Part shown: positions 1 through 64,000 of the stretch, piece after piece
Layout of the letters: the number at the start of each line of letters is the position of its first letter
How positions within the stretch are numbered: position 1 is the first letter of the stretch
DNA from: a virus
Direction: 5' to 3' (one strand)
DNA length: 64,000 nucleotides
Virus record (IMG/VR): IMGVR_UViG_3300027833_003138
Span: 32,001-96,000 of that record
The notes under the pieces: generated by a model
What the model saw: the letters and a program-made list of their open reading frames with translations, nothing else
Told to the model about the DNA's origin: nothing
The model's database searches: none
Made by a program: the position numbers and the translations under genes

Positions 1-210
1 TGAGATTTCAATCGGTCGAGTTTCGTTTGCTTCGACATTCGCATCTAGTGCGTTAGCACTAATCTCACGAACGACTGCAAGTCGAGTGTTAGAGTAATTG
101 TTTCGCAAAAGCGAGGCAACATAACGCATATCTTCGGCATCAATAGTACAATTTACGGAATCAAAATCGTGCGATTGCACAATGGTTTTTTTATCTTTTT
201 CAATTATCAT
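1..210 (-). CDS. rIIA: rIIA-like GHKL ATPase protein, N-terminus (runs off window)
   Basis: Not in ORF track. ATG at 210 reads MIIEKDKKTIVQSHDFDSVNCTIDAEDMRYVASLLRNNYSNTRLAVVREISANALDA, matching the rIIA/HATPase YSN..AVVRE..NA.D motif; promoter at 246-274. Confidence 0.75.
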   Translation of the reverse strand, partial: MIIEKDKKTIVQSHDFDSVNCTIDAEDMRYVASLLRNNYSNTRLAVVREISANALDANVEANETRPIEIS

Positions 211-245
211 TTTTTTTCAATTAGTTTTGTTTTAAGTAAGACTCT

Positions 246-274
246 ATCTTAATATAGGTTTTAAAGTTTGTCAA
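246..274 (-). promoter_or_regulatory. sigma70-type promoter TTGACA-N17-TAAGAT
   Basis: Read directly upstream of the rIIA-like gene. Confidence 0.7.
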
Positions 275-282
275 GAAAAAAG

Positions 283-507
283 TTATTGTAATCTTCCACC
301 GCCATCAATTACATTACGCAAGCAACTTGATTGACCTTTCCTAGAGGAAATTGACTTGGCTTGGTTGAAGCTATCTGCACTAGCGTACTGCACTAAAATT
401 GGAGTGCTTTTATCTAAATATACCATCATACCCTTGCGAGGTTGTGAGGCTAACTCTTTTTCGTGCTTCTCAATTGAAGCTTTCATGTCTGCAATAAAAT
501 CTATCAT
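283..507 (-). CDS. hypothetical protein
   Basis: ORF; start placed at ATG 507, 6 nt after TTGACG-N17-CATACT (514-542). Confidence 0.6.
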   Translation of the reverse strand: MIDFIADMKASIEKHEKELASQPRKGMMVYLDKSTPILVQYASADSFNQAKSISSRKGQSSCLRNVIDGGGRLQ

Positions 508-561
508 TCCTAAAGTATGGCACAAAAATTAAATTGCGTCAAGACTTTTTTTTAAAAGAAA

Positions 562-795
562 TCAAGAATGCTCGCAAACCTCTAAAACTTCACTCTCATC
601 AATCCATTTATTTGCGAATGGACATTTTCTTTCCATCTTTAAGAGTTTTATACTCCAATGCTTATGATCCATCATCTCTAATTGATAGAACAAAGCTTCA
701 CTTGCGTTCCGTGCGAGATAGTAATGGTAATTGTGCCCTACAGAATTACCGCTAGTATATTCTATGCGAAACTCATACAATCTATCTTCATCCAT
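562..795 (-). CDS. hypothetical protein
   Basis: ORF overlapping the upstream stop. Confidence 0.65.
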   Translation of the reverse strand: MDEDRLYEFRIEYTSGNSVGHNYHYYLARNASEALFYQLEMMDHKHWSIKLLKMERKCPFANKWIDESEVLEVCEHS

Positions 796-1264
796 CTAAA
801 TCTTCTATATTAAAATCTTCTAAATCTAGTTCTTCTACTTCTTTAACTGCTTTATTTAATTCTTTTTTTTCTTTAGTTATTTTTTCTCTACTGAATCCCC
901 AAAATGTTATTTCCCATAATACATGAGCAACGATGGTAGTTTGATTAAATTTTTTAGGAGCAATAACTTCGCAGTCGATTATCTCTCCCCAATCCATAAA
1001 ATCTAAAGCATAGTGTTCATCTTCATGGTCATCATAAAAACATACATCTATTATTTGCTCTTTTTCGTTTTCGACTTCATTTAAGACAACTAAGTTTTTT
1101 GTTTTATTGTTTTGTTCGACAGACTTTAATTCTCTAAATGCTTGTTCAAATTTTATTGATAGATCAACAACCTTATCTTGAGGGTGATCTTTTAAGAAAG
1201 TTTTGTATATAACATTGAAAATATTTTTATATGATTTTCTGTATAATAGTTCTCTTAATGTCAT
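788..1264 (-). CDS. hypothetical protein
   Basis: 158-aa ORF with GTGTA motif 9 nt before ATG. Confidence 0.75.
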   Translation of the reverse strand: MTLRELLYRKSYKNIFNVIYKTFLKDHPQDKVVDLSIKFEQAFRELKSVEQNNKTKNLVVLNEVENEKEQIIDVCFYDDHEDEHYALDFMDWGEIIDCEVIAPKKFNQTTIVAHVLWEITFWGFSREKITKEKKELNKAVKEVEELDLEDFNIEDLDG

Positions 1265-1287
1265 ATATGTATATACACCTTATTTAG

Positions 1288-1476
1288 TTACAGATTTTCG
1301 TCAGACCAATATATATCTTCAAACAAAACAAAATCAATATTTGATCCATTTTCTTGTTCAACTCCGACTGCAATGCCTTCTGAGACTGAGATTCCAGAAT
1401 CTTCCCAAAAGAATTCTTCCACTTCACTAGCGTACATTATTTGATAGCTATTTATTTTTTTTGTATTTGCTTTCAT
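1288..1476 (-). CDS. hypothetical acidic protein
   Basis: ORF in tight operon. Confidence 0.55.
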   Translation of the reverse strand: MKANTKKINSYQIMYASEVEEFFWEDSGISVSEGIAVGVEQENGSNIDFVLFEDIYWSDENL

Positions 1477-1477
1477 A

Positions 1478-1738
1478 TTAAAAATCTTTTATATCATCTT
1501 CGTCTATAGTATCTAGTCCGACAAATTTATATAACCAAGCCGAGAAATCTCTTAGGTCATATAGAAATCTTTTTGTGTTATTGTTTGCGACCCAAAACAT
1601 TTGTTGTTGCAATAACATTCCGTGCCTTTCTGATATTTCTTCAAGCTTTGAAATGGGCAAGTCTTCTGTGCAAGTTTCATACATTAAATTTATAGCTTCC
1701 ATTTTTCTAGCAATCTCTTCGTCATAATCTTCTTCCAT
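1478..1738 (-). CDS. hypothetical protein
   Basis: ORF in tight operon. Confidence 0.65.
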   Translation of the reverse strand: MEEDYDEEIARKMEAINLMYETCTEDLPISKLEEISERHGMLLQQQMFWVANNNTKRFLYDLRDFSAWLYKFVGLDTIDEDDIKDF

Positions 1739-1740
1739 AT

Positions 1741-1896
1741 TTATTCTCCTATGGTGGATAATTCTATCATTTCTGATATATGCTTTTGCAATTCGAGTTC
1801 TATTTTATTTGCTAGAATTTCTCTTGCACTTTCGCTTTTTATATTTATTTGTGAGTCTTGCAACTCCTCTAAAACTTTAAGGATTATTTCTTTCAT
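1741..1896 (-). CDS. small hypothetical protein (MKEIILKVLEELQDSQ...)
   Basis: Hand-translated; follows consensus promoter 1905-1933. Confidence 0.6.
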   Translation of the reverse strand: MKEIILKVLEELQDSQINIKSESAREILANKIELELQKHISEMIELSTIGE

Positions 1897-1904
1897 ATTC
1901 ATCT

Positions 1905-1933
1905 ATTATAACATATCTATTCTTATTTGTCAA
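1905..1933 (-). promoter_or_regulatory. consensus sigma70 promoter TTGACA-N17-TATAAT
   Basis: Exact consensus match. Confidence 0.85.
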
Positions 1934-1941
1934 GAATATTT

Positions 1942-2166
1942 TTAGCCTTCGTAATCGTCAAATTCATTTGATTCGGGATCAAAAATTGGAAATAGATAAC
2001 TTATTTGCGTTCCATCTTTTTCTTCTTCCATAACTGCTTCGTATCTTATTTCACCACTCGCTTCATGCCATAGTCCATCTACCATAATTCCGCTTTTAAA
2101 AACAGAGGAAAATGTATGATCCATGTGGAATCTGACATATCTTTTACTTTTCTCCCCTACATCCAT
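1942..2166 (-). CDS. hypothetical protein
   Basis: ORF. Confidence 0.6.
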   Translation of the reverse strand: MDVGEKSKRYVRFHMDHTFSSVFKSGIMVDGLWHEASGEIRYEAVMEEEKDGTQISYLFPIFDPESNEFDDYEG

Positions 2167-2458
2167 TTGACTCTTTCAAGCATAAAGCTAAAGATTCTAA
2201 ATCGAATCGAGATTGAGTGGAAGTGGCAAAAAGATTTCTGTTGTCCATTTGATTCCATATTTGTTTGCATAAAGAAATTTTTTCAATTAAGTTAATTTCT
2301 TTCATTTGATTCACGATTTCTCTCCAAAAAGAATATGACTTTCTGTCTCTTATTTGTTTTTCTTTGTGGAATAATTTAATATTATTTGCTTCAATTAAAT
2401 CTTCAAAATCTAAATATTTAAAAGTGCAAAGTTTATTATTTAATAAAACTTCTCTCAT
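2144..2458 (-). CDS. hypothetical protein
   Basis: ORF; ATG 2458 overlaps the upstream TGA (ATGA). Confidence 0.6.
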   Translation of the reverse strand: MREVLLNNKLCTFKYLDFEDLIEANNIKLFHKEKQIRDRKSYSFWREIVNQMKEINLIEKISLCKQIWNQMDNRNLFATSTQSRFDLESLALCLKESNGCRGEK

Positions 2459-2538
2459 CGAGTAAATAACCAAACTCCCATACTAATAATTAATATGACA
2501 TTTACTGCAATAACTGAAATGGCTATTTTATCACCCAT
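2455..2538 (-). CDS. 27-aa single-TM microprotein (MGDKIAISVIAVNVILIISMGVWLFTR)
   Basis: Fills the gap exactly, overlapping both neighbours; hydrophobic. Confidence 0.5.
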   Translation of the reverse strand: MGDKIAISVIAVNVILIISMGVWLFTR

Positions 2539-2866
2539 TAAATATTACCTTTCCGTTTTTATAATCAAATAAAAGTTTTGTTATTTCTGTATTTATTTGG
2601 TGATGTTCATTTTCTTCATTGGGTGGATCAACACGATATGCCGAGCAACTCCATTCGTACCCATCAAAGTCATCATACTTTTGTCCAAAGTTCGCCTCAT
2701 GAATGTTATAGTCAATAAAATTTCCATTATTTAATGGAACGCTATTCCAATAGTCAAAATTATCTCCATCAGTTTCGAGGTCGGGATTAACTTCAACTTT
2801 TTTTATATGCGATAACGCTTTGTCGATTATTAATAATTCAACTTCTTTATCTAATTCTAGTAACAT
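2531..2866 (-). CDS. hypothetical protein
   Basis: ORF. Confidence 0.65.
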   Translation of the reverse strand: MLLELDKEVELLIIDKALSHIKKVEVNPDLETDGDNFDYWNSVPLNNGNFIDYNIHEANFGQKYDDFDGYEWSCSAYRVDPPNEENEHHQINTEITKLLFDYKNGKVIFNG

Positions 2867-2870
2867 TCTC

Positions 2871-3098
2871 TTATTTATCCTTATTTGAAATTATCCCATT
2901 TTGAATTAACTGCTCGAATACATTCCACATTTTTTGATAGCGAGTATCGTGAAGTTGTTTTATTCCAATTAACATATTTAATATTTGGTCTTCGGTATGC
3001 TTGATCGGACAATCTCCAATCGCATATATAATTGTATCTATGTCTTCACCTGTTTGGTAGAGATTACTCATCGCGTCTTCTAGTTCAAATCTATTCAT
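2871..3098 (-). CDS. hypothetical protein
   Basis: ORF starting 7 nt after TTGACA-N17-TATAGT (3106-3134). Confidence 0.7.
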   Translation of the reverse strand: MNRFELEDAMSNLYQTGEDIDTIIYAIGDCPIKHTEDQILNMLIGIKQLHDTRYQKMWNVFEQLIQNGIISNKDK

Positions 3099-3136
3099 GC
3101 TTACAACTATATGATATTCTCAAGGATTTGTCAAGC

Positions 3137-3325
3137 CTAATCTTCTGTTGATTTTATTACTTGGGAGATTGATGCAGTATATAGCCTTTTCCTATCAAGT
3201 AGTTGTTTGTATTTTTTCTTAGCTTTATCTAGCGAGTTGAATGTTTGCCATTCATTGATTTGCAGAGGGCTTTGTTTGATAGTTAAAGACCATGAAACAA
3301 CATATTTTTGATTATCGACCGACAT
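3137..3325 (-). CDS. hypothetical protein
   Basis: ORF. Confidence 0.55.
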   Translation of the reverse strand: MSVDNQKYVVSWSLTIKQSPLQINEWQTFNSLDKAKKKYKQLLDRKRLYTASISQVIKSTED

Positions 3326-3331
3326 AAAATC

Positions 3332-3559
3332 TTATATATCAAGCTGATCTTTTGTTAATCTGTGCAGAGTTTCTAGCCTATCTTCTGCATCTGCGAGGAG
3401 AGACAATGCTTCTTCTGCGTTTTTGTAAAAGTCTTCAGTCGAATGATCTCCGATTCCAACTGCATTATTTCCTAGCAGATCAAGGCTCAACTTGGCTTTT
3501 GCCACATCTGCTTTTGCAGAACTCTTTAACATTTGGTATAAATTATTGTTCATCTTCAT
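3332..3559 (-). CDS. hypothetical phage protein (VGIGDH motif, helical)
   Basis: ORF; likely start at MKMNN. Confidence 0.65.
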   Translation of the reverse strand: MKMNNNLYQMLKSSAKADVAKAKLSLDLLGNNAVGIGDHSTEDFYKNAEEALSLLADAEDRLETLHRLTKDQLDI

Positions 3560-3653
3560 TCGTAAATAATAACATAAAACTTGCCCAAATACAATAACAA
3601 AATACGCCAATCGCCAAAAAAGTTCCTTTCAGCCAATCTAAAAATTTATTCAT
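3543..3653 (-). CDS. 36-aa single-TM microprotein
   Basis: MNKFLDWLKGTFLAIGVFCYCIWASFMLLFTNEDEQ; overlaps both neighbours. Confidence 0.5.
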   Translation of the reverse strand: MNKFLDWLKGTFLAIGVFCYCIWASFMLLFTNEDEQ

Positions 3654-3921
3654 TTGAGTAGGGTTTTACATCTTTATTTAAAAGAATCTTTTTTTCTTCG
3701 TATTCAGAAATCAACCTTCTATATAATTCCATTTTTGCACATTCTAATGCCCCAACGATGTCATTATATGTTTGATAACTTTTTTTATTTTGCGAAATAT
3801 ATTGTGCAATTATTTGGTGGATTGCATAATTTAAACCACCCGAATCGTTAATTTCTGATAAATTGAGAGCGATTAAGCCTCGATCTACTTTTTCTTTTTC
3901 TGATGTTGGTATATATGGCAT
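3646..3921 (-). CDS. conserved-looking hypothetical phage protein (MPYI...G.LNY...GALECAK.E.YRR)
   Basis: ORF starting 6 nt after perfect promoter 3928-3956. Confidence 0.75.
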   Translation of the reverse strand: MPYIPTSEKEKVDRGLIALNLSEINDSGGLNYAIHQIIAQYISQNKKSYQTYNDIVGALECAKMELYRRLISEYEEKKILLNKDVKPYSNE

Positions 3922-3927
3922 GGAGAT

Positions 3928-3956
3928 ATTATATTTGATTTATTTAAAAATGTCAA
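3928..3956 (-). promoter_or_regulatory. consensus sigma70 promoter TTGACA-N17-TATAAT
   Basis: Exact consensus match. Confidence 0.85.
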
Positions 3957-3959
3957 GCG

Positions 3960-4619
3960 TTATTTTTCTTGTTGTTTATAAATGCTATATTTGTGAGTTC
4001 TCGAAAATGCAAGTTTGAAGTATGTAAAAAATTCTGCTTCTCTAACATGAATATTGTAACCATCGTTATCATATATTCTATACAATGATGTTTTAAATTT
4101 CATTGGTAAATAAAAATTTCTATTCATACATTTCTTGACGAATACAACTGCATGATCTAATACCTTTCGGGATATTTTATTTGCTTTAAATTTGTTTTTA
4201 ATAAATTCTAAATACTCTTGTTTTTCTTTGTTTCTTACCTTTGCTATATATTTATCATATGCAGATTGGAAATCTTGAATAGTTAAAGCAGTATCTCGCC
4301 CGACATCTTGTTCTGTTGTGAATTTTTTAGAAGTTTTTTTTTCGCTTATTTTATTTCGGCATTCTATATTTGATTTATACATTTCTTTTTGTCGCTTTAA
4401 TTCAAGATCATTATCTTGCATTTTAACTATGGCTTTGTTTTCAGTCATTTTTCCATCAAGCACCTCTCTAACGCAAATTTGCACTATACTTGTTGTGACT
4501 CTGTAAGGATAATTTCTGCAAATGAATTTATAAAACTTGCCACTTATTTTGCCGTGCTTTAATTTTTTATGCAAGTATCTTCTGTAGTTGCAATTTTTTG
4601 TATTGTGCAATGTTTTCAT
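3960..4619 (-). CDS. hypothetical basic protein
   Basis: 219-aa Lys-rich ORF. Confidence 0.7.
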   Translation of the reverse strand: MKTLHNTKNCNYRRYLHKKLKHGKISGKFYKFICRNYPYRVTTSIVQICVREVLDGKMTENKAIVKMQDNDLELKRQKEMYKSNIECRNKISEKKTSKKFTTEQDVGRDTALTIQDFQSAYDKYIAKVRNKEKQEYLEFIKNKFKANKISRKVLDHAVVFVKKCMNRNFYLPMKFKTSLYRIYDNDGYNIHVREAEFFTYFKLAFSRTHKYSIYKQQEK

Positions 4620-4688
4620 ATGTACATATTTTAGCTTTTTATCGACATATATTTAAAATGTGTCGATTTTGTAAGCATATTATTTTGT

Positions 4689-4910
4689 TTATTTGTTTTC
4701 TTTATTCCCCCAAAAGCCACAAACGCATGGCTTGTTATTTTTTTGATTTGCTCCTTCTTGGAAGCCTTTTTCATATGATTGATTTGCGTTTTTACTTAAT
4801 ATTTTTTCAAATTTTTTAGATAATATTTCTTGTGCATCTGCGAAACCTTTATTGTATCCACGCTCGTAGTAGATGTTTTCTGCTATATCTTGTGTCATGT
4901 CGCTGTTCAT
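4689..4910 (-). CDS. hypothetical protein (Y..GY..GF repeats)
   Basis: ORF; promoter TTGACA-N17-GATAAT 4911-4939. Confidence 0.6.
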   Translation of the reverse strand: MNSDMTQDIAENIYYERGYNKGFADAQEILSKKFEKILSKNANQSYEKGFQEGANQKNNKPCVCGFWGNKENK

Positions 4911-4943
4911 ATTATCTCATATTTTTTTGAGTTTGTCAAATCT

Positions 4944-5129
4944 TTAATCTTCGTGCAACTTTCTTTTATTTATTGTCATTTTCCAAACCTTGTGTTCTGT
5001 ATCAAGCTCCATGCTCCAATACATTATTTTACTATAGACAGGATATAAGAAAGCAAATAAATCACAATACAATAAAAAACTTAATGCGTGACCGCAATAA
5101 TATAAAAAATTACTTGCAATTAACTTCAT
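4944..5129 (-). CDS. hypothetical protein
   Basis: ORF. Confidence 0.5.
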   Translation of the reverse strand: MKLIASNFLYYCGHALSFLLYCDLFAFLYPVYSKIMYWSMELDTEHKVWKMTINKRKLHED

Positions 5130-5400
5130 CTATTTTAGCTTGTACTGCTTCTTCGCAGAGTTCGTTGAATGTTATATTTCTTTCGTGTGCGAATTTCATG
5201 TATTTGAGCAATTCTTCATCATCAAATTGTAATTCTATATTTTCGTATTTTACTTTTTTAATAATAAATGCTTCGTCTTGAGGAATGAATTTTAAATCAT
5301 CCCCTTCTTCCCAACCCAAACGATTCAAAACATCATCGGGGAGGCGGAAATATAATTCGCCATCAAAACTTTCTTTAACTTCTAATTCTGATATTTTCAT
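5110..5400 (-). CDS. AbrB/MazE/SpoVT-like DNA-binding protein
   Basis: GELYFRLPDDVLNRLGWEEGDDLKF fits the swapped-hairpin AbrB motif. Confidence 0.7.
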   Translation of the reverse strand: MKISELEVKESFDGELYFRLPDDVLNRLGWEEGDDLKFIPQDEAFIIKKVKYENIELQFDDEELLKYMKFAHERNITFNELCEEAVQAKIDEVNCK

Positions 5401-5595
5401 CTATATGTTTTTTCTACTCTTGATTGATGCAATGATACATTTCGCTCCATGCTCGTTTGAGGTCATTAAAGCTTCTCCGTTGGACATCATTATTTTGTAC
5501 ATTAGTTTTCCAGAATGAATTCTTTCTTTTACATAAATTACTTGTTTGGGATTTATATGGTATTTTTCGTTATTTGCGTCTTCTATTGTTATCAT
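5401..5595 (-). CDS. hypothetical protein
   Basis: ORF. Confidence 0.6.
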   Translation of the reverse strand: MITIEDANNEKYHINPKQVIYVKERIHSGKLMYKIMMSNGEALMTSNEHGAKCIIASIKSRKNI

Positions 5596-5613
5596 TTTTT
5601 ATAAAGCTAGTGG

Positions 5614-5811
5614 TTAGTTTATATTTGCTTCTCTCTCTTTTTTAATTGCAGTATATATTTTGTAAATCATATCTTTCTGCGTATTGTACTTTATTTGAGA
5701 GTCAAGATCAATACCTTCTGCTATAGTTCTGTCAACATTTCTGACTGCAAGTAAGGCAAGGTTGAATCCGTGTTTTGCTCCATTATTAAATTGATCATAC
5801 TCTTTGCTCAT
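5614..5811 (-). CDS. hypothetical protein
   Basis: ORF. Confidence 0.6.
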   Translation of the reverse strand: MSKEYDQFNNGAKHGFNLALLAVRNVDRTIAEGIDLDSQIKYNTQKDMIYKIYTAIKKEREANIN

Positions 5812-5813
5812 TT

Positions 5814-6185
5814 TTATTTGAACATATCGTCTTCTTGATTATAGAGATCGTCTTGAAATTTTTGAACTTTGTCTTGATGCTTTGCTTCGTCCCAACCTTT
5901 CGCATAGCCTTCGTTATATGTTTTCATAAAATTTTCTTCTTGAGCGAGATACATTGGGTGGTCGGGGTCAGTATAATTATATTTCGTGTGACCTTGTCGA
6001 TTTTCATCTATTTCTTCTTGAGTGAACCATTTATATTCTGTATTGAATAATTCATCAACATTGCTCGGATGGTATCCCATACTGACGAGTAAGCCTTTAA
6101 ACATATCTCCAACGCTTTCTATATCTGCATCGTTATCATATTCAACGCTATAAGTTTTGTCGTAATTTGTAATTGTTATTTTCAT
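5814..6185 (-). CDS. hypothetical protein
   Basis: ORF. Confidence 0.7.
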   Translation of the reverse strand: MKITITNYDKTYSVEYDNDADIESVGDMFKGLLVSMGYHPSNVDELFNTEYKWFTQEEIDENRQGHTKYNYTDPDHPMYLAQEENFMKTYNEGYAKGWDEAKHQDKVQKFQDDLYNQEDDMFK

Positions 6186-6364
6186 TATTTACTCCAATCG
6201 CTTTCTAAAATATATTTTTTACTTACTTTATTCATTGCGAAAGCTCTATTTTTTATTTCCGCCTCTTTATTCGATAGTCTTGCGGAGTAAATTCTTGCGT
6301 AGGGGGCTTGCAGTTTTGTGTTTACTAATATATATTTATTTACTTTTGAATTGTCTTCTATCAT
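6185..6364 (-). CDS. 59-aa hypothetical protein
   Basis: Hand-translated MIEDNSKVNKYILVNTKLQAPYARIYS...; TAATG coupling to the next gene. Confidence 0.55.
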   Translation of the reverse strand: MIEDNSKVNKYILVNTKLQAPYARIYSARLSNKEAEIKNRAFAMNKVSKKYILESDWSK

Positions 6365-6438
6365 TTTTATATTTTACTTTTATCTTCCTTGTATATGATT
6401 TTGCTCTTGCTTGAATTTGTTATGTTCATGTCTTTATA

Positions 6439-6744
6439 TTATAGGTCTTGGTTTAGTTTGTCAAGCTCAAAATCTTCTTTTGTTTTGTTATTTAATTTAA
6501 TTAAAGTTCCTTTTTCGATATGTAACTCACTCTCTACTTCTTTGGCGACTTTCTCGCCAATTGATATTTCGTGATCTTTTGATAGAGAGTCTAATAATTG
6601 AACTAAACTTCTTCCTGTCTTAGTTCTATATTCTTGCCCACTCAAAAATAAATTCTCAGTATTCATAAGCATGAGATTATCTATTTTAACGATGACATGG
6701 TTGAATGCATCTGTACTTCCTCGTAATCCTAGTTGTATTTTCAT
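6439..6744 (-). CDS. hypothetical protein
   Basis: ORF. Confidence 0.6.
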   Translation of the reverse strand: MKIQLGLRGSTDAFNHVIVKIDNLMLMNTENLFLSGQEYRTKTGRSLVQLLDSLSKDHEISIGEKVAKEVESELHIEKGTLIKLNNKTKEDFELDKLNQDL

Positions 6745-6840
6745 TTAATTATATATTTTAATATTTGATATACCCAAGTGAAGTACCATGTACCGCACAA
6801 TAGAAGGCATATTATGTTGAAGCAATTTATTGGCACGAAT

Positions 6841-6993
6841 TTAATTATACTTCTTTTTTTTGTTCTTGTCAAGCTTGTTTTTGGCACTCTTCCATTTTAT
6901 TTTGGAATAGTTGTCTTGAAATTGTTTCGAAAAATTGCTTCGAGGCGAGTCGCCTTTGCCATTTTGATTATTTGATGATTTGCCTTTTGTCAT
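6841..6993 (-). CDS. small basic protein (GKGDSPR motif)
   Basis: Hand-translated MTKGKSSNNQNGKGDSPRSNFSKQFQDNYSKIKW... Confidence 0.5.
   Translation of the reverse strand: MTKGKSSNNQNGKGDSPRSNFSKQFQDNYSKIKWKSAKNKLDKNKKKKYN
6844..6872 (-). promoter_or_regulatory. consensus sigma70 promoter TTGACA-N17-TATAAT
   Basis: Exact consensus match. Confidence 0.8.
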
Positions 6994-6994
6994 T

Positions 6995-7072
6995 TTATAC
7001 AAAATATACTAACATAATTATGATCCCTACAACAATACCCAATTCAATAAAGAATGTTAGTCTGCTCTTCAT
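6995..7072 (-). CDS. 25-aa single-TM microprotein
   Basis: MKSRLTFFIELGIVVGIIIMLVYFV; ATGA overlap with the uvdE stop. Confidence 0.5.
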   Translation of the reverse strand: MKSRLTFFIELGIVVGIIIMLVYFV

Positions 7073-8088
7073 CCGTATAACGCTTTTTGCAGTAAGCGAA
7101 TAGCTTTGTCTTTGCCTTTAACTTCACATTCCCACTTTGCGGGTCTATCTACATCTATCGCAATATGAGGGGGGGTATTTCCAAGAGCGAAATAATCTGC
7201 GTGCGCTCTTGGTTTTTCGGGCTTACCTTCAGACCAATGAAATACAGGAGCAAAATAATCTGCCACTGCCTCGCATTCATCGTCATGCGGTTTATCTGTA
7301 TTTACCCATGTGTAAGCACATCTCTCTGCTTGAAATGTAATATTGCGTTCTTCTGATGGATTGCAAAAATCATGTAAATTGTCATAGCAGACAGGTATTT
7401 GAGCTCCGAATGTATCGTATAAGTGGTCGCTAAATTTTATGCAGTTATCTACATTAAAGAAACCTTTGTCTTCGTTTTCTATAGTTATTCGTTTGTAAAC
7501 TCCTTTATCGCACATAGAAAGATTGCGGAAGAATCTGGTAGCGACAATCTCTAATGTTTCATCTGCTTGTGGAGTGTAATTAATGTGAATATTCATTGGG
7601 GCACTATGATCTTGAGGTAAGCCTAATTGGTCAAGGACACTTGCTTGAAAATTTAATTCATTTATCGTTCGCTTTACTGCATCTTTATTATTTGACGCAA
7701 GAACATTAAATTGATCGGGGTGAGAGCCGATAGAAATCCTCAATGTTCGAGCAATTAATCCTGCTTGCCTTAATTCCTGTTTGATCGTGGCGTAATTCGG
7801 AAGGTCTTCAAGAGATATTTCCAAAGTTTGATCGGTAAGGAGAGGAAAAAGAGAAGAGCTAAGGCGATAATGCCTAATATTTGTGGCACTGCAATGATTG
7901 ATAATATATTGAGTAACAATAACATTGTGCAAAATTCTTTCAGAGAGTTGACTAAGGGCTTCATTTCTACTTTCTGAGTTACACAAATCATTGAATCTCT
8001 TGCGAGTCATTGTGCGAAATGAGTATTTCTTTTTGTCTTTATCTTTGAGTTCCTCACTAATGCAAGTTAGTCCTAGTATTGTTGTCAT
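7069..8088 (-). CDS. uvdE: UV DNA damage endonuclease UvdE/UvsE
   Basis: LGLTC, YRLSSSLFP, HPDQF, IHI, IENED, DNLHD, H.SE, HAD and EVKGKD motifs of the UvdE TIM barrel; promoter TTGACA-N17-TATACT 8096-8124. Confidence 0.9.
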   Translation of the reverse strand: MTTILGLTCISEELKDKDKKKYSFRTMTRKRFNDLCNSESRNEALSQLSERILHNVIVTQYIINHCSATNIRHYRLSSSLFPLLTDQTLEISLEDLPNYATIKQELRQAGLIARTLRISIGSHPDQFNVLASNNKDAVKRTINELNFQASVLDQLGLPQDHSAPMNIHINYTPQADETLEIVATRFFRNLSMCDKGVYKRITIENEDKGFFNVDNCIKFSDHLYDTFGAQIPVCYDNLHDFCNPSEERNITFQAERCAYTWVNTDKPHDDECEAVADYFAPVFHWSEGKPEKPRAHADYFALGNTPPHIAIDVDRPAKWECEVKGKDKAIRLLQKALYG

Positions 8089-8135
8089 GTTTTATAGTAT
8101 AACACCTCGAATGGTGGTTGTCAAGCGTTTTCTGG

Positions 8136-8140
8136 GTGTA
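8136..8140 (+). promoter_or_regulatory. putative late promoter motif GTGTA
   Basis: 9 nt before ATG 8150; recurrent motif. Confidence 0.6.
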
Positions 8141-8149
8141 TATAGCTTT

Positions 8150-8386
8150 ATGGAAATTGAAGAAATAGTATTGATTGCGTTAGGAACAATGGTGTCTGTT
8201 GTGGCATTTTTCCTAAAAAAAGAAAATGTACGAGTTGAGAGGTTGAGCGAAAAAATTAGAAATCTAGAAATCTCTTTAGCTAAAAATGAAGCGAGAGATT
8301 GCGAAAGATGGATTCAGATATCCAAGCTTCTTGAGGATAGGAGAAATGATGTAATAAACTTATACAAAAGCATAAACAAAAAATAA
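8150..8386 (+). CDS. small membrane protein (N-terminal TM + coiled coil), possibly holin-like
   Basis: MEIEEIVLIALGTMVSVVAFFL then coiled coil; function inferred from topology only. Confidence 0.55.
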   Translation: MEIEEIVLIALGTMVSVVAFFLKKENVRVERLSEKIRNLEISLAKNEARDCERWIQISKLLEDRRNDVINLYKSINKK

Positions 8387-8616
8387 TATGCAAATGCTAG
8401 TGGATATATGGGAGGCTTTTTTGCTTATTTATCTTATAATTGCCATGGGAATGATATTTCTATTTAATAAATGATCGACAAAGCAACCCAAACTGATCTT
8501 TATATTTTAATCTCTTTGATTTTGTTTTTTATTGAGAGGGAGGCTGTTATTGAAGTTGCGTTCTTTATTATAGAAATGTTTTTTTTACTAATGTCGTTGT
8601 GACTATTTCTTGGGAT

Positions 8617-9198
8617 TTACTTCAAGCTATCCCACTCTTCCCAATTTGCTAATTCTTGGGTTGAGGCTTCGCATTTCGGAATTGCCGTTTTTACCAAAAA
8701 ATCTGTAGTGCCTTGATCTGCAATTAATTTATTTTTAAATGCATCAAAAAACAATTGAAAACAGTCTATTCTTTCTTGAGGGAATTGAAACTCTTTACCT
8801 TTTGTGATTCTTCCCTTTTTAAGCCAAGTTAGTGGATGCTTGTTGCTTTTATTTGCATTGCAAGTCTTGCAAGATGGAATGATATTCCCTTCGTGCTCCA
8901 AGCCAAACATTGGGGGATTAAATAGCCTGCCATTTGTAGGCATAAAATGATCCATATCCTTAAAATCTTCCACACCGCAATACCAACATTTTCCATCGAC
9001 TATGATAGTTTTGAATATTTTTTTCTTTCTTATTTCATCTTCATCCGTCCATGTTGAAGGCTCAAAAAAAGCTACAAAATCTTTTATTAATCCATTGAGC
9101 ATACTATGTCCTCGAAATAGAATATTTGAGTTATATCTCTTTGTCATTTGTTTTTTTACATTTTTTAGAATATGTGCCCATTGCACAAAAGAATGCAC
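8617..9198 (-). CDS. HNH endonuclease (start uncertain)
   Basis: CWYCG...DHFMP...N...SCKTCNANK zinc/HNH signature. Confidence 0.8.
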   Translation of the reverse strand: MHSFVQWAHILKNVKKQMTKRYNSNILFRGHSMLNGLIKDFVAFFEPSTWTDEDEIRKKKIFKTIIVDGKCWYCGVEDFKDMDHFMPTNGRLFNPPMFGLEHEGNIIPSCKTCNANKSNKHPLTWLKKGRITKGKEFQFPQERIDCFQLFFDAFKNKLIADQGTTDFLVKTAIPKCEASTQELANWEEWDSLK

Positions 9199-9318
9199 AA
9201 GATAGGTATAAGAAAGAGAAGCTGTAATTAACTTTCAAGAGTTGTACGCATAGGATAAAATTTACAATCATGCACACAATGCATGATTTACCTAATAAGT
9301 TGCAATGCCTCCAAGGTC

Positions 9319-9627
9319 TCATTCTAGACCATGATCTTTTTTGTCTTCATCTGTCCATTTTGGCGTATCCGAGCCAAAAAGATCGTCTATGACGCATGTT
9401 CCGAACTCTTCAACGGAATGGTTTTTAGGCATTAGGGATTGTATATAAGCTAGAACTTTTTTACCGACTTCTTCATGCACAGGAGAAAAAGCGTATGTTG
9501 TCATATCTAAGTCGCTACCATATCCAAATTCTAAAATAATGTGGCAATCATCTAGGACATCTTTATTTGTTATCGGGCAAGCGATATTTAAATCGTCATC
9601 ATAGAATGGATCTGTTTTTTTACTCAT
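9319..9627 (-). CDS. hypothetical protein (FGYGS.D motif)
   Basis: ORF starting 6 nt after TTGACA-N17-TAAACT (9634-9662). Confidence 0.7.
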   Translation of the reverse strand: MSKKTDPFYDDDLNIACPITNKDVLDDCHIILEFGYGSDLDMTTYAFSPVHEEVGKKVLAYIQSLMPKNHSVEEFGTCVIDDLFGSDTPKWTDEDKKDHGLE

Positions 9628-9668
9628 AATTAAAGTTTAGCATATTTTTTAAAAAATGTCAAGGAAAA

Positions 9669-9762
9669 TGGCGGAGAGAACAGGATTCGAACCTGCGGAA
9701 GGGCAATAAGCTCTTCAACGGTTTAGCAAACCGCCGCCTTAAACCAACTCAGCCATCTCTCC
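9669..9762 (-). tRNA. tRNA-Ser(GCU)
   Basis: GGAGAGA/TCTCTCC acceptor stem, anticodon loop TTGCTAA, long variable arm, GGTTCGAATCC, encoded CCA. Confidence 0.95.
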
Positions 9763-9766
9763 AAAG

Positions 9767-9842
9767 TGGAGCCACCTGTCAGATTCGAACTGACGACCGT
9801 TCGCTTACAAGGCGAGTGCTCTACCAACTGAGCTAAGGTGGC
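9767..9842 (-). tRNA. tRNA-Thr(UGU)
   Basis: GCCACCT/AGGTGGC acceptor stem, AGCTCAGTTGGTAGAGC D-arm, loop CTTGTAA, TTCGAAT, encoded CCA. Confidence 0.95.
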
Positions 9843-9844
9843 TT

Positions 9845-10078
9845 TTAAATTATTACACGATTTATATCGTTTTCAAGCTCTAAATTATCCCAATATTTAT
9901 GGTCGCATTCACTGTATTTTATATCATTAAATAAAATTATTACTGAATTTGGAGCATTTGATTCGATTTCGTAGCCTACTGCGTCTCCTTCGGGCACTCT
10001 TCCTCTGCCATTTGCGAACTCAAAGCATTCATCGGAGCCATGCTCAGAATATATTATTTGACTTGAATTTATATTCAT
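9845..10078 (-). CDS. hypothetical protein
   Basis: ORF ending 2 nt before tRNA-Thr. Confidence 0.6.
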   Translation of the reverse strand: MNINSSQIIYSEHGSDECFEFANGRGRVPEGDAVGYEIESNAPNSVIILFNDIKYSECDHKYWDNLELENDINRVII

Positions 10079-10341
10079 TTTTTTGTAATTCTTTCTCTGT
10101 TATTAACATGATTTTTCATTTCTTCGTATATTTTTCGTAAAATATCTTTTTGAGATAATATTCTCAACTTTGTTTCTTGATCGGATACTTTATTGTATTG
10201 TTTTTCTAGTACGTCTATCTGATCGGTGATTATTGAGCGATCAAATTCTCCTTTATAAGTCCATCCAAGATCAAAGCCTCTTGTTAAGCCTGTTTGGTGA
10301 GCCTTTTCAAAATCGTTATGTATTCCGTCGTCAAACATCAC
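10075..10341 (-). CDS. hypothetical protein
   Basis: ORF with ATGA couplings. Confidence 0.65.
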   Translation of the reverse strand: MMFDDGIHNDFEKAHQTGLTRGFDLGWTYKGEFDRSIITDQIDVLEKQYNKVSDQETKLRILSQKDILRKIYEEMKNHVNNRERITKK

Positions 10342-10721
10342 CTTGTTACCGAAAGGGGTTTAATCCAACCTTCTCCTGAGTGAAGTTTTGATGCGTGAAT
10401 TTTTGGTCTTGAGGTTAAATCTACAGCTTTAGCTAATTTTTGAGCCTCCAGAGGAGATACATTTAACTTTTTTCCATTTACCCAAATAACACAAGGAATG
10501 TGACCGTTAAGATTGAACGGATGCGGTATTTCATTAATTTGCACTTCAGATAACTTCACTATATTTGGCGTAAAGTTAGGGGCTGGAGTTGTCGGCAACA
10601 TTAAGGGAGGCGGAGGTGGAGCTTCTAGCTTGTCGAAATCTATATTTGCAACTTCTATTTTAGAAGATTCGCAACCAACAAAAAACAATAAAAATATAAT
10701 ATATAAACTACGCATTTTCAT
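10338..10721 (-). CDS. putative lipoprotein, Pro-rich
   Basis: Signal peptide with lipobox-like FVGC; poly-Pro tract. Confidence 0.6.
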   Translation of the reverse strand: MKMRSLYIIFLLFFVGCESSKIEVANIDFDKLEAPPPPPLMLPTTPAPNFTPNIVKLSEVQINEIPHPFNLNGHIPCVIWVNGKKLNVSPLEAQKLAKAVDLTSRPKIHASKLHSGEGWIKPLSVTR

Positions 10722-10874
10722 TTAAATACTCCTCTACGAATTGATTTGCTTTTTCGAATGCTTCGGGGTGATATTTTTTGCACCATTCTAGCACCCATTG
10801 ATTTACATATGTATTTATTAAGTCTTGTTTTTCTATATCTAATTTATATTTGTTTCCTGCTAGTTCGTTCATTT

Positions 10875-11132
10875 TTAAAATAAGTTTAATTGATTTGGGT
10901 CTTCTGTTTCTATCTCTTCGTTATTTTCTTGAGTTTGTTTGATTTTTGATTTTGTTGATCGCAGCCAATTTCTTTGAGCCATTCTAACAACAAATCTCAT
11001 AAATGCAAAGGCATAAATTTTATTTAGCTCTATAGTTCCGTTAAATCCATCGTGATCGTACAAAGTGAAGACCTTGCTTTCTTCGTTGTATTCAAAGGTT
11101 GCATTCTTTAGTTGTTTTGTTATTTTTCCCAT
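10875..11132 (-). CDS. hypothetical protein (C-terminal QLNLF, beta-clamp-binding-like)
   Basis: ORF after perfect promoter 11143-11171; ends QLNLF, like the QL[SD]LF clamp-binding motif. Confidence 0.6.
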   Translation of the reverse strand: MGKITKQLKNATFEYNEESKVFTLYDHDGFNGTIELNKIYAFAFMRFVVRMAQRNWLRSTKSKIKQTQENNEEIETEDPNQLNLF

Positions 11133-11142
11133 ATTTCCTATC

Positions 11143-11171
11143 ATTATATCACATAGAGATTATTATGTCAA
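11143..11171 (-). promoter_or_regulatory. consensus sigma70 promoter TTGACA-N17-TATAAT
   Basis: Exact consensus match. Confidence 0.85.
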
Positions 11172-11218
11172 GATTAAAAAACCCGCACCAACACTGGGTT
11201 TCGGGTGTATATATGATT

Positions 11219-11581
11219 ATGCTGAAAGGAAAAGAAAGACAAATGGTTCTTGATTACTTGTATCAAGAGTGCCTTATAAACTCGCGAGATTTCTTCGCTT
11301 CTAGGAAGAAAATGACCTGCAAGATCGAATCTCAATTGAGGTACGAGCATATATCGGGAAAAGAAAGAATAGAGATTTATAACAAAATAATAAAAAAGAA
11401 AATAATAAATTTCTTGATCGAATGTATGTCTCAATCTTTATCGATGGACTATGTTAATGGATCGCCAGACAAAAGAAAAATGAGAATAAATGAATGGGCG
11501 ACAAATAAATATCAAAACATGCCCAAAAACGAAAAAATCGCAATCTGTGAAAAGATGGGATTTAAATATTTAACTAACTAA
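11219..11581 (+). CDS. hypothetical protein
   Basis: ORF; start placed 9 nt after GTGTA at 11205-11209. Confidence 0.65.
   Translation: MLKGKERQMVLDYLYQECLINSRDFFASRKKMTCKIESQLRYEHISGKERIEIYNKIIKKKIINFLIECMSQSLSMDYVNGSPDKRKMRINEWATNKYQNMPKNEKIAICEKMGFKYLTN
11542..11581 (+). repeat. direct repeat copy 1 (32 bp exact, 38/40 extended) flanking cysC
   Basis: AATCTGTGAAAAGATGGGATTTAAATATTTAA also at 12421-12452. Confidence 0.9.
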
Positions 11582-11602
11582 AACAGAGTGTAATAAAAAA
11601 AC

Positions 11603-12406
11603 ATGAAAAGAAAAATTCTTATAATGGGACTTCCTGGATCAGGAAAAACAACATTAGCTGAAAAGCTTGTTGCTAAATTAAATGCCGCATGGTTTAACGC
11701 AGATGCAGTTCGTCAAGATATATATTCTGAACTTGGATTTTCTCCAGAAGATCGATTGTCTCATGCCACACGAATGGGAAAACTTTGTGATTGGGCAAAA
11801 ATAGGAGGTTCATATGTTATCGCAGATTTCGTATGCCCAACTCAAGAAACTAGAGCCGCTTTTGGTGCAGATTTTGTAATATGGGTAGATCGCATAATGG
11901 AGGGTAGGTATGAAGACACAAATAAAATGTTTGAAAGACCTATGAATTATGATTTAAGACTTACCGATGGAACTCCAGAAGAGTGGGTTGATAAAGTTGT
12001 TGAGAAATTAGACGAAACTGAAGCGTGGGATAATCAAGCTCCAACTGCGTTACTTATAGGTAGGTATCAACCATTTCACATCGGGCATAAGAGCCTTGTC
12101 GCTGAAGCCGTAAAAAGAACAGGCCAATGTTGCATTGCATTAAGAGATGTCGGCGGAATTGATGATAGTAACCCCTACGATTTTGAAAAAGTGAAAAAAG
12201 AAATACATTCTGCTTGTGTAGAATTCGGAAACAAAATTAAAGTTGTCGAACTCCCTAATATTATGGATGTATTTTATGGCAGAGGCGTTGGTTATAATAT
12301 CGAACAACTAGAACTAAGTAAAGAATTACAAGAAGTTTCTGCCACCAAAATCAGAGATGGTCAAATTGGTCAAGACGGAAAACCTTTAGGTAAGCGCCCT
12401 GAATAA
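11603..12406 (+). CDS. cysC: adenylylsulfate kinase fused to HxGH nucleotidyltransferase domain
   Basis: P-loop GLPGSGKTT, NADAVR, LGFS.EDR, DFVCP, FE.P; C-terminal GRYQPFHIGH and SATKIR. Confidence 0.85.
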   Translation: MKRKILIMGLPGSGKTTLAEKLVAKLNAAWFNADAVRQDIYSELGFSPEDRLSHATRMGKLCDWAKIGGSYVIADFVCPTQETRAAFGADFVIWVDRIMEGRYEDTNKMFERPMNYDLRLTDGTPEEWVDKVVEKLDETEAWDNQAPTALLIGRYQPFHIGHKSLVAEAVKRTGQCCIALRDVGGIDDSNPYDFEKVKKEIHSACVEFGNKIKVVELPNIMDVFYGRGVGYNIEQLELSKELQEVSATKIRDGQIGQDGKPLGKRPE

Positions 12407-12420
12407 GCCTCATTCATGAT

Positions 12421-12460
12421 AATCTGTGAAAAGATGGGATTTAAATATTTAAGTAATTAA
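12421..12460 (+). repeat. direct repeat copy 2; relic 3' end of the 11219-11581 gene
   Basis: Encodes ICEKMGFKYLSN* versus ICEKMGFKYLTN*. Confidence 0.9.
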
Positions 12461-13227
12461 GGCTCAATAAAGTGATCTGAGTTGATTGTCCTCCAGATAT
12501 AGTTCTCTACCTCGCTATAAATTTTAGAGAAAAATGGCTCGTTTTTTTTATCGAGCATATAAGATGGAGTTGCCCTTGTTTTGAAGACTCCTCGCGAACC
12601 TGCGCAGTGATGATATACGATGCCTCCATATACAGAATACAAAAGCGGATCGACAAACAAGCTCTGCTTTGAATCTCTCTGTATTTTTAACCAATTAATG
12701 CTTTTCTCATTTAAGCGTCCGAACAAGAGACCGCCTATATCGCCCCTCCAATCCACATTAGTATTAAAAGATCTATCTCTGCCCCAACAAAATTGATTAT
12801 CCCTCCAGAATTTAACTTTGCAGAAAGCGAAGGAGGGGTGTGGAGCTAGGCATCCCAAATTCTCAATTCGATTAACTGCGCAAAATTCATAATCCGCGAG
12901 ATTGCATTTAATATAGTTGTTGATATCGCCGATAGGAAACGCATCACTATCGAGAAAGATTAGAACATCATCTTCTTTAACGTTCGGGTCGCAGCACACA
13001 GTATTTGTTAATTGAGCAAGACCCATCTCGTGATCGTCGGACTCGTGGCCCGATTTTGATTTTTTATGACCAAGAAAATGATATTTATGTTCATGTTCTG
13101 ACAGGCATAAATCTTTACTAAAAAGAGCCCAAACTTTGTAGTCGCGAGTAAAGCGTTGAATATGCCTTAATTGAATATCAATCCATTTTATTGTTGCGTG
13201 ATGAATGGTAATATAATGTATTTTCAT
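12457..13227 (-). CDS. putative GT-A glycosyltransferase
   Basis: LIFLDSDAFP DxD motif; island context. Confidence 0.6.
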   Translation of the reverse strand: MKIHYITIHHATIKWIDIQLRHIQRFTRDYKVWALFSKDLCLSEHEHKYHFLGHKKSKSGHESDDHEMGLAQLTNTVCCDPNVKEDDVLIFLDSDAFPIGDINNYIKCNLADYEFCAVNRIENLGCLAPHPSFAFCKVKFWRDNQFCWGRDRSFNTNVDWRGDIGGLLFGRLNEKSINWLKIQRDSKQSLFVDPLLYSVYGGIVYHHCAGSRGVFKTRATPSYMLDKKNEPFFSKIYSEVENYIWRTINSDHFIEP

Positions 13228-13230
13228 GTT

Positions 13231-13836
13231 TTAAAATTGATAATCAAAGTATTCTATGTCTTTATGATATTTTTGAGAAACAATATCAATGGTTTTTTGG
13301 TTGTAATATTCGCTATAGTGCTTGCGGTTTGTTTTGTTTGTGTGGGGTAATTGTTGTCTCCGCTCGCCAACTTCATCACAAACTAAATTAAAGTCTTGCT
13401 GAAGATTTTCGAATCTTATGATGCGATCTATGCAGTTGCGCCCATCTATTTCAACGAATGAATATTGTGTATAAAAGTGATCTGCGCGTCCTGTGGAATC
13501 ATTTAAATGATTAATTTTTTCGTAACCATTGCGAATCAATAAATAATCTTCAAGTGTTGTGTTTTTTAAAAAATTAAAAAACGGTGAGCTTGGTCGAGTC
13601 CACCATTTGTAATCTGAAACTGCTCGATCCCACGGATTTCGAACAATTGCAAATTTATAATAGCTGCGAATATCAATTCCGTAAACTGATTGCATTTGGT
13701 ATATCGAACAATGCTGTTTCCATAAGCTACGTTTTTCGTCCCAACCATAAAAAGAATCGTCAAATAATTTCTCAACGCTTGTTCCTCCTGTTTTTGGAAT
13801 GTGAACGAAAATAATTTTATGTTCGCGATTTATCAT
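13231..13836 (-). CDS. sulfotransferase (Sulfotransfer_2-like)
   Basis: FVHIPKTGGTS PSB loop, VRNPWDRAVS PB motif, DIEYFDY C-terminus. Confidence 0.9.
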   Translation of the reverse strand: MINREHKIIFVHIPKTGGTSVEKLFDDSFYGWDEKRSLWKQHCSIYQMQSVYGIDIRSYYKFAIVRNPWDRAVSDYKWWTRPSSPFFNFLKNTTLEDYLLIRNGYEKINHLNDSTGRADHFYTQYSFVEIDGRNCIDRIIRFENLQQDFNLVCDEVGERRQQLPHTNKTNRKHYSEYYNQKTIDIVSQKYHKDIEYFDYQF

Positions 13837-14491
13837 TGCCAAGGGGGCGCTTATATAAGAAAGATTCACTTCTTTGATTCCATCCATAATGTAAAGCGGA
13901 ATGCGGTATGTCTGCATTGATTTGTATCATATTGTTTATGATGCAATTAATTTCAGAGTCAGAGTCATATAAATTACACAGTGTATCATGAAGAGTTAAA
14001 TACTGCCAATCTTTATCAAATTTGTACCGTTTGATGAATGCATTTTTTAGTTTCACTGACAAGGGATGGCCTGAATAATCAAAACACATAAACCAACTTG
14101 CTGTTTCAGCATAACCTCCCCTTGGGCTCAGTTTACGAGGAAAAAATCGGTATGCAAAAAAACCAGTGTCATTTACTAATTTATAGTAAAAGCTATTCAG
14201 TGGCAACATAGGATAAACACTAGTATCAACCCACACTCCTCCGAATTTTGATAAAAGCAAAACTCTCAACAAGTCTGATTGGGCGGCAAAAGATCGTTTT
14301 GGGGAGTCACGATTGATGGTGAAAAATTCAGGAACAAAATCTTGAATAGATTGATTATCCAAAACATGAATCCTGTAGTCTGGATTAAACTGTCTCCATC
14401 TTGATATGCATTCCATATTCAATTGTGGCACGTCAATATCGTTTTCCCCTTGAAACCAACACATCCATATTGTTTTTCTGGGAATGTTCAT
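13817..14491 (-). CDS. capsular polysaccharide synthesis protein (GT32-like)
   Basis: IWMCWFQG, SDLLR.LL..FGGVWVD motifs. Confidence 0.8.
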   Translation of the reverse strand: MNIPRKTIWMCWFQGENDIDVPQLNMECISRWRQFNPDYRIHVLDNQSIQDFVPEFFTINRDSPKRSFAAQSDLLRVLLLSKFGGVWVDTSVYPMLPLNSFYYKLVNDTGFFAYRFFPRKLSPRGGYAETASWFMCFDYSGHPLSVKLKNAFIKRYKFDKDWQYLTLHDTLCNLYDSDSEINCIINNMIQINADIPHSALHYGWNQRSESFLYKRPLGNDKSRT

Positions 14492-15354
14492 TTTAATAGT
14501 GAGGCAACCTGAGTATTAAAGTATTGTATCAGTTGTCGTTTTCGATTTTCGGTATCTATTGCTGCGACGCTCCAATTGACTGCGTCCATTTGGTCAAAGC
14601 GATAGCATGTGGTCATGCCAGCAAGTGTTGACATTCTTTGTTGGTCGCTTGAATGTTGAGGTGAGTTGACCTCGAAATTAGGATAAAATACAATCACAGG
14701 AATGCCCATCGCTATGCATGGGAGGGCGCAATGCAAGAAAGTTGTAATTACTAGTTTTGCGTTGTCTCTATAATTATCTAAAAGTTTTTCAGCCAATATC
14801 ATGTTGTCATCAAAGTTTGAGGTGTGCGAATAGTGATTAATATATTCACATTGAGAAGCAATATCTTTGGGTAATATGTTGAGTATATCTTTATCTCGTG
14901 ATGCAACAAAGATTTTGTTTTGGCTTGTTGTTGCTCTGCGCTTGGGCAGTGTTGTTGTGAGGCAGTTACTTGTATAGCAATCGATTGCTTGTTGATTAAG
15001 TAGATTGAATGTATGCAGATCACGACAGCCAATTGGTTGATGCATCTTGAAATAATCAACGCTGGTTTGGTTGGTTACATTATCAAATAATCCTTCGCGA
15101 TTTCTTGCATGAAATCCGATAAACAAAGGAATAATGTTATCCGATGGAGGCCAAATTTCTCCGCATCTTTTGTGCCAACCATTCATAACTAAGAAAAATT
15201 TATCAGAACTTACTGGTTGAATACCTGAGTCTCTATCCAAATAAATTTCAGGCTCGAGATCTAATTGTTTAAGCAATCTTAATTGAGCAATGATTTGAAT
15301 ATGATCGCCGAGATTGTTGCTATCAACAGAATAAGATGCAATCTTGATAGCCAT
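14488..15354 (-). CDS. polysaccharide pyruvyltransferase family protein
   Basis: NLGD.IQ, IGCRD, LHCALPCIAMGIPV motifs. Confidence 0.8.
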   Translation of the reverse strand: MAIKIASYSVDSNNLGDHIQIIAQLRLLKQLDLEPEIYLDRDSGIQPVSSDKFFLVMNGWHKRCGEIWPPSDNIIPLFIGFHARNREGLFDNVTNQTSVDYFKMHQPIGCRDLHTFNLLNQQAIDCYTSNCLTTTLPKRRATTSQNKIFVASRDKDILNILPKDIASQCEYINHYSHTSNFDDNMILAEKLLDNYRDNAKLVITTFLHCALPCIAMGIPVIVFYPNFEVNSPQHSSDQQRMSTLAGMTTCYRFDQMDAVNWSVAAIDTENRKRQLIQYFNTQVASLLK

Positions 15355-15359
15355 AAAAT

Positions 15360-15926
15360 TTATTTATTATTTTTTTTAAACAAATAGTATGGATAGTTTT
15401 CAATTTGTTTTTGTTGTGAGGGATTATACTTTGTGACAAAACCTGTTTCTTGGTGTTTTGTGTTAACCGCTTGATATTTACTTGAAGTTTTAGAATCGGT
15501 AAATAAATATGTGGAATTGTAGATACACAAATAGCCATTCTTTGCAACAAGTTGATCGATGATATCAAGTGTTTCCTCAAATATATTAAATTTATAAGAC
15601 AGATCATCATCAGAGCTCCATCGGCATAATACCGACATGGCAAAAACCAAATCAAATTTACAATTTAAACTTTCAAGACTATCTGTATACTCGATGTTTG
15701 AGTATTGATTGTTTTTAAAATTGTCACGAATGACATCTTTATTGATGTCGAATCCAACTTGCTTGATATCGGGGAAATATTTTTCTTGCAAGCTTTCGCA
15801 TTCAAGCCTATAAGAACAACCGAAAGATAGTATATTTTTGGGATTAGGGATGATTGACTGAATTTCAGAAAAAATATCAGGATATCTGTTTGGTAAAGTA
15901 CGAGTAGAGATTTGATTGGTTTTCAT
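15360..15926 (-). CDS. class I SAM-dependent methyltransferase
   Basis: ILSFGCS, GFDIN, FDLVFAMSVL. Confidence 0.7.
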   Translation of the reverse strand: MKTNQISTRTLPNRYPDIFSEIQSIIPNPKNILSFGCSYRLECESLQEKYFPDIKQVGFDINKDVIRDNFKNNQYSNIEYTDSLESLNCKFDLVFAMSVLCRWSSDDDLSYKFNIFEETLDIIDQLVAKNGYLCIYNSTYLFTDSKTSSKYQAVNTKHQETGFVTKYNPSQQKQIENYPYYLFKKNNK

Positions 15927-15941
15927 GTTTTATTAAAATGT

Positions 15942-16445
15942 TTACAAATAAATCACGAATTGCCGCTCTTGCACTTCAACTTTGAGATCGTGTAGAGCAA
16001 CAAATTCATCAACTGCAGGCTGTGGGCCAGGCGTTAATGGGTGAGACCATCCATAATCATCTCCGCATAAAAATCCGCCTTTCTTGACTTGGGGATACCA
16101 ATGTTGCAAATCCTCCAAAACAGAAGCGTAGCTATGATCCGCATCAATATATACCCAGTCAAAATACTCTTTCCCAAAAAACATATCTTTAGAGTTGTTT
16201 TTGTGAATAAAAGCGTTAGATTGATTTTTAAATTTATCTTTTACATGCTTGTATGCATCAATTATTTTTTGACCTTTTGCCCATTTAACCCATTCATGAT
16301 CCTGATGTATCCATGGATCAATTAAATGCAATTCCTTTGGGTTGCATTCGAGTATTTGCGAGGAAAAATCTCCTCTCCATACGCCAATTTCTGCGCATAT
16401 ATCGTTAGTTTTAATTTTTTTGATTGGTAGTAGTCGCGGTCTCAT
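15942..16445 (-). CDS. class I SAM-dependent methyltransferase (Methyltransf_24-like)
   Basis: AEIGVWRG, YIDADHSY, GG.LCGDDY. Confidence 0.85.
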   Translation of the reverse strand: MRPRLLPIKKIKTNDICAEIGVWRGDFSSQILECNPKELHLIDPWIHQDHEWVKWAKGQKIIDAYKHVKDKFKNQSNAFIHKNNSKDMFFGKEYFDWVYIDADHSYASVLEDLQHWYPQVKKGGFLCGDDYGWSHPLTPGPQPAVDEFVALHDLKVEVQERQFVIYL

Positions 16446-16467
16446 TATAATAATATTATTGTTAGGG

Positions 16468-17247
16468 TTATCGTTTATTACACCAATTTTTATATTCAAT
16501 TAGTTCATTGCTTGCGATCATTCTATAATCAAAAAGCTCAAAGTCTTGTTTGCATTTTCTATTAATAACTTCTAGGTCACCAACTTCGTAATGATGTAAA
16601 TATTTATAAACCAAGCCGTCTCCAAAGAAAGAATCGCAACTTTGGTCTAGTGGTTTCGTGTTGATATTTTTGGATAGAGTTGGAATCTCATTATAAGGTA
16701 AGCCAATCATCTCGCAAACTTTTTTAAAATCTTCCTCAAATCTTTCGTTTTTCCCTATAAAATTCATTTTTAATGAATTATCTTGATGCGTCCAGCGTTT
16801 GAAAAATCCGCCAGACCTTATCTGATGAAGTGGGTTAAGGAGTTTTAGGTAGTTTCGAAATAAAAAATTACCATTTCCGTCCGTACATTGTTTTAACTTC
16901 TCAAGTTTTCGCTTGTCAATCCTCCAAGCTGCATCATGCTTGCCGTTTTCTTCTTGGTGTTTAATGTATGTTGGCGAGGCATCAAATTGACTGCGAGAAT
17001 AAAAATAATCGTATGGATTGCGTATGAAACAAAATTTAAAATAATCTTTGCATTCCTCATATATTGGTAGCTGCTGTAAATCATCTATCCAGATATGTCG
17101 AGAGATTGCTTTATTTAGCGTGTTATTAAACATAGGTTTTTCAAGTTCTAGGTAATTATTGAACTGCCCAAGTCTTGCGTGCAAAGTTGAAGTTCCTGTC
17201 TTAGGCACTTCAAAAAAAATAAAACGGTAATCGTGCGAAATAATCAT
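16468..17247 (-). CDS. sulfotransferase (Sulfotransfer_2-like)
   Basis: FFEVPKTGTST, IRNPYD, DFELFDY. Confidence 0.85.
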   Translation of the reverse strand: MIISHDYRFIFFEVPKTGTSTLHARLGQFNNYLELEKPMFNNTLNKAISRHIWIDDLQQLPIYEECKDYFKFCFIRNPYDYFYSRSQFDASPTYIKHQEENGKHDAAWRIDKRKLEKLKQCTDGNGNFLFRNYLKLLNPLHQIRSGGFFKRWTHQDNSLKMNFIGKNERFEEDFKKVCEMIGLPYNEIPTLSKNINTKPLDQSCDSFFGDGLVYKYLHHYEVGDLEVINRKCKQDFELFDYRMIASNELIEYKNWCNKR

Positions 17248-17837
17248 TGTTGTTGGAATTTATAGTTAAAGTATTCAATGTCCTTCTTGTATGCTGATTC
17301 GATAATTTTCATGTCGTACTCGTTATAATACTCCCCGTAATGTTCTCGATGTTGGTGAGCTTCTTTTTTAAATGGGCCATTATAGGTCGACAATGAAGGA
17401 GGGCAAATATTAAGGTTTTCGCACAACTGATTAAAGTCTGAATTTAAATTTTCAAACCTAAGAACATAATCTAACTCTATTGATTTATTAATAGCCAAGA
17501 AGTCATATTGACTGCCTAGACCTCCCCACATGTTAAATTTTTTTTCAACAAAAGCGAAACTCAGCCAATCGGAAAAGTTTTTTTGCTTGATGGTTTTATT
17601 AAACTGAGTGAAATATATATACATAGATACTACTCTATCCCAAGGATTTCGAACTACAGAAAATTTATAATATTTATTCCAGTATTTAGAATAATTTTGC
17701 TTACATTGGCTGGCGTTCCAGTGTTTTTCTTTCGTTTCGTTTTTGAGTACAGAATCGTCTGCAAGGCTCACGGAAATAGATGTGCCTGCCGTTTTGGGAG
17801 TGTGAATAAAGATGAATTTATGTTTGTGATTTATCAT
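17244..17837 (-). CDS. sulfotransferase (Sulfotransfer_2-like)
   Basis: FIHTPKTAGTS, VRNPWDRVVS, DIEYFNY. Confidence 0.9.
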   Translation of the reverse strand: MINHKHKFIFIHTPKTAGTSISVSLADDSVLKNETKEKHWNASQCKQNYSKYWNKYYKFSVVRNPWDRVVSMYIYFTQFNKTIKQKNFSDWLSFAFVEKKFNMWGGLGSQYDFLAINKSIELDYVLRFENLNSDFNQLCENLNICPPSLSTYNGPFKKEAHQHREHYGEYYNEYDMKIIESAYKKDIEYFNYKFQQQ

Positions 17838-17849
17838 TTATAAGGCAGA

Positions 17850-18491
17850 TTAACAATGTTTATGCCAAGAGTTCATTGTGAATGGAGGGTTAAGGTAATT
17901 ATAATGATTTTTAACCGCGTTATTCACAAATACCAAATCGCATTGAGCTAAGACATTGTGTTTGTAACAAAGATCAACAATATGGCATAATGAAAAATTT
18001 GATTCATGTAGAATATTACTAATCTGGTTAAACGCTGGCATTTTCGCCTCAATAATAACGAATGCACATTTGGCTAAACTATTTTTCGCCCCATTTAAAA
18101 TATCAACTTCTAGTCCGTCAACATCAATTTTAAGTAAAGCTGAATCTTGGATATTCTCCTCTGCAAACACAGTATCTAGAGATTTTACGCGAACCGAAAT
18201 TTCAGATTTCTCAGAATTTAAGTCGCTTCCCCCAGTTTTTCGATGAAGATACAACTTGGAATCAAATTCAGCACATCCAATATCTAGTAATTTATATTGT
18301 AGTTTGCTATAGTTTTTATGAATCGATTCAAAATATTGGGGGTCAGGCTCTATTAATATATGCTTAGCTTCGCTGAACACTCTCAATTCTTTTGTTTGAT
18401 ATTGACATCCAGCATCTATTATAGTCGAAAACGGAAAGCTGTATTGACATAAAAAATCACAAAAAAATTGTTTTGTAGGTTTAGGTTTCAT
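17850..18491 (-). CDS. FkbM-family methyltransferase
   Basis: IIDAG, IEP, SLD, LLKIDVDGLE..IL.GA. Confidence 0.85.
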   Translation of the reverse strand: MKPKPTKQFFCDFLCQYSFPFSTIIDAGCQYQTKELRVFSEAKHILIEPDPQYFESIHKNYSKLQYKLLDIGCAEFDSKLYLHRKTGGSDLNSEKSEISVRVKSLDTVFAEENIQDSALLKIDVDGLEVDILNGAKNSLAKCAFVIIEAKMPAFNQISNILHESNFSLCHIVDLCYKHNVLAQCDLVFVNNAVKNHYNYLNPPFTMNSWHKHC

Positions 18492-18502
18492 TGCGTTTGG
18501 TT

Positions 18503-19387
18503 TTATAGGTTATTTAAAAAATTTATAAAATATTCAACGCTAAGTTCTTTTTTGGTTGATCGTATGGCTAGATAATCTGAAACTTCCTGTATGAAAGCTC
18601 TATCTGTTAATCGTTTGTCGATGTTGTCTGGCAGATCATCTAAATACATAGGATAGTCTTCCCCTAGATACTCTACAATGGGCGGAATTTTATTAACTAA
18701 AACGGGCGTGTGCGTCATTATATGTTCAAGAATAGAGGTGCTGGCAGAGCAATCATCGTAAAAAGCATAACCTATTGTGCAGGTTAGAAGCTCTATATAA
18801 TCATCTGGCTCAAGAAAACCATTTCGAAAAATAATAGAATCATTATCTGAAAGGCTCTTTTTGTACTTTTTTTCCCTTGCTGTCCTATCACAAGTAATTA
18901 ACTTGGTTAAGTTAGAATTAAAATTAATAAAGTGATTAATATTCCTTCCGAAAAACCCACTATGCCTCAAGGTTGGAGCTGTGAAATAGAGATCAATTTC
19001 AAAACGATGACCTGTGTCGGGCTTTGGGTGCAAAAGTGTTTTAATGGGAATTGACGTTTTCGTCTGACAGTGTTGCCTTGTGTGTTCGCTGGTCGTTAAC
19101 AAAAAAAGACAATTATCTTTGGTTTTCCTATAAATAGCAGAGGAGAAAAAACGGTTTAAGTTTTGCTCTCTAGACTCGCTAGCGATGCCATGTAAAATTC
19201 CAACCCATTTATTTCTTTTCAATAAATCAAGTTGATATTCATTGTGGTATCCATCTGCCCATGCATCTAGAATCGGTTCGCCTTCGACTAATTTAGCTTG
19301 CCGCTTAAACTTTTCGATAATAAATCCCCACCCATAAAAATGGTCTTTTATAATACTCGCGGGGCATCTAATGTGAGAGAAATTCAT
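18503..19387 (-). CDS. putative GT-B-like glycosyltransferase
   Basis: SASTSILE...TPVLVN..P..VEYLG resembles a GT-B C-terminal donor-binding region; weak. Confidence 0.45.
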   Translation of the reverse strand: MNFSHIRCPASIIKDHFYGWGFIIEKFKRQAKLVEGEPILDAWADGYHNEYQLDLLKRNKWVGILHGIASESREQNLNRFFSSAIYRKTKDNCLFLLTTSEHTRQHCQTKTSIPIKTLLHPKPDTGHRFEIDLYFTAPTLRHSGFFGRNINHFINFNSNLTKLITCDRTAREKKYKKSLSDNDSIIFRNGFLEPDDYIELLTCTIGYAFYDDCSASTSILEHIMTHTPVLVNKIPPIVEYLGEDYPMYLDDLPDNIDKRLTDRAFIQEVSDYLAIRSTKKELSVEYFINFLNNL

Positions 19388-19390
19388 AAT

Positions 19391-20041
19391 TCAAACAATT
19401 GAACGCGCGATATTTATCACATCTCCAAAGCCTCCAGAGTCTGTAATCGAATGCTTCGCCAAAGAAAGCGTTAAAAAGTCTTCGTCGATATGATCAACTT
19501 GTCTTTTCTCGTTTTGATGTATCGAAATAGGCAAGTTAAATCTAACTTTTATGGTTTGAATTATGTCGTTAAAACGAATGCGGTTTTCGTCTACAGCTTC
19601 TTCGCTGAATTGCCAGATTTTTTTAAACTCGTTATCTCCAAAATGTAATGCTGATACTATTTCGATCTTTTTAATTTCTTTGTTTTGATTTGATTTTTCA
19701 TATATTTTTGAATATAATTTATCTGGAAAGTAAAGAAATAGACCAACGCTTTTGCCGTATGAGTGCATAACGCAATCCCCTAGTCTCATGTTAATGTATA
19801 AAGTATTTTCGTTAACATTCACTCTGTTTTTTAGGGAATTAATGCATTTTTTGAGAGCATTTATGTTTAATTTGTTTAAAGGGCCCTTAGATTCTAAATA
19901 GAGCCTTAATAGGCTGCCTTCGTATTCGGTATTGTTTAGGATGACTTCTTTATCGTGCAACCATCTGGCCCCTTTACAAAATAATAGATCTCCTAGTCTA
20001 TAATGAGGGTTTGATTTAAAAATCTTGATTTGATCGAACAT
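19391..20041 (-). CDS. putative fucosyltransferase-like (GT11/GT23-like) protein
   Basis: YINMRLGD resembles H(V/I)RxGD; D.DF..L...GGF tail. Confidence 0.45.
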   Translation of the reverse strand: MFDQIKIFKSNPHYRLGDLLFCKGARWLHDKEVILNNTEYEGSLLRLYLESKGPLNKLNINALKKCINSLKNRVNVNENTLYINMRLGDCVMHSYGKSVGLFLYFPDKLYSKIYEKSNQNKEIKKIEIVSALHFGDNEFKKIWQFSEEAVDENRIRFNDIIQTIKVRFNLPISIHQNEKRQVDHIDEDFLTLSLAKHSITDSGGFGDVINIARSIV

Positions 20042-20049
20042 GGTTTTTA

Positions 20050-20688
20050 TTAAAATTTATAACCAAATCTATCTATATCTTCAGCGTAAACCTCGGTTAC
20101 TATTTTTTTAGTTTCTTTACTGTAATACTCTGAGTAATGCTTTCGTTTAATTTGTTTTTCGTGGAGCAGTTGAGCTTTAGGAAAAGCAATAAGGCTACAT
20201 AACGCATTGTAGTCTTTTTGGAAATTTTCTAGCCTACCAATAAAATTAACACCCTGCGGCACATAATCACTCTGAGGTTGCCAGTGATGATCTGAGTGTT
20301 GATTGATGGAAATGTCAAGAAATTCCTCGAATGTCGTGTTTTTGCCTACATTGATGTTATGGTCTTTCAAGAGTCCAGTCGCATAACTATTTGTCGTAAA
20401 ATATTTCCATGCCGATAATATTCGATCATATGGATTGCGCACGAATGTAAAAGAAATATATCGCTTATCTGTATGTATTGGAGCTTGAACTGAATTTAAG
20501 CAAGGAGAGCAAGGGCCTAAAGGCCAAGATTTTGGAAACAGCATTCTCCGCAAAGTTGAAGAACCAACTTTTGGGACATCGTAGTAAATGTAGTTTTTTA
20601 CATTATCAATATAGCGAAATGTATATTTTCTTCTATCTCCTGCGGCCGAAGGGCATAGGCAACCTTTTGATTCGCATCTTATTTTCAT
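20050..20688 (-). CDS. sulfotransferase (Sulfotransfer_2-like)
   Basis: YYDVPKVGSST, VRNPYDRILS, HW.PQ, DIDRFGY; GTGTA 10 nt upstream. Confidence 0.9.
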   Translation of the reverse strand: MKIRCESKGCLCPSAAGDRRKYTFRYIDNVKNYIYYDVPKVGSSTLRRMLFPKSWPLGPCSPCLNSVQAPIHTDKRYISFTFVRNPYDRILSAWKYFTTNSYATGLLKDHNINVGKNTTFEEFLDISINQHSDHHWQPQSDYVPQGVNFIGRLENFQKDYNALCSLIAFPKAQLLHEKQIKRKHYSEYYSKETKKIVTEVYAEDIDRFGYKF

Positions 20689-20720
20689 GTCCAGTATATA
20701 CACCCGCTGATTAATTATAA

Positions 20721-21449
20721 TTATATAATTATTCGGTGCAATTTTTCACCCACGAAGTAATCAGGAACTTCAATATTGAATTTCTCACAACTAGTTTTGC
20801 AATTTTGAGTTGCTAGCCCTTTGTATGTGCTCTCTCCGTAAGTACAAATATTATGGTCTAAGGTAAGACATGTCCCAGTTAAAGGTTTAACGTGTTTGTC
20901 CATAGAGAGGGCTTTATATTGATGCGGCTCTTCTAGGTGCCCCCAGAACTCTCTTAGCGCTCCAACCCTAAAAAATTGATGAAGCCAATTGTTGGTGTAG
21001 GCATTATGCTCTATAAACCTAAGATTATCAAACGAAACACTTACCCCTTTGTTGTTGTTTTTCAGGCAAAGCGCGGAGTTCCTTATCGACCTAACGAAAT
21101 GGAAGCATACATTTACAATTTGAGGGTCATCAATTGAGTCAATAAAGGCCACGACCTGGTTCGCTTTTGCTTCGTCAATTTTTATTGGATACTTGTCATC
21201 AATGCACCAATATACCCACTCATTATCTTCAAGATCTTTCGTTAAACTATCAAATGTTTCTTTAAATTTAATATCTGTCTGCACGAGATCAACTTTTGTT
21301 TTGAATTTATCGCGAATCTTTTCTGGCTTTTTTTTATTCCAAGGTATTCTAAAAGTAAATGAATTGGAGGGCCAAAGCTGTTCATACTTAAGCAACATGT
21401 GCTCCGCCATTGCATGATATCTGTCGCAGCTTTGAACTATAGCTTTCAT
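20721..21449 (-). CDS. putative GT-A glycosyltransferase
   Basis: SCD.Y N-terminus and WCIDD acidic motif. Confidence 0.5.
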   Translation of the reverse strand: MKAIVQSCDRYHAMAEHMLLKYEQLWPSNSFTFRIPWNKKKPEKIRDKFKTKVDLVQTDIKFKETFDSLTKDLEDNEWVYWCIDDKYPIKIDEAKANQVVAFIDSIDDPQIVNVCFHFVRSIRNSALCLKNNNKGVSVSFDNLRFIEHNAYTNNWLHQFFRVGALREFWGHLEEPHQYKALSMDKHVKPLTGTCLTLDHNICTYGESTYKGLATQNCKTSCEKFNIEVPDYFVGEKLHRIII

Positions 21450-22141
21450 TGTAAATCTCGGTGTAGTGTTTGTTTCCAGTTTAAGTTCGAATCCGCCCAA
21501 TTAATTCTCTTTTGGCTCAATTTGTCTTTATATTCTAATAGATATACTTCGGCTCTCTCGTTTTCATATTTATGTTTTTTTGCGGATTCATGATGTTCGG
21601 GGTGAACAAGTATATTTACTTTGTATTGTATTTTAGGATTTAAAAACCTTAGTAAGTCATGAAACTCTTTTATGTCTTCTAGAGATGGAATGTAATGAGG
21701 GATAAACTGTTCGTTAGCGCAATAAAAAAAGTTTATGAAGTTAGCTTTACCCAACTCATTCTTAAAGCGATCCAGACGACGATTCATCATATCTGTAAAA
21801 GTGATTATTGATGTATTATATTTACCTTTATCAATATAATGCGGAGATATTAATGGAAAATTTTTACACTCAATTAACTCTTTAGATGTTATCCAGTTTT
21901 CATTTAATGGAACATTCTCACCATTGCAGCGATACCTCCAATGGTTTTGGCTATTGTAATTTAAGCAATAGTTTACAAAGTCATCTTGTTTGAATTTTTT
22001 AATCTTCATTATCTCGATAACAGTCTTAAAATTGGTGACCATGTTATCAAATATATGAGTCTCTAACTTGCGCCTAAGGAGTTTACTAATGTGAAGTGAC
22101 ATTTGGCACCCTTGCCCGAGGCTGATGTAGCTTTTGTTCAT
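21446..22141 (-). CDS. DUF1796-like putative papain-like peptidase
   Basis: YISLG.GC, IFD, RRLDRF pattern. Confidence 0.6.
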   Translation of the reverse strand: MNKSYISLGQGCQMSLHISKLLRRKLETHIFDNMVTNFKTVIEIMKIKKFKQDDFVNYCLNYNSQNHWRYRCNGENVPLNENWITSKELIECKNFPLISPHYIDKGKYNTSIITFTDMMNRRLDRFKNELGKANFINFFYCANEQFIPHYIPSLEDIKEFHDLLRFLNPKIQYKVNILVHPEHHESAKKHKYENERAEVYLLEYKDKLSQKRINWADSNLNWKQTLHRDLQ

Positions 22142-22143
22142 TT

Positions 22144-22749
22144 TTATTCTCCAAATTTGTATCCGAAATACTCAATGTCTCGTGCATATTTTTCCGCGAC
22201 AATTTCGCGAGTTTCATCATCGTAGTATTCGGTATAACGATTTCTGTTTCTTTTGTTAATATGTGGCAGTTTTAGGTCGGGTATATTTAAATAATTACAC
22301 ACGTACGAAAAATCATTTTCAAAATTTTCAAATCTGCCAAGAAAATCAACAGCCACATTACCTTCATTATCTCGTAAAAAATCATATTGAGGGACGGAGT
22401 GAGAGGGGTCAAGGTTTGTTGGAGATAAAAGAAACTTTTTTAAGCTTTGTTTTTTTGGGCCGCCGAAATAAAAGTAATCCGATATAGCTCTGTCCCACGG
22501 GTTTCTAATAAAAGAGAAAGAAAAATAATCATTCTTTAATTTTGGGTGAATTTCATAAACTTCACTGATTGTAAGATGTTGAAGATATTTTCCTGTATGC
22601 TCATCCCTACCAAGTAATAATTGCTTGTCGCAAAAATCATTTGGGAATTTTTTTTTGTCCCATAAATTATAACCAAATGAAGTTTCAATACTAGAACCTC
22701 CACACTTGGGCATGTGAATGAAGATAAACTTGTGCTTGTGGTTTATCAT
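22144..22749 (-). CDS. sulfotransferase (Sulfotransfer_2-like)
   Basis: FIHMPKCGGSS, IRNPWDRAIS, DIEYFGY. Confidence 0.9.
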   Translation of the reverse strand: MINHKHKFIFIHMPKCGGSSIETSFGYNLWDKKKFPNDFCDKQLLLGRDEHTGKYLQHLTISEVYEIHPKLKNDYFSFSFIRNPWDRAISDYFYFGGPKKQSLKKFLLSPTNLDPSHSVPQYDFLRDNEGNVAVDFLGRFENFENDFSYVCNYLNIPDLKLPHINKRNRNRYTEYYDDETREIVAEKYARDIEYFGYKFGE

Positions 22750-23390
22750 ATCCAACTGCCTCCCCAATGGTGTACAGCGTGCGCTTCTGGACAAGTTTTA
22801 GAAAAATCTTCTGATTTGCGATGAACTTCGTACCACAAGTAAGGATAAACAGTTTTTTTCGGAGAGTCTCTTCCGTCCGGCCTCCCCTTTTTTGAGCCCA
22901 GTATTTCAGTGATATATACAGGACCATATTTACAATCCGAAATTTTGTTTCCGTGAGATTTTTCTCGAGACGGCAGACTGTCTATGAGGCGCTTGAGGTC
23001 TAAATTTTTCTTGGTGGCCCCAAAAAATGCTCCGCATATTTTTTGCGGTTGCTGCCAATATAATACAATTTTCTCATCTTTCAATAAAGCGTCTATAGGC
23101 TTTAAGCATTCAAAGTCAGTATCGACATATAATCCTCCATACTGATATAGAATTTCAAATCTTAAAATATCTGACTTTTCCGAATAATTTTTGCAGTTTT
23201 TGAGTATTTTAGGATAGGTTATACTTAAATCTTGTTCGATTTTTAAGTCATCCCACATTATGTGTTCCCATTCGGGGTTTAATTTTTTCCAACTATCTTG
23301 CCACTCTTTTTCTTGGTTGGATAGCTCACTGCCACCTATATGAATTTGGTGTATGATTTTTGGAATGCTATCTTTTTGATCTAGCTTCAT
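22746..23390 (-). CDS. GT32 glycosyltransferase (Och1/DXD sugar-binding)
   Basis: IPKIIHQ, SDILR.EILY.YGGLYVDTD, HHW..SW. Confidence 0.85.
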   Translation of the reverse strand: MKLDQKDSIPKIIHQIHIGGSELSNQEKEWQDSWKKLNPEWEHIMWDDLKIEQDLSITYPKILKNCKNYSEKSDILRFEILYQYGGLYVDTDFECLKPIDALLKDEKIVLYWQQPQKICGAFFGATKKNLDLKRLIDSLPSREKSHGNKISDCKYGPVYITEILGSKKGRPDGRDSPKKTVYPYLWYEVHRKSEDFSKTCPEAHAVHHWGGSWI

Positions 23391-24036
23391 GTATTTGACG
23401 CATGGTATTTGAATTTACATAATGAGTTGTAATTTTGTCATGATTCATGATAGCGTTCATGCATACCGATTGATCTGATCTCGCGCTATCTGGGCTTGGT
23501 GTTGATAATAAATCCGTAACAGTTAAGTCGATTTTTTGATCGCGTAAGGCAAGCCCTATGGAGTAATCCTCCGCAGATTTGTTTTTGAATTCATTTTTGT
23601 AAAAATGTTTTAATGATTGCAGGCATTTCTCAACAGCTTTTCGCGTTAGAATGTATCCCGCACCCCCCTGAGCATATGGAAATGGGTTAACTATTTTGCC
23701 ACCTATATACCAATCAGCGCTTGCGTCGTAGTCTTTTAGAAATTGCATAAGTTTATCAAAATTTATATAAGTGTCATCGTCACACTTGAATAAAAAGTCC
23801 CACTCGTGTTTCAATGACTCCACAAGCATTTTGTAAGTTTTTTCAGGCAAACGAAATCGCGCTTCTCCTTCGTCAGGCGAACAATTCCACGTTTTATCCA
23901 TTTTTTGAGATTGCTGTTGATCTCCGTAAAAAAAATACTCATGTGGAGCTTTTATATTATTTACCCATGTATCTAAGCAAGCATTAGCTTGTTCTTGTGT
24001 GCCACTGTGAGTTAAAATTGTTGTTAATATTTTCAT
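23368..24036 (-). CDS. GT31 (Fringe/galactosyltransferase-like) glycosyltransferase
   Basis: FKCDDDTY, YAQGGAGY.L, ED...G. Confidence 0.8.
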   Translation of the reverse strand: MKILTTILTHSGTQEQANACLDTWVNNIKAPHEYFFYGDQQQSQKMDKTWNCSPDEGEARFRLPEKTYKMLVESLKHEWDFLFKCDDDTYINFDKLMQFLKDYDASADWYIGGKIVNPFPYAQGGAGYILTRKAVEKCLQSLKHFYKNEFKNKSAEDYSIGLALRDQKIDLTVTDLLSTPSPDSARSDQSVCMNAIMNHDKITTHYVNSNTMRQIHEARSKR

Positions 24037-24767
24037 TTTCTGTTTAAAATTTCTTTTACCACTTCGATCCTTACTTGATCGAGCGATGCGGATTCATATT
24101 TTTGTGGGTATTTTTTCATTATTCGATCAATATTGTGGTGAGAAACATGATATGCTCTGATGGGGTCGCGAATATCTGGAAAGTAGGGAGAGACATCTTC
24201 CTTTCTTTTTCGAGTCAAAGTTAATGAGTGTTGTTTTGCAAGCGACCGAAAGTTAGTATTGCTTTCTGTGAAATTATAAATAAAAAATTCTTGATCATGG
24301 TAGTGGTTTGCTTGTTTTTTAATTTCATCAAGCCTTAATAGGGTAATGTCGTAAAACAATTCGCATAATTTTTTAAATTCAGATGGCGTTCCAGAGGCCA
24401 TGCAAGGGCACGCGTCATCGAAAAAATGAATTCCTCCTACGAGGGGGTCGTTGATGGTCCATCTACCACTATTAATTACGTCGTAATCAGAGACAAGAAA
24501 TCTTTCGCTTTTATTATCTAAGGCAGAATATGCAAGCCATCTTACAAAACAACTCAATCCATATGGGGTTAAATCGTTCCCAGTAATTTCTTTAAAAATA
24601 AACCTCATTTTGCCAACAAATAAATCGTATTCTGGAGATTTTTTTGCATCGTTAATGTTAAGGGTAATAGGTTCAAAGCCCATTTCCTGCCAACTCAGGG
24701 CCCAAAGTTCGAGTAGCTCTTTTTGTTGTGGAAAATTAATTTCTTCGTAATATGTATAAATCTTCAT
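24033..24767 (-). CDS. putative GT-A glycosyltransferase
   Basis: RWLAY...SDYDV DxD motif, HDQ. Confidence 0.5.
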   Translation of the reverse strand: MKIYTYYEEINFPQQKELLELWALSWQEMGFEPITLNINDAKKSPEYDLFVGKMRFIFKEITGNDLTPYGLSCFVRWLAYSALDNKSERFLVSDYDVINSGRWTINDPLVGGIHFFDDACPCMASGTPSEFKKLCELFYDITLLRLDEIKKQANHYHDQEFFIYNFTESNTNFRSLAKQHSLTLTRKRKEDVSPYFPDIRDPIRAYHVSHHNIDRIMKKYPQKYESASLDQVRIEVVKEILNRK

Positions 24768-26668
24768 TGTGTAAGGCGGTTGTATAGTTTTTTGTCCCAT
24801 CGAGTTCTATCGAGAAATTTTTGTTGCAGCCTGGGGGGGAGCTGATTAAATTGAAGCGTGTTAATTTTACTTGATTTATTTCTATTTAAATAACTTTTCG
24901 GAGCTTTTGAAAAAGATAAATTATATGATTTAGAGAAAATCTCTTCTATAAGGTAATCAACTTGAGTAATATCTTTTATGTAGAATTCTTTCAGTTTTTC
25001 GATAGCGATATTGTAATGACCTTCATCTATTGGATCGCTCCACTTTAGGCATAAAACTTGCCTAATCAACCAACTGTCCTCCAGTTCTTCGCTTTCTATG
25101 TATTGCTCGAATGTGGGTGAAGCGATTTCATCTCGAACGGGTTCGTGGTCGCTATCACTGGATGTTAAATAATAAAATAGGGAGTTCGCCCTAGAAAAAG
25201 GTTCGCGTAAAGTCAAAAAATTAATTGGTTTACGGTTGTACCTCTCACAAATTTCATTAATAAATTCTAGGTTATCTTCCCAACCGATAAGTTCACTTTT
25301 AACAAAAGAACTGCCACTGTTTTGAGGCTCTATGAGTACAGCAAAAATAAAAGTTTTATTATTTTGAATGAAGGAGAGGAATTCTTCTGGAGAAAATTCT
25401 GATGACTTTTTAATTTTAAGGGGAATTGTTTCCTCGTGTAATACTTGATAGTCTTTATAAGTTTTTGCTTGTGGAAATTTTTTATGTAATGCTGTTACTG
25501 CATTTTCTCTAAGTTTTTGAGCATACTCTAGGTTTGTCCAATTTGAATTGTTTGGATATGCGCCACCAATATCAAGTTTGTGATAAGGAGTTGATGCAAT
25601 CTTTGCATGATAATGCAATGCGAAATAATCATGTAATCCCGGACCTCCAAGGAAAACAGTACATTTATTGCCGCTGGGAAAATTAATTGAAGCTTGAATT
25701 TTACCACACTCTTCTTGTGGGCTTTTTGATTTTAAATGTTGATCCAGTAAAAAACTTGTTGCACTTAATACATATGTTCCAGCATTTTTAGCTATATGGT
25801 AATATACTGGAAGCAGTGTTTGTGCTTCATTTAAGCTTCGTTTTTTGTGAAGAATAATTGTTTCTGGGTATTGCTCTATTACACTATCAATTGGAGTGCC
25901 TGCATCTATGGGCAATGAAAAATTAGCGATTATAGAAGAATCTATTAGGTTCTTATGCAAGCTTGACTGGCTGTGGCAATTCTTTCTTCCAAATGAGCCG
26001 CAATAAAGGAAGTGCATTGCTACATCAAAACTAATGAAGTTATTAATATTGTTTTTTATATTGTATTCTATTAATTTTTTAGACTCTTCAATAAATAGCT
26101 TTAGAAATGGAATGTTTCTGTAAATTGCGATGCCGTTTAAGTGCCCTGTCCATGACTCATAAAGGGGAAGTTTTTCTTTACCTTTGTATGTACTTCCAGC
26201 AATTAAAAATACATTGTTGTCGCAATAATTTACTATTTTGTCTAGCCAGTAATTTTTGATTGGTTGAGAGTCTGTTTCTAGCATTAAGATATCTCTATAG
26301 TTTAATTTTAAAATATTCTCAAAAGATCGATAAAATAAATTGTTTGGCCCTGTTGACCCGCCAAGTTTAAACCTCTCGGAGGATTCAACTTTAGAGAAAT
26401 CTTCAGGTGTTCGTACGTAAAAATCTTCAGATTCTGTCAAGTTTAGCACGAAAACGAAAACATTATTTACATTTTCTAATTTTTTGTATTCTAAGAGTGG
26501 TTTGTATTTATTTATATATCCCTTGTTGAGGTAAATATATATATCAAATTTTTTATCAACAGAAACTTGTTTAAGGAAGTATCTCGAAATACAATCGTCT
26601 AATACTCCAGAGTTATACTCTTTTTCCGTGGATAGAAACAATATACATAACTTGTTTGAAAATTTCAT
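24764..26668 (-). CDS. fusion of GT-like domain and sulfotransferase domain
   Basis: N-terminal LMLETD (ExD), HLNG; C-terminal YYHIAKNAGT, LREPFSR..S, D..LY. Confidence 0.7.
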   Translation of the reverse strand: MKFSNKLCILFLSTEKEYNSGVLDDCISRYFLKQVSVDKKFDIYIYLNKGYINKYKPLLEYKKLENVNNVFVFVLNLTESEDFYVRTPEDFSKVESSERFKLGGSTGPNNLFYRSFENILKLNYRDILMLETDSQPIKNYWLDKIVNYCDNNVFLIAGSTYKGKEKLPLYESWTGHLNGIAIYRNIPFLKLFIEESKKLIEYNIKNNINNFISFDVAMHFLYCGSFGRKNCHSQSSLHKNLIDSSIIANFSLPIDAGTPIDSVIEQYPETIILHKKRSLNEAQTLLPVYYHIAKNAGTYVLSATSFLLDQHLKSKSPQEECGKIQASINFPSGNKCTVFLGGPGLHDYFALHYHAKIASTPYHKLDIGGAYPNNSNWTNLEYAQKLRENAVTALHKKFPQAKTYKDYQVLHEETIPLKIKKSSEFSPEEFLSFIQNNKTFIFAVLIEPQNSGSSFVKSELIGWEDNLEFINEICERYNRKPINFLTLREPFSRANSLFYYLTSSDSDHEPVRDEIASPTFEQYIESEELEDSWLIRQVLCLKWSDPIDEGHYNIAIEKLKEFYIKDITQVDYLIEEIFSKSYNLSFSKAPKSYLNRNKSSKINTLQFNQLPPRLQQKFLDRTRWDKKLYNRLTQ

Positions 26669-26669
26669 A

Positions 26670-27383
26670 TTATGATAAATATTTATATAATTTCGATTGT
26701 TCTTCTCTCTTTATTAAAGAAATACACTTATCGACTTTCTTGGGTAATTGTTTTCTGAAATTTTTAAATTGAATTTCTGCTTTTTCTTGATCGTAGTTTG
26801 TGCCTCTTGGGTGAATGATTTTATGGTTTTTATCTCTCAGGACTAATTTTTTATTTAAAAAACTAATTGAAGCTAAAGCTAAATCAATACCCCATCCGTA
26901 ATCTTCATTACGAAGATTAATATTGTAATCTTTAAATTGGTTTATAATATCTTTATGTATGAACCAAACCGTTTCGTCTGTACATCCAACTATGTCTAAG
27001 TTTTGATGCCGTAATAAATTGCGCTTATCTTCTATCCTGAAACTTTCTGTTGTATACCAAGTATAGTCTATATTCGGAGAGTAAATTCCGCAATCATAGT
27101 GCTTGAAATAATAAATTGCATCGCTAACTAATTCTTCCCAGCGATCATAGGATACATCTCCTTGTATGTGGAATAAAATATCTCCAGAAAAGTTTTTAAG
27201 GGCAGTATTGAATTGCCCGGAAAAGTAAAATTCATCGCCAATATTAATCCAGTTTTCTGGGCAATAATGATCGTCGCTATTTATGACTTTAACTTTATCA
27301 AAAATAGAATTTAATTGAAAGAATATTTTTTTAGAGTTTTCTGATTTTCCTTTCCAGTTAAATATGAATGGCTCAATTACCAT
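26670..27383 (-). CDS. putative GT-A glycosyltransferase
   Basis: HIQGDV, GWGID motifs. Confidence 0.5.
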   Translation of the reverse strand: MVIEPFIFNWKGKSENSKKIFFQLNSIFDKVKVINSDDHYCPENWINIGDEFYFSGQFNTALKNFSGDILFHIQGDVSYDRWEELVSDAIYYFKHYDCGIYSPNIDYTWYTTESFRIEDKRNLLRHQNLDIVGCTDETVWFIHKDIINQFKDYNINLRNEDYGWGIDLALASISFLNKKLVLRDKNHKIIHPRGTNYDQEKAEIQFKNFRKQLPKKVDKCISLIKREEQSKLYKYLS

Positions 27384-27409
27384 TTCTCTTGGCGGCTTCT
27401 TCCTGCTTT
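27301..27409. repeat. 109-bp direct repeat copy A
   Basis: 107/109 identical to 28125-28233. Confidence 0.95.
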
Positions 27410-27479
27410 ATCGATCTTCATAACTATACCCAAATGCGTTGATGTCTACTGCGTATTTTTCTTCTATTTTCTCAACTAT
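27408..27479 (-). pseudogene. orphan sulfotransferase C-terminus
   Basis: Reads IVEKIEEKYAVDINAFGYSYEDR*, the family's Y..DI..FGY end, out of frame behind the intact gene. Confidence 0.7.
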
Positions 27480-28101
27480 CATAGCTATAACCTAGGTAAT
27501 CTATGTCTTTTTTATAAGATTTAGACACAATATCTATTGATTGATTATTGTATACTGTTCTGTAATCAGTTTTATTAGAGATATTTAAATGAGGTAATTC
27601 GATTTTCTGGATACCTATCCTACTGCATATATTGTCAAAGCTATCTTGCAACGTTTCCATTTTGCCTACAAAGTTAATATTGTCAGTGATCCACCTGGTC
27701 TGAAGCTCTGCAAAATTTGGATTGATGCTTGCAAATTCATTAAAATCTTCAAAGTTCCCAACTAAATCCTTATATGCTTCGTAAGCAGTGATCCATTTTT
27801 GTTTTTTTTCTGGATTTTCATCCCAGAATTTAATCATTTTTTTATAATATTTAAATATGCTTAAATGTCTATCCCACGGATTCCTTGAAAAGGAAAAAGA
27901 AAAATAATCATCCAAATTTTGACTACAATTATTCTTTATATCTTCTAATGTGATATGTTTAAGTATTGGGTTTTCCCTGCCTTCAGCTTTATCTGAAAGA
28001 TTAACCTTTTCATGAAGCGGTTGAAGTTTTGATTCTATTGAAGTCGTGCCCGTTTTCGGCGTGGCAATAAAAATAAATTTATGTTTGTGGGATATAATCA
28101 T
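27472..28101 (-). CDS. sulfotransferase (Sulfotransfer_2-like)
   Basis: FIATPKTGTTS, RNPWDRHLS, DIDYLGY. Confidence 0.9.
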   Translation of the reverse strand: MIISHKHKFIFIATPKTGTTSIESKLQPLHEKVNLSDKAEGRENPILKHITLEDIKNNCSQNLDDYFSFSFSRNPWDRHLSIFKYYKKMIKFWDENPEKKQKWITAYEAYKDLVGNFEDFNEFASINPNFAELQTRWITDNINFVGKMETLQDSFDNICSRIGIQKIELPHLNISNKTDYRTVYNNQSIDIVSKSYKKDIDYLGYSYDS

Positions 28102-28102
28102 A

Positions 28103-28207
28103 TTAAATTTCTCCCTCTAATAGCAAAATAGAATTTAATTGAAAGAATATTTTTTTAGAGTTTTCTGATTTTCCTTTCCAGTTAAATATGAATGGCTCAA
28201 TCATCAT
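28103..28207 (-). pseudogene. chimeric relic ORF
   Basis: MMIEPFIFNWKGKSENSKKIFFQLNSI (5' end of 26670-27383) joined to LLLEGEI* (like the LLLEGQL end of 29027-30715). Confidence 0.8.
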
Positions 28208-28233
28208 TTCTCTTGGCGGCTTCTTCCTGCTTT
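28125..28233. repeat. 109-bp direct repeat copy B
   Basis: 824 bp from copy A. Confidence 0.95.
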
Positions 28234-28268
28234 TGGGGGCAATGAAATATAATATATATTATCAATTT

Positions 28269-29030
28269 TCATAATTTATAATGATTGTAATGAAAGCCTT
28301 TGCTGGTTGTTACGCTAAATAGGCATTCGTCAAATCCATCGTGATGGTTCCAGTTTTTAAATGGCCACAAACCTTCTTTTTCGTTTTCGCGAACTAAATC
28401 TTTTATTGCTTGTAGTCTCGTAACGTTTTTGCCCCACTTTGTTTCTAGGGGTTGGTTTGAATCTGGCATACTTAAAACTTTCTCTCTACATCTTCGGGGT
28501 TGAGCTTTTTGGGGAATTTTTAAACTGTCAAATTCGATGTCGCATGCTAAATCTTGCAAAGATTTACTTTTGGGCAAAACAAAATACTCGTCTACATCTA
28601 TAAATGCAAAGAAATCGCTTTGCGATTTAGTCAAAAAATCTCTCAAGGCGGAGTATTGTGAGTCTGGATACTTGTCTTTATGATCTTTTGCGTATTCCCA
28701 AGGAATTATATTTACATTGTTATATTTATCTTGCACCCTGCTGATTGCCTTTATAATCTGAGACTCAGAAAAATCTTCGAAATGGTCTATTTTCGGTTTT
28801 AAGTCCCAAATTTTGGAGATTTCTCCTTGGCATTTTTCGTTTTTAAAAGTTTTTTGCGCCCACCACGAAGTTTGATTACTTGCAGATTTTTCATTGCTTA
28901 TCAAATTAAAACCGTTGTTATATATGTAGATTTTATTTATGCCTATTGATAAATTGTGTTCTATCCATTCTTCAAGATGCCAAAACTCTAGTCTTGGGGC
29001 GATTAAGGTTATGATATCAATTGTATTCAT
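28269..29030 (-). CDS. GT2/GT92-like glycosyltransferase
   Basis: LEEWIEH...G...IYIYNN and AFIDVDEY. Confidence 0.75.
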   Translation of the reverse strand: MNTIDIITLIAPRLEFWHLEEWIEHNLSIGINKIYIYNNGFNLISNEKSASNQTSWWAQKTFKNEKCQGEISKIWDLKPKIDHFEDFSESQIIKAISRVQDKYNNVNIIPWEYAKDHKDKYPDSQYSALRDFLTKSQSDFFAFIDVDEYFVLPKSKSLQDLACDIEFDSLKIPQKAQPRRCREKVLSMPDSNQPLETKWGKNVTRLQAIKDLVRENEKEGLWPFKNWNHHDGFDECLFSVTTSKGFHYNHYKL

Positions 29031-30715
29031 AATTGCCCTTCTAGTAGCAAAAACGAAATAATAGAAATTATTTTTAATTTTAAATCCAATTCAGATTGGG
29101 TTTTTGGTTCAGTAAATAAGCAGTTCATGTTGTCTTTTAAAATTTCTTCAACACCTTTTGCGTCTTTCATCCACAAATCTCCTGTCAATGCGTTAGATAC
29201 GGCTTGCCAAGCTACTCGCTTTACGAACCATGATTGATTCAACCTGCTAGGGTCAACAATATGACTTACCGTGCAATCTGGAGTATAAAGTGCAGAGTAT
29301 TTTTTTCTAATTTGCGTAACTGCCTGATCTTCTTCTCCACTAAGAAGCGTACTCGTTCCACCTTTGCGACCTAAGTGAGTACCAAATCCTCCAATTTCTT
29401 TAAGAGCCTGCAGTCTAAAACAAATATTCGCCCCTACTAGCCAAATAGGTTTATCATATTCATGCAAGAATACATCTCTATCTGAAAAATCGGCCATAGA
29501 AAGTTGCCCTAACTGATCATCACTCAACCATTCTGGTCTTTCTGCGATTTGCCAATCTGGAATAATTTTCCCCCCAACTACACCTATTGATGGGTTTTTG
29601 AATTTATTAACCATGTTTCGAATTAAATTCGAATCTACGATTGTATCGTCATCTACGAAATAGATTAAATCAGATTTTGATTCTTCTATACATGCATTTC
29701 TTGCGCCAGAGAGCCCGTCTGTTAATGTATGTATATATCTACAGTTGCTGATTGTTTTCGCAAGGCTGTACGCTTTATCGTATTCTTTTTTGCATTTAGC
29801 TATGTCTTCCACAGGCGTATTGTCTAATACTATAATCTCATATTCATCCATCAAGGCTGACTGATTTGACGCAGACTCTAGACACTTACGCAATAATTTA
29901 TGATTGTTGTATGTACAAATACATAAGCTTGTGGTTAAATTTTTATTCCAATACTCAAATGAAGGAGAATTGATTTCTTGGATAAGAGACTTGTATTCCA
30001 TATCATAATATGGCTTGTCTTTTTGAGTGTGTATGTTAGATTCTTTTTCTGCAGAATAACACAAATCTATACAAGGAAAAAAAGCGAAATCGAGACAAGT
30101 CTCCGCAGCATGCATGACGAACCTGTCTGCCGGCGCAGTGATGCTATTTTTCTTACCCCAATCGTATCTAGGGTTTTCTTCTTTGATCCTTAATAAGTGC
30201 TCTGATGGCTCTTTTATGAAATCAAAAGGAGAACAATGCCTAAATTTAAAACTATCCTGCACACAAGAGACTAATTTAACTGCTCCTTGATTTTTTAAAA
30301 TATACGCTTCAAGCCCGTCCCATCCTCTTGCCCCTAAGTGGATTAAATCTAATGATTCATCTATATCTGGATTCGTCATCAAATAATTTACTAAATCACT
30401 AATGACTATATCATCTTCGACGATAAGCGCACAATCTAAATCTTCATCGATAATCTTTTTCCAAGCGGAGTAGTGGCTTAAAAAGCATCCCGCTGCTCCC
30501 GCGCTCTGAGAAAAATATAATTTATAAAAAATACCAACAGGGTCTATCTTTAGTCCAAAATCATCGACAACGCTTAAATCTTTGCGAGTGTCAATTGCAT
30601 CTATTCTTTCTAGGCAATTTTTCATTTCATCTGGCAGAAGGGAAAATAAATTTTGAGCCTTTAACCAAGGCTGTGGATTATCTTCTAGATTTATAAAAAA
30701 TACTTTGAATTTCAT
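29027..30715 (-). CDS. GT25 + GT2 fusion glycosyltransferase
   Basis: FFINL, GCFLSH..AW, LIVEDD (GT25); ICTYN, GLSGARN, FVDDD, GANI, GEE (GT2). Confidence 0.85.
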   Translation of the reverse strand: MKFKVFFINLEDNPQPWLKAQNLFSLLPDEMKNCLERIDAIDTRKDLSVVDDFGLKIDPVGIFYKLYFSQSAGAAGCFLSHYSAWKKIIDEDLDCALIVEDDIVISDLVNYLMTNPDIDESLDLIHLGARGWDGLEAYILKNQGAVKLVSCVQDSFKFRHCSPFDFIKEPSEHLLRIKEENPRYDWGKKNSITAPADRFVMHAAETCLDFAFFPCIDLCYSAEKESNIHTQKDKPYYDMEYKSLIQEINSPSFEYWNKNLTTSLCICTYNNHKLLRKCLESASNQSALMDEYEIIVLDNTPVEDIAKCKKEYDKAYSLAKTISNCRYIHTLTDGLSGARNACIEESKSDLIYFVDDDTIVDSNLIRNMVNKFKNPSIGVVGGKIIPDWQIAERPEWLSDDQLGQLSMADFSDRDVFLHEYDKPIWLVGANICFRLQALKEIGGFGTHLGRKGGTSTLLSGEEDQAVTQIRKKYSALYTPDCTVSHIVDPSRLNQSWFVKRVAWQAVSNALTGDLWMKDAKGVEEILKDNMNCLFTEPKTQSELDLKLKIISIISFLLLEGQL

Positions 30716-30945
30716 TGATTTTTAATTACACAAGCTTTATGCCTTTGTTTATCATATTCTTTAAGATATTCTGGCCAAAAAAAATAATAAGCTTCTCCGT
30801 CATCATTCTCTATTGCGGTTTTTAATTCGTGCTCGTAAACCTTTAACCAATTTCGTTTTTGAGGGTCGAATTCTGTTTCACTAATTTGAGGTTTGTGTTT
30901 ACTAACACAGCCTGTTAATATCAACAAAAAGCAAAAAAACCTCAC
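30712..30945 (-). CDS. putative small lipoprotein
   Basis: LTGC lipobox; GTG start 9 nt after GTGTA. Confidence 0.6.
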   Translation of the reverse strand: MRFFCFLLILTGCVSKHKPQISETEFDPQKRNWLKVYEHELKTAIENDDGEAYYFFWPEYLKEYDKQRHKACVIKNQ

Positions 30946-30960
30946 ATATAGTAGTACACT

Positions 30961-31128
30961 TTAATCCAGTAAATTCTTGAGTATGCCTATTTGTTTTTCA
31001 ACATCGGAAATTTCTTGCTGTATTTTTCGGGAATAATCTTTTGTTTTGTTTAATTGTTGAAGAATTCTTGTTGTCAGCTCAGACAGTTCTTCGGCTAATT
31101 TTAATAAAACTTTATCTTCTTTATTCAT
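30961..31128 (-). CDS. 55-aa MazG/NTP-pyrophosphatase-like helical protein
   Basis: Hand-translated KLAEELSEL...EISDV fits the EExxE...ExxD motif. Confidence 0.5.
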   Translation of the reverse strand: MNKEDKVLLKLAEELSELTTRILQQLNKTKDYSRKIQQEISDVEKQIGILKNLLD

Positions 31129-31290
31129 ATGTGAGAGACTCCGATTTTACTTATCTTTTCCATTGAGCCTTTTAATTGTATTGTATAATCTATTATCTCT
31201 AAAATTTGTTTATTATGATTTTTTTCTTTTTTTGTTTTACTTTTGCAAAATCTATCGTAGACTTCGAATCTTATTTCGTTAATTTTCTGG

Positions 31291-31494
31291 TCAGTCATTA
31301 ATTGATATTCCCTTAGCTTCGCAATAAGCTACTGCGTAACCAGTCTTAAAGTTAAATCTTTCGGCAAACAAAACGAGCCCCATGATTACATAGGGCTCCC
31401 AAGTTAAAAATCCGAAATTAAGAAAAAGTATAAAACTAATTAAGAATAAAGGGCAGAACTTGTTGAGGGAATAATTTATTATTTCCTGTATCAC
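31291..31494 (-). CDS. small membrane protein
   Basis: Two hydrophobic segments. Confidence 0.6.
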   Translation of the reverse strand: MIQEIINYSLNKFCPLFLISFILFLNFGFLTWEPYVIMGLVLFAERFNFKTGYAVAYCEAKGISIND

Positions 31495-31727
31495 GAAGCC
31501 CGCGTTAGGGAGACAATGCGATCATGCCTAAAAGAACGAATTTCGTTTCTGGCAAAGCAAAAAGCTTTGAAGCCGATGTTGTTGCGCTCTTCGCTTTTGT
31601 TTCCAAAAGACTCCGTTAGCTCTGGGCGACCGATTTCGTAAGTCTTAACTGCGTTGTCAGCATTTTTATAAACAATAAAGTATTTTTGATTTTTCATTTT
31701 TTTGATTTTTGATTTTAAGTTAAACAT
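31491..31727 (-). CDS. stand-alone WYL-domain-like protein
   Basis: FKAFCFARNEIRSFRHDRI fits the WYL C..R...R.FR.DRI motif. Confidence 0.65.
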   Translation of the reverse strand: MFNLKSKIKKMKNQKYFIVYKNADNAVKTYEIGRPELTESFGNKSEERNNIGFKAFCFARNEIRSFRHDRIVSLTRAS

Positions 31728-31733
31728 GCTTGT

Positions 31734-31762
31734 ATTATACTATATAATGGATTGTATGTCAA
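31734..31762 (-). promoter_or_regulatory. consensus sigma70 promoter TTGACA-N17-TATAAT
   Basis: Exact match; ATG 6 nt downstream. Confidence 0.85.
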
Positions 31763-31771
31763 GGGAAAAAA

Positions 31772-32200
31772 TTAATTTCCTGTACTTCCGAATCCACCTT
31801 CTCCGCGATCTGTTTCGGATAGTTCATTAACCTCTTCTATGTCTACCCACGGAAGCTTCATTATAATTAATTGAGCTATCTTGTCTCCGTTTTTATATTT
31901 TTTTGAACCTAATGCGGGAACGCTCATTCTGATTTTGATTTCTCCTCTATAGCCAGAATCAATAACCCCGACGGAATTTCTAAGATAGTGATCCGTCTTT
32001 GATATGCTTGACCTCGGGAAGATGTATCCGGCATAACCTTCGGGTATCTCCATGGCCAAGTCTGTTCCATATTCAATAAAGTATCCATTGCTCATTGTTG
32101 TCGTTGCGACCAAATCAATTCCCGCATCGCCTTTCTTTGCGTAATTCGGGATTTTTGCTCGATCATTTATTTTTTTGATTTTTAATTTAATTTTGCTCAT
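31772..32200 (-). CDS. dut: trimeric dUTPase
   Basis: DAGIDL, PRSS, GVIDSGYRGEI, KIAQL, RGEGGFGSTG motifs I-V. Confidence 0.95.
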   Translation of the reverse strand: MSKIKLKIKKINDRAKIPNYAKKGDAGIDLVATTTMSNGYFIEYGTDLAMEIPEGYAGYIFPRSSISKTDHYLRNSVGVIDSGYRGEIKIRMSVPALGSKKYKNGDKIAQLIIMKLPWVDIEEVNELSETDRGEGGFGSTGN

Positions 32201-32274
32201 TTTTTATTCTTTTTTGATATTTTTGTGTGTAGCACGCGAGGCTTTCTGTCGAAAATTTTTTTTCAGATTTGGGA

Positions 32275-32862
32275 TTATTTTATTCTGACCTCTTTCCATG
32301 AAACCAGTTTTGCCTTAACCAAATCCCTTATGTGTCTTTGTTTCTGGCTTAGTTGACTGTTGCCGCTCTTTACCTCTATGAAAGTTATCTCATCATCTCC
32401 GAATGAAATATAATCTATAGGCTGCCCCATGAACGAACACCTCTCGGGTTCAAAATCAAATTGATCCAGGAATGGTGCAAGCGTTTCTGCTATATGTCCA
32501 AGCCTAACCTCTCCGCTTTTCTTTTGCGACAAAACTTTTTTGCGAGCCAGCGTTTCTTCTTCTAATTTTTTTTCCAATTCTTGTTGCTTGCTTATTAATT
32601 CAGACTCTTTTCTTTTTAGCTCGGCATTACTTAATGATGTTATGCCTTGTTGTTTTGATATGCTTAATTGAAGCTCTTGTATAGTTCTATTTAAGTTCTT
32701 CTCTCTTTCTTCTATGGAAGACTCTCTGTCGTTCAGCTTTATTCGCAAGAATTCATTTTCTTCGCGAAGGCTTTCTTCCAGTTCTTTGTTGTGCTTTTCT
32801 TGTTTACCAAAAGCTAAATACAAAATAATACAAATTGAGATAAATAGTAAAGCTTCAATCAT
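32275..32862 (-). CDS. Holliday-junction-resolvase-related endonuclease (Endonuc_Holl-like) with N-terminal TM and coiled coil
   Basis: G.IAE.LAPF, G.PIDYI.F, FIEVKSG...LS..Q..IRD. Confidence 0.8.
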   Translation of the reverse strand: MIEALLFISICIILYLAFGKQEKHNKELEESLREENEFLRIKLNDRESSIEEREKNLNRTIQELQLSISKQQGITSLSNAELKRKESELISKQQELEKKLEEETLARKKVLSQKKSGEVRLGHIAETLAPFLDQFDFEPERCSFMGQPIDYISFGDDEITFIEVKSGNSQLSQKQRHIRDLVKAKLVSWKEVRIK

Positions 32863-33292
32863 TTAACCGCTCCACTTCTACTCCTGCTTTTTTAAGCAAT
32901 TCTATGCCATCTTTGTTCTTGTACAGCTCATCATATACAACGCGAGCTATGTCTGATTGTATGATCATTTTGGAACACTCTATGCATGGTGATGCCGTGG
33001 TGTATATAGTTGCGCCTACGCTAGATTGGGTTGATTTCGCTAATTTAGTTATAGCATTACTTTCTGCATGAAGAACCTCTGGCTTGGTTTCTTGCTGTTT
33101 CCAGGAAAAATAAGGCACTTGCCTTTCGCATTGATTGCTAAAGCCTTTCGGGGTTCCATTAAAGCCGTCAGAAATAATAGCTTCGCCCTTAACTATCAAG
33201 CAACCAACTTGCTTTCTTTTAGCTTTGGATAGAGATGCCCAAATGTACGCCATTTTAATATAAGCTTTATCTAGCTCTAGCTGATTAGCCAT
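32855..33292 (-). CDS. dCMP deaminase
   Basis: GFNGTP, HAE.NAI, PCIEC zinc motifs. Confidence 0.9.
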   Translation of the reverse strand: MANQLELDKAYIKMAYIWASLSKAKRKQVGCLIVKGEAIISDGFNGTPKGFSNQCERQVPYFSWKQQETKPEVLHAESNAITKLAKSTQSSVGATIYTTASPCIECSKMIIQSDIARVVYDELYKNKDGIELLKKAGVEVERLND

Positions 33293-33775
33293 TCACTTTT
33301 TCCAAACTTTAAAAGACTTTAACTTTTTTAATTCTTTTAATTCAACCTGAGAAACTTCTTCTTTTGTGCCGCTTCTTCTGTAAATTCGATACTTAGCTCT
33401 CTTCGCTAGATTAACAAAAGGTAAATCGTACCGAAGTTTTTGAGAACTTCCGCACCAAGACAGCAGTTCTTTTCTGTTGATGAATACAAAATCTTCAGTT
33501 CTTTCAAAAACAACAAAATGCGCGTCTCCGTGCAGCCAACCCGGGTTTCCATAGGAATTTTTAAACTCTAACCAAAGCCAATCTTCGTTTTGTTTTTTGT
33601 TTTTTATTTTTTTAAGGTCAATTTTAATAACAATAGGCTTTTCCTCTTTTCCTTTGCCTTTGAGCAAGTGCGAGACGTTTTTGCAGTTATCTGTAAAGCC
33701 TCTTAGTTTCTCAGGGGAGTAGCCCTTGGATTCAGCTAAAGCATCAAATGGATATTTATCTTTTGGGTCAGACAT
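33293..33775 (-). CDS. PD-(D/E)XK-like nuclease-fold protein
   Basis: IDLK...WLEFKN..G.PGWL.G.A..VFE. Confidence 0.5.
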   Translation of the reverse strand: MSDPKDKYPFDALAESKGYSPEKLRGFTDNCKNVSHLLKGKGKEEKPIVIKIDLKKIKNKKQNEDWLWLEFKNSYGNPGWLHGDAHFVVFERTEDFVFINRKELLSWCGSSQKLRYDLPFVNLAKRAKYRIYRRSGTKEEVSQVELKELKKLKSFKVWKK

Positions 33776-33970
33776 TTAGCGAATCCTTGCGGGGGATGTG
33801 GTATGCACTACTTTGACTTTGTTAAAGTCTGGATCCTTCCATTTCTTTAATACGTCAACAAGTTTTTGTGCTCTAAATTCGGCGTCCTCCCTCGATTCGT
33901 AATTTCTATCCTCTGTTCTTCTTGAGTTTCTTGTAACTACATATACTTTTTTTTGTATTTTGTCTGTCAT
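33776..33970 (-). CDS. hypothetical protein
   Basis: ORF. Confidence 0.65.
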   Translation of the reverse strand: MTDKIQKKVYVVTRNSRRTEDRNYESREDAEFRAQKLVDVLKKWKDPDFNKVKVVHTTSPARIR

Positions 33971-33975
33971 TTTAA

Positions 33976-34902
33976 TTATATTGATTGTAATAAGTTTTTA
34001 CCAAAATTGGTAATTTTTCTTTCTCCGTCTATTTGCATAAAGTTCTTTCGAAGTAAATATACTTCATGATCTCGTCTGAGAGAGGTCGGACTTAAGCCTG
34101 TTACCGCAGATAACGTTTGAAGCTTACAGCTCCCTCTGTCCGCAAGTATATCTAGTATCTGCTTCTCTGTGCAGGTTATTCCTTCTGGCAGGATACCGAG
34201 CAAGTCAATCAAAACATTAAAATCTGATGAATTGAACTCGTTTTTGTTTTCGCTTTCACAATACAATACGACTTCTTTTGATCTCATTACGGCGTTGCGA
34301 GCATTTCCCCTAACTGTTGAAGATAAAGATTTTAACGATTGTTCTGAGAAGCTTATTCCATCGCAATTAAGCTTTAAGATCTCCCCTAAATTGGAATCCG
34401 AGTACTGCTCGAAATCAACTGTAGTTAAACGATCTTTTAGCGGAGGAAATAATTTATCACTTTCTGTCGTTGCAAAAATGAATGTCTGCCTTGAGAAATC
34501 AAAGGTAAAAGTTTGCTCTTCAAATGTGAAATCTTTTGTGTTTGTTTTTTCTGTGTTGAAGATGGTCAAGAATGCCATTGTTAGATCTTTTGGAAGCGCG
34601 TGAGCTTCATCAAGAAGAATCGTAATTTCGTTATTCATGATCAATGGAATGAAAATCTGCGAAAAGAATTGCTCGTTGTTTTTTATCGTAGAACAATTAA
34701 GCTCTAGAAAGGGGCGCTTCGATCCATCTTTGTTTTTTAAGTTCTTTGCGAATTCTTTCGCAAATAAAGTTTTGCCAAGACCCTTAGCTCCAACCAAGTT
34801 AAGAAACGGACAGGTGCTTGTTGCTTCATAAGCTTTTAAATAGAAGTTTAATTTCTTCTTTACGTTGTCTTGACCTATTAAGTGTGAGAAATAATTATTC
34901 AT
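33976..34902 (-). CDS. ruvB: RuvB-like Holliday junction branch-migration ATPase
   Basis: IGQ, Walker A GAKGLGKT, Walker B LLDEAH, ATT, PLKDR, RGNAR, C-terminal E.YL....G.R..T. Confidence 0.85.
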   Translation of the reverse strand: MNNYFSHLIGQDNVKKKLNFYLKAYEATSTCPFLNLVGAKGLGKTLFAKEFAKNLKNKDGSKRPFLELNCSTIKNNEQFFSQIFIPLIMNNEITILLDEAHALPKDLTMAFLTIFNTEKTNTKDFTFEEQTFTFDFSRQTFIFATTESDKLFPPLKDRLTTVDFEQYSDSNLGEILKLNCDGISFSEQSLKSLSSTVRGNARNAVMRSKEVVLYCESENKNEFNSSDFNVLIDLLGILPEGITCTEKQILDILADRGSCKLQTLSAVTGLSPTSLRRDHEVYLLRKNFMQIDGERKITNFGKNLLQSI

Positions 34903-35167
34903 TTTCAAAAGATGTAAGTGCATATTCAATCTTGTCTTCTACGCTTTGAAGGTCAGAAAAGCCGGCGGATGTCGCCTTACCTTGTAAGTAATTAGCGTAC
35001 AGCCTGCTTTTGACCCACTCTTCGCTAACGGGTATAGAACTTACTTCTTGAGAGGCGAGATCCATAATCTCATCGACCGACAAGGAAACAATGCTTGAAC
35101 CACCTTTAACGCCGCTATTTCGACGCTTGCGTGGGGTGCCATCTTTGTTTAATGATATTTTTTTCAT
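34895..35167 (-). CDS. hypothetical protein
   Basis: ORF after TTGACT-N17-CATAAT (35176-35204). Confidence 0.65.
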   Translation of the reverse strand: MKKISLNKDGTPRKRRNSGVKGGSSIVSLSVDEIMDLASQEVSSIPVSEEWVKSRLYANYLQGKATSAGFSDLQSVEDKIEYALTSFENE

Positions 35168-35389
35168 ATAAGACTATTATGCCACAAAACTCGGCGTTAG
35201 TCAAGAATAAAAATTACTTTTTGTTTTTTAAATCAAGAAGATCTGTTTTAAGCTGCTCTATTGAGGATTTCTGATCTTCTATTAAATGCTTTAAGCTATC
35301 TATTTCATTAAGAGCCATGATGAGAACCTCGTCGGGCTCAAAAACCACTTCAAATTCATCATCTTCATCTTCGTTATCTTCTTTGTTGT

Positions 35390-35689
35390 TCATAGGTATT
35401 TAAAGTACACCTCTAGTAACCTAAAACCCTCTACAATTTTCTTTTGTTTTATTTTTGTTTTGCCTAAAGATTTTAATATTACTGGGTTTTTTTTGTTTGC
35501 TACAGAGAATAGTATTTTATTTAAAATGATTTTCCACTCAGAGTCAGACAGGCCCTCCGGCTTTTCTTTAATATTGTTAAGCTTAAAGTTTATTCTGTCT
35601 ATTACTAGATCGCAAAATTCTTTGCGGAAATCTTTTTTTGTTTTTTTATTTTTAGTAAATAAGTTTTTTATATTTTTTAAAATATTCAT
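35390..35689 (-). CDS. hypothetical protein
   Basis: ORF. Confidence 0.6.
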   Translation of the reverse strand: MNILKNIKNLFTKNKKTKKDFRKEFCDLVIDRINFKLNNIKEKPEGLSDSEWKIILNKILFSVANKKNPVILKSLGKTKIKQKKIVEGFRLLEVYFKYL

Positions 35690-35690
35690 T

Positions 35691-36110
35691 TTATTTCCAA
35701 TGTTTTTTTATTGTTTCTGTGTTTACGTTTTTTAAGCTCCAAATTTCACAAAAGAAATCATGCTTTGATCTCCAGTCCATGATGTTTTTAATTAGATATA
35801 TGTGACTAATGTTATCAATAGAACCAAAGTCAAAGAATTGAAACTCTAGCTCTAGTCTATTTTCGTAAATTAATTGAGATGTAATTTTTGGAGCTGATTG
35901 AGATAGTCCAGTTAATAAAACTGAATAAAAAAGATCTCCGTATGTAGAGTCTGTTTCGAAGTTGATTGATGTTAGTTGTTGTCCATTTTTTGCCTCTCCT
36001 GACATTAGCACTTTGTCTGCATAAAGATTGTCGAAAGATTCTGATAGTTTATAAAAAAATCCCTCTGCTTCGTCTTTATATATGTATCTATCTATTATGC
36101 TTTTATTCAT
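35691..36110 (-). CDS. hypothetical protein
   Basis: ORF directly downstream of tmRNA. Confidence 0.65.
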   Translation of the reverse strand: MNKSIIDRYIYKDEAEGFFYKLSESFDNLYADKVLMSGEAKNGQQLTSINFETDSTYGDLFYSVLLTGLSQSAPKITSQLIYENRLELEFQFFDFGSIDNISHIYLIKNIMDWRSKHDFFCEIWSLKNVNTETIKKHWK

Positions 36111-36118
36111 TTGATAAA

Positions 36119-36510
36119 TGGTGGACGCGGCGGGAGTCGAACCCGCGTCTTTAAATCTTAATAAGTGAGAATCTACAAGTTTAGTTAATTTTTTTTATAG
36201 TTGTGACATTAACATCTAACTTATTGTTTCAATTATTTGCCCCCGAATAATTCAGTGAACTACAGTTTATTAACAATAAAACCTTTTCTGTTTTTGCAGA
36301 TTGATGACCCCTCTCCCACCGTATCTGCGTCTGGCGGGGAGGGGTAGCAGGTGTTTAAGCTGCTAAGGCGAGCTGTTCAGCCTTTGGGCTGAAAGCTACA
36401 ACACGATTTTTATTCTTGCCATGTACAAGGTTGTGCCTTTTAACGAAGCCTGGCACCTCTTCGACTTGCATCATACTTAATCCAATTTAAATCAAATCCA
36501 GTACGCGCCC
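36119..36510 (-). ncRNA. ssrA: tmRNA
   Basis: 5' GGGCGCG pairs with 3' CGCGTCC-ACCA (G3:U70 Ala determinant); T-arm GCGGGTTCGACTCCCGC; tag ORF 36355-36420 GKNKNRVVAFSPKAEQLALAA*. Confidence 0.93.
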
Positions 36511-36545
36511 TAAACATTTACTTACTATCCTTTCAAAGATTTTAT

Positions 36546-36887
36546 TTAGAATAACTCCTCAGGGACATCTTCGTTAACATCTGCTTGCGCTTCAGCAACA
36601 ACTTCCTTGGTGGCTTCTTCCGCTACCTTTTCAACCTTTTTGGTTTCTGCGTCTTCAGATCTGTAAACTACGTAATCCGGAGCTCTTTCGTTCTTTTCCC
36701 TGCCCTTGTTGGTGAAAACAACAACCTTGATTGTTTCTTCAACACCTGGCATGGTTTCCATTTTGATTTGTCCTGAGAGGTACTTTTGGCTCTTTCCCGA
36801 ACGAACCCACAAGGCACCTAACTCTCGACTTTTCCACTCTGACTGCTTTTCTGTCATTTTTTCTGACTGTTTTTCTGTATTTTCCAT
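36546..36887 (-). CDS. DUF736-like putative nucleic-acid-binding protein with acidic tail
   Basis: GALW...YLSG.I...N..APDY. Confidence 0.55.
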   Translation of the reverse strand: MENTEKQSEKMTEKQSEWKSRELGALWVRSGKSQKYLSGQIKMETMPGVEETIKVVVFTNKGREKNERAPDYVVYRSEDAETKKVEKVAEEATKEVVAEAQADVNEDVPEELF

Positions 36888-36893
36888 AATTTT

Positions 36894-37064
36894 TTACTTG
36901 TTGTATAAATTTTTTAATTCTTCTATAAATAAAGGTTTTGCTCCTTGTGATAATTTGTTGTATTGTTTTTTTGCTCGAGAATAAACTCTCTTGCTTGTCG
37001 GATCCGCACTATTGGGATCAAAGTTTAAAATTTTTCTTATTTTCTTGGCTACTGTATTGTTCAT
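36894..37064 (-). CDS. hypothetical basic protein
   Basis: ATG 7 nt after perfect promoter 37072-37100. Confidence 0.65.
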   Translation of the reverse strand: MNNTVAKKIRKILNFDPNSADPTSKRVYSRAKKQYNKLSQGAKPLFIEELKNLYNK

Positions 37065-37071
37065 GGGTTTG

Positions 37072-37100
37072 ATTATAGTATATTTTTTTATTAATGTCAA
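37072..37100 (-). promoter_or_regulatory. consensus sigma70 promoter TTGACA-N17-TATAAT
   Basis: Exact match; likely also drives the tmRNA. Confidence 0.85.
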
Positions 37101-37237
37101 GTCTTTTAATTTAATTATTTATCCATAAAAGTCTTCATCTTCTTTTGATCTCTTTAGCCAAAAGATTGATCCGATTATTGCGGCAACCAAAAAATCTCCA
37201 GGAAAGAATTCAAAATATGAACTTGCTATTGTTTCTA

Positions 37238-37783
37238 TCATCTAAATTCTTTTCTTAATAGTCTCCACCTGTCTGAGTCAATTGGTTTATTTCCATTGTC
37301 AATGGCATGCAGCATTTCTATGACTTCGTCGATAGTATTATAAATATATTTATGAGGAAACATTCCAAGCATCCATAGTGGAGTTTTGGATTTTCCACCC
37401 TCCATGCTTACAAAAACGGGCTTTTTCTCTCTAACTGCCGTGACAATTTCTTCTGCACTTCCCCAACTCGCAACCTCAGGAACGAGGTGAGCAATTATAA
37501 AATCACTTCTGTCCACTAAGTTTAGATCGTATGCGCGAACCGTTTTCATTCTTTCTGTTACTCGGTCATACTGCTTTGTTTTCATCCATGTTTCCATTTC
37601 TTGTCTAGACGATTCGTCTTCCTCTACATCTTTTATGAATGGTTTTTTATATGGATCGAAGCAGGTAATGCTTAGTGGCTCAAGGTCTTCTGCAGCTTTA
37701 TCTCTCCAGTTGCGACCACTTACATATTGCATATGCCCTACTAAATAACACTTTGTTTTATATAATAGATTCTTTTCCGTCAT
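37238..37783 (-). CDS. nucleoside 2-deoxyribosyltransferase-like protein
   Basis: YLVG.M, WR, FDP, DL..VD.SD, S.G...E motifs. Confidence 0.75.
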   Translation of the reverse strand: MTEKNLLYKTKCYLVGHMQYVSGRNWRDKAAEDLEPLSITCFDPYKKPFIKDVEEDESSRQEMETWMKTKQYDRVTERMKTVRAYDLNLVDRSDFIIAHLVPEVASWGSAEEIVTAVREKKPVFVSMEGGKSKTPLWMLGMFPHKYIYNTIDEVIEMLHAIDNGNKPIDSDRWRLLRKEFR

Positions 37784-37814
37784 TCATTCAGTATACAAAA
37801 TACTAAATCAAAAG

Positions 37815-38492
37815 TCAAGAAAATTCGTCGTATTTATTTATATATGTATACCCAAATGATCCTACAGATGTTCCTACATGAGGAATTACCGCCTCGATCG
37901 ATTCTTGAGTGCTTGCACTGGAATAAGTAACGCCCCCATCCGTAGAGACAGGAAATCTAAAATAAGACCATCGAGAAAATCTACCCTCGGCTTCGCCATG
38001 AGATGTCCAGTGGTCCGATCCATACTGAGCTTTAGTTCTTCCGTTTCCATTGATCGCAAAATCAGCAAGCAAATCATTATAATAATCTACATATTTTTCG
38101 AAGTCGTTGCTGTAACCGTTTATGTTTGTAGATAGCGAATTAGGAGCTGTCCCTCCATTCATATAAGAGCCTGCGTCAGTAAGGGAAACAGTGGCTTGCA
38201 GTGATCCTGCAAACGCTGAACCTCCTGATACGTGAATTTTTGCGTGAGAAATTTGAAGATTTGTAAATCTTGCGGTAACATACCACTTGATTGATCCACC
38301 AGATATTCTTTCGCCTGCTAATCTTACTGCTGGGGTTGTGTCAGTAGAATTAGCTACTCCATCACCGTCAATATCTACTGGCAGCGTAACTTTTTCCCAT
38401 ACAGTTGTTCCGTTTATAATCAAAGTCTCAACCTCCTGAGTGCCAAAAAAAACATTCTCTGTATCTCCTAACGGAATATTGCTTTGTGGCAT
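37815..38492 (-). CDS. putative tail-fibre-associated protein
   Basis: Downstream of fibre gene; DIDGDG Ca-loop; Y..YY.DL...HW..HG..EGR. Confidence 0.55.
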   Translation of the reverse strand: MPQSNIPLGDTENVFFGTQEVETLIINGTTVWEKVTLPVDIDGDGVANSTDTTPAVRLAGERISGGSIKWYVTARFTNLQISHAKIHVSGGSAFAGSLQATVSLTDAGSYMNGGTAPNSLSTNINGYSNDFEKYVDYYNDLLADFAINGNGRTKAQYGSDHWTSHGEAEGRFSRWSYFRFPVSTDGGVTYSSASTQESIEAVIPHVGTSVGSFGYTYINKYDEFS

Positions 38493-38505
38493 TTTAAAAA
38501 AATCC

Positions 38506-40863
38506 TTAAGTTGTGATCGTTAACGTCTTTGTCGTGGAATTATAGGAAAATGTCGGAACAGTATCTGTGAATACCGCATTCGCTGGCACCGCTGTTTTTA
38601 CATTATCAAAAGCCCAATCAGAGCTTATTGAAGTTGTAGTTGCTCCGTTCGTTGGGGTGCTGCTTATAGCTCTGTGTGTATTTGTATCTGTAAATACCGC
38701 ATTCGCTGGCACCGCTGTTTTTACATTATCAAAAGCCCAGTCAGAACTTATTGAAGTTGTAGTTGCTCCGTTTGCTGGGGTGCTACTTATACCTCTCCAA
38801 GTGTCTACATTATCCAAAACATTTTGCCCATTCCAAAATAGATTTCCTCCTGAAGCGTAAAGACGGTTTGTTGTTGTTGATGGCACAGTGGAATTTCTTA
38901 GATAAAGAATTCCGTTTAAGTCTAACTTTTCATTTGGACTCGTAGTACCAATACCTACATTGCCTTTTGATTTAACTGTGAATATAGTGCTATTGCTTGT
39001 GGAAATGTCTCCTCTAACGTTAATAAGGTCAATTTCGTCAGCTCTAGTGGATGAATCGATAAACAAGCCGCCAGGTGAATTATTTAACTGAGCGTTTATG
39101 CAAAATTTATGAGACGTGACTGCATTGCCAATACCTACTGTACCGTCACCGTTCATGACCATTATTGGGACGGCATTTGAGTTTCTTATTTGAAGTTGGT
39201 TTGCGGAATATACTGGGGTTAAGAAAAAATCTGCCGGATCAGATGTATTGGCTGTGTTCCTTAAACGTATCTGAGATCTTGTATTATTATTACCCTCGAT
39301 GTGCAGCGCGCAGTTGGGACTCGTAATACCAATGCCTACATTACCTACAGAGGTGATGCGCATTTTTTCCATTGGTGTTGACGAAGAAGTCCCTGCGGCA
39401 CGAGTTCCAAGGGTTAAAGCTCCTCCATAGTCTCCATCCGTATTGTTTTCTTTTATGATTGATATTTGACCAAAGGTGGTTACGTCATTACCTGAATTGT
39501 ATCTACCTCCAAAAATAATACCAGCACCAGCATTTGAATTGTAAGCGTCTGTTCCGATAAAAGTTGCATTTGAAATATTATCGAATGTGGTGTCGTTTGC
39601 GCCATACACTGTTAATGGTGCGATTGGATTCGTAGTACCAATACCTACATTGCCGTTTGAAAGAATGCGAACCTTTTCAGAGTCATTGGTTTTGAATCGC
39701 ATACTGTTGTTGCTATGATCGTACCAAACTGCCCCAACATTACCATCTTCAGCATCTGCCATTTCAAGAATACTATAAGAATCACTTTTGGCTTTTATTT
39801 GTAGCAAGGCTTGCCCATCTGGATTTTCAAATCGACCCAAACTTGTTGGAGTTGCTGAATTAATTTTAACGTGTAATTTACCGCTGGGATCCGTAGTACC
39901 AATACCTACATTGCCGTCGGCATCTATAGTCATGGACTCTCCGAAACCGGCTTTAGATCTAAATATAATATTTCCTCCGTTACCTGTTGTATTGTTCGAT
40001 ATCAAAAGCTCATCTTTATCGTCAACCCTAAGGGTGTCTTTGGGGTTACCTAAGGAATCTTTCCACCTTATCTTGCTGTTGTTGGAAAGAGAAAGGTTTC
40101 CGTTTATATCTAATTTATCGGAAGGGCTTGTTGTGTTTATTCCAATATTTCCCCCATCCTCAATAAAAATTCCATTTCCGCCGTCATCTTCAAGGCTTAA
40201 TCCTGCAGAGTCTCTAGCCCTTAACTTGTCAGAGAATATATATTTACCATCGGCAATCCCCAAATTTTCACTTAAATCCCAAGAGTCTGTAGCGTTGCTC
40301 CATAAAATAGTTTTATCTGTTGTTCCTTTAAGGGTTATTCCTCCCTGATCTGCAGTTGTATCTGTAGCCGAATCCAAAACAGCCAACTCTATATTTTTAT
40401 CTTCAACCCGAACCGTAGAGGTTTCCATGATCACTCGATCCCCAGAAACATACAGATTTCCATTGATTTGTGCATTTCCCTCCACGAACAAGCCCGAGCG
40501 AAATACCGCATCTTGATCCACATGCAGAGTTCCAGAAAGCTGAGTGTTTTCTCCGACATTTAAATCGTCTTCAACATACAACTTGGATTTCAATACCGCA
40601 TCTTGATCCACATGCAGAGTTCCAGAAAGCTGAGTGTTTTCTCCGACATTTAAATCGTCTTCAACATACAACTTGGATTTCAATACCGCATCTTGATCCA
40701 CATGAAGAGTTCCAGAAAGCTGAGTGTTTTCTCCGACATTTAAGTCATCCCTAACGTCTAGATGGCTATAAACCGAAACTCTTCCTCCTGTTGATTGTAT
40801 ATTATCTATCCATAGGATATTACCGCTGAATGTATCTGCATTAAATATTAGATCTGAAATCAT
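38506..40863 (-). CDS. tail fibre protein
   Basis: Repeated GNVGIGTT.P fibre motifs, VEDKNIEL, internal tandem repeats. Confidence 0.8.
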   Translation of the reverse strand: MISDLIFNADTFSGNILWIDNIQSTGGRVSVYSHLDVRDDLNVGENTQLSGTLHVDQDAVLKSKLYVEDDLNVGENTQLSGTLHVDQDAVLKSKLYVEDDLNVGENTQLSGTLHVDQDAVFRSGLFVEGNAQINGNLYVSGDRVIMETSTVRVEDKNIELAVLDSATDTTADQGGITLKGTTDKTILWSNATDSWDLSENLGIADGKYIFSDKLRARDSAGLSLEDDGGNGIFIEDGGNIGINTTSPSDKLDINGNLSLSNNSKIRWKDSLGNPKDTLRVDDKDELLISNNTTGNGGNIIFRSKAGFGESMTIDADGNVGIGTTDPSGKLHVKINSATPTSLGRFENPDGQALLQIKAKSDSYSILEMADAEDGNVGAVWYDHSNNSMRFKTNDSEKVRILSNGNVGIGTTNPIAPLTVYGANDTTFDNISNATFIGTDAYNSNAGAGIIFGGRYNSGNDVTTFGQISIIKENNTDGDYGGALTLGTRAAGTSSSTPMEKMRITSVGNVGIGITSPNCALHIEGNNNTRSQIRLRNTANTSDPADFFLTPVYSANQLQIRNSNAVPIMVMNGDGTVGIGNAVTSHKFCINAQLNNSPGGLFIDSSTRADEIDLINVRGDISTSNSTIFTVKSKGNVGIGTTSPNEKLDLNGILYLRNSTVPSTTTNRLYASGGNLFWNGQNVLDNVDTWRGISSTPANGATTTSISSDWAFDNVKTAVPANAVFTDTNTHRAISSTPTNGATTTSISSDWAFDNVKTAVPANAVFTDTVPTFSYNSTTKTLTITT
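38561..38796. repeat. 123-bp (41-aa) coding tandem repeat, about 2 copies
   Basis: ISSTP.NGATTTSISSDWAFDNVKTAVPANAVFTDT twice. Confidence 0.9.
40502..40743. repeat. 90-bp (30-aa) coding tandem repeat, about 2.7 near-identical copies
   Basis: DDLNVGENTQLSGTLHVDQDAVLKSKLYVE. Confidence 0.95.
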
Positions 40864-40887
40864 GATTTTATTTACACTTGTTTTCTT

Positions 40888-43800
40888 TTATCTTACTGCG
40901 TGAGTATGAATTCTGTACCCAGGTTTTGAGGGAGAAGATAATATAACATAGTAAGAGTCTCTAGAAACGCCTGAAATTAAATATGGAATGCAGTTGGATT
41001 CTGATTCTACTGCAGTTGAGACTGAAGGTATCGCATGAAAGGGGTGGGGGTAAAAAATTTCATATAAATCAGTTCCTTCTGGAATATCTGTCGTGAAGGA
41101 TTGGGTAGTTGTCTTGTTTACTGAGGATTGCCCCGTAGGCCTGGCGTTAATATGAAGTTTGTATTCATCATCCTTTAATTCTGATCCAAAATTTACCGCA
41201 AATCGAAATTCATTCAACCCGGAAATCATATATGGAACGATTGGTCCACCGTTTGAATTTTCTAAAGACAGGGTTACTGCAGGTTTTTCACCGAATGTTT
41301 TCGGGAAATCTAGATAGTAAGAATCCTTGCCTTTATTTAGGGATGCTACAAAGGTAATAACTTCGTCAGAACCTCCGAATACTCTTTCCCAGTGACCGTC
41401 TTCACCGGTTGTAAAAGCTTTTTCAAGGTAAGAGTTTCCCGTTACGGAAAGTTCTCCAATGGGGTTTTCTGTGTTGATTCCGAAATAACCTTCATTGGTT
41501 AGTCTAGCTTGCTCGATGCCAGAGGTTGAAAAAGAAATGAAGTCATCCTCTGTCTCGCTTAGTAGAATTTTTGACTGACCGCCTGCCTCTATCGAAATTT
41601 CATCTTCTCTAAACCTTACAAAGGTGTCTTCATCTTCATAATGATATATATATTCCCCTACATGAATGTCTCCTGTGACTTTTTCGTCTCCATAGATTAA
41701 GGAATTTCCTGACTGAGTGAAATCCCCAGTTAGGTGATAATCCCCAAGCATTCTCATGTCTCCGTATCTCCAGGAGTTTCCAGTTATTTGAAAGTCTCCT
41801 AACAGGTTAGAGTTTCCTATTTTATAAGAATCTCCTTTTTGTCTGTGGTAGCCTGTGTGAGTTAAGTCTCCAACTATTAGTTTGTCTCCATATAACCAAG
41901 AGTCTCCGGTTTGAGCGAAATTTCCCGTTAGATAAAAATTGCCATCCATTCGCATATCCCCGAATCTCCAAGAGTCTCCGGTTATTCGAAGGTCTCCCAG
42001 CAGGTTAGAATCTCCTATTCTGTAAAAGTTCCCTTCTTGCCTGTGGTAGCCTGTATTGGTTATGTCCCCCAAGAAGCAAGAATCTCCAGAAACATGTAGT
42101 GTATAGAGAGGGTTTACTGTTCGAACGTGGTCAAAATAAACGAGCCCTGAAATATTGAAGTGGCTTACTTCCCAGAAATTTCCAGAAATAATTTTCTCTG
42201 CAACTACTCTGTATTTTGAATAAGTTTCTGGGTGATATTTGTCAAGGGTGAAGGTGGAGGCGACCTCTTTACTTTTGTAGTCTGAGGCTTGTAGTCCAGA
42301 AATATTATGTATGGTTTTCCATTCTGTTCCATTGTTTGATGCAACAATCTTTAAGTCTTCCGCGCAGTTTTTCAAATCTTTCCTAAATAAAGAAAAGCCT
42401 TTGTAGTGAAACGGTTCTTCAAAATTTACTTGATGCCAAGCTCCCCCCATCTCTCTATGTATTTCGTCTGGAGAGAGATTATGTCCATCTAGGGATATAT
42501 CAGAACCCCAATTTTGCTGCGACTCAGATGTGTTTGAGTTATAATATCCTGAAGGTTCATATATAGGAAATGACTTTAAGGAAGTTGTTGTTTTTGCTTG
42601 CTCTGAATTTGAGAAATCTATTATTGCTGGATTTAATCTATCAATAACGTTGATTTTTCCGCTTAAATGTTGATGTCCTGCGTGCGAGGATTGATAATAA
42701 AATTCACCCAAATTTGCAGCCTTAAAGTTAAGCTCTCCAGATGCTTCATTCGCGATCACCTGCCCTGTTGAATTTTTAATGCTTATGGACGCGTGTGGCG
42801 TTTGGTTCGAGAACACTAATCTCTGTCCTTTTTTAGCCTCAATCAGAGGGTCTGGCCCAAGCGCGTCTCCACTAAAGTAATAATTTTCTGAATCTACATT
42901 ATGTAATGTATAATTTTTTGTAAGTGGATTTAAAATATCAATCGTTCCGCTGATACTCTCATGCCCAGAGGTTGTCGATTGATAATAAAAGTTTCCTGTA
43001 GAGTTTGGTAAAAATGAAGTTTGACCTTGGTTTTCTAATACTTGTATGTTGTCGTTGTGATCTTTTATAACAACAGGGTGTCCGCTATTGAGGTTTGAGA
43101 AGTTTAAAACGTCTCCCGCTGTAGCTTGAATGTTGGGGTTGGTTCCGCTGGCATCTCCGGAGAATAAATAATTACCTGAATTGCCTGAGTTTAAAAAATA
43201 ATTATATATATCTGAGTCTGCAATAATGATATTGCCACTCATTTTTTCGTGACCCTCTAAGCTGCATTGGTAGAAAAAACTTCCAGTGTTAATTGCTTCA
43301 AGATTAGTTATTCCAGAAACTTCCGAAACTAATTCATTATTTGCGCTATCTTTTATCGATAATGGGTGAGCTTTTGTTTGGTTGGAAAAGGTTAAAGAGT
43401 CGCCGACTTGAACCTGGATATTTGGGTCAAGCCCTGTTGCGCCTCCACTAAATAGGTAGCTACCTCCGTTTTCGTTTATTAAATAATATTCGTGCTCATC
43501 TTCTGATATTGCTCGTGGGTCAATGCCTCCTCCATAACTGTAAGAGCTGTACCCCCCCGACCTTCTTGGGAAATCCATGAATACATCTTTTATTATTCTT
43601 CTGTCTGTAAAGTCTAGGCCGACTCCCATTTTTTCAAATAAGCCAGTTTCTCCAACAAAAATATTTCCGCTGATATCTCCCGTTTGTGTGATATCTATAA
43701 CTTCATTTATGTAAATTGTACTTTGAAAAGTGCAAACATCTGCAAAGGTTTTCTCTCCGCTAATTAATTGGTTGCCAGTTAAGAAAACAGCATTCGCTCC

Positions 43801-43998
43801 GTCTAGTACGGATTTTTTAAAATTTTTAAATTTTATTTTTTCGTTATGGGAGCCTGATCTTGATATCAAAAGAAGTGCGTCATCGTCGCGATTATTTGGG
43901 GGAGCCAGTTTCGCTTGATGCGGAAAAGGGTCTGCAACCTGATCGGAGAGGAGTCTCTGGGTTTCTGGGAGGTTTGATATTCTATTATCCTTATTCAT
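40888..43998 (-). CDS. fibre/spike-like structural protein with 3 cupredoxin-like repeats, discoidin-like domain and Gly-periodic beta-helix
   Basis: HP...YQC..H..M.G repeat; W.QV.F...ASNNG..W...Y..YR; Gly every 6 residues. Confidence 0.7.
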   Translation of the reverse strand: MNKDNRISNLPETQRLLSDQVADPFPHQAKLAPPNNRDDDALLLISRSGSHNEKIKFKNFKKSVLDGANAVFLTGNQLISGEKTFADVCTFQSTIYINEVIDITQTGDISGNIFVGETGLFEKMGVGLDFTDRRIIKDVFMDFPRRSGGYSSYSYGGGIDPRAISEDEHEYYLINENGGSYLFSGGATGLDPNIQVQVGDSLTFSNQTKAHPLSIKDSANNELVSEVSGITNLEAINTGSFFYQCSLEGHEKMSGNIIIADSDIYNYFLNSGNSGNYLFSGDASGTNPNIQATAGDVLNFSNLNSGHPVVIKDHNDNIQVLENQGQTSFLPNSTGNFYYQSTTSGHESISGTIDILNPLTKNYTLHNVDSENYYFSGDALGPDPLIEAKKGQRLVFSNQTPHASISIKNSTGQVIANEASGELNFKAANLGEFYYQSSHAGHQHLSGKINVIDRLNPAIIDFSNSEQAKTTTSLKSFPIYEPSGYYNSNTSESQQNWGSDISLDGHNLSPDEIHREMGGAWHQVNFEEPFHYKGFSLFRKDLKNCAEDLKIVASNNGTEWKTIHNISGLQASDYKSKEVASTFTLDKYHPETYSKYRVVAEKIISGNFWEVSHFNISGLVYFDHVRTVNPLYTLHVSGDSCFLGDITNTGYHRQEGNFYRIGDSNLLGDLRITGDSWRFGDMRMDGNFYLTGNFAQTGDSWLYGDKLIVGDLTHTGYHRQKGDSYKIGNSNLLGDFQITGNSWRYGDMRMLGDYHLTGDFTQSGNSLIYGDEKVTGDIHVGEYIYHYEDEDTFVRFREDEISIEAGGQSKILLSETEDDFISFSTSGIEQARLTNEGYFGINTENPIGELSVTGNSYLEKAFTTGEDGHWERVFGGSDEVITFVASLNKGKDSYYLDFPKTFGEKPAVTLSLENSNGGPIVPYMISGLNEFRFAVNFGSELKDDEYKLHINARPTGQSSVNKTTTQSFTTDIPEGTDLYEIFYPHPFHAIPSVSTAVESESNCIPYLISGVSRDSYYVILSSPSKPGYRIHTHAVR

Positions 43999-44028
43999 TT
44001 GCTTTTATACAAGTTGTATGTACACTTT

Positions 44029-45969
44029 TTATCTAGTTGTCAAAAATTCACCTGTTCTTTCGAAAAATTGAGGTATATCCTGCTCGGATTCTTGAGCTTC
44101 ACATCTAGGTTTTATGGTATTTTTTTGTTCATCAAGCTCCCATAGCTGAAGGGTTGGTAAAGAGGTAACAAATTCAGGCCTATAGGAATCGTTTCCTGGT
44201 TGGAAGGTTCTGAAAATCAATTTATCTCCTAGGTCGTCAAACCATTGAGCATGGTAATCAACTTTTTCTCCGAGTCTGTGAGTGCCCTCTGTGCTTGTGC
44301 AACAATGTATCGTATGCTTTGTTGTTAGATTTGAACCCAGTTTTAACATAAAGGATTTTTTGGTTATATTTGAAATTATATATGGAACTACATACTTTCC
44401 GCCTTCTATGTTGATTGAAATATTTGGAGGCTCATCATACTCAAGGGGGAAAAAGATTTCTTGGGTTGGTTCATCTTCTTTTGGTTGAAAATAAAATCTC
44501 TGCATTCCGTGTCTGTTAGCTCCTGGATCCATAGGAGAAACGTAAGGGAAATCATCATAGCTTAATTCTATTTTTCCTTGCATTATTGAGGAACATATTG
44601 CTGTCGTATGAACTGTGTATTCATCAGACGGAAGTATATTCGAGAATTGCATATAAAATTCGTGGCGATTTCCGTCTTGAAGTATAAATGGAACAATAAT
44701 GTTTCCGTTACAATTTTCAACACTTACATTTAAGATGGGCTTCTCTTTAAAGGTTTTGGGTAAATTTATATGATACTTATCCTCCCCTCCTTGAATGACT
44801 GTTTTAAATGTGACTGTCTCGTCGTTACCTCCGAATACCTTGTTGAATCTTTTGCTGAATTCATCATAAACAAAAACGTTTTCCAGGAAGGAGTTCCCTG
44901 TCACAGACAACTCTCCCATTGGTGTTTTATTATTAATTGCCAGTAGCCCTTCGTTGGTTAGCCTAGCATGCTCTTCTCCGGAGGTAAAAAGCGAAATATG
45001 ATTTGATCCTGATTCGTTTAATAATATTTTACAATATTCACCCGCCTCTAAGCGCGCTTCATTGTTTTTGAATTGAATAAAGGTGTCTCGATCTTCGTAA
45101 TGGTATACATATTCCCCTACGTAGATATCTCCTGCAGTTTTTTTATCTCCCAGTATGAAAGAGTTGCCTAGTTGTGTGAAGTCGCCAGTAATTGAGAAAT
45201 CTCCTGACATCCTCAAGTCACCATATCTCCAAGAGTCTCCGGAAATGCGGAATTCGCCCAATAAGTCCGAGTCGCCTATTCTGTAAAGGTCGCCATTTTG
45301 GCTTTCATTTCCTGTGTGCGCGATGTCTCCTAAAATTAACTCGTTTCCATATAGAGAACGGTCCCCCGTTTGAGAAAAATTTCCCGTTAGATAAAAATCA
45401 CCATCCATTCGCATGTCCCCGAATCTCCAAGAGTCTCCGGTTATTCGAAGGTCTCCAAGCAGGTTAGAATCTCCTATTCTGTAAAAGTTCCCTTCTTGCC
45501 TGTGGTAGCCTGTGTTTGTTATGTCCCCGAGAAAACAAGAATCCCCCGAGATATGGAAGCGGTAAGAGGGTTCGCCATGTCTTTCGTGAAATAATGTTGA
45601 TACTCCAATATTTTGAAAAAGACCAGATGTTCCGACGAAAATGTTTCCAGAAATGTCTCCAGTGAGCGTATTATCTAAGACTTCGTTTACATTTGTTCTG
45701 CTCAAAAAAGTACATGGATCCGCAAAAATTTTACCGCCACTTATTAATTGCTTACCTGTTGATAGAAAGCTCTTATCGAGGATTGAGGATTTTAAGTGAT
45801 TATAAGAGATATTTTCGTTAGAAAGGTTTTCTCTTGCAATCATGAAGGATGCGTTATTGTCCCCGCTGCCAGCTGGCGTAATTTTGGCTTGATGCGGAAA
45901 CGGATGCACCAAATAGTCGGAGTGGAGAATAAGGGATTCTTTTAATTCTGAGATTTTACTATTTGGCAT
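44029..45969 (-). CDS. fibre/spike-like structural protein, paralogue of 40888-43998
   Basis: Shares PFPHQAK, GDISGNIFVG, beta-helix and PKTF.EKP domains. Confidence 0.7.
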   Translation of the reverse strand: MPNSKISELKESLILHSDYLVHPFPHQAKITPAGSGDNNASFMIARENLSNENISYNHLKSSILDKSFLSTGKQLISGGKIFADPCTFLSRTNVNEVLDNTLTGDISGNIFVGTSGLFQNIGVSTLFHERHGEPSYRFHISGDSCFLGDITNTGYHRQEGNFYRIGDSNLLGDLRITGDSWRFGDMRMDGDFYLTGNFSQTGDRSLYGNELILGDIAHTGNESQNGDLYRIGDSDLLGEFRISGDSWRYGDLRMSGDFSITGDFTQLGNSFILGDKKTAGDIYVGEYVYHYEDRDTFIQFKNNEARLEAGEYCKILLNESGSNHISLFTSGEEHARLTNEGLLAINNKTPMGELSVTGNSFLENVFVYDEFSKRFNKVFGGNDETVTFKTVIQGGEDKYHINLPKTFKEKPILNVSVENCNGNIIVPFILQDGNRHEFYMQFSNILPSDEYTVHTTAICSSIMQGKIELSYDDFPYVSPMDPGANRHGMQRFYFQPKEDEPTQEIFFPLEYDEPPNISINIEGGKYVVPYIISNITKKSFMLKLGSNLTTKHTIHCCTSTEGTHRLGEKVDYHAQWFDDLGDKLIFRTFQPGNDSYRPEFVTSLPTLQLWELDEQKNTIKPRCEAQESEQDIPQFFERTGEFLTTR

Positions 45970-45985
45970 GACGGTCTTTTGTAAA

Positions 45986-46009
45986 TACACTTAATTGATA
46001 AAAGGTGTA
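45986..46009. promoter_or_regulatory. divergent pair of GTGTA putative late promoters
   Basis: TACAC-N14-GTGTA between divergent structural genes. Confidence 0.6.
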
Positions 46010-46018
46010 CTCTATTTA

Positions 46019-47137
46019 ATGGGTAAATCCAAAGTAGATCGAATAAGTTACGAAAGGTTTGGGGTTTTAATAACTGATTTTCCTGGATACAAGGACACAG
46101 CTTCAACCTCTGGGGATTTAACCAGAGTGCAGAGCCTGGAGTATAGCTTTTCTCACCCAGCTTTAGACGTAAAGGCGATCGGTTCCGATATACTGGTCTC
46201 TCAGGACGATGAATCTCCAATTATTCGTCAACCAGAAATCGATTGCAGTATGTCGTATATATTTTCCAGCGGAGAAAACGAAGAAGTATTAGGTTTTTAT
46301 CTTGGGTCTGACGGCAGCGTGTTAAAGAATTTTTATAATACCCAAGGAACTGATGATGTTAATTTATTCTTGGTTGCCGACGCAGGAGGTTGCGGCCATA
46401 GGGATTTAAATAACGTAACAGATCAACAGGGGTTTTCTGGTTATAATGTAGTAGGTTTTGGTAATTCTTTTTTAAAAACTTACGAATACTCAGCCTCTGT
46501 CGGACAGCTTCCTGTTTGCTCTGTATCTTTTCTTTGTAGTAATATGAGGTTTGATGAATATAAAGAACATGATCCTCCTCATTTTCCGTCCATAAAACTT
46601 GGAATAGAAAACGAGCCTTCGGAGGAAAGACTGGTTTTAAACGAAGACTCTTTGAATCCTCATACAGATAATGATGTACCAGCAATAATGCCTGGGGGAA
46701 TCATAATAAATATAACCAAAAACGCAGGAGCCCACGGAGGAGCGGTTCTAGACGATGTGGAAGCTGCTATACAAAACATAAACATAAACCTTCCAATCCC
46801 TAGACAGGATATTTATGGCTTTGGAAGTAATTATGTGTTCGACCGAAAACTTAAGTTTCCTGTGATTGGGTCCGTATCTATGGATATGACTCTTAGAGAA
46901 TTTTATACAGGAGAGATAGACTCTTTTTTTACGCAAGGATCAAGATACGATATGATAATATCTCACACAGAAAGAGACGGATCTGGAGGAATAACCAATA
47001 TAAATTCTTTTAAAATTGAAAACGCTCAATTGAAACAACAAAGCTACTCTCAGGCAATTGGAACAGACGCTTCGGTAAGTTCTTCTTTTTCGTTTGGAGT
47101 TACTGCTAGCGGGGGCTTAAAGTTCTACAGAGCTTAA
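46019..47137 (+). CDS. tail-tube-like protein (paralogue of the major tail protein)
   Basis: RVQS..YSFS, FGN.FL..Y..SASVG.LP, PRQ.IY.FG align by eye with 47328-48707. Confidence 0.65.
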   Translation: MGKSKVDRISYERFGVLITDFPGYKDTASTSGDLTRVQSLEYSFSHPALDVKAIGSDILVSQDDESPIIRQPEIDCSMSYIFSSGENEEVLGFYLGSDGSVLKNFYNTQGTDDVNLFLVADAGGCGHRDLNNVTDQQGFSGYNVVGFGNSFLKTYEYSASVGQLPVCSVSFLCSNMRFDEYKEHDPPHFPSIKLGIENEPSEERLVLNEDSLNPHTDNDVPAIMPGGIIINITKNAGAHGGAVLDDVEAAIQNININLPIPRQDIYGFGSNYVFDRKLKFPVIGSVSMDMTLREFYTGEIDSFFTQGSRYDMIISHTERDGSGGITNINSFKIENAQLKQQSYSQAIGTDASVSSSFSFGVTASGGLKFYRA

Positions 47138-47145
47138 ATTAAAAA

Positions 47146-47171
47146 TGTTCGTTCGTTTTAACGAGCGAACA
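47146..47171. terminator. hairpin after 46019-47137
   Basis: TGTTCGTTCGTT-TT-AACGAGCGAACA, 12-bp stem with one G:U. Confidence 0.5.
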
Positions 47172-47275
47172 ACCTCGGAGTATACTATTATTTCCCTAAG
47201 CGTAGCCTACTCATGCTCACTTTTCATCGGCTAGAGGAATCGATATATTATAATATGCTCTTTATGAGTAAATTC

Positions 47276-47310
47276 AAAAAAACCCGCCCCTTTTTTAAGG
47301 GGCAGGCTTT
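47276..47310 (-). terminator. Rho-independent terminator of the tail tube gene
   Basis: GCCTGCCCCTT-AAAA-AAGGGGCGGGT followed by a T run. Confidence 0.8.
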
Positions 47311-47327
47311 AAAGAATTAATTATTAA

Positions 47328-48707
47328 TTAGGCGAATTTACCAGTGATGGTGAGAGCATTCCTTGAGCCGAGTATCCTCAAACCTCTTGCGAGATCTTCG
47401 GGTCCGCCGACTTGAGCAGTAAATGTTAAATCTACTGATTTATTATCCCCAATTGAGGAACTGAAAGATTCTCCTTCTAGCAGTGCGCCTTTAACTATAT
47501 ACTGCATCGCAACAGAGCCTGTCCCGTATTGGTTTGGTTCTCTAAGAGTGAATACTAGATCATGCTCCTCTGTGTTCCATATGAGATCCGCTACGTTTCC
47601 AGCTTTAAGATCTGCCATAATAGCGTTTACGCTAACAGAAATATTTAAAGGGTAATCAACAACTCTTGAGTATCCATAAGGAGTTCCAAGTCTGTTAAGA
47701 ACTGTTCTTGACATCGGAACATCGATACTAAAGCTTTGGACGTGAGCTGAGCCATCAACGGTATAATCATGCATTGGATTATCGTTGACGCCCTGGTAGC
47801 CAGCACCTGTAGAGATATCAAAACCACCCGCTGTTCTTCCATAACCAAGATCTCCTCGAGGATCGTTCCCTGGAAGAAGCTCGAACTCTGCAGCTCTTCC
47901 GTCTGTTCCTAGGGACATTGTTATGTCTCCAGGACGCAAGCAGGACCAACCTTCTTCTTCGGTATCTAAACCTCCTGCAGCACTGTCGTTAAGAACACCG
48001 CTAACTGCCGGAGGAATATCAAAATGTATGTCTGAAATTGGAATCCCAAAATTAGAATTTACTGCCGGAATGTCTAAGCCTGTGCTTCCAACGTAACTCT
48101 TTAAATTTAATCCATCAACAGTAACATTTGCGGTTGGCATACTTCCCACAGAGGCTTCTATGGAATAGTTCGAAACATAACCGTTTCCTAATGCAATAAC
48201 GCTTTTGCCGTCATCCATGTCTTGATTGCCTACTGCATCGTGACCTTCGCAGGTAGTTAATATAAAAAAGTTTTTTCCATCTGCATTAATGTTTTGTCCG
48301 CACTCAGTACCGCCGATAATATCATCCGCTAAGGCGCTTGAAGTTCCGTCAACATTCATTCCTAGAATTCTTTCGTTAATGCCATTTGTCAGGTAGTAAG
48401 AAAAATCAAGAGTTACTGTCGGCGGTTCAATGGAAACAGAATCAATTCTAGCTAACTGTCCAAATTGATTAACATCTTGCCGATTAACGCTAAAACTATA
48501 ATTTGCATTTTGTACTCTGCGCAACTGCTCGATTCCTGTTCTGACTTCGTAGCCAGCTGGAACGTCTGCGAGTTTCGCCACTCCTGATTTTGTTGACCAA
48601 GCGTCATTAGAAACGCTAAAATGGTGCCCTGTAGCATTTACCGTTCCAGCATATAATGCTTCACTCTGGTAAATTACTCTTGCTCGTCCTGGTAAATTTT
48701 GTGCCAT
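47328..48707 (-). CDS. major tail tube protein (duplicated tube fold)
   Basis: Two repeats of VQ....S..R..(V/L)..G; acidic and Gly-rich; strong terminator; next to connector genes. Confidence 0.7.
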   Translation of the reverse strand: MAQNLPGRARVIYQSEALYAGTVNATGHHFSVSNDAWSTKSGVAKLADVPAGYEVRTGIEQLRRVQNANYSFSVNRQDVNQFGQLARIDSVSIEPPTVTLDFSYYLTNGINERILGMNVDGTSSALADDIIGGTECGQNINADGKNFFILTTCEGHDAVGNQDMDDGKSVIALGNGYVSNYSIEASVGSMPTANVTVDGLNLKSYVGSTGLDIPAVNSNFGIPISDIHFDIPPAVSGVLNDSAAGGLDTEEEGWSCLRPGDITMSLGTDGRAAEFELLPGNDPRGDLGYGRTAGGFDISTGAGYQGVNDNPMHDYTVDGSAHVQSFSIDVPMSRTVLNRLGTPYGYSRVVDYPLNISVSVNAIMADLKAGNVADLIWNTEEHDLVFTLREPNQYGTGSVAMQYIVKGALLEGESFSSSIGDNKSVDLTFTAQVGGPEDLARGLRILGSRNALTITGKFA

Positions 48708-48769
48708 AATATTTATTAATAAGATTAGATTCTGTTTCTATTACATTTTTTGTATAAAAAAGGGAAGTT

Positions 48770-49621
48770 TTAAGAAAAGCGAGGATACCTTAGGTTGGTT
48801 ATTTCGAAATCTATAAAGCCTACAAAAAGAGATGGGTCTATATTTTTGCTTATTCTGTCGCTTAATTTTGAAACTCTCGCCTCTTCTATATGAAAAAAAG
48901 TTTCTCGTTTTGATGTTGCAAGCTCTTTATAATTAAAACCTGTAGTGTCTCCGTATTCTGTTAGCGGAAAATCTTCAAAACCTAATTTAGCAAAGACTTC
49001 GTTTTTTGAATCTGCGAATACAGATAAAGCTCCATCAAGCTGATATGTATTTTCTGCAAAAACAACGCAACGAATACTTGTGGTGGTTTTATCTTCTCCT
49101 CCGAATGCAAACGGTTCATTTTCTGCCATTTCCGAGTTTACAAAAATTGCAGGTATGACTTGTTTATAAGGCTCAATTCCTCCTAGCGACTGCTTGAATC
49201 TGCTATTTGAATCAAATTTACTTTCAACTATCAATTGCTCTTCTGTTTGATTTGTTATATAAAAGTTAAAATCTTTTACTGTATAATCTCCACTTAATGT
49301 AGTTTTATTTGCTCCAAAACTTGAATCGAATATCACTCGCCCATTGTCAAAATCAATTTTTAATCCGTCTTGCCCTCTTGGAACGAATGTTCCATTGTCG
49401 TAAACGCCGCTAGGTATGTTCGCCCCCTCTATGCTTTCGTCGCTAACCCATTGCTTGTAGGGGCTATTGTAAGACACCAACCCAGGGCCAAGCCTCGCGT
49501 CTCCGGTGTCTGCATAAAAATCAGACGACTTGCTTGAGAATGCGTCCGCTTTTTTAGTTATAAAATTGTCAGCCCATAAGACAAAACTTGTAGTAACTTG
49601 ATGTTGGAATTGTGGCTTCAT
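48770..49621 (-). CDS. putative tail terminator/neck protein
   Basis: Synteny upstream of tube; PAIFV...PFAFGG. Confidence 0.5.
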   Translation of the reverse strand: MKPQFQHQVTTSFVLWADNFITKKADAFSSKSSDFYADTGDARLGPGLVSYNSPYKQWVSDESIEGANIPSGVYDNGTFVPRGQDGLKIDFDNGRVIFDSSFGANKTTLSGDYTVKDFNFYITNQTEEQLIVESKFDSNSRFKQSLGGIEPYKQVIPAIFVNSEMAENEPFAFGGEDKTTTSIRCVVFAENTYQLDGALSVFADSKNEVFAKLGFEDFPLTEYGDTTGFNYKELATSKRETFFHIEEARVSKLSDRISKNIDPSLFVGFIDFEITNLRYPRFS

Positions 49622-50245
49622 TTAAAAATAAGATTTAGATAATCTTGTTGCAGATAGGGTGTTTAAGTTGGTTTCAAAATCTTTCAATAAAGGTTTTATA
49701 TATTGTTTTTTTAAGCTGCCTCCCGACTCCCTGCCGGATTGGATTCCCGCTCCTGATCGTCCTGCTGGAGGGCTTTGTGCGTGCATGTATTGACCTAAAT
49801 TAGCTATGCCTTGACCTTCTAGCTGCTGTAGCCAGCTTGCTCCTTTTGCCCAAGGCAATGGGGTGGCTGCATAAAGATCTTTTAATGTTGGTATATTTAC
49901 CGCAAAACTCCAAACAAAACCAAAAGATCCAAACTTTCTTCTTTTTATTAATATATTTGTGCGCTGTAAAAGATTTTGTAATTCATATACTGGATCATCT
50001 CCAATTTCAAAACCTATAAATCCAAATAAGTTTCCTTCTGGTAAAGTTCCGCTTAAATTTTTAGAAGCGGGGCCTCTTTTTAGCTCTCTTGTTATTGCGT
50101 GGGATTCAAAATCTTGCATTAATTTTCCATGAGCCACTTTGAATTGAGATTCAATTATTAATCTTCCTTCATTTATCAATTGTTTGTTTTTTCGAATTTC
50201 AAGATCTAATGCCCTCTTGACTCCTTTGTCTATCATCTTGGCCAT
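49622..50245 (-). CDS. putative tail completion/neck protein
   Basis: Synteny only. Confidence 0.45.
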   Translation of the reverse strand: MAKMIDKGVKRALDLEIRKNKQLINEGRLIIESQFKVAHGKLMQDFESHAITRELKRGPASKNLSGTLPEGNLFGFIGFEIGDDPVYELQNLLQRTNILIKRRKFGSFGFVWSFAVNIPTLKDLYAATPLPWAKGASWLQQLEGQGIANLGQYMHAQSPPAGRSGAGIQSGRESGGSLKKQYIKPLLKDFETNLNTLSATRLSKSYF

Positions 50246-50703
50246 TACTCTATGGGTCTTAATAGCAGTGAATAAAATTGTATAACATCAAAAAGTCCGT
50301 GAGCTCTTGGGTCAGAATCTACGTGAAACATTCTTCCGTCAAGCTCGATTCTTTTTGCCTCTTTAATGTACGCATAGTCTTCAGCTTTTAATTTGATCCT
50401 TACTAAACTACTTCCATCTGGTCGGCTTACTTTTATTTGAGCTCCAGCTTCTCCGAAATTTTCCAAACTTCTATCCGAATCGTATCTAATTCTCGCTTTA
50501 AATATTTTCTTTACAGGGATATTCTCCACGCTTGTGGTGGAAGCTCCGCCTGTTCCGTAAAGATAATTAAAATTAGGGTCTGTGCTAACTATAACTTTTT
50601 GAGCTTCTTTATATACAACAATGTCTCTTCCGAATGTATCATGAAGATCTAACAAGTTCGCTGCCACGCTTGCTCTTTCTGCCGCTGTCAATAATTCTGC
50701 CAT
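50245..50703 (-). CDS. putative head-tail joining protein
   Basis: Synteny; start 9 nt after GTGTA. Confidence 0.5.
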   Translation of the reverse strand: MAELLTAAERASVAANLLDLHDTFGRDIVVYKEAQKVIVSTDPNFNYLYGTGGASTTSVENIPVKKIFKARIRYDSDRSLENFGEAGAQIKVSRPDGSSLVRIKLKAEDYAYIKEAKRIELDGRMFHVDSDPRAHGLFDVIQFYSLLLRPIE

Positions 50704-50712
50704 GAATACTTT

Positions 50713-50737
50713 TACACTAAAGATTTTTTTTTGTGTA
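50713..50737. promoter_or_regulatory. divergent pair of GTGTA putative late promoters
   Basis: TACAC-N15-GTGTA at the strand switch. Confidence 0.6.
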
Positions 50738-50775
50738 TATCGATACAGGTACAAGGATCTACAACAATAATACAT

Positions 50776-51063
50776 ATGGAAGCAGAAGACATTTTTAAAA
50801 AATGTTGCCACAGGAATACGGTTTCCCTTTTTAAGGGTTTCCTCGTTATGCTTGAGGATTTACATAAGGAGCATCAAATTAATTTTAATAAATTAAGAAA
50901 TAATTTGCCAGAGGGTTGCGTGCCAGTTGTGGATCAAGCTGACTACTTCAGTTTAGATAAGTTGCAGCACCTAAGAAAAAGAACTTTAGATATTGGCAAT
51001 GAAACTATTAGAAATATCGAAATGGATTTAGATAATTATACCATAGGCTTTACATTTAAATAA
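50776..51063 (+). CDS. hypothetical protein
   Basis: ORF MEAEDIFKK... Confidence 0.65.
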   Translation: MEAEDIFKKCCHRNTVSLFKGFLVMLEDLHKEHQINFNKLRNNLPEGCVPVVDQADYFSLDKLQHLRKRTLDIGNETIRNIEMDLDNYTIGFTFK

Positions 51064-51072
51064 AATAAAATT

Positions 51073-51882
51073 ATGTCAGACACAGCAACCCCAACAATAA
51101 ACGATACCCGCAAAAAACTGCGTGAAATTTACAGCTTCACTTTTGAAAAAGAAGAGAAGGTCAAGAAAACAGAGACGAGCAAAGTCAAGAACGAAGAAAC
51201 CGGCGAAGAGGAAGAAGTTTCTGTAACCAAGGAAGTGGTTGAGCCAATTCCTTATCGACTCATAATGAAGCAGCCAACTCGCAGACAAATAGAAGATGCC
51301 GAATTGGAATTTAGTGTCGAAATGAGTAATTGTATAAAGCGAGGAATTTTAACAAAAGCCATGCTCGCAAAAAAATACAGCGATACAGGTGGACTGCTTG
51401 CGGAAGAGGACGCAAAAGCTCTGACAAAAATGTACGTAAGGTATGGAGAATTCTCCCAGGAAAGCGAAAAGATTCAGATAAAAAATGTTAAAACAGAAAA
51501 GGATACAGCGCGATTAAAGGAAATCGCTGGAGAGATAGCTCTTTTAAGGAAAGATATTATTAATGTCGAGACTTCATATTCTAACCTTTTCAACCACACC
51601 GCTGACGTAAGAGCCGAGAATAAAGTTATTCAATGGTATATTTTAAATCTCACTTTTGTTCAGAAGTCTGACGAAGAGGAAATATCTCCTTTATTTGAGG
51701 GTCGCGATTTTGAGCAAAAGCTTCAAACTTATTACGAGCTTGAGGAGGAGGGGAACGATCTTTATGATATAGTCGGAGGAAAGGTTGCCGCATTTTTTAG
51801 CTTTTGGTATTACAGTTCTGGCGCAGTTTCGAAACTAGATTTCGAAAAGCTAGACAAAGATATCGAGGACGGTAGTATTTAA
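51073..51882 (+). CDS. putative tail assembly chaperone
   Basis: Acidic, helical, upstream of TMP. Confidence 0.5.
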   Translation: MSDTATPTINDTRKKLREIYSFTFEKEEKVKKTETSKVKNEETGEEEEVSVTKEVVEPIPYRLIMKQPTRRQIEDAELEFSVEMSNCIKRGILTKAMLAKKYSDTGGLLAEEDAKALTKMYVRYGEFSQESEKIQIKNVKTEKDTARLKEIAGEIALLRKDIINVETSYSNLFNHTADVRAENKVIQWYILNLTFVQKSDEEEISPLFEGRDFEQKLQTYYELEEEGNDLYDIVGGKVAAFFSFWYYSSGAVSKLDFEKLDKDIEDGSI

Positions 51883-51887
51883 TATAT

Positions 51888-52874
51888 GTGGAAGCGGTCA
51901 AGCGCAGAAAGATATTTAGGGATGTAGTTAGAGGTTACTCTTCCACAATTCTTGACGAGGACTTTGTTTACATCAAGCACTTGACTCCGCACGACCAAGT
52001 AGAGCTTGAAGAGATAGAGGAAAAATATTTTAACGCAGCCCTTCGTCGGGGCGTGCCCACAGAAGAAGAGATGCTTGCTTTTTTAAAAGAAGAGGGAGAC
52101 TGGGGAGACAAGGACGAAAAATTCATAGAGGATAAGGAGTATTTTCTTGAAACTTTAAAGACCGCCAAAACAAAAATGGTTATCAAGAACCAGATTGACA
52201 AGCAAGAAAAAACAATAGAAGAAGAAACCCTCGCACTGAATCAAAAACTCGCTCAGAGGATGTCTCTTGTTGGAAACACTTGCGAGAAATATGCAAAAGA
52301 TAGATTAAATGATTTTTATATGATTAAAAGTTTTTATAAAGATAAAGATTTATTGATTCCTTTATTTGGTGAAGATGAATTTGATGAATTAGAGAATCAA
52401 GATTTAAAGAAAATAGTTTCTCGTTATAACGATGTCTTTAAGAGCTTTAATGAAGAAAATATACAATATACTATATTAGAAGATTTTTATAATCCATATT
52501 TAAGTTTTGCTGAAGATAGTATGCAATTTTATGGAAAGCCGTTTTGTGATTTAACATACAATCAAATAAGATTAATTGTATATACTAGAGTATTTAAAAA
52601 TATATTTGATAATAATGAAAATATACCAGAGAATATAAGAAAAGATCCCGCGAAACTGTTAGACTTTGGAGGCTCCTCAAAAGAAGAGCGAGACAAAGCC
52701 AAAGACAAACTAAATCAAGGTAGCGCTGGAACTCTAGTTGGGGCTAAGGATGAGGATTATGAGTATCTTGGGGTGGACAAGCCTAAGGGAGGAGTAAGTC
52801 TTCACGAAGAAGCCAAAAAGAAGGGCGGAACTTTAAATATGGAAGATTTAATGAAATTGCATGGAGTAGGATAG
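51888..52874 (+). CDS. putative tail assembly chaperone
   Basis: Immediately upstream of TMP. Confidence 0.5.
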   Translation: MEAVKRRKIFRDVVRGYSSTILDEDFVYIKHLTPHDQVELEEIEEKYFNAALRRGVPTEEEMLAFLKEEGDWGDKDEKFIEDKEYFLETLKTAKTKMVIKNQIDKQEKTIEEETLALNQKLAQRMSLVGNTCEKYAKDRLNDFYMIKSFYKDKDLLIPLFGEDEFDELENQDLKKIVSRYNDVFKSFNEENIQYTILEDFYNPYLSFAEDSMQFYGKPFCDLTYNQIRLIVYTRVFKNIFDNNENIPENIRKDPAKLLDFGGSSKEERDKAKDKLNQGSAGTLVGAKDEDYEYLGVDKPKGGVSLHEEAKKKGGTLNMEDLMKLHGVG

Positions 52875-52912
52875 TTTTGGTGTATTAATACCTTATAACG
52901 GAATAAGGTAAT

Positions 52913-55900
52913 ATGTCTATAAATCTCAATGTAACAGGTAATACGCAACCGCTTGAAGCGGCTGTTCAAGCGGCTGTAAACCGTATTCGCAAAACACCGA
53001 TCAAAATAACGGTGGACGACAAGGGAGCTACTCAGCCGCTTGGAAATATGAAACGCGGAGCTGATGAGTTTAGCAAATCTATGGAAGCTGCTAACGCTCG
53101 TATCATTGCGTTTGGCGCAAGTATGGCGATAATAAATGGAGTAGCTGACGGCTTTAAGGCCTTAGTTAAAAATGTTGTTGAAGTCGAAAAAGCCCTTGCC
53201 GATATCAATGTAGTGATGAATTTATCTACAGCGAATTTAGAAAAATTCTCAAACGGCTTGTTTAAAACCGCCAAGGAAACTGGAGCAGCTTTTAACGTTG
53301 CCGCTGAAGCAGCTACCGAATATGCTCGTCAAGGCTTGACAATGGAAGAGTCTTTAAAAAGAACTCGAGACGCTCTTATTTTGACCCGATTAACTGGAAT
53401 GGATTCTGCAAATGCAGTAAAAGCTTTAACTGCAGCCATGAATACTTATGGAGATCAAATAAAAGACACTACTCAGTTGGTAAGTAAGTTTGCCGCTGTT
53501 GATGTTAAATTTGCGGTTAGCGCTGAGGACTTTGCGGATGCTATATCTCGTACTGGACAAGCAGCAAGAAGCGCTGGAGTAGATATTGATGAATTGGTTG
53601 GTCTTGTTACTGCGGCTCAGCAGAAAACCGCTCGAGGTGGTAAAGTAATCGGAAACTCATTTAAAACAATTTTCACAAGAATAGGAAGAACAGACACTTT
53701 AAATCAATTGGAAAATCTGGGTATCGCTGTAAGAGATTTGGAAGGCAATACGATTGGCGCAAGAAGAATTTTAACCGATCTCGCTAACACTTTTGATCAT
53801 CTTACGGAATCTCAAAAAGCACAAATAGCTCAGACGGTTGGTGGAGTTTTTCAAATCAATATATTAAAAGCTGTGTTGAGTGACGCTGCAAAGCAAAACG
53901 GTATACTTGCAAACGCTACTCAAATCTCTGCAGGGGCCACCACAGAAGCTATAGACAAAAACGATCAATTAAGGCAGACCATGTCTGCAATGGCCACAGA
54001 AACCGGACTAGCTTTAAAGGAATTAAGTGCACAGATTGGAGAAATTATGCTTGCTCCGGGAATGGAAAAGGTTTTGAATGTTTTTAAGGGACTGGCTGAA
54101 GGAGCAAATGAAATGCTTGGCGGTGGAGAATCCACTGGTAGCGATTTCGCTCAAGGTTTTTTAAAGGGCTTGGGTAATATCATAACTGGTCCAGGGTTGG
54201 TCGTTATTTCCGCAGTATTTATAAAGTTATTTGCTAAAGCTTTGGTTTATGCGAATCAAAGTCTGCAATCTTTAATTGGGGTAACAAGCGAAGCTCATAA
54301 ACAAAAAGCAATACAAACTTCTCTTGTTACTTTATTTGGGCAAAACGCAGCGATAAGCAAGGAAATGTTGCGAACCGATATTTCAAGAACGGAAAAGGAA
54401 AAAATAATCCTTGGACTCTTGAAGGCTCAAGTTGTTGAAGCTAACATGTTGAACTCTGTATCAAAAAGCGTTGCTTCTAGTTTATACACGAAAGGTTACA
54501 ATGCAAGCCTTGCCCCTCGAAAGGGAAGAGCGGGCGGACACATTCCAAATTTTGCAGATCCAGAACGCGAGCAAGCTGCGCGAGGTGGATATGCGGCTGG
54601 AACAATTCGTTCGATGAATATGCCTGGCGAAGGCTCGGTGATATATAACAGCGCAGAAAAAGTAAAGAATTTTAAGGGGATGAGTCAACCTGCGATCATG
54701 CCTCCTCATTCAAGCAAAGCTGGAAAAAATTATCAACAAGCATTTGGTAGTATACATGGATTCGATCCATATGCAGCAGGAGGGTATATACCGAACTATG
54801 CGAGAGTAAAAGATGTTCCAAATACTTATATGGATGTCCGAGCTTTTAAACAATTCGCAGGAATAAGAACTGGCGCTTCCTCGAGTAATACTAAGGCCAC
54901 GGGAGCATATAACACCCTTCGTCAATACGCAGAAACAAATAAACTTCAAAATTTATCTCCGGCAGCGCTTGTAAAGTCTTATAAAGGAAGCCAAACCCTA
55001 AAGAGCCCAAAAAAGTCTTTAGCCGCAATGCTTGTTCCCCCTGAAGGTTATAGTGGCAAGCCTTTTGCTAGCTACAGCGATCTTACGTGGCCAGTCTATT
55101 CCTTAAGGCCTGACGCTCAAACCGACCCATCTTTAAGCAAAATGGTTGAGGGTGACTTCAAGTCGACGGGAAGTAAGTATGCTTCAAGAATCTCCAAAGT
55201 TCTAGAGAGGGGGCCAGTTAGTGAAAGTAAGATTTGGAAAACTATGCAGTCGGACACTGCTGGCGGAGCAAAAGGAGCATGGAAAGCTGCGGTAGGAGCT
55301 TTATTTGAAGCCGCAGTTAATTCCGCTTTAGATTATAGAAGTAAAGGGAGAGGTAAGGATGAGGGAGACTTCGATGTTCGAGGTGGGGATATAGGGATAT
55401 TGTCAACAGCTTTTGATGGTTTTCCTGAGGGTATGACATTAGCCGATTACAAAAGCGATGACCGAAGTCCAGGAAATAAAGCTTCTTTTAGAAAAAAAGT
55501 ACTTAAGCAACTTAAATTTAATAAATCCCAACAGCAAAACAAACTCAAACCAGGAAATTACGCCTCGGGGTTTATACCTAACTTCGCCGCAGCACGGCTA
55601 GCTCTCACGGGTGGATTGGTTGGAAAAAACAAATTTGGCAATATAGATCGCAGGCAGATGACAAGACTGGTAAGATCTAATCCTTACTTCAACGGCTTGA
55701 TGAATGAACATCTTACATGGGACAGTTTTCCGAAAAAAGATAAGCGTAAATTAAGCGGGTGGCTACTCAAACAAGGGGTGTCTAACCGAGCCTTGCAAGC
55801 GTATGGTCTTGCAAGCATGCATTCAAAATCGATCGGAGAGGGAATCTCAAACTTAGCTATGGCGAAAGGCTTTATTCCCAACTTTGCTAACCCATTATCA

Positions 55901-58900
55901 GATGCAATAGGTCGAGAGAAAGCTGCAGGGGTTCCTGTTTCACAAATTCGTGTTGGCTCACACGGCGCGCTCATGGGTAAGAGTAACCCCCTCGGCCTCG
56001 GCGTAACCAATACGCAAGACGAACCAAATGGTCTGCGCGATGTAATTGGTGCAGCAGGCGGGTTTGTGCCGAATTATGCAGAGCCCGGCTTCCAAAGAAC
56101 AGATGTAAACATTAAAGGCAGGAGAAAGCAAGATAAGCTTGTCGAAAAATTAAATCGAGAGCTAGAAAAGTATACAAACGCCTTTAAAAAAGGTCAACTC
56201 TCTCAGAAAAACTTAACCCAAGGAATAAAAAACCTTAATCAAAAATACGGCTTAAGCGAACAAACACAAAAGAGAGTCTTGAAAGAGACGAACAACTCTA
56301 TAACTGCAACTCAAAAACTTAATGCAGCAAGACTAAGTACTACAAAAGCTTTAAGCGGCGGCGCCAAGGGAGCTATGGGGCTATGGGGAAAGGCGAACTC
56401 GAAAATAGAATCGTCCGCTTTAGGTAAAGGTTTAAGCTCCACAGGCGGCCAAATGGGCTTGATGATGGGAGCCCCTATGCTCGCTGGAATGCTTCAAGGC
56501 GACGGAATTGGAACAGTAAGCGACACTAGTTATAAAGCGGGAGGGGTTGCTCAGGGGTTGGGCACTGGCGCCGCAATGGGTATGATGTTTGGACCGTTAG
56601 GTACTATTGTGGGGGGTACTATTGGTGCTTTTAAGGGTCTTGTGGACGCATCCAACGAACTCAAGGAAGCTCAAGAAAAAGCCATTAAAATTGCTAGAGA
56701 ATCAAGCGTTCAGACTGGCGCTGCTCTCGGCCAATCATTAGCTCCCGCTTTAGCTAAAACAGATTTTGGAAAAGGCGGTGCGGTCAATTTTTCTTTTGCA
56801 GGAAAGCAAAGAGAATTAGATCTAGATAGCCCTAATCAGTTATCCACACGAAACGTCGAAGCGGGGCGATTTGGTATGAAAATGGGAGAAAATGTTAGGA
56901 GTCAAATGTTGGGTGGCTTAGATTTTGATTTAAAAAAATTGGTTGATGATTCGCGTGGGGGAAGATCTTTTGCTGAGCTTTCTAAAAATTTGTCTAAAGC
57001 TGGCTTAAGTGGAACGGTGGTAGATAAAGAATTTTTAAAGGACGCTTTGTATGAAGAATATGATCCGGACTCAGAGTATGGAAAAACAAAAGCGAGAGGT
57101 GGGCCAGAAGCAATTAAAAGAATTGAAGATCAGATCCTAGCTCAAATGGGGTCTGCTGCTAGGCCTGAAGCAATTAAGGCCGCATTAGATCAATTACCCG
57201 CTGATATGAAAATTCAAACTGCAGCGCTAGAAAAAGGCTCAACCGCAGGAGGGAGGTTCTTTGACAAAGGCGCTCTCGAATATTTTACTCCCGAAGAATT
57301 AAAAAGACAAATCGACAAAGGTGACATTACGCAGGTCGCAAAAGCTTATGAAGATATTTTAAAACAAATCGACACCCAGAAAGAGGTAAACGCAGAAAAT
57401 AATAAAGCCGTAATCCTCCAACTCAATGCTCAACGAGCAATGGTAGCCGCTCAGCAAGAGACTCGGGATATACAATTCAATATAAAATCTTCATATGCAA
57501 AAATCGGCAGCTCATTGTCTTTGCAAGCTAAAATCATGGGTAATTTTGCTACCGAGCAACAAAAAGCTCAATTAGATTATACAAAAGCAATCAACAAGGC
57601 TGCGCAATCATATGCTACCGGAGCTCAATCAGAGCAGGGTAAATACAGACAAGGTATGCTCGCTTTCTCTAAAAACGATAATATTGCTTCTGCTTTAAAA
57701 ACAAGCTTAGCTCGGAAAAATTTAGTAGAACAGGCTGAACGTTCAGAAGATTTAGCTGGTCAATTTCCTAAGGACTCAGCAATCGAGGCAAAGGCTGAAC
57801 AGATAGATTTAACAAATGAACTAATTAAACTATCAAATGAAGAATTATACGCAGAATTAAAAAAAGCAAATTTAAACACCGTGCAACTTCAAGCACTCGA
57901 AGACTACAAAAACAGCAAAGAAAAAAATATTGAATTATTAGTAAAAGAATTAGACCTATCCAACTCAATTGCAGAAAGTGAAAAGATAATAAATGATGCT
58001 ATTGCAAGAAGAAAAGATTTAATTGCCGATGCGTCCACCGCAATTGGCATGTCTGATAAGCAACTCGCCCATAATCAAAAAATGCGAAGTTTTGCTGATA
58101 AGCTTGCCGCAGCGCAGAGATTAACCGCTTTTGGACCAGGATTTAAAACAGGAAAAGAGCAAGAAGATTTTAAAATGAAAGAAAAGCAATTTACTCTCGC
58201 AAGTTCCGCTATAACTTTAAGAAAAAATGCTAAATCTGCGGTCAATAAAAAAATAAAAGAACGCACCGATCTCGAACTGCAACAACAGACAGCTCAAGAA
58301 AGAATCACGGCTCTGAAAGGGGGCGCCGAGTCAACTATCGAAAACGAGCAAAAAAAGTTAGAGGCGCTTCTTATTAAACAGCAACAGAATCTTGCTTTTA
58401 TAGATCATGAAATAAAAAACATTAACGAATCAACAGAGGTTGAAATATCAAATGCCCAAAAACTCTTAGAAGAAGAGAAAAAAAGATTAAAACTTAAGAG
58501 GGAATACGAAACCGGACCTGGCGCAATGCGTAATGGAGCTCGCGATGCTCAAAAAAGAATTGTTGAGCAGGCTGAAACGATGGAGCTTAGGCTCGGAGGT
58601 GAATTAACAAATCAATTTAGAGACGGCCTTGTTGACGGTATGCAAGCAGCAATAAATAAAGCCGATGACTTGAGCGATGTTATGAATAATATTGCAATGA
58701 ATTTTCTTGGAGCAATTCAACAAGCTTATCTTGGTAAAGCCGCCGATGCAATCGTTGGAGCTTTACCGTTTTCTAGCGGAGGAGGAGTAAGAAAATATTC
58801 TAAAGGAGGCGGAGTTCCTGCAATGGTTACTAATGGCGAATATGTAATGGGTCGCGACGCTGTGAAAAAATACGGTGGCGGATTTATGCATAGATTAAAC

Positions 58901-59881
58901 GCAGGCGGAAAACTTCCAGGTTATTCAACTGGAGGTAAGCCAGACGAGCCTCAGCCAGGATCCGCTCTCGCTTCAAACTTTGGAGGAGGAGAAGGTTACA
59001 ACACAGGAAGAAGATATCAATCTCAAGCAATGTCTGGATTTTTCTACAGCGGACAAGCTGGGAACGTAGGACTTCAAGAAGATACTCAATATACAAAAGG
59101 TATCATTCAAGAAAGAATGAGAAAGGAAGCTGAGAAAAAAGCCAAAAAAAGAGCTTTAATGCAAATGATCGTAGGTACCGCTCTGAGTGTTGGAATTGGA
59201 TCTCTCGCTAACGCCGGAATTGGGGCAATGGCAGAATCTGGAGCCTTAGGGGGAGGAGCTCAACAGCAAGCCTTATTGAAAGCTGCTCCAGAGGGAACTT
59301 TTGGCCCAATGGACCCTAGTTCCGCTAGAAGATATGGAGGTTTCAGCGCACGCTTAAATCAAAACTTTGGGGGTAATGGATCATGGTCTTGGAACAAGAG
59401 TGAGCAGGATGGGTTCTCGAGCCAAGACCTAAGAAGCTTGCAGCCAGATTTTTTTCGTGGAGGAAGAGTGGGTAAATACGCCAACGGCGGCCACATAGCT
59501 GGCAAGTCTGGCATCGATCAAATTCCCGCAATGCTCAGCGAAGGAGAGTATGTAATTCGCGCAAGTAGCGCTCGACAGCTCGGCAAACCAATGCTCGACC
59601 GAATAAATGCAGGAAAATTCAATGATGGTGGAGCAGTGACCCCCTTAACAGAAAACTCAGAAACTGGAACTTCTGGCGGAAATACAAATAATATTAATAT
59701 AACGGTTAATATGGACAAGGGAAGTGGGAAATCAGAAAAAAAGGATGATAAAGCAGGAGCCAATCCAAAAGACTCGTCAGAAGATCAAGAAAAAAGCACG
59801 CAGTTGGCGGAAAAAGTAAAACAACAAGTTATTTCTGTGATAATGGACGAGCAGCGACCAGGAGGCTTGTTGAGTGACTGA
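52913..59881 (+). CDS. tail tape measure protein (TP901-like core) with inserted domains
   Basis: 2322 aa Ala/Gly-rich helical; EYARQG, IGNSFKTIFTRI core; C-terminal (F/Y)xxGG and AMLSEGEYVI motifs. Confidence 0.9.
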   Translation: MSINLNVTGNTQPLEAAVQAAVNRIRKTPIKITVDDKGATQPLGNMKRGADEFSKSMEAANARIIAFGASMAIINGVADGFKALVKNVVEVEKALADINVVMNLSTANLEKFSNGLFKTAKETGAAFNVAAEAATEYARQGLTMEESLKRTRDALILTRLTGMDSANAVKALTAAMNTYGDQIKDTTQLVSKFAAVDVKFAVSAEDFADAISRTGQAARSAGVDIDELVGLVTAAQQKTARGGKVIGNSFKTIFTRIGRTDTLNQLENLGIAVRDLEGNTIGARRILTDLANTFDHLTESQKAQIAQTVGGVFQINILKAVLSDAAKQNGILANATQISAGATTEAIDKNDQLRQTMSAMATETGLALKELSAQIGEIMLAPGMEKVLNVFKGLAEGANEMLGGGESTGSDFAQGFLKGLGNIITGPGLVVISAVFIKLFAKALVYANQSLQSLIGVTSEAHKQKAIQTSLVTLFGQNAAISKEMLRTDISRTEKEKIILGLLKAQVVEANMLNSVSKSVASSLYTKGYNASLAPRKGRAGGHIPNFADPEREQAARGGYAAGTIRSMNMPGEGSVIYNSAEKVKNFKGMSQPAIMPPHSSKAGKNYQQAFGSIHGFDPYAAGGYIPNYARVKDVPNTYMDVRAFKQFAGIRTGASSSNTKATGAYNTLRQYAETNKLQNLSPAALVKSYKGSQTLKSPKKSLAAMLVPPEGYSGKPFASYSDLTWPVYSLRPDAQTDPSLSKMVEGDFKSTGSKYASRISKVLERGPVSESKIWKTMQSDTAGGAKGAWKAAVGALFEAAVNSALDYRSKGRGKDEGDFDVRGGDIGILSTAFDGFPEGMTLADYKSDDRSPGNKASFRKKVLKQLKFNKSQQQNKLKPGNYASGFIPNFAAARLALTGGLVGKNKFGNIDRRQMTRLVRSNPYFNGLMNEHLTWDSFPKKDKRKLSGWLLKQGVSNRALQAYGLASMHSKSIGEGISNLAMAKGFIPNFANPLSDAIGREKAAGVPVSQIRVGSHGALMGKSNPLGLGVTNTQDEPNGLRDVIGAAGGFVPNYAEPGFQRTDVNIKGRRKQDKLVEKLNRELEKYTNAFKKGQLSQKNLTQGIKNLNQKYGLSEQTQKRVLKETNNSITATQKLNAARLSTTKALSGGAKGAMGLWGKANSKIESSALGKGLSSTGGQMGLMMGAPMLAGMLQGDGIGTVSDTSYKAGGVAQGLGTGAAMGMMFGPLGTIVGGTIGAFKGLVDASNELKEAQEKAIKIARESSVQTGAALGQSLAPALAKTDFGKGGAVNFSFAGKQRELDLDSPNQLSTRNVEAGRFGMKMGENVRSQMLGGLDFDLKKLVDDSRGGRSFAELSKNLSKAGLSGTVVDKEFLKDALYEEYDPDSEYGKTKARGGPEAIKRIEDQILAQMGSAARPEAIKAALDQLPADMKIQTAALEKGSTAGGRFFDKGALEYFTPEELKRQIDKGDITQVAKAYEDILKQIDTQKEVNAENNKAVILQLNAQRAMVAAQQETRDIQFNIKSSYAKIGSSLSLQAKIMGNFATEQQKAQLDYTKAINKAAQSYATGAQSEQGKYRQGMLAFSKNDNIASALKTSLARKNLVEQAERSEDLAGQFPKDSAIEAKAEQIDLTNELIKLSNEELYAELKKANLNTVQLQALEDYKNSKEKNIELLVKELDLSNSIAESEKIINDAIARRKDLIADASTAIGMSDKQLAHNQKMRSFADKLAAAQRLTAFGPGFKTGKEQEDFKMKEKQFTLASSAITLRKNAKSAVNKKIKERTDLELQQQTAQERITALKGGAESTIENEQKKLEALLIKQQQNLAFIDHEIKNINESTEVEISNAQKLLEEEKKRLKLKREYETGPGAMRNGARDAQKRIVEQAETMELRLGGELTNQFRDGLVDGMQAAINKADDLSDVMNNIAMNFLGAIQQAYLGKAADAIVGALPFSSGGGVRKYSKGGGVPAMVTNGEYVMGRDAVKKYGGGFMHRLNAGGKLPGYSTGGKPDEPQPGSALASNFGGGEGYNTGRRYQSQAMSGFFYSGQAGNVGLQEDTQYTKGIIQERMRKEAEKKAKKRALMQMIVGTALSVGIGSLANAGIGAMAESGALGGGAQQQALLKAAPEGTFGPMDPSSARRYGGFSARLNQNFGGNGSWSWNKSEQDGFSSQDLRSLQPDFFRGGRVGKYANGGHIAGKSGIDQIPAMLSEGEYVIRASSARQLGKPMLDRINAGKFNDGGAVTPLTENSETGTSGGNTNNINITVNMDKGSGKSEKKDDKAGANPKDSSEDQEKSTQLAEKVKQQVISVIMDEQRPGGLLSD

Positions 59882-59883
59882 TC

Positions 59884-60765
59884 ATGACTTTCTCAAATTA
59901 TGAACAAACTATAGTTGTAAACAATACCGCTCTTTCTGGAGTAGTAAATGTTAATGGAAGTTACGGAATAACAGAAAAGCCAATAAAGGTTGCTGGCGTA
60001 GGGTTTATAGACGCTTTTGTTAACGGTCCTCTTGAGGGTAATTTTTCGATTTCAAGAAAGATGGTAAGCAGGGATCCTATACTGGATCTGAATGTAGTCG
60101 GGCAGTACGCCTACGACGAAAATGAAATAAGTGGATCAATTTTATACGACAATAACACAAAGGGTTTTGGGTTTACAAAAGGAAGAATTACTCGTTATTC
60201 AGTCAACTGTACAGTGGGCGATCTTCCTGATATTGAAACTGATATCACTGTATTTGGGGATCTAGGAAGCGGAATATTAATTCAAGAAGCTACCAAGCCT
60301 CATCCACCTATACAATTTACTGACCAGGCCAGTATTTCAATAAACGTAAGCGATTTTTCAACAGACGCAGTAACAGATTTCAGCTTTAGTCGAGCTTTAA
60401 ATTTGCAGCCAATGTATGCAATTCCAAAAGGCACCGAAGCCGAATGGCATGCCGACAGCAAAACCACTTACGAAAATCATGATCCAATACAAATCGATAC
60501 AATTTATCCAATCGAAACGGATATTAATTTTACAATGATTGTAAATGAATACGAAGTAAGACAAACCAAAGATCGTCTCAGAGCGGCTCCAGAAAGCGAT
60601 GTCGTTATTCAAATAAAAGATTCTAAAACAAAAGAAGTTATTAATGCTTTTACTGGCGTTAAGGCTAGATTAATAAGCGAATCTATAACATCCTCGGTCG
60701 AAGGAGAAATGAGTATATCTTTAACTTATAAATCATATGAGACCCTTCATAATCCAGTAATATGA
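59884..60765 (+). CDS. tail-tube-like baseplate protein
   Basis: YSVNCTVGDLP and VTDFSFSR..QPMY match tube paralogues; follows TMP. Confidence 0.55.
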   Translation: MTFSNYEQTIVVNNTALSGVVNVNGSYGITEKPIKVAGVGFIDAFVNGPLEGNFSISRKMVSRDPILDLNVVGQYAYDENEISGSILYDNNTKGFGFTKGRITRYSVNCTVGDLPDIETDITVFGDLGSGILIQEATKPHPPIQFTDQASISINVSDFSTDAVTDFSFSRALNLQPMYAIPKGTEAEWHADSKTTYENHDPIQIDTIYPIETDINFTMIVNEYEVRQTKDRLRAAPESDVVIQIKDSKTKEVINAFTGVKARLISESITSSVEGEMSISLTYKSYETLHNPVI

Positions 60766-61679
60766 GCAAGCCTTTTTTAAGATTTGAAGATGGTAAGATT
60801 TCTTTGGGAGGCAAGGATCTAATGGTTCAGTCTGCTAATTTATCAATAACCCCAACTCTAGAACCAGAAAGAGTATATGGAGACCTTGATCTCTCGATAG
60901 TCGGAGCGAAAACCGAGTTTGTTAATTTTGCAGCTACCGCAGGTCTTCGCGGCAAGCTTGATATTTCTTTTGTAATTACTGCTGAATTTTTTAAACAAAA
61001 TAATATTATTAATTCTATTGATAGATTGTTTGAAATAAAAGACGGTATGAGTGAAAATCCTATTGATGGAAATATAGTTGGTCGTTATTTATTTGATAAT
61101 ATGTATTTAACTAATTTTAGTTTTAGTATAGCTCCTTTTCAAGTTATACAAGCTAATGCAAGTTATGATATATATGGTACAATATTAAAAACAGTAGATA
61201 GAAGGTTTCAAGAATTAAATATTGATCCTGCTCACGGACTTAAATCATTTGGAGAAATAAAAGCAAGCAATACAAATATGGACACCGCGAATAAAAAACA
61301 ATTTGAGGTATCTAAATTAAATTATAATATAATAGTGGGAAGGAAGATACATAATCATATAAAAGACGGCGAACATACCTCTATTAATACAACCGCGAAT
61401 GGAGTGGTTCCTACTCGCGTGTCAATTGAGAATATTGAAGCAGAGATGAATATAGAATCAAACGACATGGTAAGAAATTTAAATCCAGACGGAAATTATC
61501 AATCAGGAACAACTCCCGAAGGTTTAAGCGACTCTACTATACAGGCTTTTTTGTACAGCTTGCAGGGAGAAAAGATCGCTAATTTCTCTTGTTCTGGAAG
61601 GATACACGGTCAGTCAATTTCAATATCAGAGGGCTCGCATGCGATGGGTTCAGTATCTGTAAAGCAGATAATTAAATAA
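60762..61679 (+). CDS. tail-tube-like baseplate protein
   Basis: VQSANLS...EPERVYG; MYLTNFSFS. Confidence 0.5.
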   Translation: MSKPFLRFEDGKISLGGKDLMVQSANLSITPTLEPERVYGDLDLSIVGAKTEFVNFAATAGLRGKLDISFVITAEFFKQNNIINSIDRLFEIKDGMSENPIDGNIVGRYLFDNMYLTNFSFSIAPFQVIQANASYDIYGTILKTVDRRFQELNIDPAHGLKSFGEIKASNTNMDTANKKQFEVSKLNYNIIVGRKIHNHIKDGEHTSINTTANGVVPTRVSIENIEAEMNIESNDMVRNLNPDGNYQSGTTPEGLSDSTIQAFLYSLQGEKIANFSCSGRIHGQSISISEGSHAMGSVSVKQIIK

Positions 61680-61681
61680 TC

Positions 61682-63970
61682 ATGACAATCTCCGCTCCAG
61701 CCTCGGACGTTTCTGAAGGAAGAATGGGAAACCTTGTTAATTATAGCGGGGTTTTTCAAACAGGACAAAATTACGAACAATTTGATTTTGTTTATGCTAC
61801 GGGTGATGGGTTGTATTATTACGCAAAGCAAAATATGGTTTTTGGCGGCGGAGTCTCTGTGTCGGACAATCAAAGATTTACATTGCTTCCTCACGAGGTA
61901 GCAGCTAATTCTCATTATATTATTGATGAGTTTAATAGGCCCGACGATCTAAACGCAACATTTAGCCCTGGAAATATAATAAATATAGCTGGGTCTACTG
62001 GGTCTAGCGATGGAACTTATTCTATATTAAATATAGAAAAAAATTATACAAGTACCACCGTTCAAGGTTTAACTGGTGCAGCAATAAAAATAAAAGGGAC
62101 ATCTGAAACTAGTTTTATAGAAAATTACGAACCTTCGTCTGCTAATGTTCTAACAATCTCAACAATCAATGCGTATCCTGAATCTAATCCAGATTTGTGG
62201 ACAAGTAATAAGTTTTTTTACGACGCAGATTATGGATCAACAGTTAATTTTAAGGCAAATAATATAAAACATGAGTATGGTAATGGTTATTATATTCTGC
62301 AGCCAAAAGGCATAAATGCATTAACGTTTGAGGTTAATTTAAAATTCGACAACAGAACAAATAAAGAAGCTAATTCTATAATACATTTTGTAGAAAACCA
62401 TTTGGGGCAATTAGAGGTTGACTCCTCCTCTCCTAACCTTAAATATAAACAAGGAATATCAGGGTTTCGATGGGACGGAAACGCGATGTTTAATCCTTAT
62501 CGATCGACAGAAAATGAAGCTAAGACTTTTTATTGCTCAGAATTTAATCATGCTTTAAGTTTTGAGAACAGTAACAATATAAGTTTAAAACTTAGAAATT
62601 TAGACACTTCTTCGTTGAGGAAATCTGAGCAGTTGTTTATAAGGAAAGCAGAAACGTTTGACCCGACAATGGTTTACGAGAAAAATGATGTAGCTTTTTA
62701 TACTGGTAACCATTCATACTATTATTGGCACAGCGATTCAAGTACCAGTAATAAAGTTCCTTCTGAGATAACTACGGGTTTTAATGGCAGGCTTGATTAC
62801 AAGAAAGATTTACATACAGGTTACTGGACTCGCGATTTCTTTTGGAGGCCATCTTTAGGGCTAAGCGTTGATCAAAAGCCAAGAATGAACGAAATAGAAC
62901 TGGGAGGATACCTTCAGATTTATAACGACGGCATAAATGAAAGCCTTTTAAATTTGGACTTGCAGTTCAATAATAGAGATGATGAGGAAGCTTACGCTAT
63001 ACTTCATTTCCTTGAGCAAAGACTAGGTTACAAACCTTTTAATTTTACGCCTCCCGCCCCATATAATAGAAAGCAAAACTTTGTGTGTCAGGAGTGGAGC
63101 CACACTTATAATTACAAAAATAATCATAGCATATCTGCTCGATTCGAGCAGTTTCCATTTAATATAGATGAGCAGGATTTTACCAATTTAGACACTCCTC
63201 CAGAATTGGCAGAGGGAGAATTAATATTCACCTCTCCGTTGTCGTTTTCGATCAAGGACCAAGGAGAACAAATAATTCCCGGAGAAAAAGGAAAGGGTAG
63301 GGTTAAGTTAATGAATATAGGAGATAAACCCTTGACGTTAATTAGTGCAGAAGCGATAGAGAGAGACATTGGGTCTTTTTCTATTATAGGGCAGGGCGGA
63401 GGCGCAAACGTTCCTTTTATTGGCGAAGGTCTTGATAAAGAAGATTACATATATAACCTTCCGTCTGCCGGTTTTCCTTTTGGTCTAAACGGCAAAACAA
63501 TAAAACTAAGCAAGTCTTATACACCTGGCGTTAGTGATGGCGGGCAGATGTTTACGGTGGTCACAGGTTCCCCTGGTAACTACAGATCCGAAATAGTTAA
63601 TTCAGTTCCAAACACTTTTTTTCAAAACAACAGAGGGCAAATAAAATCCGGAGTAAGTGAGCCGTTTAATACTGCATACAGGGAGTGCGGTAAATTTGCG
63701 ATTGAGAATTTCTTTATCAATAATCAAAAGACCACAATCGAGGCAGGAGAGGAAGGCTATATTGATATTGAGTTTTATGGAATCAATGACTCGGACGTAA
63801 ATGTTTTTTTGGTCGATGAATTCACGGACAATATAATAGACAATAATTCAGACTTTATTCTTGTGGGCCTTACAAATAAATACTATTTTGGAGATTTGTA
63901 TATAAGAAGCTCTGCTTCAAGCGACCTTCAACAAGGCGAGTTAAAAATATTCGTCGCAGCAGAAAAATAA
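61682..63970 (+). CDS. minor tail protein with two lambda gpM/Dit-like domains
   Basis: Twice FF....S......G.GY.....GIN.....L.F.NR...EA..I.HF.E...G...F. Confidence 0.7.
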   Translation: MTISAPASDVSEGRMGNLVNYSGVFQTGQNYEQFDFVYATGDGLYYYAKQNMVFGGGVSVSDNQRFTLLPHEVAANSHYIIDEFNRPDDLNATFSPGNIINIAGSTGSSDGTYSILNIEKNYTSTTVQGLTGAAIKIKGTSETSFIENYEPSSANVLTISTINAYPESNPDLWTSNKFFYDADYGSTVNFKANNIKHEYGNGYYILQPKGINALTFEVNLKFDNRTNKEANSIIHFVENHLGQLEVDSSSPNLKYKQGISGFRWDGNAMFNPYRSTENEAKTFYCSEFNHALSFENSNNISLKLRNLDTSSLRKSEQLFIRKAETFDPTMVYEKNDVAFYTGNHSYYYWHSDSSTSNKVPSEITTGFNGRLDYKKDLHTGYWTRDFFWRPSLGLSVDQKPRMNEIELGGYLQIYNDGINESLLNLDLQFNNRDDEEAYAILHFLEQRLGYKPFNFTPPAPYNRKQNFVCQEWSHTYNYKNNHSISARFEQFPFNIDEQDFTNLDTPPELAEGELIFTSPLSFSIKDQGEQIIPGEKGKGRVKLMNIGDKPLTLISAEAIERDIGSFSIIGQGGGANVPFIGEGLDKEDYIYNLPSAGFPFGLNGKTIKLSKSYTPGVSDGGQMFTVVTGSPGNYRSEIVNSVPNTFFQNNRGQIKSGVSEPFNTAYRECGKFAIENFFINNQKTTIEAGEEGYIDIEFYGINDSDVNVFLVDEFTDNIIDNNSDFILVGLTNKYYFGDLYIRSSASSDLQQGELKIFVAAEK

Positions 63971-63972
63971 TT

Positions 63973-64000
63973 ATGGCAAAATCAGAATCAAATTTTAATA
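63973..64000 (+). CDS. start of next tail gene (truncated by window)
   Basis: ATG 2 nt after stop, MAKSESNFN. Confidence 0.5.

Follow-up and report, generated by a model that had tools for sequence, protein, structure and literature searches.

A ~19-kb block of 23 minus-strand ORFs (12457-30715; island I) in the genome of an uncultured, myovirus-like marine tailed phage very probably, judging by its enzyme families, builds a sulfated, tailored glycan, and the island most likely coats the virus particle. Positions refer to the window, the whole 64,000-nucleotide stretch of DNA analysed here. The record it belongs to is a 140-kb linear metagenomic fragment, 79% complete, which carries tape measure, sheath, J-like fibre, and rIIB genes as markers of phage identity, lacks the capsid module, and has no cultured relatives. 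Two more glycan islands (II and III) and an additional canonical sulfotransferase paralog are located beyond the window in the same record; island III is within the tail module, and one of the two begins right after the sheath gene with the motif GTGTA at its head. The reading frames of island I are all intact and, as the earlier note described, tightly coupled: most overlap or are less than 20 nt apart, and the sole intergenic gaps are 88 and 167 nt. The features are listed by coordinates and strand.

11588..11592, +: GTGTA motif, 15 nt ahead of the kinase ATG
11603..12406, +: APS-kinase-fold/NMNAT-like fusion, 267 aa, convergent to the island (Pfam APS_kinase 45 bits, motifs, fold); likely PAPS supply
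12457..13227, -: unclassified 256-aa protein, last island gene; no Pfam or NCBIfam match, no hhalign link
13231..13836, -: sulfotransferase 1 (Sulfotransfer_2; Pfam, motifs), true start MINREHK
13817..14491, -: GT32-type glycosyltransferase (Caps_synth / Gly_transf_sug, DXD; Pfam 2.5e-30)
14488..15354, -: polysaccharide pyruvyl transferase (PS_pyruv_trans 3.5e-13)
15360..15926, -: SAM methyltransferase (Methyltransf_23; Pfam)
15942..16499, -: SAM O-methyltransferase (Methyltransf_24 / TylF-like; Pfam), GTGTA at 16479-16483
16468..17247, -: sulfotransferase 2 (Pfam, motifs), most divergent of the six
17244..17837, -: sulfotransferase 3 (Pfam, motifs)
17850..18491, -: FkbM-type methyltransferase (Pfam 4.2e-16)
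18503..19387, -: compact GT-B fold glycosyltransferase (GT4-like), Pfam-less (model, Foldseek; Atlas lead)
19391..20041, -: unclassified 216-aa protein; no Pfam/NCBIfam match or hhalign link
20050..20685, -: sulfotransferase 4 (Pfam, motifs), GTGTA at 20699-20703, 15 nt ahead of its ATG
20721..21500, -: unclassified 259-aa protein, homologue in relative L056 (61% identical)
21446..22141, -: DUF1796 'papain-like' protein, borderline in Pfam (23.1 bits vs cut-off 23)
22144..22746, -: sulfotransferase 5 (Pfam, motifs)
22746..23390, -: GT32-type glycosyltransferase (Gly_transf_sug, TcdA/TcdB-like DXD; Pfam)
23368..24036, -: Fringe-like / GT31 glycosyltransferase (Pfam 1e-17)
24033..24800, -: unclassified 255-aa protein; no hhalign link
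24764..26668, -: 634-aa two-part protein, C-terminal part (about 430-634) divergent and sulfotransferase-like (motif inspection, relatives)
26670..27383, -: unclassified 237-aa protein; no hhalign link
27472..28101, -: sulfotransferase 6 (Pfam, motifs)
28269..29030, -: GT-A glycosyltransferase (Glyco_tranf_2_4 / GT92-like; Pfam)
29027..30715, -: GT25 + GT2 two-domain glycosyltransferase, 562 aa, marking the conserved right-hand edge of the variable cassette; preceded by GTGTA at 30727-30731
30712..30945, -: 77-aa ORF, small and conserved, heading the island; preceded by GTGTA at 30955-30959
31375..31398, -: strong hairpin resembling a terminator (10 bp, 6 GC, T-run), located between the head of the island and the early-type promoter further upstream
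31734..31762, -: promoter with a perfect match to the sigma-70 consensus (TTGACA-17-TATAAT), upstream and outside the island

Six island proteins (at 13231, 16468, 17244, 20050, 22144, and 27472) score above the Pfam cut-off for Sulfotransfer_2, all with intact PKxGxxS (PSB) and RNPxDRxxS (3'-PB) motifs; they are not monophyletic. The seventh domain counted in the earlier note, at the C-terminus of 24764-26668, is degenerate by its motifs, having kept the 3'-PB motif FLTLREPFSRANS and replaced the PSB Lys with Gln, and the two parts of this protein are separate genes in relatives. Glycosyltransferase domains number at least seven, six found via Pfam (GT25 + GT2, GT2_4/GT92-like, GT31, and two GT32) and one Pfam-less GT-B via its fold, the model of 18503-19387 (pLDDT 88.6, pTM 0.88) matching SenB (1.4e-9) and also SdgB, GtfA, MshA, and WaaG in Foldseek. 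Pfam agrees with the families first named and with the three methyltransferases and one pyruvyltransferase as tailoring enzymes, but the proposed "about 10" glycosyltransferases are borne out only in part, and six island proteins were left unclassified after Pfam/NCBIfam and hhalign comparison. As had been suspected from the lack of obvious membrane anchors, none of the island enzymes has a TM segment, and this and the enzyme inventory support a cytoplasmic assembly line, carried by the phage, for a glycan bearing sulfate, methyl, and pyruvate groups. Most bacterial O-antigen and capsule transferases are soluble too, so the missing anchors are no pointer to the virion and do not exclude lipid-linked host intermediates as substrates.

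The neighbouring gene was called an APS kinase fusion, which fits its first domain. Residues 1-141 form a compact APS-kinase fold and residues about 145-255 a NadM-type NMNAT-like nucleotidyltransferase (motifs GLPGSGKTT, LGFSPEDR, DFVCP, GRYQPFHIGH, and SATKIR; model pLDDT 84), the top Foldseek matches are all APS kinases, and the kinase domain aligns to APS kinase (VIA) with Z 18.5 and an rmsd of 1.7 A over 126 residues (30% identity), vs only Z 10.2 for nicotinamide riboside kinase. It shares the P-loop, ..D..R...GFSPEDR.., and F-x-x-P motifs with APS kinase CysC and PAPS synthase but is only 141 residues long, has FNAD in place of LDGD and an unrecognisable C-terminal lid sequence, and scores far under the NCBIfam equivalog cut-off (TIGR00455). 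Its partner domain, which matches only NMNATs in profile searches, is not an ATP sulfurylase, and no ATP sulfurylase was found, so PAPS supply is likely yet only half explained; on balance, we favour the kinase domain as the source of PAPS. Among 50,697 phage records, four of the five with a sulfotransferase match also have a kinase match (18 records bear the kinase in total), the adjacency of the two recurs even at a kinase identity of only 43%, and, of the Pfam families in 150 kinase neighbours from relatives, Sulfotransfer_2 occurs most often. Sanovirus phages, however, encode the same fusion, and no sulfotransferase was found in 50 of their 56 kb.

No other 5-mer is as enriched ahead of gene starts as GTGTA, with 45+44 copies in the genome, 8-fold enrichment at -40..-1 of gene starts, and a modal distance to the ATG of 14-15 nt. 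It is present at all five sites reported in the earlier note (11588, 30955, 30727, 20699, and 16479) and is, as claimed, shared with tail genes, being located ahead of 10 virion-module genes, five island genes, and two genes outside both modules. The island entry points have it in common with the tail-fibre, tape-measure, J-like, and sheath genes, so transcription of the island together with the virion genes is probable. The reported lack of a sigma70 promoter also held, with no sigma-70-like site of at least 11/12 inside island I and strong sites concentrated in the early region, and the predicted terminator shields the head of the island from the early-type promoter next to it. We infer late timing of the island from the GTGTA motif only, which, lying 14 nt before the ATG, might act in translation instead of as a promoter.

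In the nearest relative, the flanking DNA is 84-87% identical up to the kinase stop codon (12406) and again from 29037, and a different sequence fills the whole interval from the kinase stop to the GT25-GT2 gene (16.6 kb here vs 4.2 kb in the relative); the sulfotransferases in it reach no more than 43% identity. By this comparison, island I (12407-29036 plus conserved borders) is a hypervariable, swappable cassette of an uncultured marine myovirus-like lineage and not an ordinary captured capsule locus, in line with the initial interpretation: the flanks consist of phage genes that are conserved in numerous independent IMG/VR contigs, and the best sulfotransferase match from bacteria reaches only 43% identity. 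The order of kinase, variable cassette, GT25-GT2, and dUTPase side recurs in IMG/VR contigs that come independently from other samples.

By analogy of gene content, the closest analogues of island I are the fibril glycosylation clusters of Megavirinae, such as Moumouvirus australiensis ma457-ma468, Cotonvirus, and Mimivirus L136-L143 (Notaro et al., 2022; PMC10117803). These virus-encoded cytoplasmic clusters of 6-33 genes are clade-specific, with contents that vary between closely related clades, and combine glycosyltransferases, methyltransferases, a pyruvyltransferase, a SAT/APS kinase with a sulfotransferase, and 'papain-like' proteins of the DUF1796 kind seen at 21446-22141; Mimivirus glycans are methylated and pyruvylated and sit on virion fibrils (PMC10117803). 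Megavirinae are, however, giant viruses of eukaryotes and encode a SAT/APS kinase of canonical type (620-640 aa) with a single sulfotransferase, vs a 267-aa fusion and six to seven sulfotransferases in this tailed phage; in both, sulfation is predicted from the genes. Among phages, capsid and tail-tube glycosylation is described for the mycobacteriophages Che8, Corndog, and Myrna (Freeman et al., 2023, as cited in PMC12619734). According to that summary, these phages encode their own soluble glycosyltransferases in or beside the structural operon, as in island III, and glycosylate capsid and tail tube in the cytoplasm, but on a C-terminal extension whose equivalent was not found here. To our knowledge, the mycobacteriophage systems consist of only a few transferases and lack genes for sulfation, pyruvylation, or donor supply.

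Remodelling of the host envelope is a possible but less probable role: the soluble transferases would alter undecaprenyl-linked O-antigen, capsule, or EPS intermediates, and a host priming enzyme, flippase, or ABC exporter would bring the altered sulfated glycan to the surface, blocking superinfection or adsorption of progeny to debris. O-chain modification is favoured for the 'host recognition clusters' (HRC) of pelagimyophages and cyanomyophages, large hypervariable regions in which marine myophages carry many glycosyltransferase and LPS-type genes and which are associated with tail-fibre genes, their function being inferred only (Zaragoza-Solas et al., 2020; PMC7029224). The kinase likewise adjoins tail-fibre-like genes in three relatives (L021, L023, and L028), bacterial sulfotransferase homologues are widespread among marine bacteria, soluble transferases are compatible with a lipid-linked acceptor, and sigma-70-like promoters near island II suggest that this island might be expressed early. 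The HRC, however, is located in T4-like phages between VrlC and gp14, with the fibres inside, and its description has 0 occurrences of sulfotransferases (PMC7029224), whereas the tail genes here are not T4-like and island I is bounded by the kinase and GT25-GT2 genes, 7.8 kb from the fibre genes. Bacterial loci for sulfated polysaccharide or LPS (capsule, O-antigen, cyanobacterial sulfated EPS) share Sulfotransfer_2, GT2, GT25, GT32, and pyruvyl and methyl transferases with the island and also work in the cytoplasm from PAPS, but their best sulfotransferase match is the distant one given above. Such loci include a phosphoglycosyl transferase for priming and export of the Wzx/Wzy or ABC type, whereas a search of the 140-kb record that covered the Bac_transf (priming) and Wzx families found neither, and envelope remodelling would need compatible host machinery. 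The earlier statement that export, priming, and sugar-nucleotide genes are missing from the window stands for those two families and for the sugar-nucleotide genes, but the second island of the same genome, outside the window, encodes a sugar-nucleotide enzyme, a beta-phosphoglucomutase-like/NDP-sugar pyrophosphorylase fusion. The virion-gene motif and the insulation from the early-type promoter suit virion decoration better than exclusion, and the position of island III also argues against an envelope role.

It is doubtful that the products stay unattached to virion and envelope, as a sulfated glycoconjugate that is soluble or bound to lipid (a small molecule, a glycolipid, or a compound of the storage/osmolyte type) or as modifications of host cytoplasmic proteins during takeover. 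The cytoplasmic location of all enzymes, the six unclassified proteins, the lack of an acceptor signature in virion proteins, and the GT32/TcdA-like folds, which include protein-modifying toxins, would fit, but hypervariability between near-identical phages typifies surface-exposed structures under diversifying selection, the numbers of sulfotransferases and glycosyltransferases suggest a polymer or complex oligosaccharide, and the closest viral analogues decorate virions. DNA is an unlikely target, and we give very little weight to hypermodification by glycans on hydroxymethylated bases, as in T4 and the TET/GT systems of Pyle et al.; phage GTs can hypermodify DNA with glycans according to a preprint (bioRxiv 10.1101/2023.12.21.572611). 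The phage encodes a dNMP kinase and a dUTPase, a sulfotransferase is found among replication genes in DLP6, and cytosine methylases lie near the kinase in three relatives, yet neither a thymidylate-synthase-family hydroxymethylase nor a TET/JBP enzyme was found in the 140 kb, and the set of GT25, GT31, GT32, GT92-like, and pyruvyl transferases suits polysaccharide or protein glycans. The DNA glycans that we know of are short. A chimeric assembly, or a recent host capsule locus without a phage role, is scarcely credible: the record is an incomplete metagenomic fragment, but the same arrangement occurs in contigs from other samples, GC content matches that of adjoining phage genes, frames are intact and coupled, and bacterial relatives are distant for the sulfotransferases and were not found at close range for the pyruvyl transferase.

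Under the preferred reading, the island glycosyltransferases would work in the cytoplasm and assemble an oligosaccharide out of nucleotide sugars, supplied in part by the second island's fusion enzyme; O-methylation, pyruvylation, and sulfation of the chain at several different positions would follow. PAPS would be made from host APS by the APS-kinase-fold domain, or, more speculatively, APS itself would be produced by the NMNAT-like partner. With the island probably co-transcribed with virion genes via GTGTA, the acceptor would most likely be virion proteins, yielding a strain-variable, negatively charged glycan coat. The virion proteins have no collagen-like or Ser/Thr-rich tracts and only four show an SG/TG excess, and we regard the case for the virion as acceptor as evenly balanced. 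The whole reading, a hypervariable cassette of soluble enzymes that is expressed late, fed by PAPS, and puts a sulfated glycan coat on virion proteins, is held with moderate confidence; virion coating by such a sulfated-glycan island would be so far undescribed for phages.

Island I, the minus-strand block of sulfated-glycan genes, is best classed with the virus-encoded glycosylation clusters. The window spans bases 32001-96000 of its parent record, a linear IMG/VR virus sequence of 140,314 bp with a completeness of 79% (CheckV). The genes place it among tailed phages: they encode a tape measure of 2,322 aa, a tail sheath, a minor tail protein and a central fibre like lambda J, together with rIIB and a clamp loader. 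The sheath matches those of phiKZ-like phages over one third of its length, the tail fibres are approximately 28% like cyanophage and pelagiphage fibres, and searches with the tail genes returned no close cultured relative. By megablast, none of 50,697 phage records matched island I DNA. The 'Moraphages' (PMC12619734) were considered as the lineage and dropped, as no link to the record was found.

Additional features of the genome include a UvdE UV-damage endonuclease gene (window 7069-8088, minus strand; 4e-31), which has no close relative among 185,579 species genomes, tandem tRNA-Ser(GCT) and tRNA-Thr(TGT) genes (window 9669-9842, minus strand), and a tRNA-Met at L008:13077-13153. A one-piece tmRNA lies at window 36119-36510 on the minus strand (Rfam RF00023, 140 bits), with the tag GKNKNRVVAFSPKAEQLALAA called by ARAGORN; it is of the generic type and gave no clue to the host. 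An excess of SG/TG over GS/GT is confined to four virion proteins: 44 v 10 (40888-43998) and 19 v 5 (44029-45990), two paralogs 50% identical over 450 aa, and, in L012, a stretch of the phage's own record, 21 v 8 (L012:3053-4678) and 26 v 9 (L012:4678-5868).

The tightly coupled minus-strand arrangement described in the earlier note was confirmed, with 23 open reading frames from 12457 to 30715, mostly overlapping or separated by a few bases. The following functions were assigned using Pfam:

13231, minus strand, Sulfotransfer_2 protein
13817, minus strand, GT32-type enzyme
14488, minus strand, pyruvyl transferase
15360, minus strand, methyltransferase
15942, minus strand, methyltransferase
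16468, minus strand, Sulfotransfer_2 protein
17244, minus strand, Sulfotransfer_2 protein
17850, minus strand, methyltransferase
20050, minus strand, Sulfotransfer_2 protein
21446, minus strand, DUF1796 'papain-like' protein (borderline match)
22144, minus strand, Sulfotransfer_2 protein
22746, minus strand, GT32-type enzyme
23368, minus strand, Fringe/GT31 enzyme
27472, minus strand, Sulfotransfer_2 protein
28269, minus strand, GT2_4/GT92-like enzyme
29027, minus strand, GT25 and GT2 two-domain protein

The product of 18503-19387 (minus strand) has no Pfam match and is predicted to adopt a compact GT-B glycosyltransferase fold (pLDDT 88.6); it belongs to a Pfam-less family, an Atlas cluster of 310 in which phages and giant viruses are represented. 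For six island proteins neither Pfam nor NCBIfam gave a match, even at E <= 10, and hhalign linked none of these six to the annotated transferases of this genome (probability >= 50). Because they remain unclassified, the earlier count of about ten glycosyltransferases is verified in part, by the Pfam domains and the one GT-B fold. As the earlier note had also stated, no island enzyme contains a hydrophobic segment able to span a membrane, and no transmembrane protein is encoded within the glycan islands. A close bacterial relative of the pyruvyl transferase was not found. A Wzx/Wzy- or ABC-dependent capsule or O-antigen locus is marked by a priming phosphoglycosyl transferase and a flippase; Pfam searches with one family for each (Bac_transf, Polysacc_synt) found no match in the 140 kb.

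The six Sulfotransfer_2 proteins score 49.7-75 bits against PF03567 (gathering cut-off 22), and all six retain both the 5'-phosphosulfate-binding motif (PKxGxxS) and the 3'-phosphate-binding motif (RNPxDRxxS). By score and motifs they are PF03567 carbohydrate sulfotransferases, predicted to transfer sulfate from PAPS to a glycan. A seventh such domain had been proposed with both motifs at the C-terminus of a 634-aa protein (24764-26668); there the 3'-phosphate-binding motif is kept and the lysine of the phosphosulfate-binding motif is replaced by glutamine. This C-terminus falls below the Sulfotransfer_2 gathering threshold and is marginal with a custom-built family HMM, its nearest Atlas cluster is viral with Sulfotransfer_2 in 39% of members, and peptide patterns of the protein found nothing in viral contigs. 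The seventh canonical sulfotransferase of the phage lies outside the window, in island II.

The family is very large, both in metagenomes and in IMG/VR. In metagenomes it comprises 1,609 clusters at E <= 1e-5, each of approximately 200 aa, and relatives are encoded in at least 482 IMG/VR stretches; 58 of 76 IMG/VR loci hold two or more sulfotransferases, and two hold eight. Among bacterial homologues the highest identity is 43%. The earlier note had suggested trees to separate monophyletic expansion from separate captures, and a quick maximum-likelihood tree with 126 sequences did not unite the seven paralogs in one clade: branches with good support split them into at least three lineages, each paralog closer to sequences of other phages. 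They are drawn from a shared cassette pool rather than from recent tandem expansion. L101 and L102, MAG contigs labelled Halobacteriovorax and Thermodesulfobacteriota, each encode several sulfotransferases, one from L102 being almost identical to one of the phage relative L020 (tree branches 0.12-0.18); both are probably of phage origin and were binned with bacterial MAGs.

In the nearest relative, IMGVR_UViG_3300046464_000709, the proteins encoded by the flanks are 65-99% identical and the kinase is 98.9% identical. DNA identity of 84-87% continues up to exactly the kinase stop codon (12406) and returns at 29037, a position inside the 3' end of the GT25-GT2 gene. Between these points, 16.6 kb with 22 genes (12407-29036) give way in this relative to 4.2 kb with three sulfotransferases that are at most 43% identical to those of island I. 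Other relatives carry further versions of the cassette, some on the opposite strand and some beside island-II genes or tail fibres. The cassette swap, the tree, the size of the family in metagenomes and IMG/VR and the 43% best bacterial match together speak strongly against both contig chimerism and capture from a host, and the conserved flanks and replaced cassette bear out the earlier proposal that this is not an ordinary captured capsule locus.

Convergent with island I is a 267-aa kinase fusion (11603-12406, plus strand). Its N-terminal half contains GLPGSGKTT, ..ADAVR.., LGFSPEDR and DFVCP, which align with the core through which APS kinases bind APS, and scores 45.1 bits against Pfam APS kinase (PF01583; cut-off 21.1). 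A structure model built from 26 homologues (pLDDT 84) has nearly exclusively APS kinases or APS-kinase domains as top Foldseek matches (E approximately 5e-9), and VIA-align gave Z 18.5 against M. tuberculosis CysC (rmsd 1.7 A over 126 residues, 30% identity), compared with 15.9 for gluconate kinase and 10.2 for nicotinamide riboside kinase. The domain thus has the APS-kinase fold with a P-loop. It is nonetheless atypical: at 141 aa it is short, FNAD replaces LDGD and FVCP replaces FISP in the canonical motifs, and the TIGR00455 equivalog matches residues 5-85 alone, at 39 bits against a cut-off of 138.7. In the C-terminal domain GRYQPFHIGH and VSATKIR are invariant in the 26 homologues and agree with the NadM motifs (GRFQPxHxGH, ISxTxxR). 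Its profile matches NadM-type NMNATs (2qjt, E = 1.6e-8), NadR and PPAT, with no sulfurylase at E <= 10, and it scores 31.9 bits against the NadM equivalog NF003786, far below the cut-off of 397. Pfam detected no ATP sulfurylase (PF01747) in the genome, so the fusion lacks the second domain of a bifunctional PAPS synthase. A 160-aa protein of no family with an N-terminal hydrophobic segment (window 11099-11581, plus strand) is encoded on the kinase strand, 22 nt ahead of that gene, and is kept in relatives at 57-78%.

A role of the fusion in NAD salvage is weakened by the kinase being far nearer APS kinase than riboside kinase and by the absence of NAPRTase/NadV and Nudix families from the record (Pfam). 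Genomic context supports a link of the kinase to sulfation. Among the 50,697 phage records, 18 match the kinase, five the sulfotransferase and four both, where chance predicts approximately 0.002. The kinase occurs in 153 IMG/VR stretches, and 80 of these loci were kept; many of them have a sulfotransferase no more than 10 kb away, also in lineages whose kinase is only 43% identical. Of 22 related contigs that reach 100 kb, at least 14 encode a sulfotransferase. Sulfotransfer_2 is the commonest family among 150 kinase neighbours, followed by sugar epimerases and dehydratases along with inorganic pyrophosphatase and IMPDH/GMP reductase. The latter two, as well as DUF1501 (sulfatase superfamily), recur within 5 kb of the kinase in several of the relatives' stretches (L020-L058). 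The Sanovirus phages count against this link: there the fusion adjoins a NADAR protein, and the 50 kb examined of the 56-kb phage Sano yielded no sulfotransferase. On balance, the kinase domain is predicted to make PAPS, a reading we consider somewhat the likelier one.

Glycan chemistry extends beyond island I (19 kb) to more than 35 kb of the record over three islands. Island II (genome 109511-123994, minus strand; L011, a stretch of the same record) encodes GT9, GT1, WavE, GT2 and GT47/exostosin-like proteins, a methyltransferase, a sulfotransferase, and a fusion of a beta-phosphoglucomutase-like HAD with an NDP-sugar pyrophosphorylase. Sugar-nucleotide genes are indeed absent from the window, as first described, but because of island II the supply is encoded by the phage elsewhere in its genome. 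Island III (genome 132507-137732, in L012) directly follows the tail sheath gene and contains two DUF2827, two GT34 and one GT32.

GTGTA occurs only 45+44 times in the 140 kb. In the 40 nt preceding gene starts it is enriched 8-fold, more than any other 5-mer, with TTGACA-related words second. It lies 14-17 nt before the ATG of 12 genes, where approximately 0.2 are expected from its genome-wide frequency. On the virion side the motif precedes the tape measure, three genes for tail fibres, the sheath and the J-like fibre (for example, 14-15 nt from the ATG at window 40873-40877, 45986-45990 and 52880-52884), as well as the head of island III; on the island I side it precedes the kinase, the GT25-GT2 gene, the small ORF with which the island begins and two of its internal genes. 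Strong sigma-70-like promoters (22 vs 7 in shuffles) cluster in the early region, and no site of at least 11/12 lies in the island I interior or the tail module. Perfect 12/12 promoters flank island I at window 11171 and 31762 (both minus strand), the latter followed by a strong terminator (31398-31375) directly ahead of the island head. The observations behind the late control proposed earlier, a motif common to tail and island genes and no sigma-70 promoter inside the island, therefore stand, and from the shared motif we infer that island I would be expressed late. The geometry of GTGTA would fit a -10-like element of leaderless or near-leaderless late transcripts; alternatively, it could be a translation signal. 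An SD-like core precedes only 15% of genes.

Virion proteins are a putative acceptor of the glycan, a reading favoured by the motif common to island and virion genes, the position of island III inside the tail module, the cassette-type variability, and precedents in Megavirinae clusters and mycobacteriophages, whose capsids and tails are glycosylated, as cited in PMC12619734. The host envelope is likewise a putative acceptor: GT-rich hypervariable clusters of pelagimyophages and cyanomyophages have been read in this way (PMC7029224), and soluble transferases are normal in O-antigen synthesis. Glycosyl-hypermodification of DNA is unlikely, as Pfam found no thymidylate-synthase-family enzyme and no TET/JBP in the 140-kb, 79% complete record. 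Searches for acceptor tracts (collagen-like repeats, Ser/Thr-rich) found none in the record, from which the capsid module is absent; the SG/TG excess, being confined to four virion proteins, was set aside as an acceptor signature.

Megavirinae clusters contain SAT/APS kinase, sulfotransferase, papain-like proteins and pyruvyltransferase and are clade-specific (PMC10117803). Island I likewise groups glycosyltransferase genes of a virus with genes for tailoring and for sulfate activation, in a set that differs among close relatives. It is unusual for such clusters because of its tailed-phage carrier, its many sulfotransferases, its exchangeable cassette and its atypical kinase fusion. The host recognition cluster of T4-like marine myophages, between VrlC and gp14, contains tail fibres; island I is hypervariable too, and its nearest fibres are 7.8 kb away, yet fibres abut the kinase in some relatives.

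Virus-built glycans are already established for giant viruses and a few mycobacteriophages, whereas sulfation by phages is not: a 2023 paper (PMC10580990) called it unclear what phage sulfotransferases do, and no description of phage-driven glycan sulfation was found in the published literature. Here a phage devotes 19 kb to the chemistry of sulfated glycans, its cassette is exchanged between near-identical genomes, and related multi-sulfotransferase islands are common in IMG/VR. The kinase fusion may be a new route to PAPS and offers a concrete, cheap biochemical target. It is conceivable, though we think it rather improbable, that widespread uncultured marine phages build a strain-variable, heavily sulfated (glycosaminoglycan-like), methylated and pyruvylated virion glycocalyx with cytoplasmic, swappable cassettes, their PAPS coming from a new minimal synthase in which an NMNAT-like adenylyltransferase replaces ATP sulfurylase beside a 141-residue APS kinase. 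Should virions bear the product, the particles of marine phages would have a polyanionic coat that varies, with consequences for their adsorption, decay, grazing and stickiness and for the flux of sulfur and carbon.

Follow-up and report, generated by a model that had tools for sequence, protein, structure and literature searches.

A 267-residue phage kinase-nucleotidyltransferase fusion as a candidate minimal PAPS synthase

The locus described here raised the question of whether one short phage protein, in which a kinase is joined to a very small HxGH nucleotidyltransferase, could both activate sulfate and convert the product into PAPS. The window, that is the whole stretch of DNA analysed, was 64,000 nucleotides long and belonged to an IMG/VR virus contig of 140,314 bp (~79% complete). 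That origin and size justify labelling the record as phage, and the source is a large uncultured marine phage. As to the identity of this phage and of its host, a 1036-aa ORF had weak, partial matches only, and PHROGs assigned no more than tail-fibre and clamp-loader families.

The fusion gene and its kinase half

The fusion gene occupied positions 11603 to 12406 on the + strand and encoded 267 aa from an ATG start. An ORF of this length with a kinase-then-nucleotidyltransferase order had been predicted there, and was confirmed by the ORF list, Pfam, AlphaFold2 and Foldseek, with the kinase at residues 1-140 and the HxGH nucleotidyltransferase at residues 141-255. The AlphaFold2 model of the full protein had a pLDDT of 94 and a pTM of 0.73. 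The protein matched phrog_10255 (PHROGs) over its full length (1.9e-52), had more than 7,000 relatives in a set of 5.8 billion proteins, and retrieved 2,447 representatives in an exhaustive search (E ≤ 0.001); on these comparisons the gene is judged to be real and conserved. Where the kinase and small-domain halves were unfused, they were still adjacent or overlapping. ESM Atlas matches comprised 'cytidyltransferase' clusters only, mostly viral, and no paper on a kinase/HxGH fusion or on a new type of ATP sulfurylase was found in the literature.

The kinase half (11603 to 12022, + strand) was recognised from PF01583, PDB sequence matches and Foldseek as a P-loop kinase resembling APS kinases, its lid being shortened. 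Residues 5-86 scored 45.1 bits with Pfam PF01583 (APS_kinase; cut-off 21.1), covering profile positions 5-91 of 152 only and leaving the C-terminal third (lid region) unmatched; the score with the TIGR00455 equivalog (NCBIfam) was 39 bits, below the cut-off of 138.7 bits. Every PDB sequence match was an APS kinase (E 6e-6 to 1e-3), and so were all top Foldseek matches (E ~3e-9; TM(target) 0.6-0.78). By sequence comparison and by model, this half is APS-kinase-like in sequence and in predicted fold, in agreement with the CysC-like N-terminal kinase of the original prediction. CysC (PF01583, TIGR00455) had the P-loop fold and the residues of DGDN(I/V)R and LGFSxxDR in common with the phage kinase, but was longer (173-205 aa in the APS-kinase chains matched by Foldseek, against ~140 aa).

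The Walker A P-loop GLPGSGKT (residues 9-16; 11627 to 11650, + strand) fitted GxxGxGK[ST], and among 46 diverse family members G9, G14 and K15 were invariant and T16 was nearly so. D34, R37, F46 and R51 (residues 34-51; 11702 to 11755, + strand) aligned with the APS-kinase motifs DGDN(I/V)R and LGFSxxDR and were matched residue by residue to 2yvu, 2pey and 2ofw in HMMER alignments; R37 was invariant and the other three were at least 90% conserved in the 46 relatives. The second Asp, Arg, Phe and Arg of these motifs presumably have a role in APS binding. At the first position of the DGD motif the phage kinase had Asn32 in place of Asp.

Relationships of the small HxGH domain

The C-terminal half (residues 141-255; 12023 to 12367, + strand) was a miniature nucleotidyltransferase of the HxGH (HIGH) superfamily with a predicted NadM/PPAT-like fold, as assigned from the domain model (pLDDT 93.6), Foldseek and VIA; Pfam CTP_transf_like matched residues 151-175. 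In the nucleotide-binding HxGH motif GRYQPFHIGH (residues 153-162; 12059 to 12088, + strand), G, R, Q, P, H, G and H were invariant in the trimmed family alignment. The Gly-Arg loop YGRGVGY (residues 225-231; 12275 to 12295, + strand) followed the family pattern YGR[GD]VGY, whose Y, G, R, V, G and Y were invariant both in that alignment and in the 46 relatives. SATKIR (residues 246-251; 12338 to 12355, + strand) belonged to the C-terminal superfamily motif ISxTxxR, which spanned residues 245-251; S, A and T were invariant and R was at least 90% conserved. The P-loop, GRYQPFHIGH and SATKIR all lay where they had been predicted.

Foldseek matched the small domain best to NadM NMNAT and PPAT, with many PPAT entries. 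With VIA, Z was 10.2 for 1f9a, 10.2 for 4nah and 10.0 for 2qjt, 8.6-8.8 for the NMNAT half of NadR, and 7.5-8.4 for TagD, HldC, cytidylyltransferases and one protein titled LPS-core biosynthesis. Among Sat-family structures Z was 8.2 for 1v47 (119 residues aligned), 6.5 for 1j70 and 6.6 for 1x6v, and all of them (Z 6-8.2) ranked below NMNAT and PPAT (Z 10.0-10.2), the HIGH fold class being common to all. The structural comparison with Sat, NadM and TagD that had been suggested thus supported a fold class in common with Sat, but placed NadM and PPAT closer.

Membership of the small domain in the Sat family was rejected, as there was no match to PF01747 and hhalign against seven true Sat proteins gave a probability of 5.8% over 25 columns around HxGH. 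In common with Sat (PF01747), the small domain had the HIGH fold, a motif of the HxxH type and a C-terminal SxT..R, and its Gly-Arg-(Asp/Gly) loop may correspond to the Sat GRD loop, but the QxRN motif and the PUA-like domain of Sat were missing, and the phage catalytic domain was roughly half the size of that of Sat. Of the Sat motif QxRN(P)xHxxH, GRYQPFHIGH shared no more than the Pro and both His; QTRNIPHxGH was read in three of seven SAR11 Sat genes. The GRD loop of true Sat (VGRDHAG) was left unaligned by hhalign with YGR[GD]VGY. No PUA-like domain appeared among the best 25 of 44 weak Pfam families, the N-terminal half being the kinase. By sequence and modelled structure the small domain is closest to NadM-type NMNAT and PPAT, with no detectable membership of the Sat family; given this homology, a sulfurylase activity would be an independent invention.

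NadM NMNAT (1f9a, 1ej2, 2qjt) was the best relative in structure and sequence, with GRxQPFHxGH and SxTxIR present in both, but its aligned core was longer: ~112-113 small-domain residues spanned residues 1-143 of the 1f9a chain, so that ~30 residues of the NadM core were missing, a part that we take to include the NMN-binding helix. The motifs GRxQPFHxGH and ISxTxxR are typical of NadM. The NCBIfam NMNAT models were both missed (TIGR01527, 20.3 bits against 181; PRK01153, 23.4 against 127).

These relationships bear on whether the small domain could be a working NMN/NaMN adenylyltransferase, fused for NAD salvage or ADP-ribose metabolism to a kinase acting on nicotinamide riboside or on an adenosine-ribose hydroxyl, as in NadR (NMNAT plus ribosylnicotinamide kinase). 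NadM and NadR NMNATs being the best matches and the NadM-type GRxQPFHxGH motif are in keeping with such a role, and so is the overlap of the gene with an upstream NADAR-domain gene in Xylella/Stenotrophomonas phages. In Sano/Salvo-type phages with this overlap, no sulfotransferase occurred among annotated products within ~6 kb of the gene. NadR (6gye, 8x7f) likewise joins a HIGH adenylyltransferase to a P-loop small-molecule kinase, but in the opposite domain order, and the phage kinase was of the APS-kinase type and did not match ribosylnicotinamide kinase. With 113 residues against 143 in NadM, every NMNAT equivalog cut-off missed by far, NadD already present in SAR11, and both the aprMBA operon position and the sulfotransferase association described below left without explanation, this role is rather improbable. 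Of the NMNAT/cytidylyltransferase-type alternative offered in the original prediction, the NadM/NMNAT-like homology stood; the missed cut-offs and gene associations with sulfur genes, not NAD genes, went against the rest.

The tie of PPAT 4nah for the top structure match, the many PPAT entries in Foldseek and the name 'phosphopantetheine adenylyltransferase' given by JGI to some relatives would also suit an analogue of PPAT plus dephospho-CoA kinase, completing CoA synthesis by adenylyl transfer and subsequent 3'-phosphorylation. The kinase, however, was APS-kinase-like and not CoaE-like, the phage loci had no linked CoA-pathway genes, and canonical CoaD scored above its cut-off in five of five SAR11 genomes, which makes a function in CoA synthesis extremely improbable.

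Sulfotransferases and APS reductase as associated genes

Six PF03567 (Sulfotransfer_2) genes and glycosyltransferases lay beside the fusion gene, and the adjoining cluster likewise held methyl- and pyruvyl-transferases. The sulfotransferases, presumed users of PAPS, were all on the - strand, at 13231 to 13917 (8.7e-15), 16468 to 17247 (6.9e-13), 17244 to 17837 (2.3e-15), 20050 to 20703 (1.3e-20), 22144 to 22794 (1.7e-20) and 27472 to 28101 (2e-13). Searches of the 140-kb phage record (~79% complete) for pyrophosphatase, CysQ and Sat found none; the absence of the first two weighs against the PAPS-synthase reading set out below.

The wealth of glycosyltransferases in this cluster, and the presence of TagD, HldC, cytidylyltransferases and an LPS-core protein among the structure matches (Z 7.5-8.4), could point to HldE-like activation of a sugar or polyol for the glycan, the kinase forming a sugar phosphate and the nucleotidyltransferase an NDP-sugar or CDP-alcohol. 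Such a function is very unlikely, as the residues aligned to DGDN(I/V)R and LGFSxxDR of APS kinases were conserved, the SAR11 orthologues lay beside aprMBA and not beside glycan genes, and most phage loci with the gene had no glycan cluster nearby.

Sulfotransferases recurred beside the fusion in other phages, an association that had been proposed as a check and was present. Of 80 divergent viral loci with the fusion, 14 had sulfotransferase ORFs within 10 kb, several of these ORFs being immediately 5' of the gene and co-directional with it in phages just 45-48% identical, and all four close relatives carried sulfotransferases (5-10 each). A PF03567 sulfotransferase was absent from four fusion-bearing viral records, each at least 90% complete. 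Among 50,697 isolate phage records, five had a Sulfotransfer_2-type gene and 15 had the kinase family, with an overlap of three (p = 2e-10 counted by record and 3e-7 counted by phage); counted as distinct phages, two of the four with a Sulfotransfer_2-type gene had the kinase family. In phiRSL1, a kinase-only homologue belonged to one co-directional gene run with glycosyltransferases and a sulfotransferase.

Orthologues of the small domain were abundant in SAR11 genomes (54-60% identity), and their distribution followed that of aprA. In 151 SAR11-order genomes, both genes were present in 118, the small domain only in 4, aprA only in 6 and neither in 23 (odds ratio 113; 10 discordant), although a small number of lineage-level events could account for this pattern. 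By coordinate comparison, at least 25 SAR11 genomes had the small-domain gene on the same contig as aprMBA and no more than 2 kb from it. In one genome (G025), kinase and small-domain genes abutted aprM-aprB-aprA; in another (G125), the small-domain gene was there without the kinase gene, immediately 5' of aprM-aprB-aprA and in the same orientation. This arrangement in one SAR11 group resembles that of sulfur oxidisers, in which sat is often directly upstream of aprMBA. A search with TIGR00455, which does pick up the mini-kinase elsewhere, found no APS-kinase-like gene in at least four of the genomes with this close linkage (G125, G135, G088 and G113). That the small domain tracks or abuts aprMBA in SAR11 links it to APS independently of the kinase.

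General adjacency to aprBA across SAR11 was rejected, being true of a subset (at least 25 sampled genomes); in most SAR11 genomes the small-domain gene was tens to hundreds of kb away from aprA, and in the five complete genomes ~51-391 kb.

SAR11 has been described as possessing AprBA and lacking sat and cysDNCHIJ (PMC5069961), and ATP sulfurylase as missing from most SAR11 (PMC10356861). In the genomes analysed here, Sat was present in none of the five complete and in 7 of the 151 sampled genomes, and CysD in none of the five complete ones, which leaves a vacancy for another ATP sulfurylase. NadD was found in five of five SAR11 genomes, as was CoaD, so that other jobs for the small domain are already covered. 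A complementary distribution of the small domain and Sat was not seen, six of the seven Sat-bearing genomes having both, and the six genomes with aprA but no small domain lacked Sat as well. The original idea that the small domain handles sulfate or APS was therefore strengthened by orthologues that track or abut aprMBA in genomes without Sat or CysD, but by homology the domain is NadM/NMNAT-like and not Sat-like.

A candidate minimal PAPS synthase

The observations made on this family comprised its domain architecture, folds and conserved residues, and its gene associations with sulfotransferases and APS reductase. The explanation that we favour, with somewhat better than even confidence, is that the protein is a minimal bifunctional PAPS synthase, with a sulfurylase that arose separately from Sat and CysDN. 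For both catalytic activities, the direction of reaction and channelling between the domains, the following is proposed. The C-terminal HxGH domain of ~115 residues would derive from NadM-type NMN adenylyltransferases by miniaturisation, and would transfer AMP from ATP to sulfate, releasing APS and pyrophosphate (the ATP sulfurylase reaction). The fused, lid-shortened APS kinase would phosphorylate the 3'-OH of APS to give PAPS, and by using APS would pull the unfavourable sulfate-activation step forward. The resulting PAPS would feed the six phage sulfotransferases, which may decorate a glycan built by the adjoining glycosyl-, methyl- and pyruvyl-transferases.

The tiny NMNAT-like domain probably activates sulfate. 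The reading closest to this one keeps a genuine APS kinase, acting on host-made APS, and gives the small domain a role on APS or PAPS without activation of sulfate: conversion of APS and Pi to ADP and sulfate, formation of ATP from APS and PPi only, or a regulatory module binding APS or PAPS. Linkage to aprMBA shows a connection to APS and not the direction of reaction, consumption of APS is the useful direction in a sulfite-oxidising SAR11, and the kinase alone suffices in phiRSL1. Nevertheless, fusion to an APS-consuming kinase is most sensible if the partner makes APS, and the invariance of HxGH and ISxTxxR is contrary to a purely regulatory module. Such nucleotidyl transfers are generally reversible, so that sulfate activation would also be expected of an enzyme that converts APS and PPi to ATP. 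A small domain that does not activate sulfate is accordingly considered unlikely.

Known enzymes resemble the proposed PAPS synthase in part. Metazoan PAPSS1/2 (1x6v, 1xjq) also carry an N-terminal APS kinase followed by a HIGH-class adenylyltransferase in one chain, with a kinase half homologous to that of the phage and with PAPS as product, which is the product proposed for the phage fusion. This was the domain order originally predicted, and PAPSS is, as noted with that prediction, more than twice the size of the phage protein (630-residue chain in 1x6v). Unlike the phage protein, PAPSS has a kinase with a lid and a Sat-family sulfurylase half with a PUA-like domain, whereas the ~115-aa NMNAT-like phage half had no detectable relationship to Sat. 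Bacterial CysNC and Sat-CysC fusions (2gks, 4bzp) also unite sulfate activation and APS kinase in one polypeptide, but their sulfurylase parts are GTPase-coupled CysN(D) or full-size Sat, unlike the small domain.

Extended beyond this phage, the proposal has about an even chance of being right: the NMNAT-derived domain of ~115 residues would be a third, independent class of ATP sulfurylase, filling on its own the Sat step beside AprBA in SAR11, the most abundant bacteria of the sea, and its fusion to a lid-less kinase would be a PAPS synthase of 267 aa, smaller than any known, serving glycan sulfation in marine phages whatever the capacity of the host for sulfate activation. If so, an enzyme could be named for the gap in SAR11, where most strains have APS reductase and no known ATP sulfurylase, and Sat and CysDN would be joined by a very small third kind of ATP sulfurylase. 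Viral genes that carry the annotation "cysC" have been listed as not validated (PMC12713726); if the proposal is true, those of the phage-fusion family may be complete PAPS synthases for phage sulfation and not for sulfur assimilation. A PAPS synthase of 267 residues would also be handy for production of sulfated compounds in engineered cells.

A promoter scan 5' of the fusion gene returned nothing above chance, and the flanks of the gene were not conserved among close relatives. The gene was bracketed by a 40-nt direct repeat (family D1 of the repeat search), with the upstream, reference copy at 11542 to 11581 and a downstream copy, 95% identical to it, at 12421 to 12460.

Domain composition of the fusion protein

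The fusion gene (window 11603-12406, plus strand) encoded a 267-aa ORF with an ATG start, and the ORF read from the sequence carried the P-loop GLPGSGKT (residues 9-16), GRYQPFHIGH (residues 153-162) and SATKIR (residues 246-251) exactly where the original prediction had placed them. The whole protein fell in phrog_10255, labelled "kinase" (1.9e-52), and its AlphaFold2 model was confident (pLDDT 94, pTM 0.73). More than 7,000 relatives were present in a large protein collection, many of them from marine contigs of 150-240 kb, and an exhaustive search gave 2,447 representatives at E ≤ 0.001. The source record is an IMG/VR virus of 140,314 bp with a completeness of about 79%; PHROG matches elsewhere in the window were restricted to tail-fibre and clamp-loader families, which argues for a large, poorly sampled phage.

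The predicted APS-kinase-like N-terminal domain was borne out by Pfam, PDB sequence matches and Foldseek. Pfam APS_kinase matched residues 5-86 (45.1 bits against a cut-off of 21.1 bits) over profile positions 5-91 of 152 only, and APS kinases ranked first in NCBIfam for the N-terminus, far under curated cut-offs. Top matches in the PDB sequence search were APS kinases only, with 2yvu best (6e-6), followed by the kinase domains of PAPSS1/2, M. tuberculosis CysC and others; leading Foldseek matches of the AlphaFold2 model were all APS kinases (E about 3e-9, target TM 0.6-0.78). In the PDB alignments, D34 matched the second Asp of DGDN(I/V)R and R37 its Arg, and F46 and R51 fell on the Phe and Arg of LGFSxxDR. 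Among 46 relatives (34-48% identity), G9, G14, K15 and R37 were invariant, and D34, F46, R51, F76, P79, D105 and T106 were at least 90% conserved. Unlike canonical CysC (173-205 aa), the kinase half had about 140 aa, left the final third of the profile, which we take from APS kinase structures to be the mobile-lid region, without a match, and had Asn where the DGD motif starts with Asp. Judged by sequence and model, the N-terminal half is quite probably a trimmed APS kinase.

The C-terminal half had been predicted to be an HxGH nucleotidyltransferase, either sulfurylase-like or of NMNAT type; the nucleotidyltransferase assignment and the NMNAT-type likeness held, and the domain did not belong to the Sat family of ATP sulfurylases. 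Pfam CTP_transf_like matched residues 151-175, and NadM-type NMN adenylyltransferases ranked first in NCBIfam for the C-terminus, far under curated cut-offs. Modelled alone, the small domain (residues 141-255) was confident (pLDDT 93.6), and NadM NMNATs and PPATs ranked first in Foldseek (E about 1e-4). In a structure search independent of Foldseek, ATP sulfurylases were lower (Z 8.2 for 1v47, about 6.5 for 1j70 and 1x6v) than 1f9a (NMNAT, 10.2), 4nah (PPAT, 10.2), 2qjt (NadM, 10.0) and NadR (8.6-8.8). The 1f9a alignment covered chain residues 1-143 with 112 residues of the model, so that about 30 NadM-core residues were missing from the small domain, presumably including the NadM helix with the NMN-stacking Trp. 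Invariants of the small-domain family were GRxQPxHxGH, R181, NP, PNI, YGR[GD]VGY, IE and SAT..R; of seven bona fide Sat proteins from SAR11 genomes, all contained VGRDHAG and three QTRNIPHxGH. The small-domain profile matched the profile of these seven proteins around HxGH only, with a probability of 5.8%, which ruled out Sat-family membership; any sulfurylase activity would thus be an independent acquisition. Profile comparison and modelling show the C-terminal half to be a miniature HxGH nucleotidyltransferase, NadM-like and not a Sat.

Small domain and APS reductase in SAR11

In a scan of prokaryotes with one genome per species, the small domain was found at 54-60% identity, and the best 80 loci were nearly all from Pelagibacterales, complete chromosomes among them. 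Kinase (135 aa) and small domain (135 aa) were separate, overlapping genes in a complete SAR11 genome and likewise in a metagenomic split form. All five complete SAR11 genomes had aprA, NadD and CoaD, and none had Sat, nor CysD or CysC above cut-off (the mini-kinase, a lid-shortened APS-kinase-like gene, scored about 38 bits). Database names of the SAR11 small-domain protein were "cytidyltransferase" and "phosphopantetheine adenylyltransferase".

Among 151 SAR11-order genomes, each at least 80% complete, 122 had the small domain, 124 aprA and 7 Sat. Small domain and aprA were both present in 118, small domain only in 4, aprA only in 6, and neither in 23 (odds ratio 113; Fisher p = 8e-18, overstated because shared ancestry of the genomes is ignored). 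One genome with both genes, G085, is unpublished; without it the counts were 117, 4, 6 and 23, and the conclusions were independent of it. The literature agrees with the sulfurylase gap in the genomes surveyed here: "Ca. P. ubique" has AprBA but neither cysDNCHIJ nor sat, and across seven strains aprA and "cysC" (the paper's own label, which may not denote the mini-kinase) were identical in presence and absence (PMC5069961); ATP sulfurylase is missing from most SAR11 (PMC10356861).

In at least 25 SAR11-order genomes, coordinate comparison put the small domain and aprA on one contig and no more than 2 kb apart. Kinase and small-domain genes adjoined aprM-aprB-aprA-orf116 convergently in genome G025, and at locus L114 (loci scan) they preceded aprM-aprB-aprA by about 1.7 kb in the same orientation. 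In genome G125 the small-domain gene stood alone, separated by 53 bp from a downstream, co-directional aprM-aprB-aprA-orf116. The apsK model, which detects the mini-kinase elsewhere, gave zero matches in G125, G135, G088 and G113. The gene content of these four genomes suggests that the small domain is partnered with APS reductase there and does without the kinase. The five complete genomes had the kinase/small-domain pair and aprA about 51-391 kb apart, so that adjacency is confined to particular subclades.

A conserved 116-aa ORF (orf116) was directly 3' of aprA in both the G025 and the G125 arrangement (L168:4498-4848 and L169:8200-8550); the L168 copy, when searched, matched zero Pfam families. 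Some SAR11 genomes had a second, longer APS-kinase-like gene (G001:C1:140630-141067, G002:C1:133714-134211, G092:C8:25944-26453), scoring 72-110 bits with almost all of the apsK profile covered, yet under cut-off, with a TAA stop inside the match in G001 and G092.

Sulfotransferases and the proposed route to PAPS

The fusion gene faced a minus-strand glycan-modification island of 18 kb (window 12457-30715) with six PF03567 sulfotransferases, at least six glycosyltransferase-type genes (Caps_synth/DXD, Fringe-like, GT2 and GT25), a polysaccharide pyruvyl transferase, four methyltransferases and a DUF1796 papain-like protein; several island ORFs, e.g., a 634-aa ORF at 24764-26668, were without a family. 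Co-occurrence with sulfotransferases across phages, which the original prediction had named as a check, was found. An HMM built from the six sulfotransferases of the window detected sulfotransferase ORFs no more than 10 kb from the fusion at 14 of 80 viral loci, and a sulfotransferase was directly upstream on the same strand at loci L038, L051, L042, L035 and L060, from phages only 45-48% identical. Four of four close relatives (90-100% complete) had 5-10 sulfotransferases per record, and four other fusion-bearing records, at least 90% complete, had zero of the window's family; on these mixed counts the link is strong, not obligatory. Only 5 of 50,697 isolate phage records had a homologue of the window's sulfotransferases, and three of the five (DLP_6 and phiRSL1, the latter under two accession numbers) were among the 15 with the mini-kinase family (chance of overlap 2e-10 by records, 3e-7 by distinct phages). 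The phiRSL1 homologue was kinase only (42% identity over 139 residues, without the small domain), in a co-directional run with three glycosyltransferases, two nucleotidyltransferases and one sulfotransferase.

In the proposed route, the HxGH domain would move AMP from ATP to sulfate, yielding APS and PPi, and the fused kinase, by homology and its conserved residues, would add phosphate to the 3'-OH of APS to form PAPS; the context suggests that PAPS would be used by the six sulfotransferases on a glycan made by the adjacent transferases. The equilibrium of ATP + sulfate to APS + PPi is very unfavourable, and for this reason fusing or pairing the small domain with the kinase would be selected. 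Beside AprBA, in SAR11 sulfite oxidation, the small domain would run APS + PPi to ATP + sulfate, because that direction is favourable. The full two-step PAPS synthase reading is slightly favoured; a PAPS synthase with its ATP sulfurylase function on a non-orthologous, miniature domain is proposed with a little better than even confidence. One paper places viral "cysC" among auxiliary genes still lacking validation (PMC12713726); a literature search found neither the kinase plus small-domain architecture nor a new kind of ATP sulfurylase described.

In Sano/Salvo-type siphophages of Xylella/Stenotrophomonas, the fusion gene overlapped an upstream NADAR (COG3236) gene (L001:5565-6741, L003:4565-5741), with zero sulfotransferases among annotated products within about 6 kb; no explanation offered covers this link. 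Phage Bhz60 had an annotated 'cysteine dioxygenase' 3 kb upstream of the fusion gene.

Probable phage-host exchange, cassette-like character and neighbouring features

Phage and SAR11 clades were interleaved in the small-domain tree (FastTree, 146 sequences, midpoint-rooted). The SAR11 group that has the small-domain-aprMBA operon had one phage clade as its sister (support 0.978), and the G025-type SAR11 group had another (support 0.85); the window's clade was largely viral. As the root is a midpoint, we infer neither a phage nor a SAR11 donor.

The fusion ORF was bracketed by two copies of a 40-nt direct repeat (window 11542-11581 and 12421-12460; 95% identity), the upstream one being the 3' end of ORF 11099-11581. 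DNA-level conservation with the closest relatives was limited to the fusion gene (66-82%), and flanks were not conserved; the gene looks like a cassette inserted in a variable region. On a contig assigned by binning to a Halobacteriovorax MAG, a 267-aa ORF (L086:7584-8387) had a small domain that was 82% identical to the window's and nested within the window's viral clade; the contig probably comes from a phage and was placed in that MAG by binning, or is a prophage.

In the metagenomic mini-kinase homologues P0121, P0185, P0191, P0194, P0208, P0227 and P0230, DUF4118 was fused before or after the kinase; in P0121 it preceded the whole kinase plus small-domain fusion. DUF4118 is presumably the membrane domain of KdpD-type sensors, and these fusions would suggest that the mini-kinase is membrane-anchored in some lineages.

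The sole strong promoter-like site of the region was a perfect 12/12 sigma-70 consensus (window 11171-11143, minus strand; TTGACA, 17-nt spacer, TATAAT, upstream TG), pointing into minus-strand genes starting at 11144. The window also encoded a UvdE-type UV damage endonuclease (7069-8088, minus strand; PF03851, 4e-31) and, within the structural region, a 2,322-aa ORF (52913-59881, plus strand).

Follow-up and report, generated by a model that had tools for sequence, protein, structure and literature searches.

A short peptide motif marks the junctions at which relatives of a marine phage tape measure protein exchange folded modules

The tape measure protein (TMP) of an uncultured marine phage very probably contains four independently folding modules, each followed by a linker peptide that is kept by selection at the protein level and marks the junctions at which modules are exchanged. 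The source is a phage of roughly 180 kb with a lambda-like tail tip, and its host is probably a member of the Flavobacteriia, the clues being the names given for two relatives (P0004 and P0112) and a Flavobacteriaceae MAG. The window analysed here is a stretch of 64,000 nt of this phage. On the basis of its sequence, the product of the ORF at 52913-59881 is the TMP, as it matched PF10145 (E 1.3e-28, 100.7 bits against a Pfam cut-off of 33.2) and eleven PHROG TMP families (lowest E 2.4e-50). Its position is that of a tail gene block, upstream of the tail-tip genes, where the ORF at 61682-63970 has a gpM-type domain (PF05939, E 1.1e-25 at aa 386-490) and matches the minor tail protein family phrog_14. 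The protein consists of a conserved N-terminal assembly part (aa 1-541), the four modules, a variable helical part and a lambda-gpH-like C-terminus. Over the N-terminal 540 aa the median identity to relatives is 80%. A total of 878 homologs of the TMP were found, none of them from a cultured phage, and among 50,697 deposited phage records none matched the TMP. The general features of the gene and its surroundings are as follows.

52913..59881, + strand: tape measure protein gene, 2322 aa (ORF, translation, Pfam PF10145, PHROG)
53267..53845, + strand: PhageMin_Tail domain (aa 119-311), inside the conserved N-terminal part (Pfam)
54158..54259, + strand: hydrophobic segment 1 of the TMP (aa 416-449; Kyte-Doolittle, 19-aa window, maximum 2.11)
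56576..56632, + strand: Gly-rich hydrophobic segment 2 of the TMP (aa 1222-1240; Kyte-Doolittle)
59150..59224, + strand: hydrophobic segment 3 of the TMP (aa 2080-2104; Kyte-Doolittle)
61682..63970, + strand: tail-tip gene downstream of the TMP, lambda gpM-type domain (PF05939, phrog_14)

The motif A-x-G-[FYH]-[IV]-P-N-[FY]-A occurs in five in-frame copies in the TMP, at aa 542, 624, 886, 986 and 1050. The preliminary description had already picked out five motifs interrupting the protein (its first position, 54533, counts the preceding G) and had put the inserts between them at about 80, 260, 100 and 64 aa; the measured spacings are 82, 262, 100 and 64 aa.

54533..54556, + strand: motif copy 1 (GGHIPNFA; GHIPNFA from 54536), pLDDT below 50
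54557..54781, + strand: module A (aa 549-623), near-invariant (identity to relatives, model)
54782..54802, + strand: motif copy 2 (GYIPNYA, preceded by YAAG), the main homology breakpoint
54803..55567, + strand: module B (aa 631-885), hypervariable folded alpha/beta domain (model, BLAST, profile HMM)
55568..55588, + strand: motif copy 3 (GFIPNFA), left edge of a natural 300-nt deletion
55589..55867, + strand: module C (aa 893-985), optional and all-helical (presence counts, model)
55868..55888, + strand: motif copy 4 (GFIPNFA), right edge of the 300-nt deletion
55889..56059, + strand: module D (aa 993-1049), near-invariant (identity to relatives)
56060..56080, + strand: motif copy 5 (GFVPNYA), end of homology to relatives

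In 20,000 shuffles of the TMP the pattern G.[IV]PN[FY] appeared on average 0.002 times, against the five occurrences observed, and a search of the window and the entire 140-kb genome in all six frames gave no copy outside the TMP ORF. In 452 motif copies G, P and N never vary, and A stands at -4 in 93% and at +4 in 95%; the trailing A is replaceable, but the G-aromatic-[IV]-P-N-aromatic core is not. At the nucleotide level the five copies are identical at 12-16 of 21 positions and their differences are mostly synonymous, which argues that selection acts on the peptide and not on the DNA. The preliminary description had raised the alternative that the motif serves mainly for recombination at the DNA level. 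This would account for the coincidence of breakpoints with the motif, but it is largely refuted by these synonymous differences and is hardly credible, as 21 nt at about 70% identity would also be a poor substrate for homologous recombination.

An AlphaFold model of 561 aa placed all five copies inside low-confidence linkers, with folded modules between them (the low-confidence stretches that hold the motif copies are residues 1-46, 48-74, 105-113, 363-386, 453-472 and 533-539 of the model). At every module border of the TMP the conserved peptide sits in an accessible linker, and each module has one motif, whichever module it is. The segments between the motifs had been described as non-helical, a label that does not fit the models, in which module B is a helix-rich alpha/beta domain and module C is entirely helical; they are predicted to be globular rather than coiled-coil.

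Comparison with the TMPs of relatives, the check proposed in the preliminary description, revealed that the motif is kept while the number and identity of the inserts vary. Among the module D carriers listed, the number of motif copies per TMP ranges from 1 to 18 and is mostly 3-6, and the inserts fall into about 90 module families. Homology breakpoints fell on the motif: 132 of 146 were within 4 aa of a copy, compared to 11% expected, and breaks in blastn alignments of the TMP lay at aa 627-633, 887, 985-988 and 1055-1056. Individual relatives illustrate the exchange. Two of them (P0045 and P0066) have an N-terminal part that is 99% identical and a module B that is undetectable; in another (P0003) module B is 91% identical between flanks at 84-85%; and in P0074 and P0079 module C is 93% identical whereas the flanks are just 45-58%. 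Contigs from runs X2, X3 and X9, belonging to three ocean metagenome studies, skip exactly 55589-55888, that is, module C plus one motif (300 nt), leaving an in-frame joint, and L002 likewise lacks module C with an exact in-frame joint. Loose ends in the metagenome data begin at 54802, 55580, 55868/55874 and 56079. The motif therefore marks the junctions where relatives swap alleles of module B and gain or lose optional modules such as C, and its earlier designation as a module delimiter stands. Breakpoints at domain borders are also what selection alone would predict, and this fits the view that the motif is a structural joint without a partner, a turn or hinge that would let the trimer tolerate inserted domains, with breakpoints found there because recombinants elsewhere would be non-viable. 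The predicted lack of structure in the motif agrees with this, but a passive linker would seldom keep six positions unchanged among proteins whose identity elsewhere is 45%, and we regard such a joint as very unlikely.

The four modules differ in their behaviour. Modules A and D hardly vary and belong to the core of the TMP rather than being swappable cargo: A has a median identity of 89% in 119 relatives and D of 88% in 120, and D has carriers in at least 815 representative proteins or clusters at E<=1e-3. Module A was modelled as a beta-hairpin plus a helix with pLDDT of 44-72. Module C, for which the model has pLDDT of 81-91, was found in 28 of 120 relatives, and 29 C modules were present in a clustering of 257 proteins. 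Module B was detectable by BLAST in just 42 of 120 relatives (median identity 43%), and a profile HMM recovered it from 11 of 14 TMPs that are more distant; its many alleles belong to a single domain family and are not a set of different effectors. The proposal that the inserts are swappable thus holds for the optional module C and for the exchanged alleles of B, but not for A and D, nor in the sense that B stands for different effectors.

Module B was modelled with pLDDT above 90 in the 561-aa model and with a mean of 77.5 when modelled alone. Two alignments, one of 20 and one of 43 sequences with identities of about 13-25%, located its conserved core.

55295..55498, + strand: conserved core of module B (G795, E799, D819, D845-x-K847, K862)

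E799, [DE]845, K847 and K862 are invariant in the 43 sequences, which share about 20% identity, as is G795, and D819 is invariant in the 20 sequences and also after realignment. Judged from these alignments, module B appears to have an enzyme-like site, E, D, (D/E)xK and K, that is invariant family-wide. The strings GALFEAAV, DFDV and ADYK, from which a PD-(D/E)XK-like insert had been proposed, are present in the 262-aa segment, and of that proposal the residue order holds throughout the family; what is missing is any nuclease fold, HMM or PDB match. The order would suit a PD-(D/E)XK nuclease injected along with the DNA, with E799 on a helix, D819 before a strand, (D/E)845-x-K847 on a strand and K862 on the next helix, and the secondary structure of the model matches it. 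The restriction enzyme Bse634I was also among the fold matches (Z 3.5, rmsd 4.2, 102 residues aligned, covering the conserved region). However, none of the 43 members matched Pfam at E<=5, including families of the nuclease clan, and a profile search against PDB sequences returned designed repeat proteins only. Foldseek gave no match at E<=0.001 (best E 0.77 in pdb and 0.67 in BFVD); VIA-align against 48,161 chains gave a best Z of 4.5, with Bse634I only at rank 49, and a second look gave a best Z of 3.5. Furthermore, the canonical core's first strand is missing from the model, in which a helix separates the D strand from the (D/E)xK strand, and the domain was not found outside TMPs. As the fold matches nothing known, the nuclease label is a guess, and we consider a nuclease unlikely.

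The motif lies in linkers and resembles the cut site of T5 pb2, and for these reasons our leading guess, held at somewhat less than even confidence, is that it may act as a site-specific proteolytic processing signal of the T5 pb2 type, one per module. The cut would be of the aromatic-V-P-x-then-cut type, probably after the Asn of the motif, and would free the modules from the ruler, either after tail assembly or after ejection. If cleavage does occur, the tape measure would double as a polyprotein that delivers ready-made proteins to the envelope or the interior of the host cell. In T5, pb2 is cut after R1127, between a hydrophobic stretch and the enzymatic domain, and matures to pb2* and pb2C, the cut peptide staying in the tail (Linares et al. 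2023, PMC10038345); a title cited in PMC12617516 and PMC10038345 names host involvement in this cleavage. The two systems share an embedded functional domain, in T5 separated by one cut at a defined site, and the local sequences can be compared (ANSFVPR/AEGG in T5, the slash marking the cut, and AAGGFVPNYAEPG at motif 5 of the marine TMP), a likeness that amounts to three identical residues and one Ala and comes from one mapped site. The invariant Asn is Arg in T5 and the invariant Gly is Ser, and T5 has one site as opposed to 5-18; its cargo is a recognisable C-terminal metallopeptidase, and module swapping is not described for it. A search for Peptidase_C13 genome-wide and a Pfam search of ten neighbouring ORFs found no candidate protease. 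If all five sites were cut, the ruler would lose its N-terminal PF10145 part, which speaks against cleavage.

A broader reading, which we hold to be doubtful, would make the whole TMP family a programmable delivery polyprotein, with the motif as the cut site and module B as a new class of enzyme. The cut might then be autocatalytic, by way of the Asn, or the work of a host protease; 3 to 17 interchangeable, so far unrecognisable proteins would be released into the host at DNA entry, and module B would be diversifying in an arms race. Tape measures that carry cargo are known. In the Thermus phage P23-45 the cargo is a proven enzyme, a virion RNA polymerase fused to the TMP (gp96) that works in the host after ejection (PMC10770324); unlike the marine protein it is a single N-terminal enzyme without a motif-fenced array, and its presence at full length in virions (PMC10770324) indicates that cargo does not require cutting. 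The TMPs of mycobacteriophages embed small functional domains, Rpf-like or peptidase motifs, that vary between related phages (Piuri and Hatfull 2006, PMC1796659); these are recognisable muralytic motifs for which a shared delimiting peptide is not reported, whereas here Pfam recognised no domain in any TMP module. The polyvalent proteins of phages (Iyer et al. 2017, PMC5512222) are very large, combine several domains and enter with the DNA, and their processing into units has been proposed; that paper makes no mention of tape measures. The modules of the TMP family are many and unrelated, and none of them is a known effector or MPTase domain.

A short conserved peptide at the border of exchanged variable modules is also a feature of polymorphic toxins, as in the VENN of CdiA and the DPxGL of Rhs proteins. 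Exchange at a conserved peptide is common to both, but in the present case the carrier is a tape measure, and no toxin domain or cognate immunity pair was found, either as a Pfam domain in the modules or as orphan motif-bearing cassettes in the genome.

The facts that suggest cleavage are fitted equally well by a docking motif. By analogy with SurA, the motif could be where a chaperone or prolyl isomerase of the SurA/parvulin type docks in the periplasm of the host; such chaperones would bind beside the modules as the unfolded TMP exits the tube, stop back-sliding and aggregation, and aid refolding. The 7-mer WEYIPNV, obtained by phage display, binds the P1 domain of E. coli SurA with a Kd of 1-14 uM, and the preference of SurA is Ar-X-Ar-X-Pro (PMC7195389; PMC11401910). 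The commonest form of the motif in the TMP family, GYIPNF/Y, is identical to this ligand over Y-I-P-N and shares its aromatic context. Ar-[IV]-Pro is present in every copy, and the 19% or so that have Tyr at -3 match Ar-X-Ar-X-Pro exactly. The modelled position of the motifs in disordered linkers beside foldable domains, the likely hosts being diderm Bacteroidota, and the dependence of HK97 genome injection on both the HK97 TMP and FkpA, a periplasmic chaperone (Cumby 2015, as reported in PMC5099701), point the same way. Against this, the likeness was spotted post hoc, the ligand is artificial, was selected on E. coli SurA rather than on the protein of this phage's host and has no known link to a phage protein, and the SurA preference does not account for the invariant Gly (-2), the two Ala positions (-4 and +4) or the Asn; we consider docking distinctly unlikely.

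Finally, the motif might be an assembly handle whose partner is a tail assembly chaperone or the inside of the tail tube, so that bulky modules would be held unfolded and in register in a lumen of roughly 4 nm during tail assembly, which we regard as quite improbable. A siphophage-type tube has no room for three folded 28-kDa B domains next to one another, which favours a handle, as does the presence of one motif per module regardless of which module it is. Two ORFs without an assigned family (51073-51882 and 51888-52874) sit where chaperone genes are expected, but a frameshifted pair of the G/GT type was not recognised, and the helical ruler part of the TMP is without a copy of the motif. In support of a handle, the motif also looks derived from a common TMP element, [FY]-A-x-G-G-[FYH]-[IV], that is found in lambda gpH and in the C-terminus of the marine protein itself.

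58769..58942, + strand: first lambda gpH-like C-terminal element ([FY][AS]xGG ... GEYV ... LNAG)
59477..59632, + strand: second lambda gpH-like C-terminal element (YANGGHIAG ... GEYVI ... INAG)

Lambda gpH is cut to gpH* and gpHC in a glycine-rich region, with the site and protease unknown (PMC12617516). It differs from the marine TMP in its length (853 aa against 2322 aa) and in having neither inserted globular modules nor a P-N-[FY] motif. The likeness lies in the C-terminal [FY]AxGG ... GE[FY]V elements, which in lambda are FATGGFTG and YATGGYVG around GEFVF, and in the gpM-type gene downstream in both; motif 2 of the marine protein (YAAGGYIPNY) reads like the YATGGYVG of lambda.

The open reading frame at 52913-59881 (+) encodes a tape measure protein (TMP) of 2322 aa with matches to eleven PHROG tape-measure families. 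Searches of Pfam and PHROGs with the whole protein and with expanded relatives recovered the N-terminal TMP domain only; aa ~50-475 was the sole part matched by deposited phages, and aa 542-1056 gave zero matches among deposited phage genomes. Five copies of the motif A-x-G-[FYH]-[IV]-P-N-[FY]-A are present in the TMP, spaced by 82, 262, 100 and 64 aa and located, to within one codon, where a preliminary description had placed them.

Features of the TMP and its surroundings (window coordinates unless aa of the TMP are given)
52913-59881 (+): TMP gene
TMP aa 119-311 (+): PF10145 (Pfam)
TMP aa 416-449 and aa 1222-1240: hydrophobic segments around the module array
TMP aa 549-623, 631-885, 893-985 and 993-1049: modules A, B, C and D, between successive motifs
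61682-63970 (+): gene for a protein of 762 aa, lambda gpM-type domain PF05939 at its aa 386-490 (Pfam)

Shuffled versions of the TMP contained a mean of 0.002 motif matches, and no extra copies were found in any frame of the 140-kb genome. The consensus of 452 copies from 121 proteins was A(93%)-x-G(100%)-[Y38/H32/F28]-[I65/V35]-P-N-[F67/Y33]-A(95%)-x-P(46%), in which the search pattern itself preset I/V, P, N and F/Y; with a looser pattern the final Ala proved replaceable and G-aromatic-[IV]-P-N-aromatic constant. Between copies in the TMP no more than 12-16 of 21 nucleotides agree, and the mismatches are mostly synonymous, so the motif is conserved through selection on the peptide. The same comparison leads us to reject, at the DNA level, the earlier suggestion that the motif might be a recombination site, and a role as a DNA site of any kind seems most improbable. 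One motif follows each module regardless of the identity of that module, and the helical ruler part has none. Judged by sequence, the motif apparently derives from a widespread TMP element, [FY]-A-x-G-G-[FYH]-[IV]: motif 2 (YAAGGYIPNY) is comparable to YATGGYVG of lambda, and motif 1 (RAGGHIPNFA) to YANGGHIAG elsewhere in the same TMP. Two copies of an element from the lambda gpH C-terminus, [FY][AS]xGG ... GE[FY]V ... N-A-G, also occur within the last 370 aa of the TMP. In lambda gpH itself (locus L095, aa 727-790), FATGGFTG and YATGGYVG lie on either side of a GEFVF element, which falls inside the unresolved part of gpHC, near the gpH* cleavage region. A string search for the motif across 8.4 million papers gave none of relevance, and keyword searches for a TMP polyprotein gave nothing relevant.

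A query with aa 520-1080 found 878 homologues, and conservation differed between the parts of the protein.

Conservation of TMP parts among homologues (median identity to the TMP; number in which the part was detected)
N-terminal part: 80%; 114
Module A: 89%; 119
Module B: 43%; 42/120
Module C: 92%; 28/120
Module D: 88%; 120

Two homologous proteins, P0045 and P0066, each share 99% identity with the TMP in aa 1-540, yet their module B could not be aligned to it by BLAST. In P0003, module B is 91% identical and its flanks 84-85%, and in P0074 and P0079 module C is 93% identical despite only 45-58% identity in the flanks. Such reversals of identity between modules and flanks can only have arisen by recombination. 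In nucleotide comparisons, homology with six related contigs ends at aa 627-633 and restarts at aa 887 or 985-988, and in the related locus L002 module C is gone exactly between motifs 3 and 4. Over aa 560-1100, 132 of the 146 homology end-points (91 loci) are no more than 4 aa away from a motif, although the motif windows cover just 11% of this interval. L002 (IMGVR_UViG_3300046170_000502, 6435-12400) is the closest relative; its longest TMP open frame reaches only 1506 aa, yet further downstream its DNA still matches the last third of the TMP gene, which may reflect a split gene, a frameshift or an assembly error.

Similar junctions were seen when Logan contigs from four marine metagenome runs, each from a different study, were compared over the TMP region. 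In three runs from three studies (X2, X3 and X9), a contig ~97% identical in module B joins 55588/9 straight to 55889/90, so that module C plus one motif is a 300-nt in-frame presence/absence polymorphism (55589-55888); run X9 contains forms both with and without module C. Loose ends into unrelated sequence start at 54802, 55580, 55868/55874 and 56079, each of them at a motif, and one such continuation encodes the beginning of a different B allele that also occurs in locus L021.

The arrangement is widespread. A module D query of 1.84 billion proteins identified at least 815 representatives (50% clusters) at E<=1e-3, 315 of them at E<=1e-10, and most were 1500-5354 aa in length. Among the matches listed, long proteins carried 1-18 motif copies, mostly 3-6; the highest numbers were in P0159 (5354 aa, 18 copies) and in P0141 and P0197 (13 each), whose modules are mostly unique and 30-490 aa long. 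The 736 inter-motif segments of 257 proteins fell into about 90 BLAST families, with 64 singletons; the common families were those of D (238), B (191), A (141) and C (29). Pfam searches with the modules, P0159 aside, gave no match. Four independent kinds of evidence support peptide-fenced swappable modules, as proposed in the preliminary description: mosaic proteins, breakpoints in the DNA, indel variants from the environment and copy numbers that vary across the family. A profile of module B matched full-length B in 11 of 14 distant TMPs tested (E 1e-21 to 1e-49), so B is a single domain family with many alleles and not a slot for unrelated cargo. Neither B nor C turned up in proteins other than TMPs, and searches for stand-alone homologues of B (137-559 aa) and C (51-163 aa) yielded either fragments of TMPs or nothing.

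The region aa 520-1080 was modelled with AlphaFold2 from 66 aligned sequences, at a mean pLDDT of 73.6. Module B (aa 631-885) was modelled at pLDDT >90, module C at 81-91 and modules A and D at 44-75, and all five motifs lay at pLDDT <50 (model residues 1-46, 105-113, 363-386, 453-472 and 533-539). This pattern of low-scoring stretches between foldable domains identifies the motifs as linear peptides within flexible linkers; that they serve simply as passive joints is, in our judgement, very unlikely. The inserts had been described as non-helical, which is inexact, as B is predicted to be a helix-rich alpha/beta domain and C all-helical. PDB sequence searches with modules A, C and D and with the B profile gave nothing meaningful, and a possible homology between A and D was discarded because their alignment was limited to the motif.

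Module B had also been likened to PD-(D/E)XK nucleases, and here the order of residues held up, and fold searches gave no clear match. Two alignments, of 20 and of 43 sequences with identities of 13-25%, show G795, E799, (D/E)845, K847 and K862 unchanged throughout, as is D819 after alignment on an h-D-h pattern. Their order and predicted secondary structure are compatible with PD-(D/E)XK: E in a helix, D before a short strand, (D/E)xK in a strand and K in the next helix. Pfam searches with the 43 sequences produced scattered single matches (E>=0.007), none supporting a nuclease, and no usable match was obtained for the B profile in PDB sequences or for B in the ESM Atlas. Structural searches were likewise negative, both with B alone and with the 561-aa model, none reaching E<=0.001 or Z>=5: the best Foldseek E values for B were 0.77 (PDB) and 0.67 (BFVD), and in a VIA-align comparison with 48,161 chains the highest Z was 4.5 (3.5 in a second look). 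Bse634I was the only nuclease listed, at rank 49 (Z 3.5, rmsd 4.2, 102 residues aligned). Compared with the canonical core, the B model is missing the first strand, and a helix separates its D strand from its (D/E)xK strand. That module B is a nuclease is possible but doubtful. The E...D pair was also considered as lysozyme-like, an idea abandoned for want of a supporting fold match. In our reading the conserved charged site is real and would most simply serve catalysis or metal binding; the fold around it has no relative that could be detected, and module B is a candidate new enzyme or ligand-binding domain.

Cleavage at the motif, the other role first suggested for it, is quite possible, and we hold it tentatively. 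In T5, pb2 is cut after R1127, separating an enzymatic domain from the rest (PMC10038345), and gpH of lambda is also cut (PMC12617516). The T5 sequence ANSFVPR/AEGG has A(-4), F-V-P and the A-E-x-G tail in common with motif 5, and by this alignment a cut in the motif would fall after the invariant Asn. Cleavage after Asn occurs by side-chain cyclisation in capsid maturation of nodaviruses and tetraviruses. A genome scan revealed no legumain-type peptidase or parvulin encoded by the phage. The motif might instead dock a periplasmic chaperone, since Y-I-P-N is common to the motif and to WEYIPNV, which was selected by phage display and binds the P1 domain of SurA (Kd 1-14 uM; SurA preference Ar-X-Ar-X-Pro; PMC7195389, PMC11401910), and HK97 injection is reported to require the chaperone FkpA along with the TMP of that phage (Cumby 2015, cited in PMC5099701). 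Docking of this kind seems unlikely. Less likely still is that the motif is gripped by the tail assembly chaperone or by the lumen of the tube.

Tape measures are ejected and are at times cleaved (lambda, T5) or enzyme-bearing (T5, TM4, P23-45). In P23-45, gp96 carries an active enzyme on a TMP that is full-length in virions (PMC10770324). Embedded domains, TMP cleavage and TMP enzymes are each already established; what is new is the rule that one constant peptide comes after each insert and is the point at which whole inserts are exchanged, a rule that holds for no fewer than 815 protein clusters of marine and other aquatic origin. Polyvalent proteins and polymorphic toxins offer functional analogies in the joint delivery of many domains, in processing to units and in a conserved peptide at the exchange border; the modules described here have no known effector, peptidase or immunity partner. 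The polyvalent-protein paper of Iyer (2017) does not mention tape measures (PMC5512222). Should the peptide prove to signal cutting or docking, it would offer a handle on how and where tape measures are processed (in lambda, site and protease are unsolved), a pool of about 90 unannotated modules probably delivered by phages into cells, and a natural scaffold with which phage tails might be loaded with proteins.

The source contig (IMG/VR), of which the window covers bases 32001-96000, is 140 kb long, with a completeness estimate of 79%. Two ORFs of 269 and 328 aa at 51073-52874 (+) occupy the position expected for tail assembly chaperone genes; they gave no family match and show no obvious G/GT-type overlap. 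Between the TMP and gpM-type genes lie two ORFs (293 and 305 aa) with no Pfam or PHROG match, and the gpM-type protein, with PF05939 in its middle, far exceeds lambda gpM in size. Among species-representative bacterial genomes only two fragments were found, both from one Flavobacteriaceae MAG. Together with the source names of homologues (Crocinitomicaceae and Bacteroidetes MAGs, TARA) and the marine metagenome runs, this weakly suggests a marine phage of Bacteroidota. The contig also carries a full-length tmRNA at 36119-36510 (-) (Rfam RF00023, 140 bits), with an ARAGORN tag peptide ending in ALAA, and tRNA-Ser and tRNA-Thr at 9669-9842 (-).
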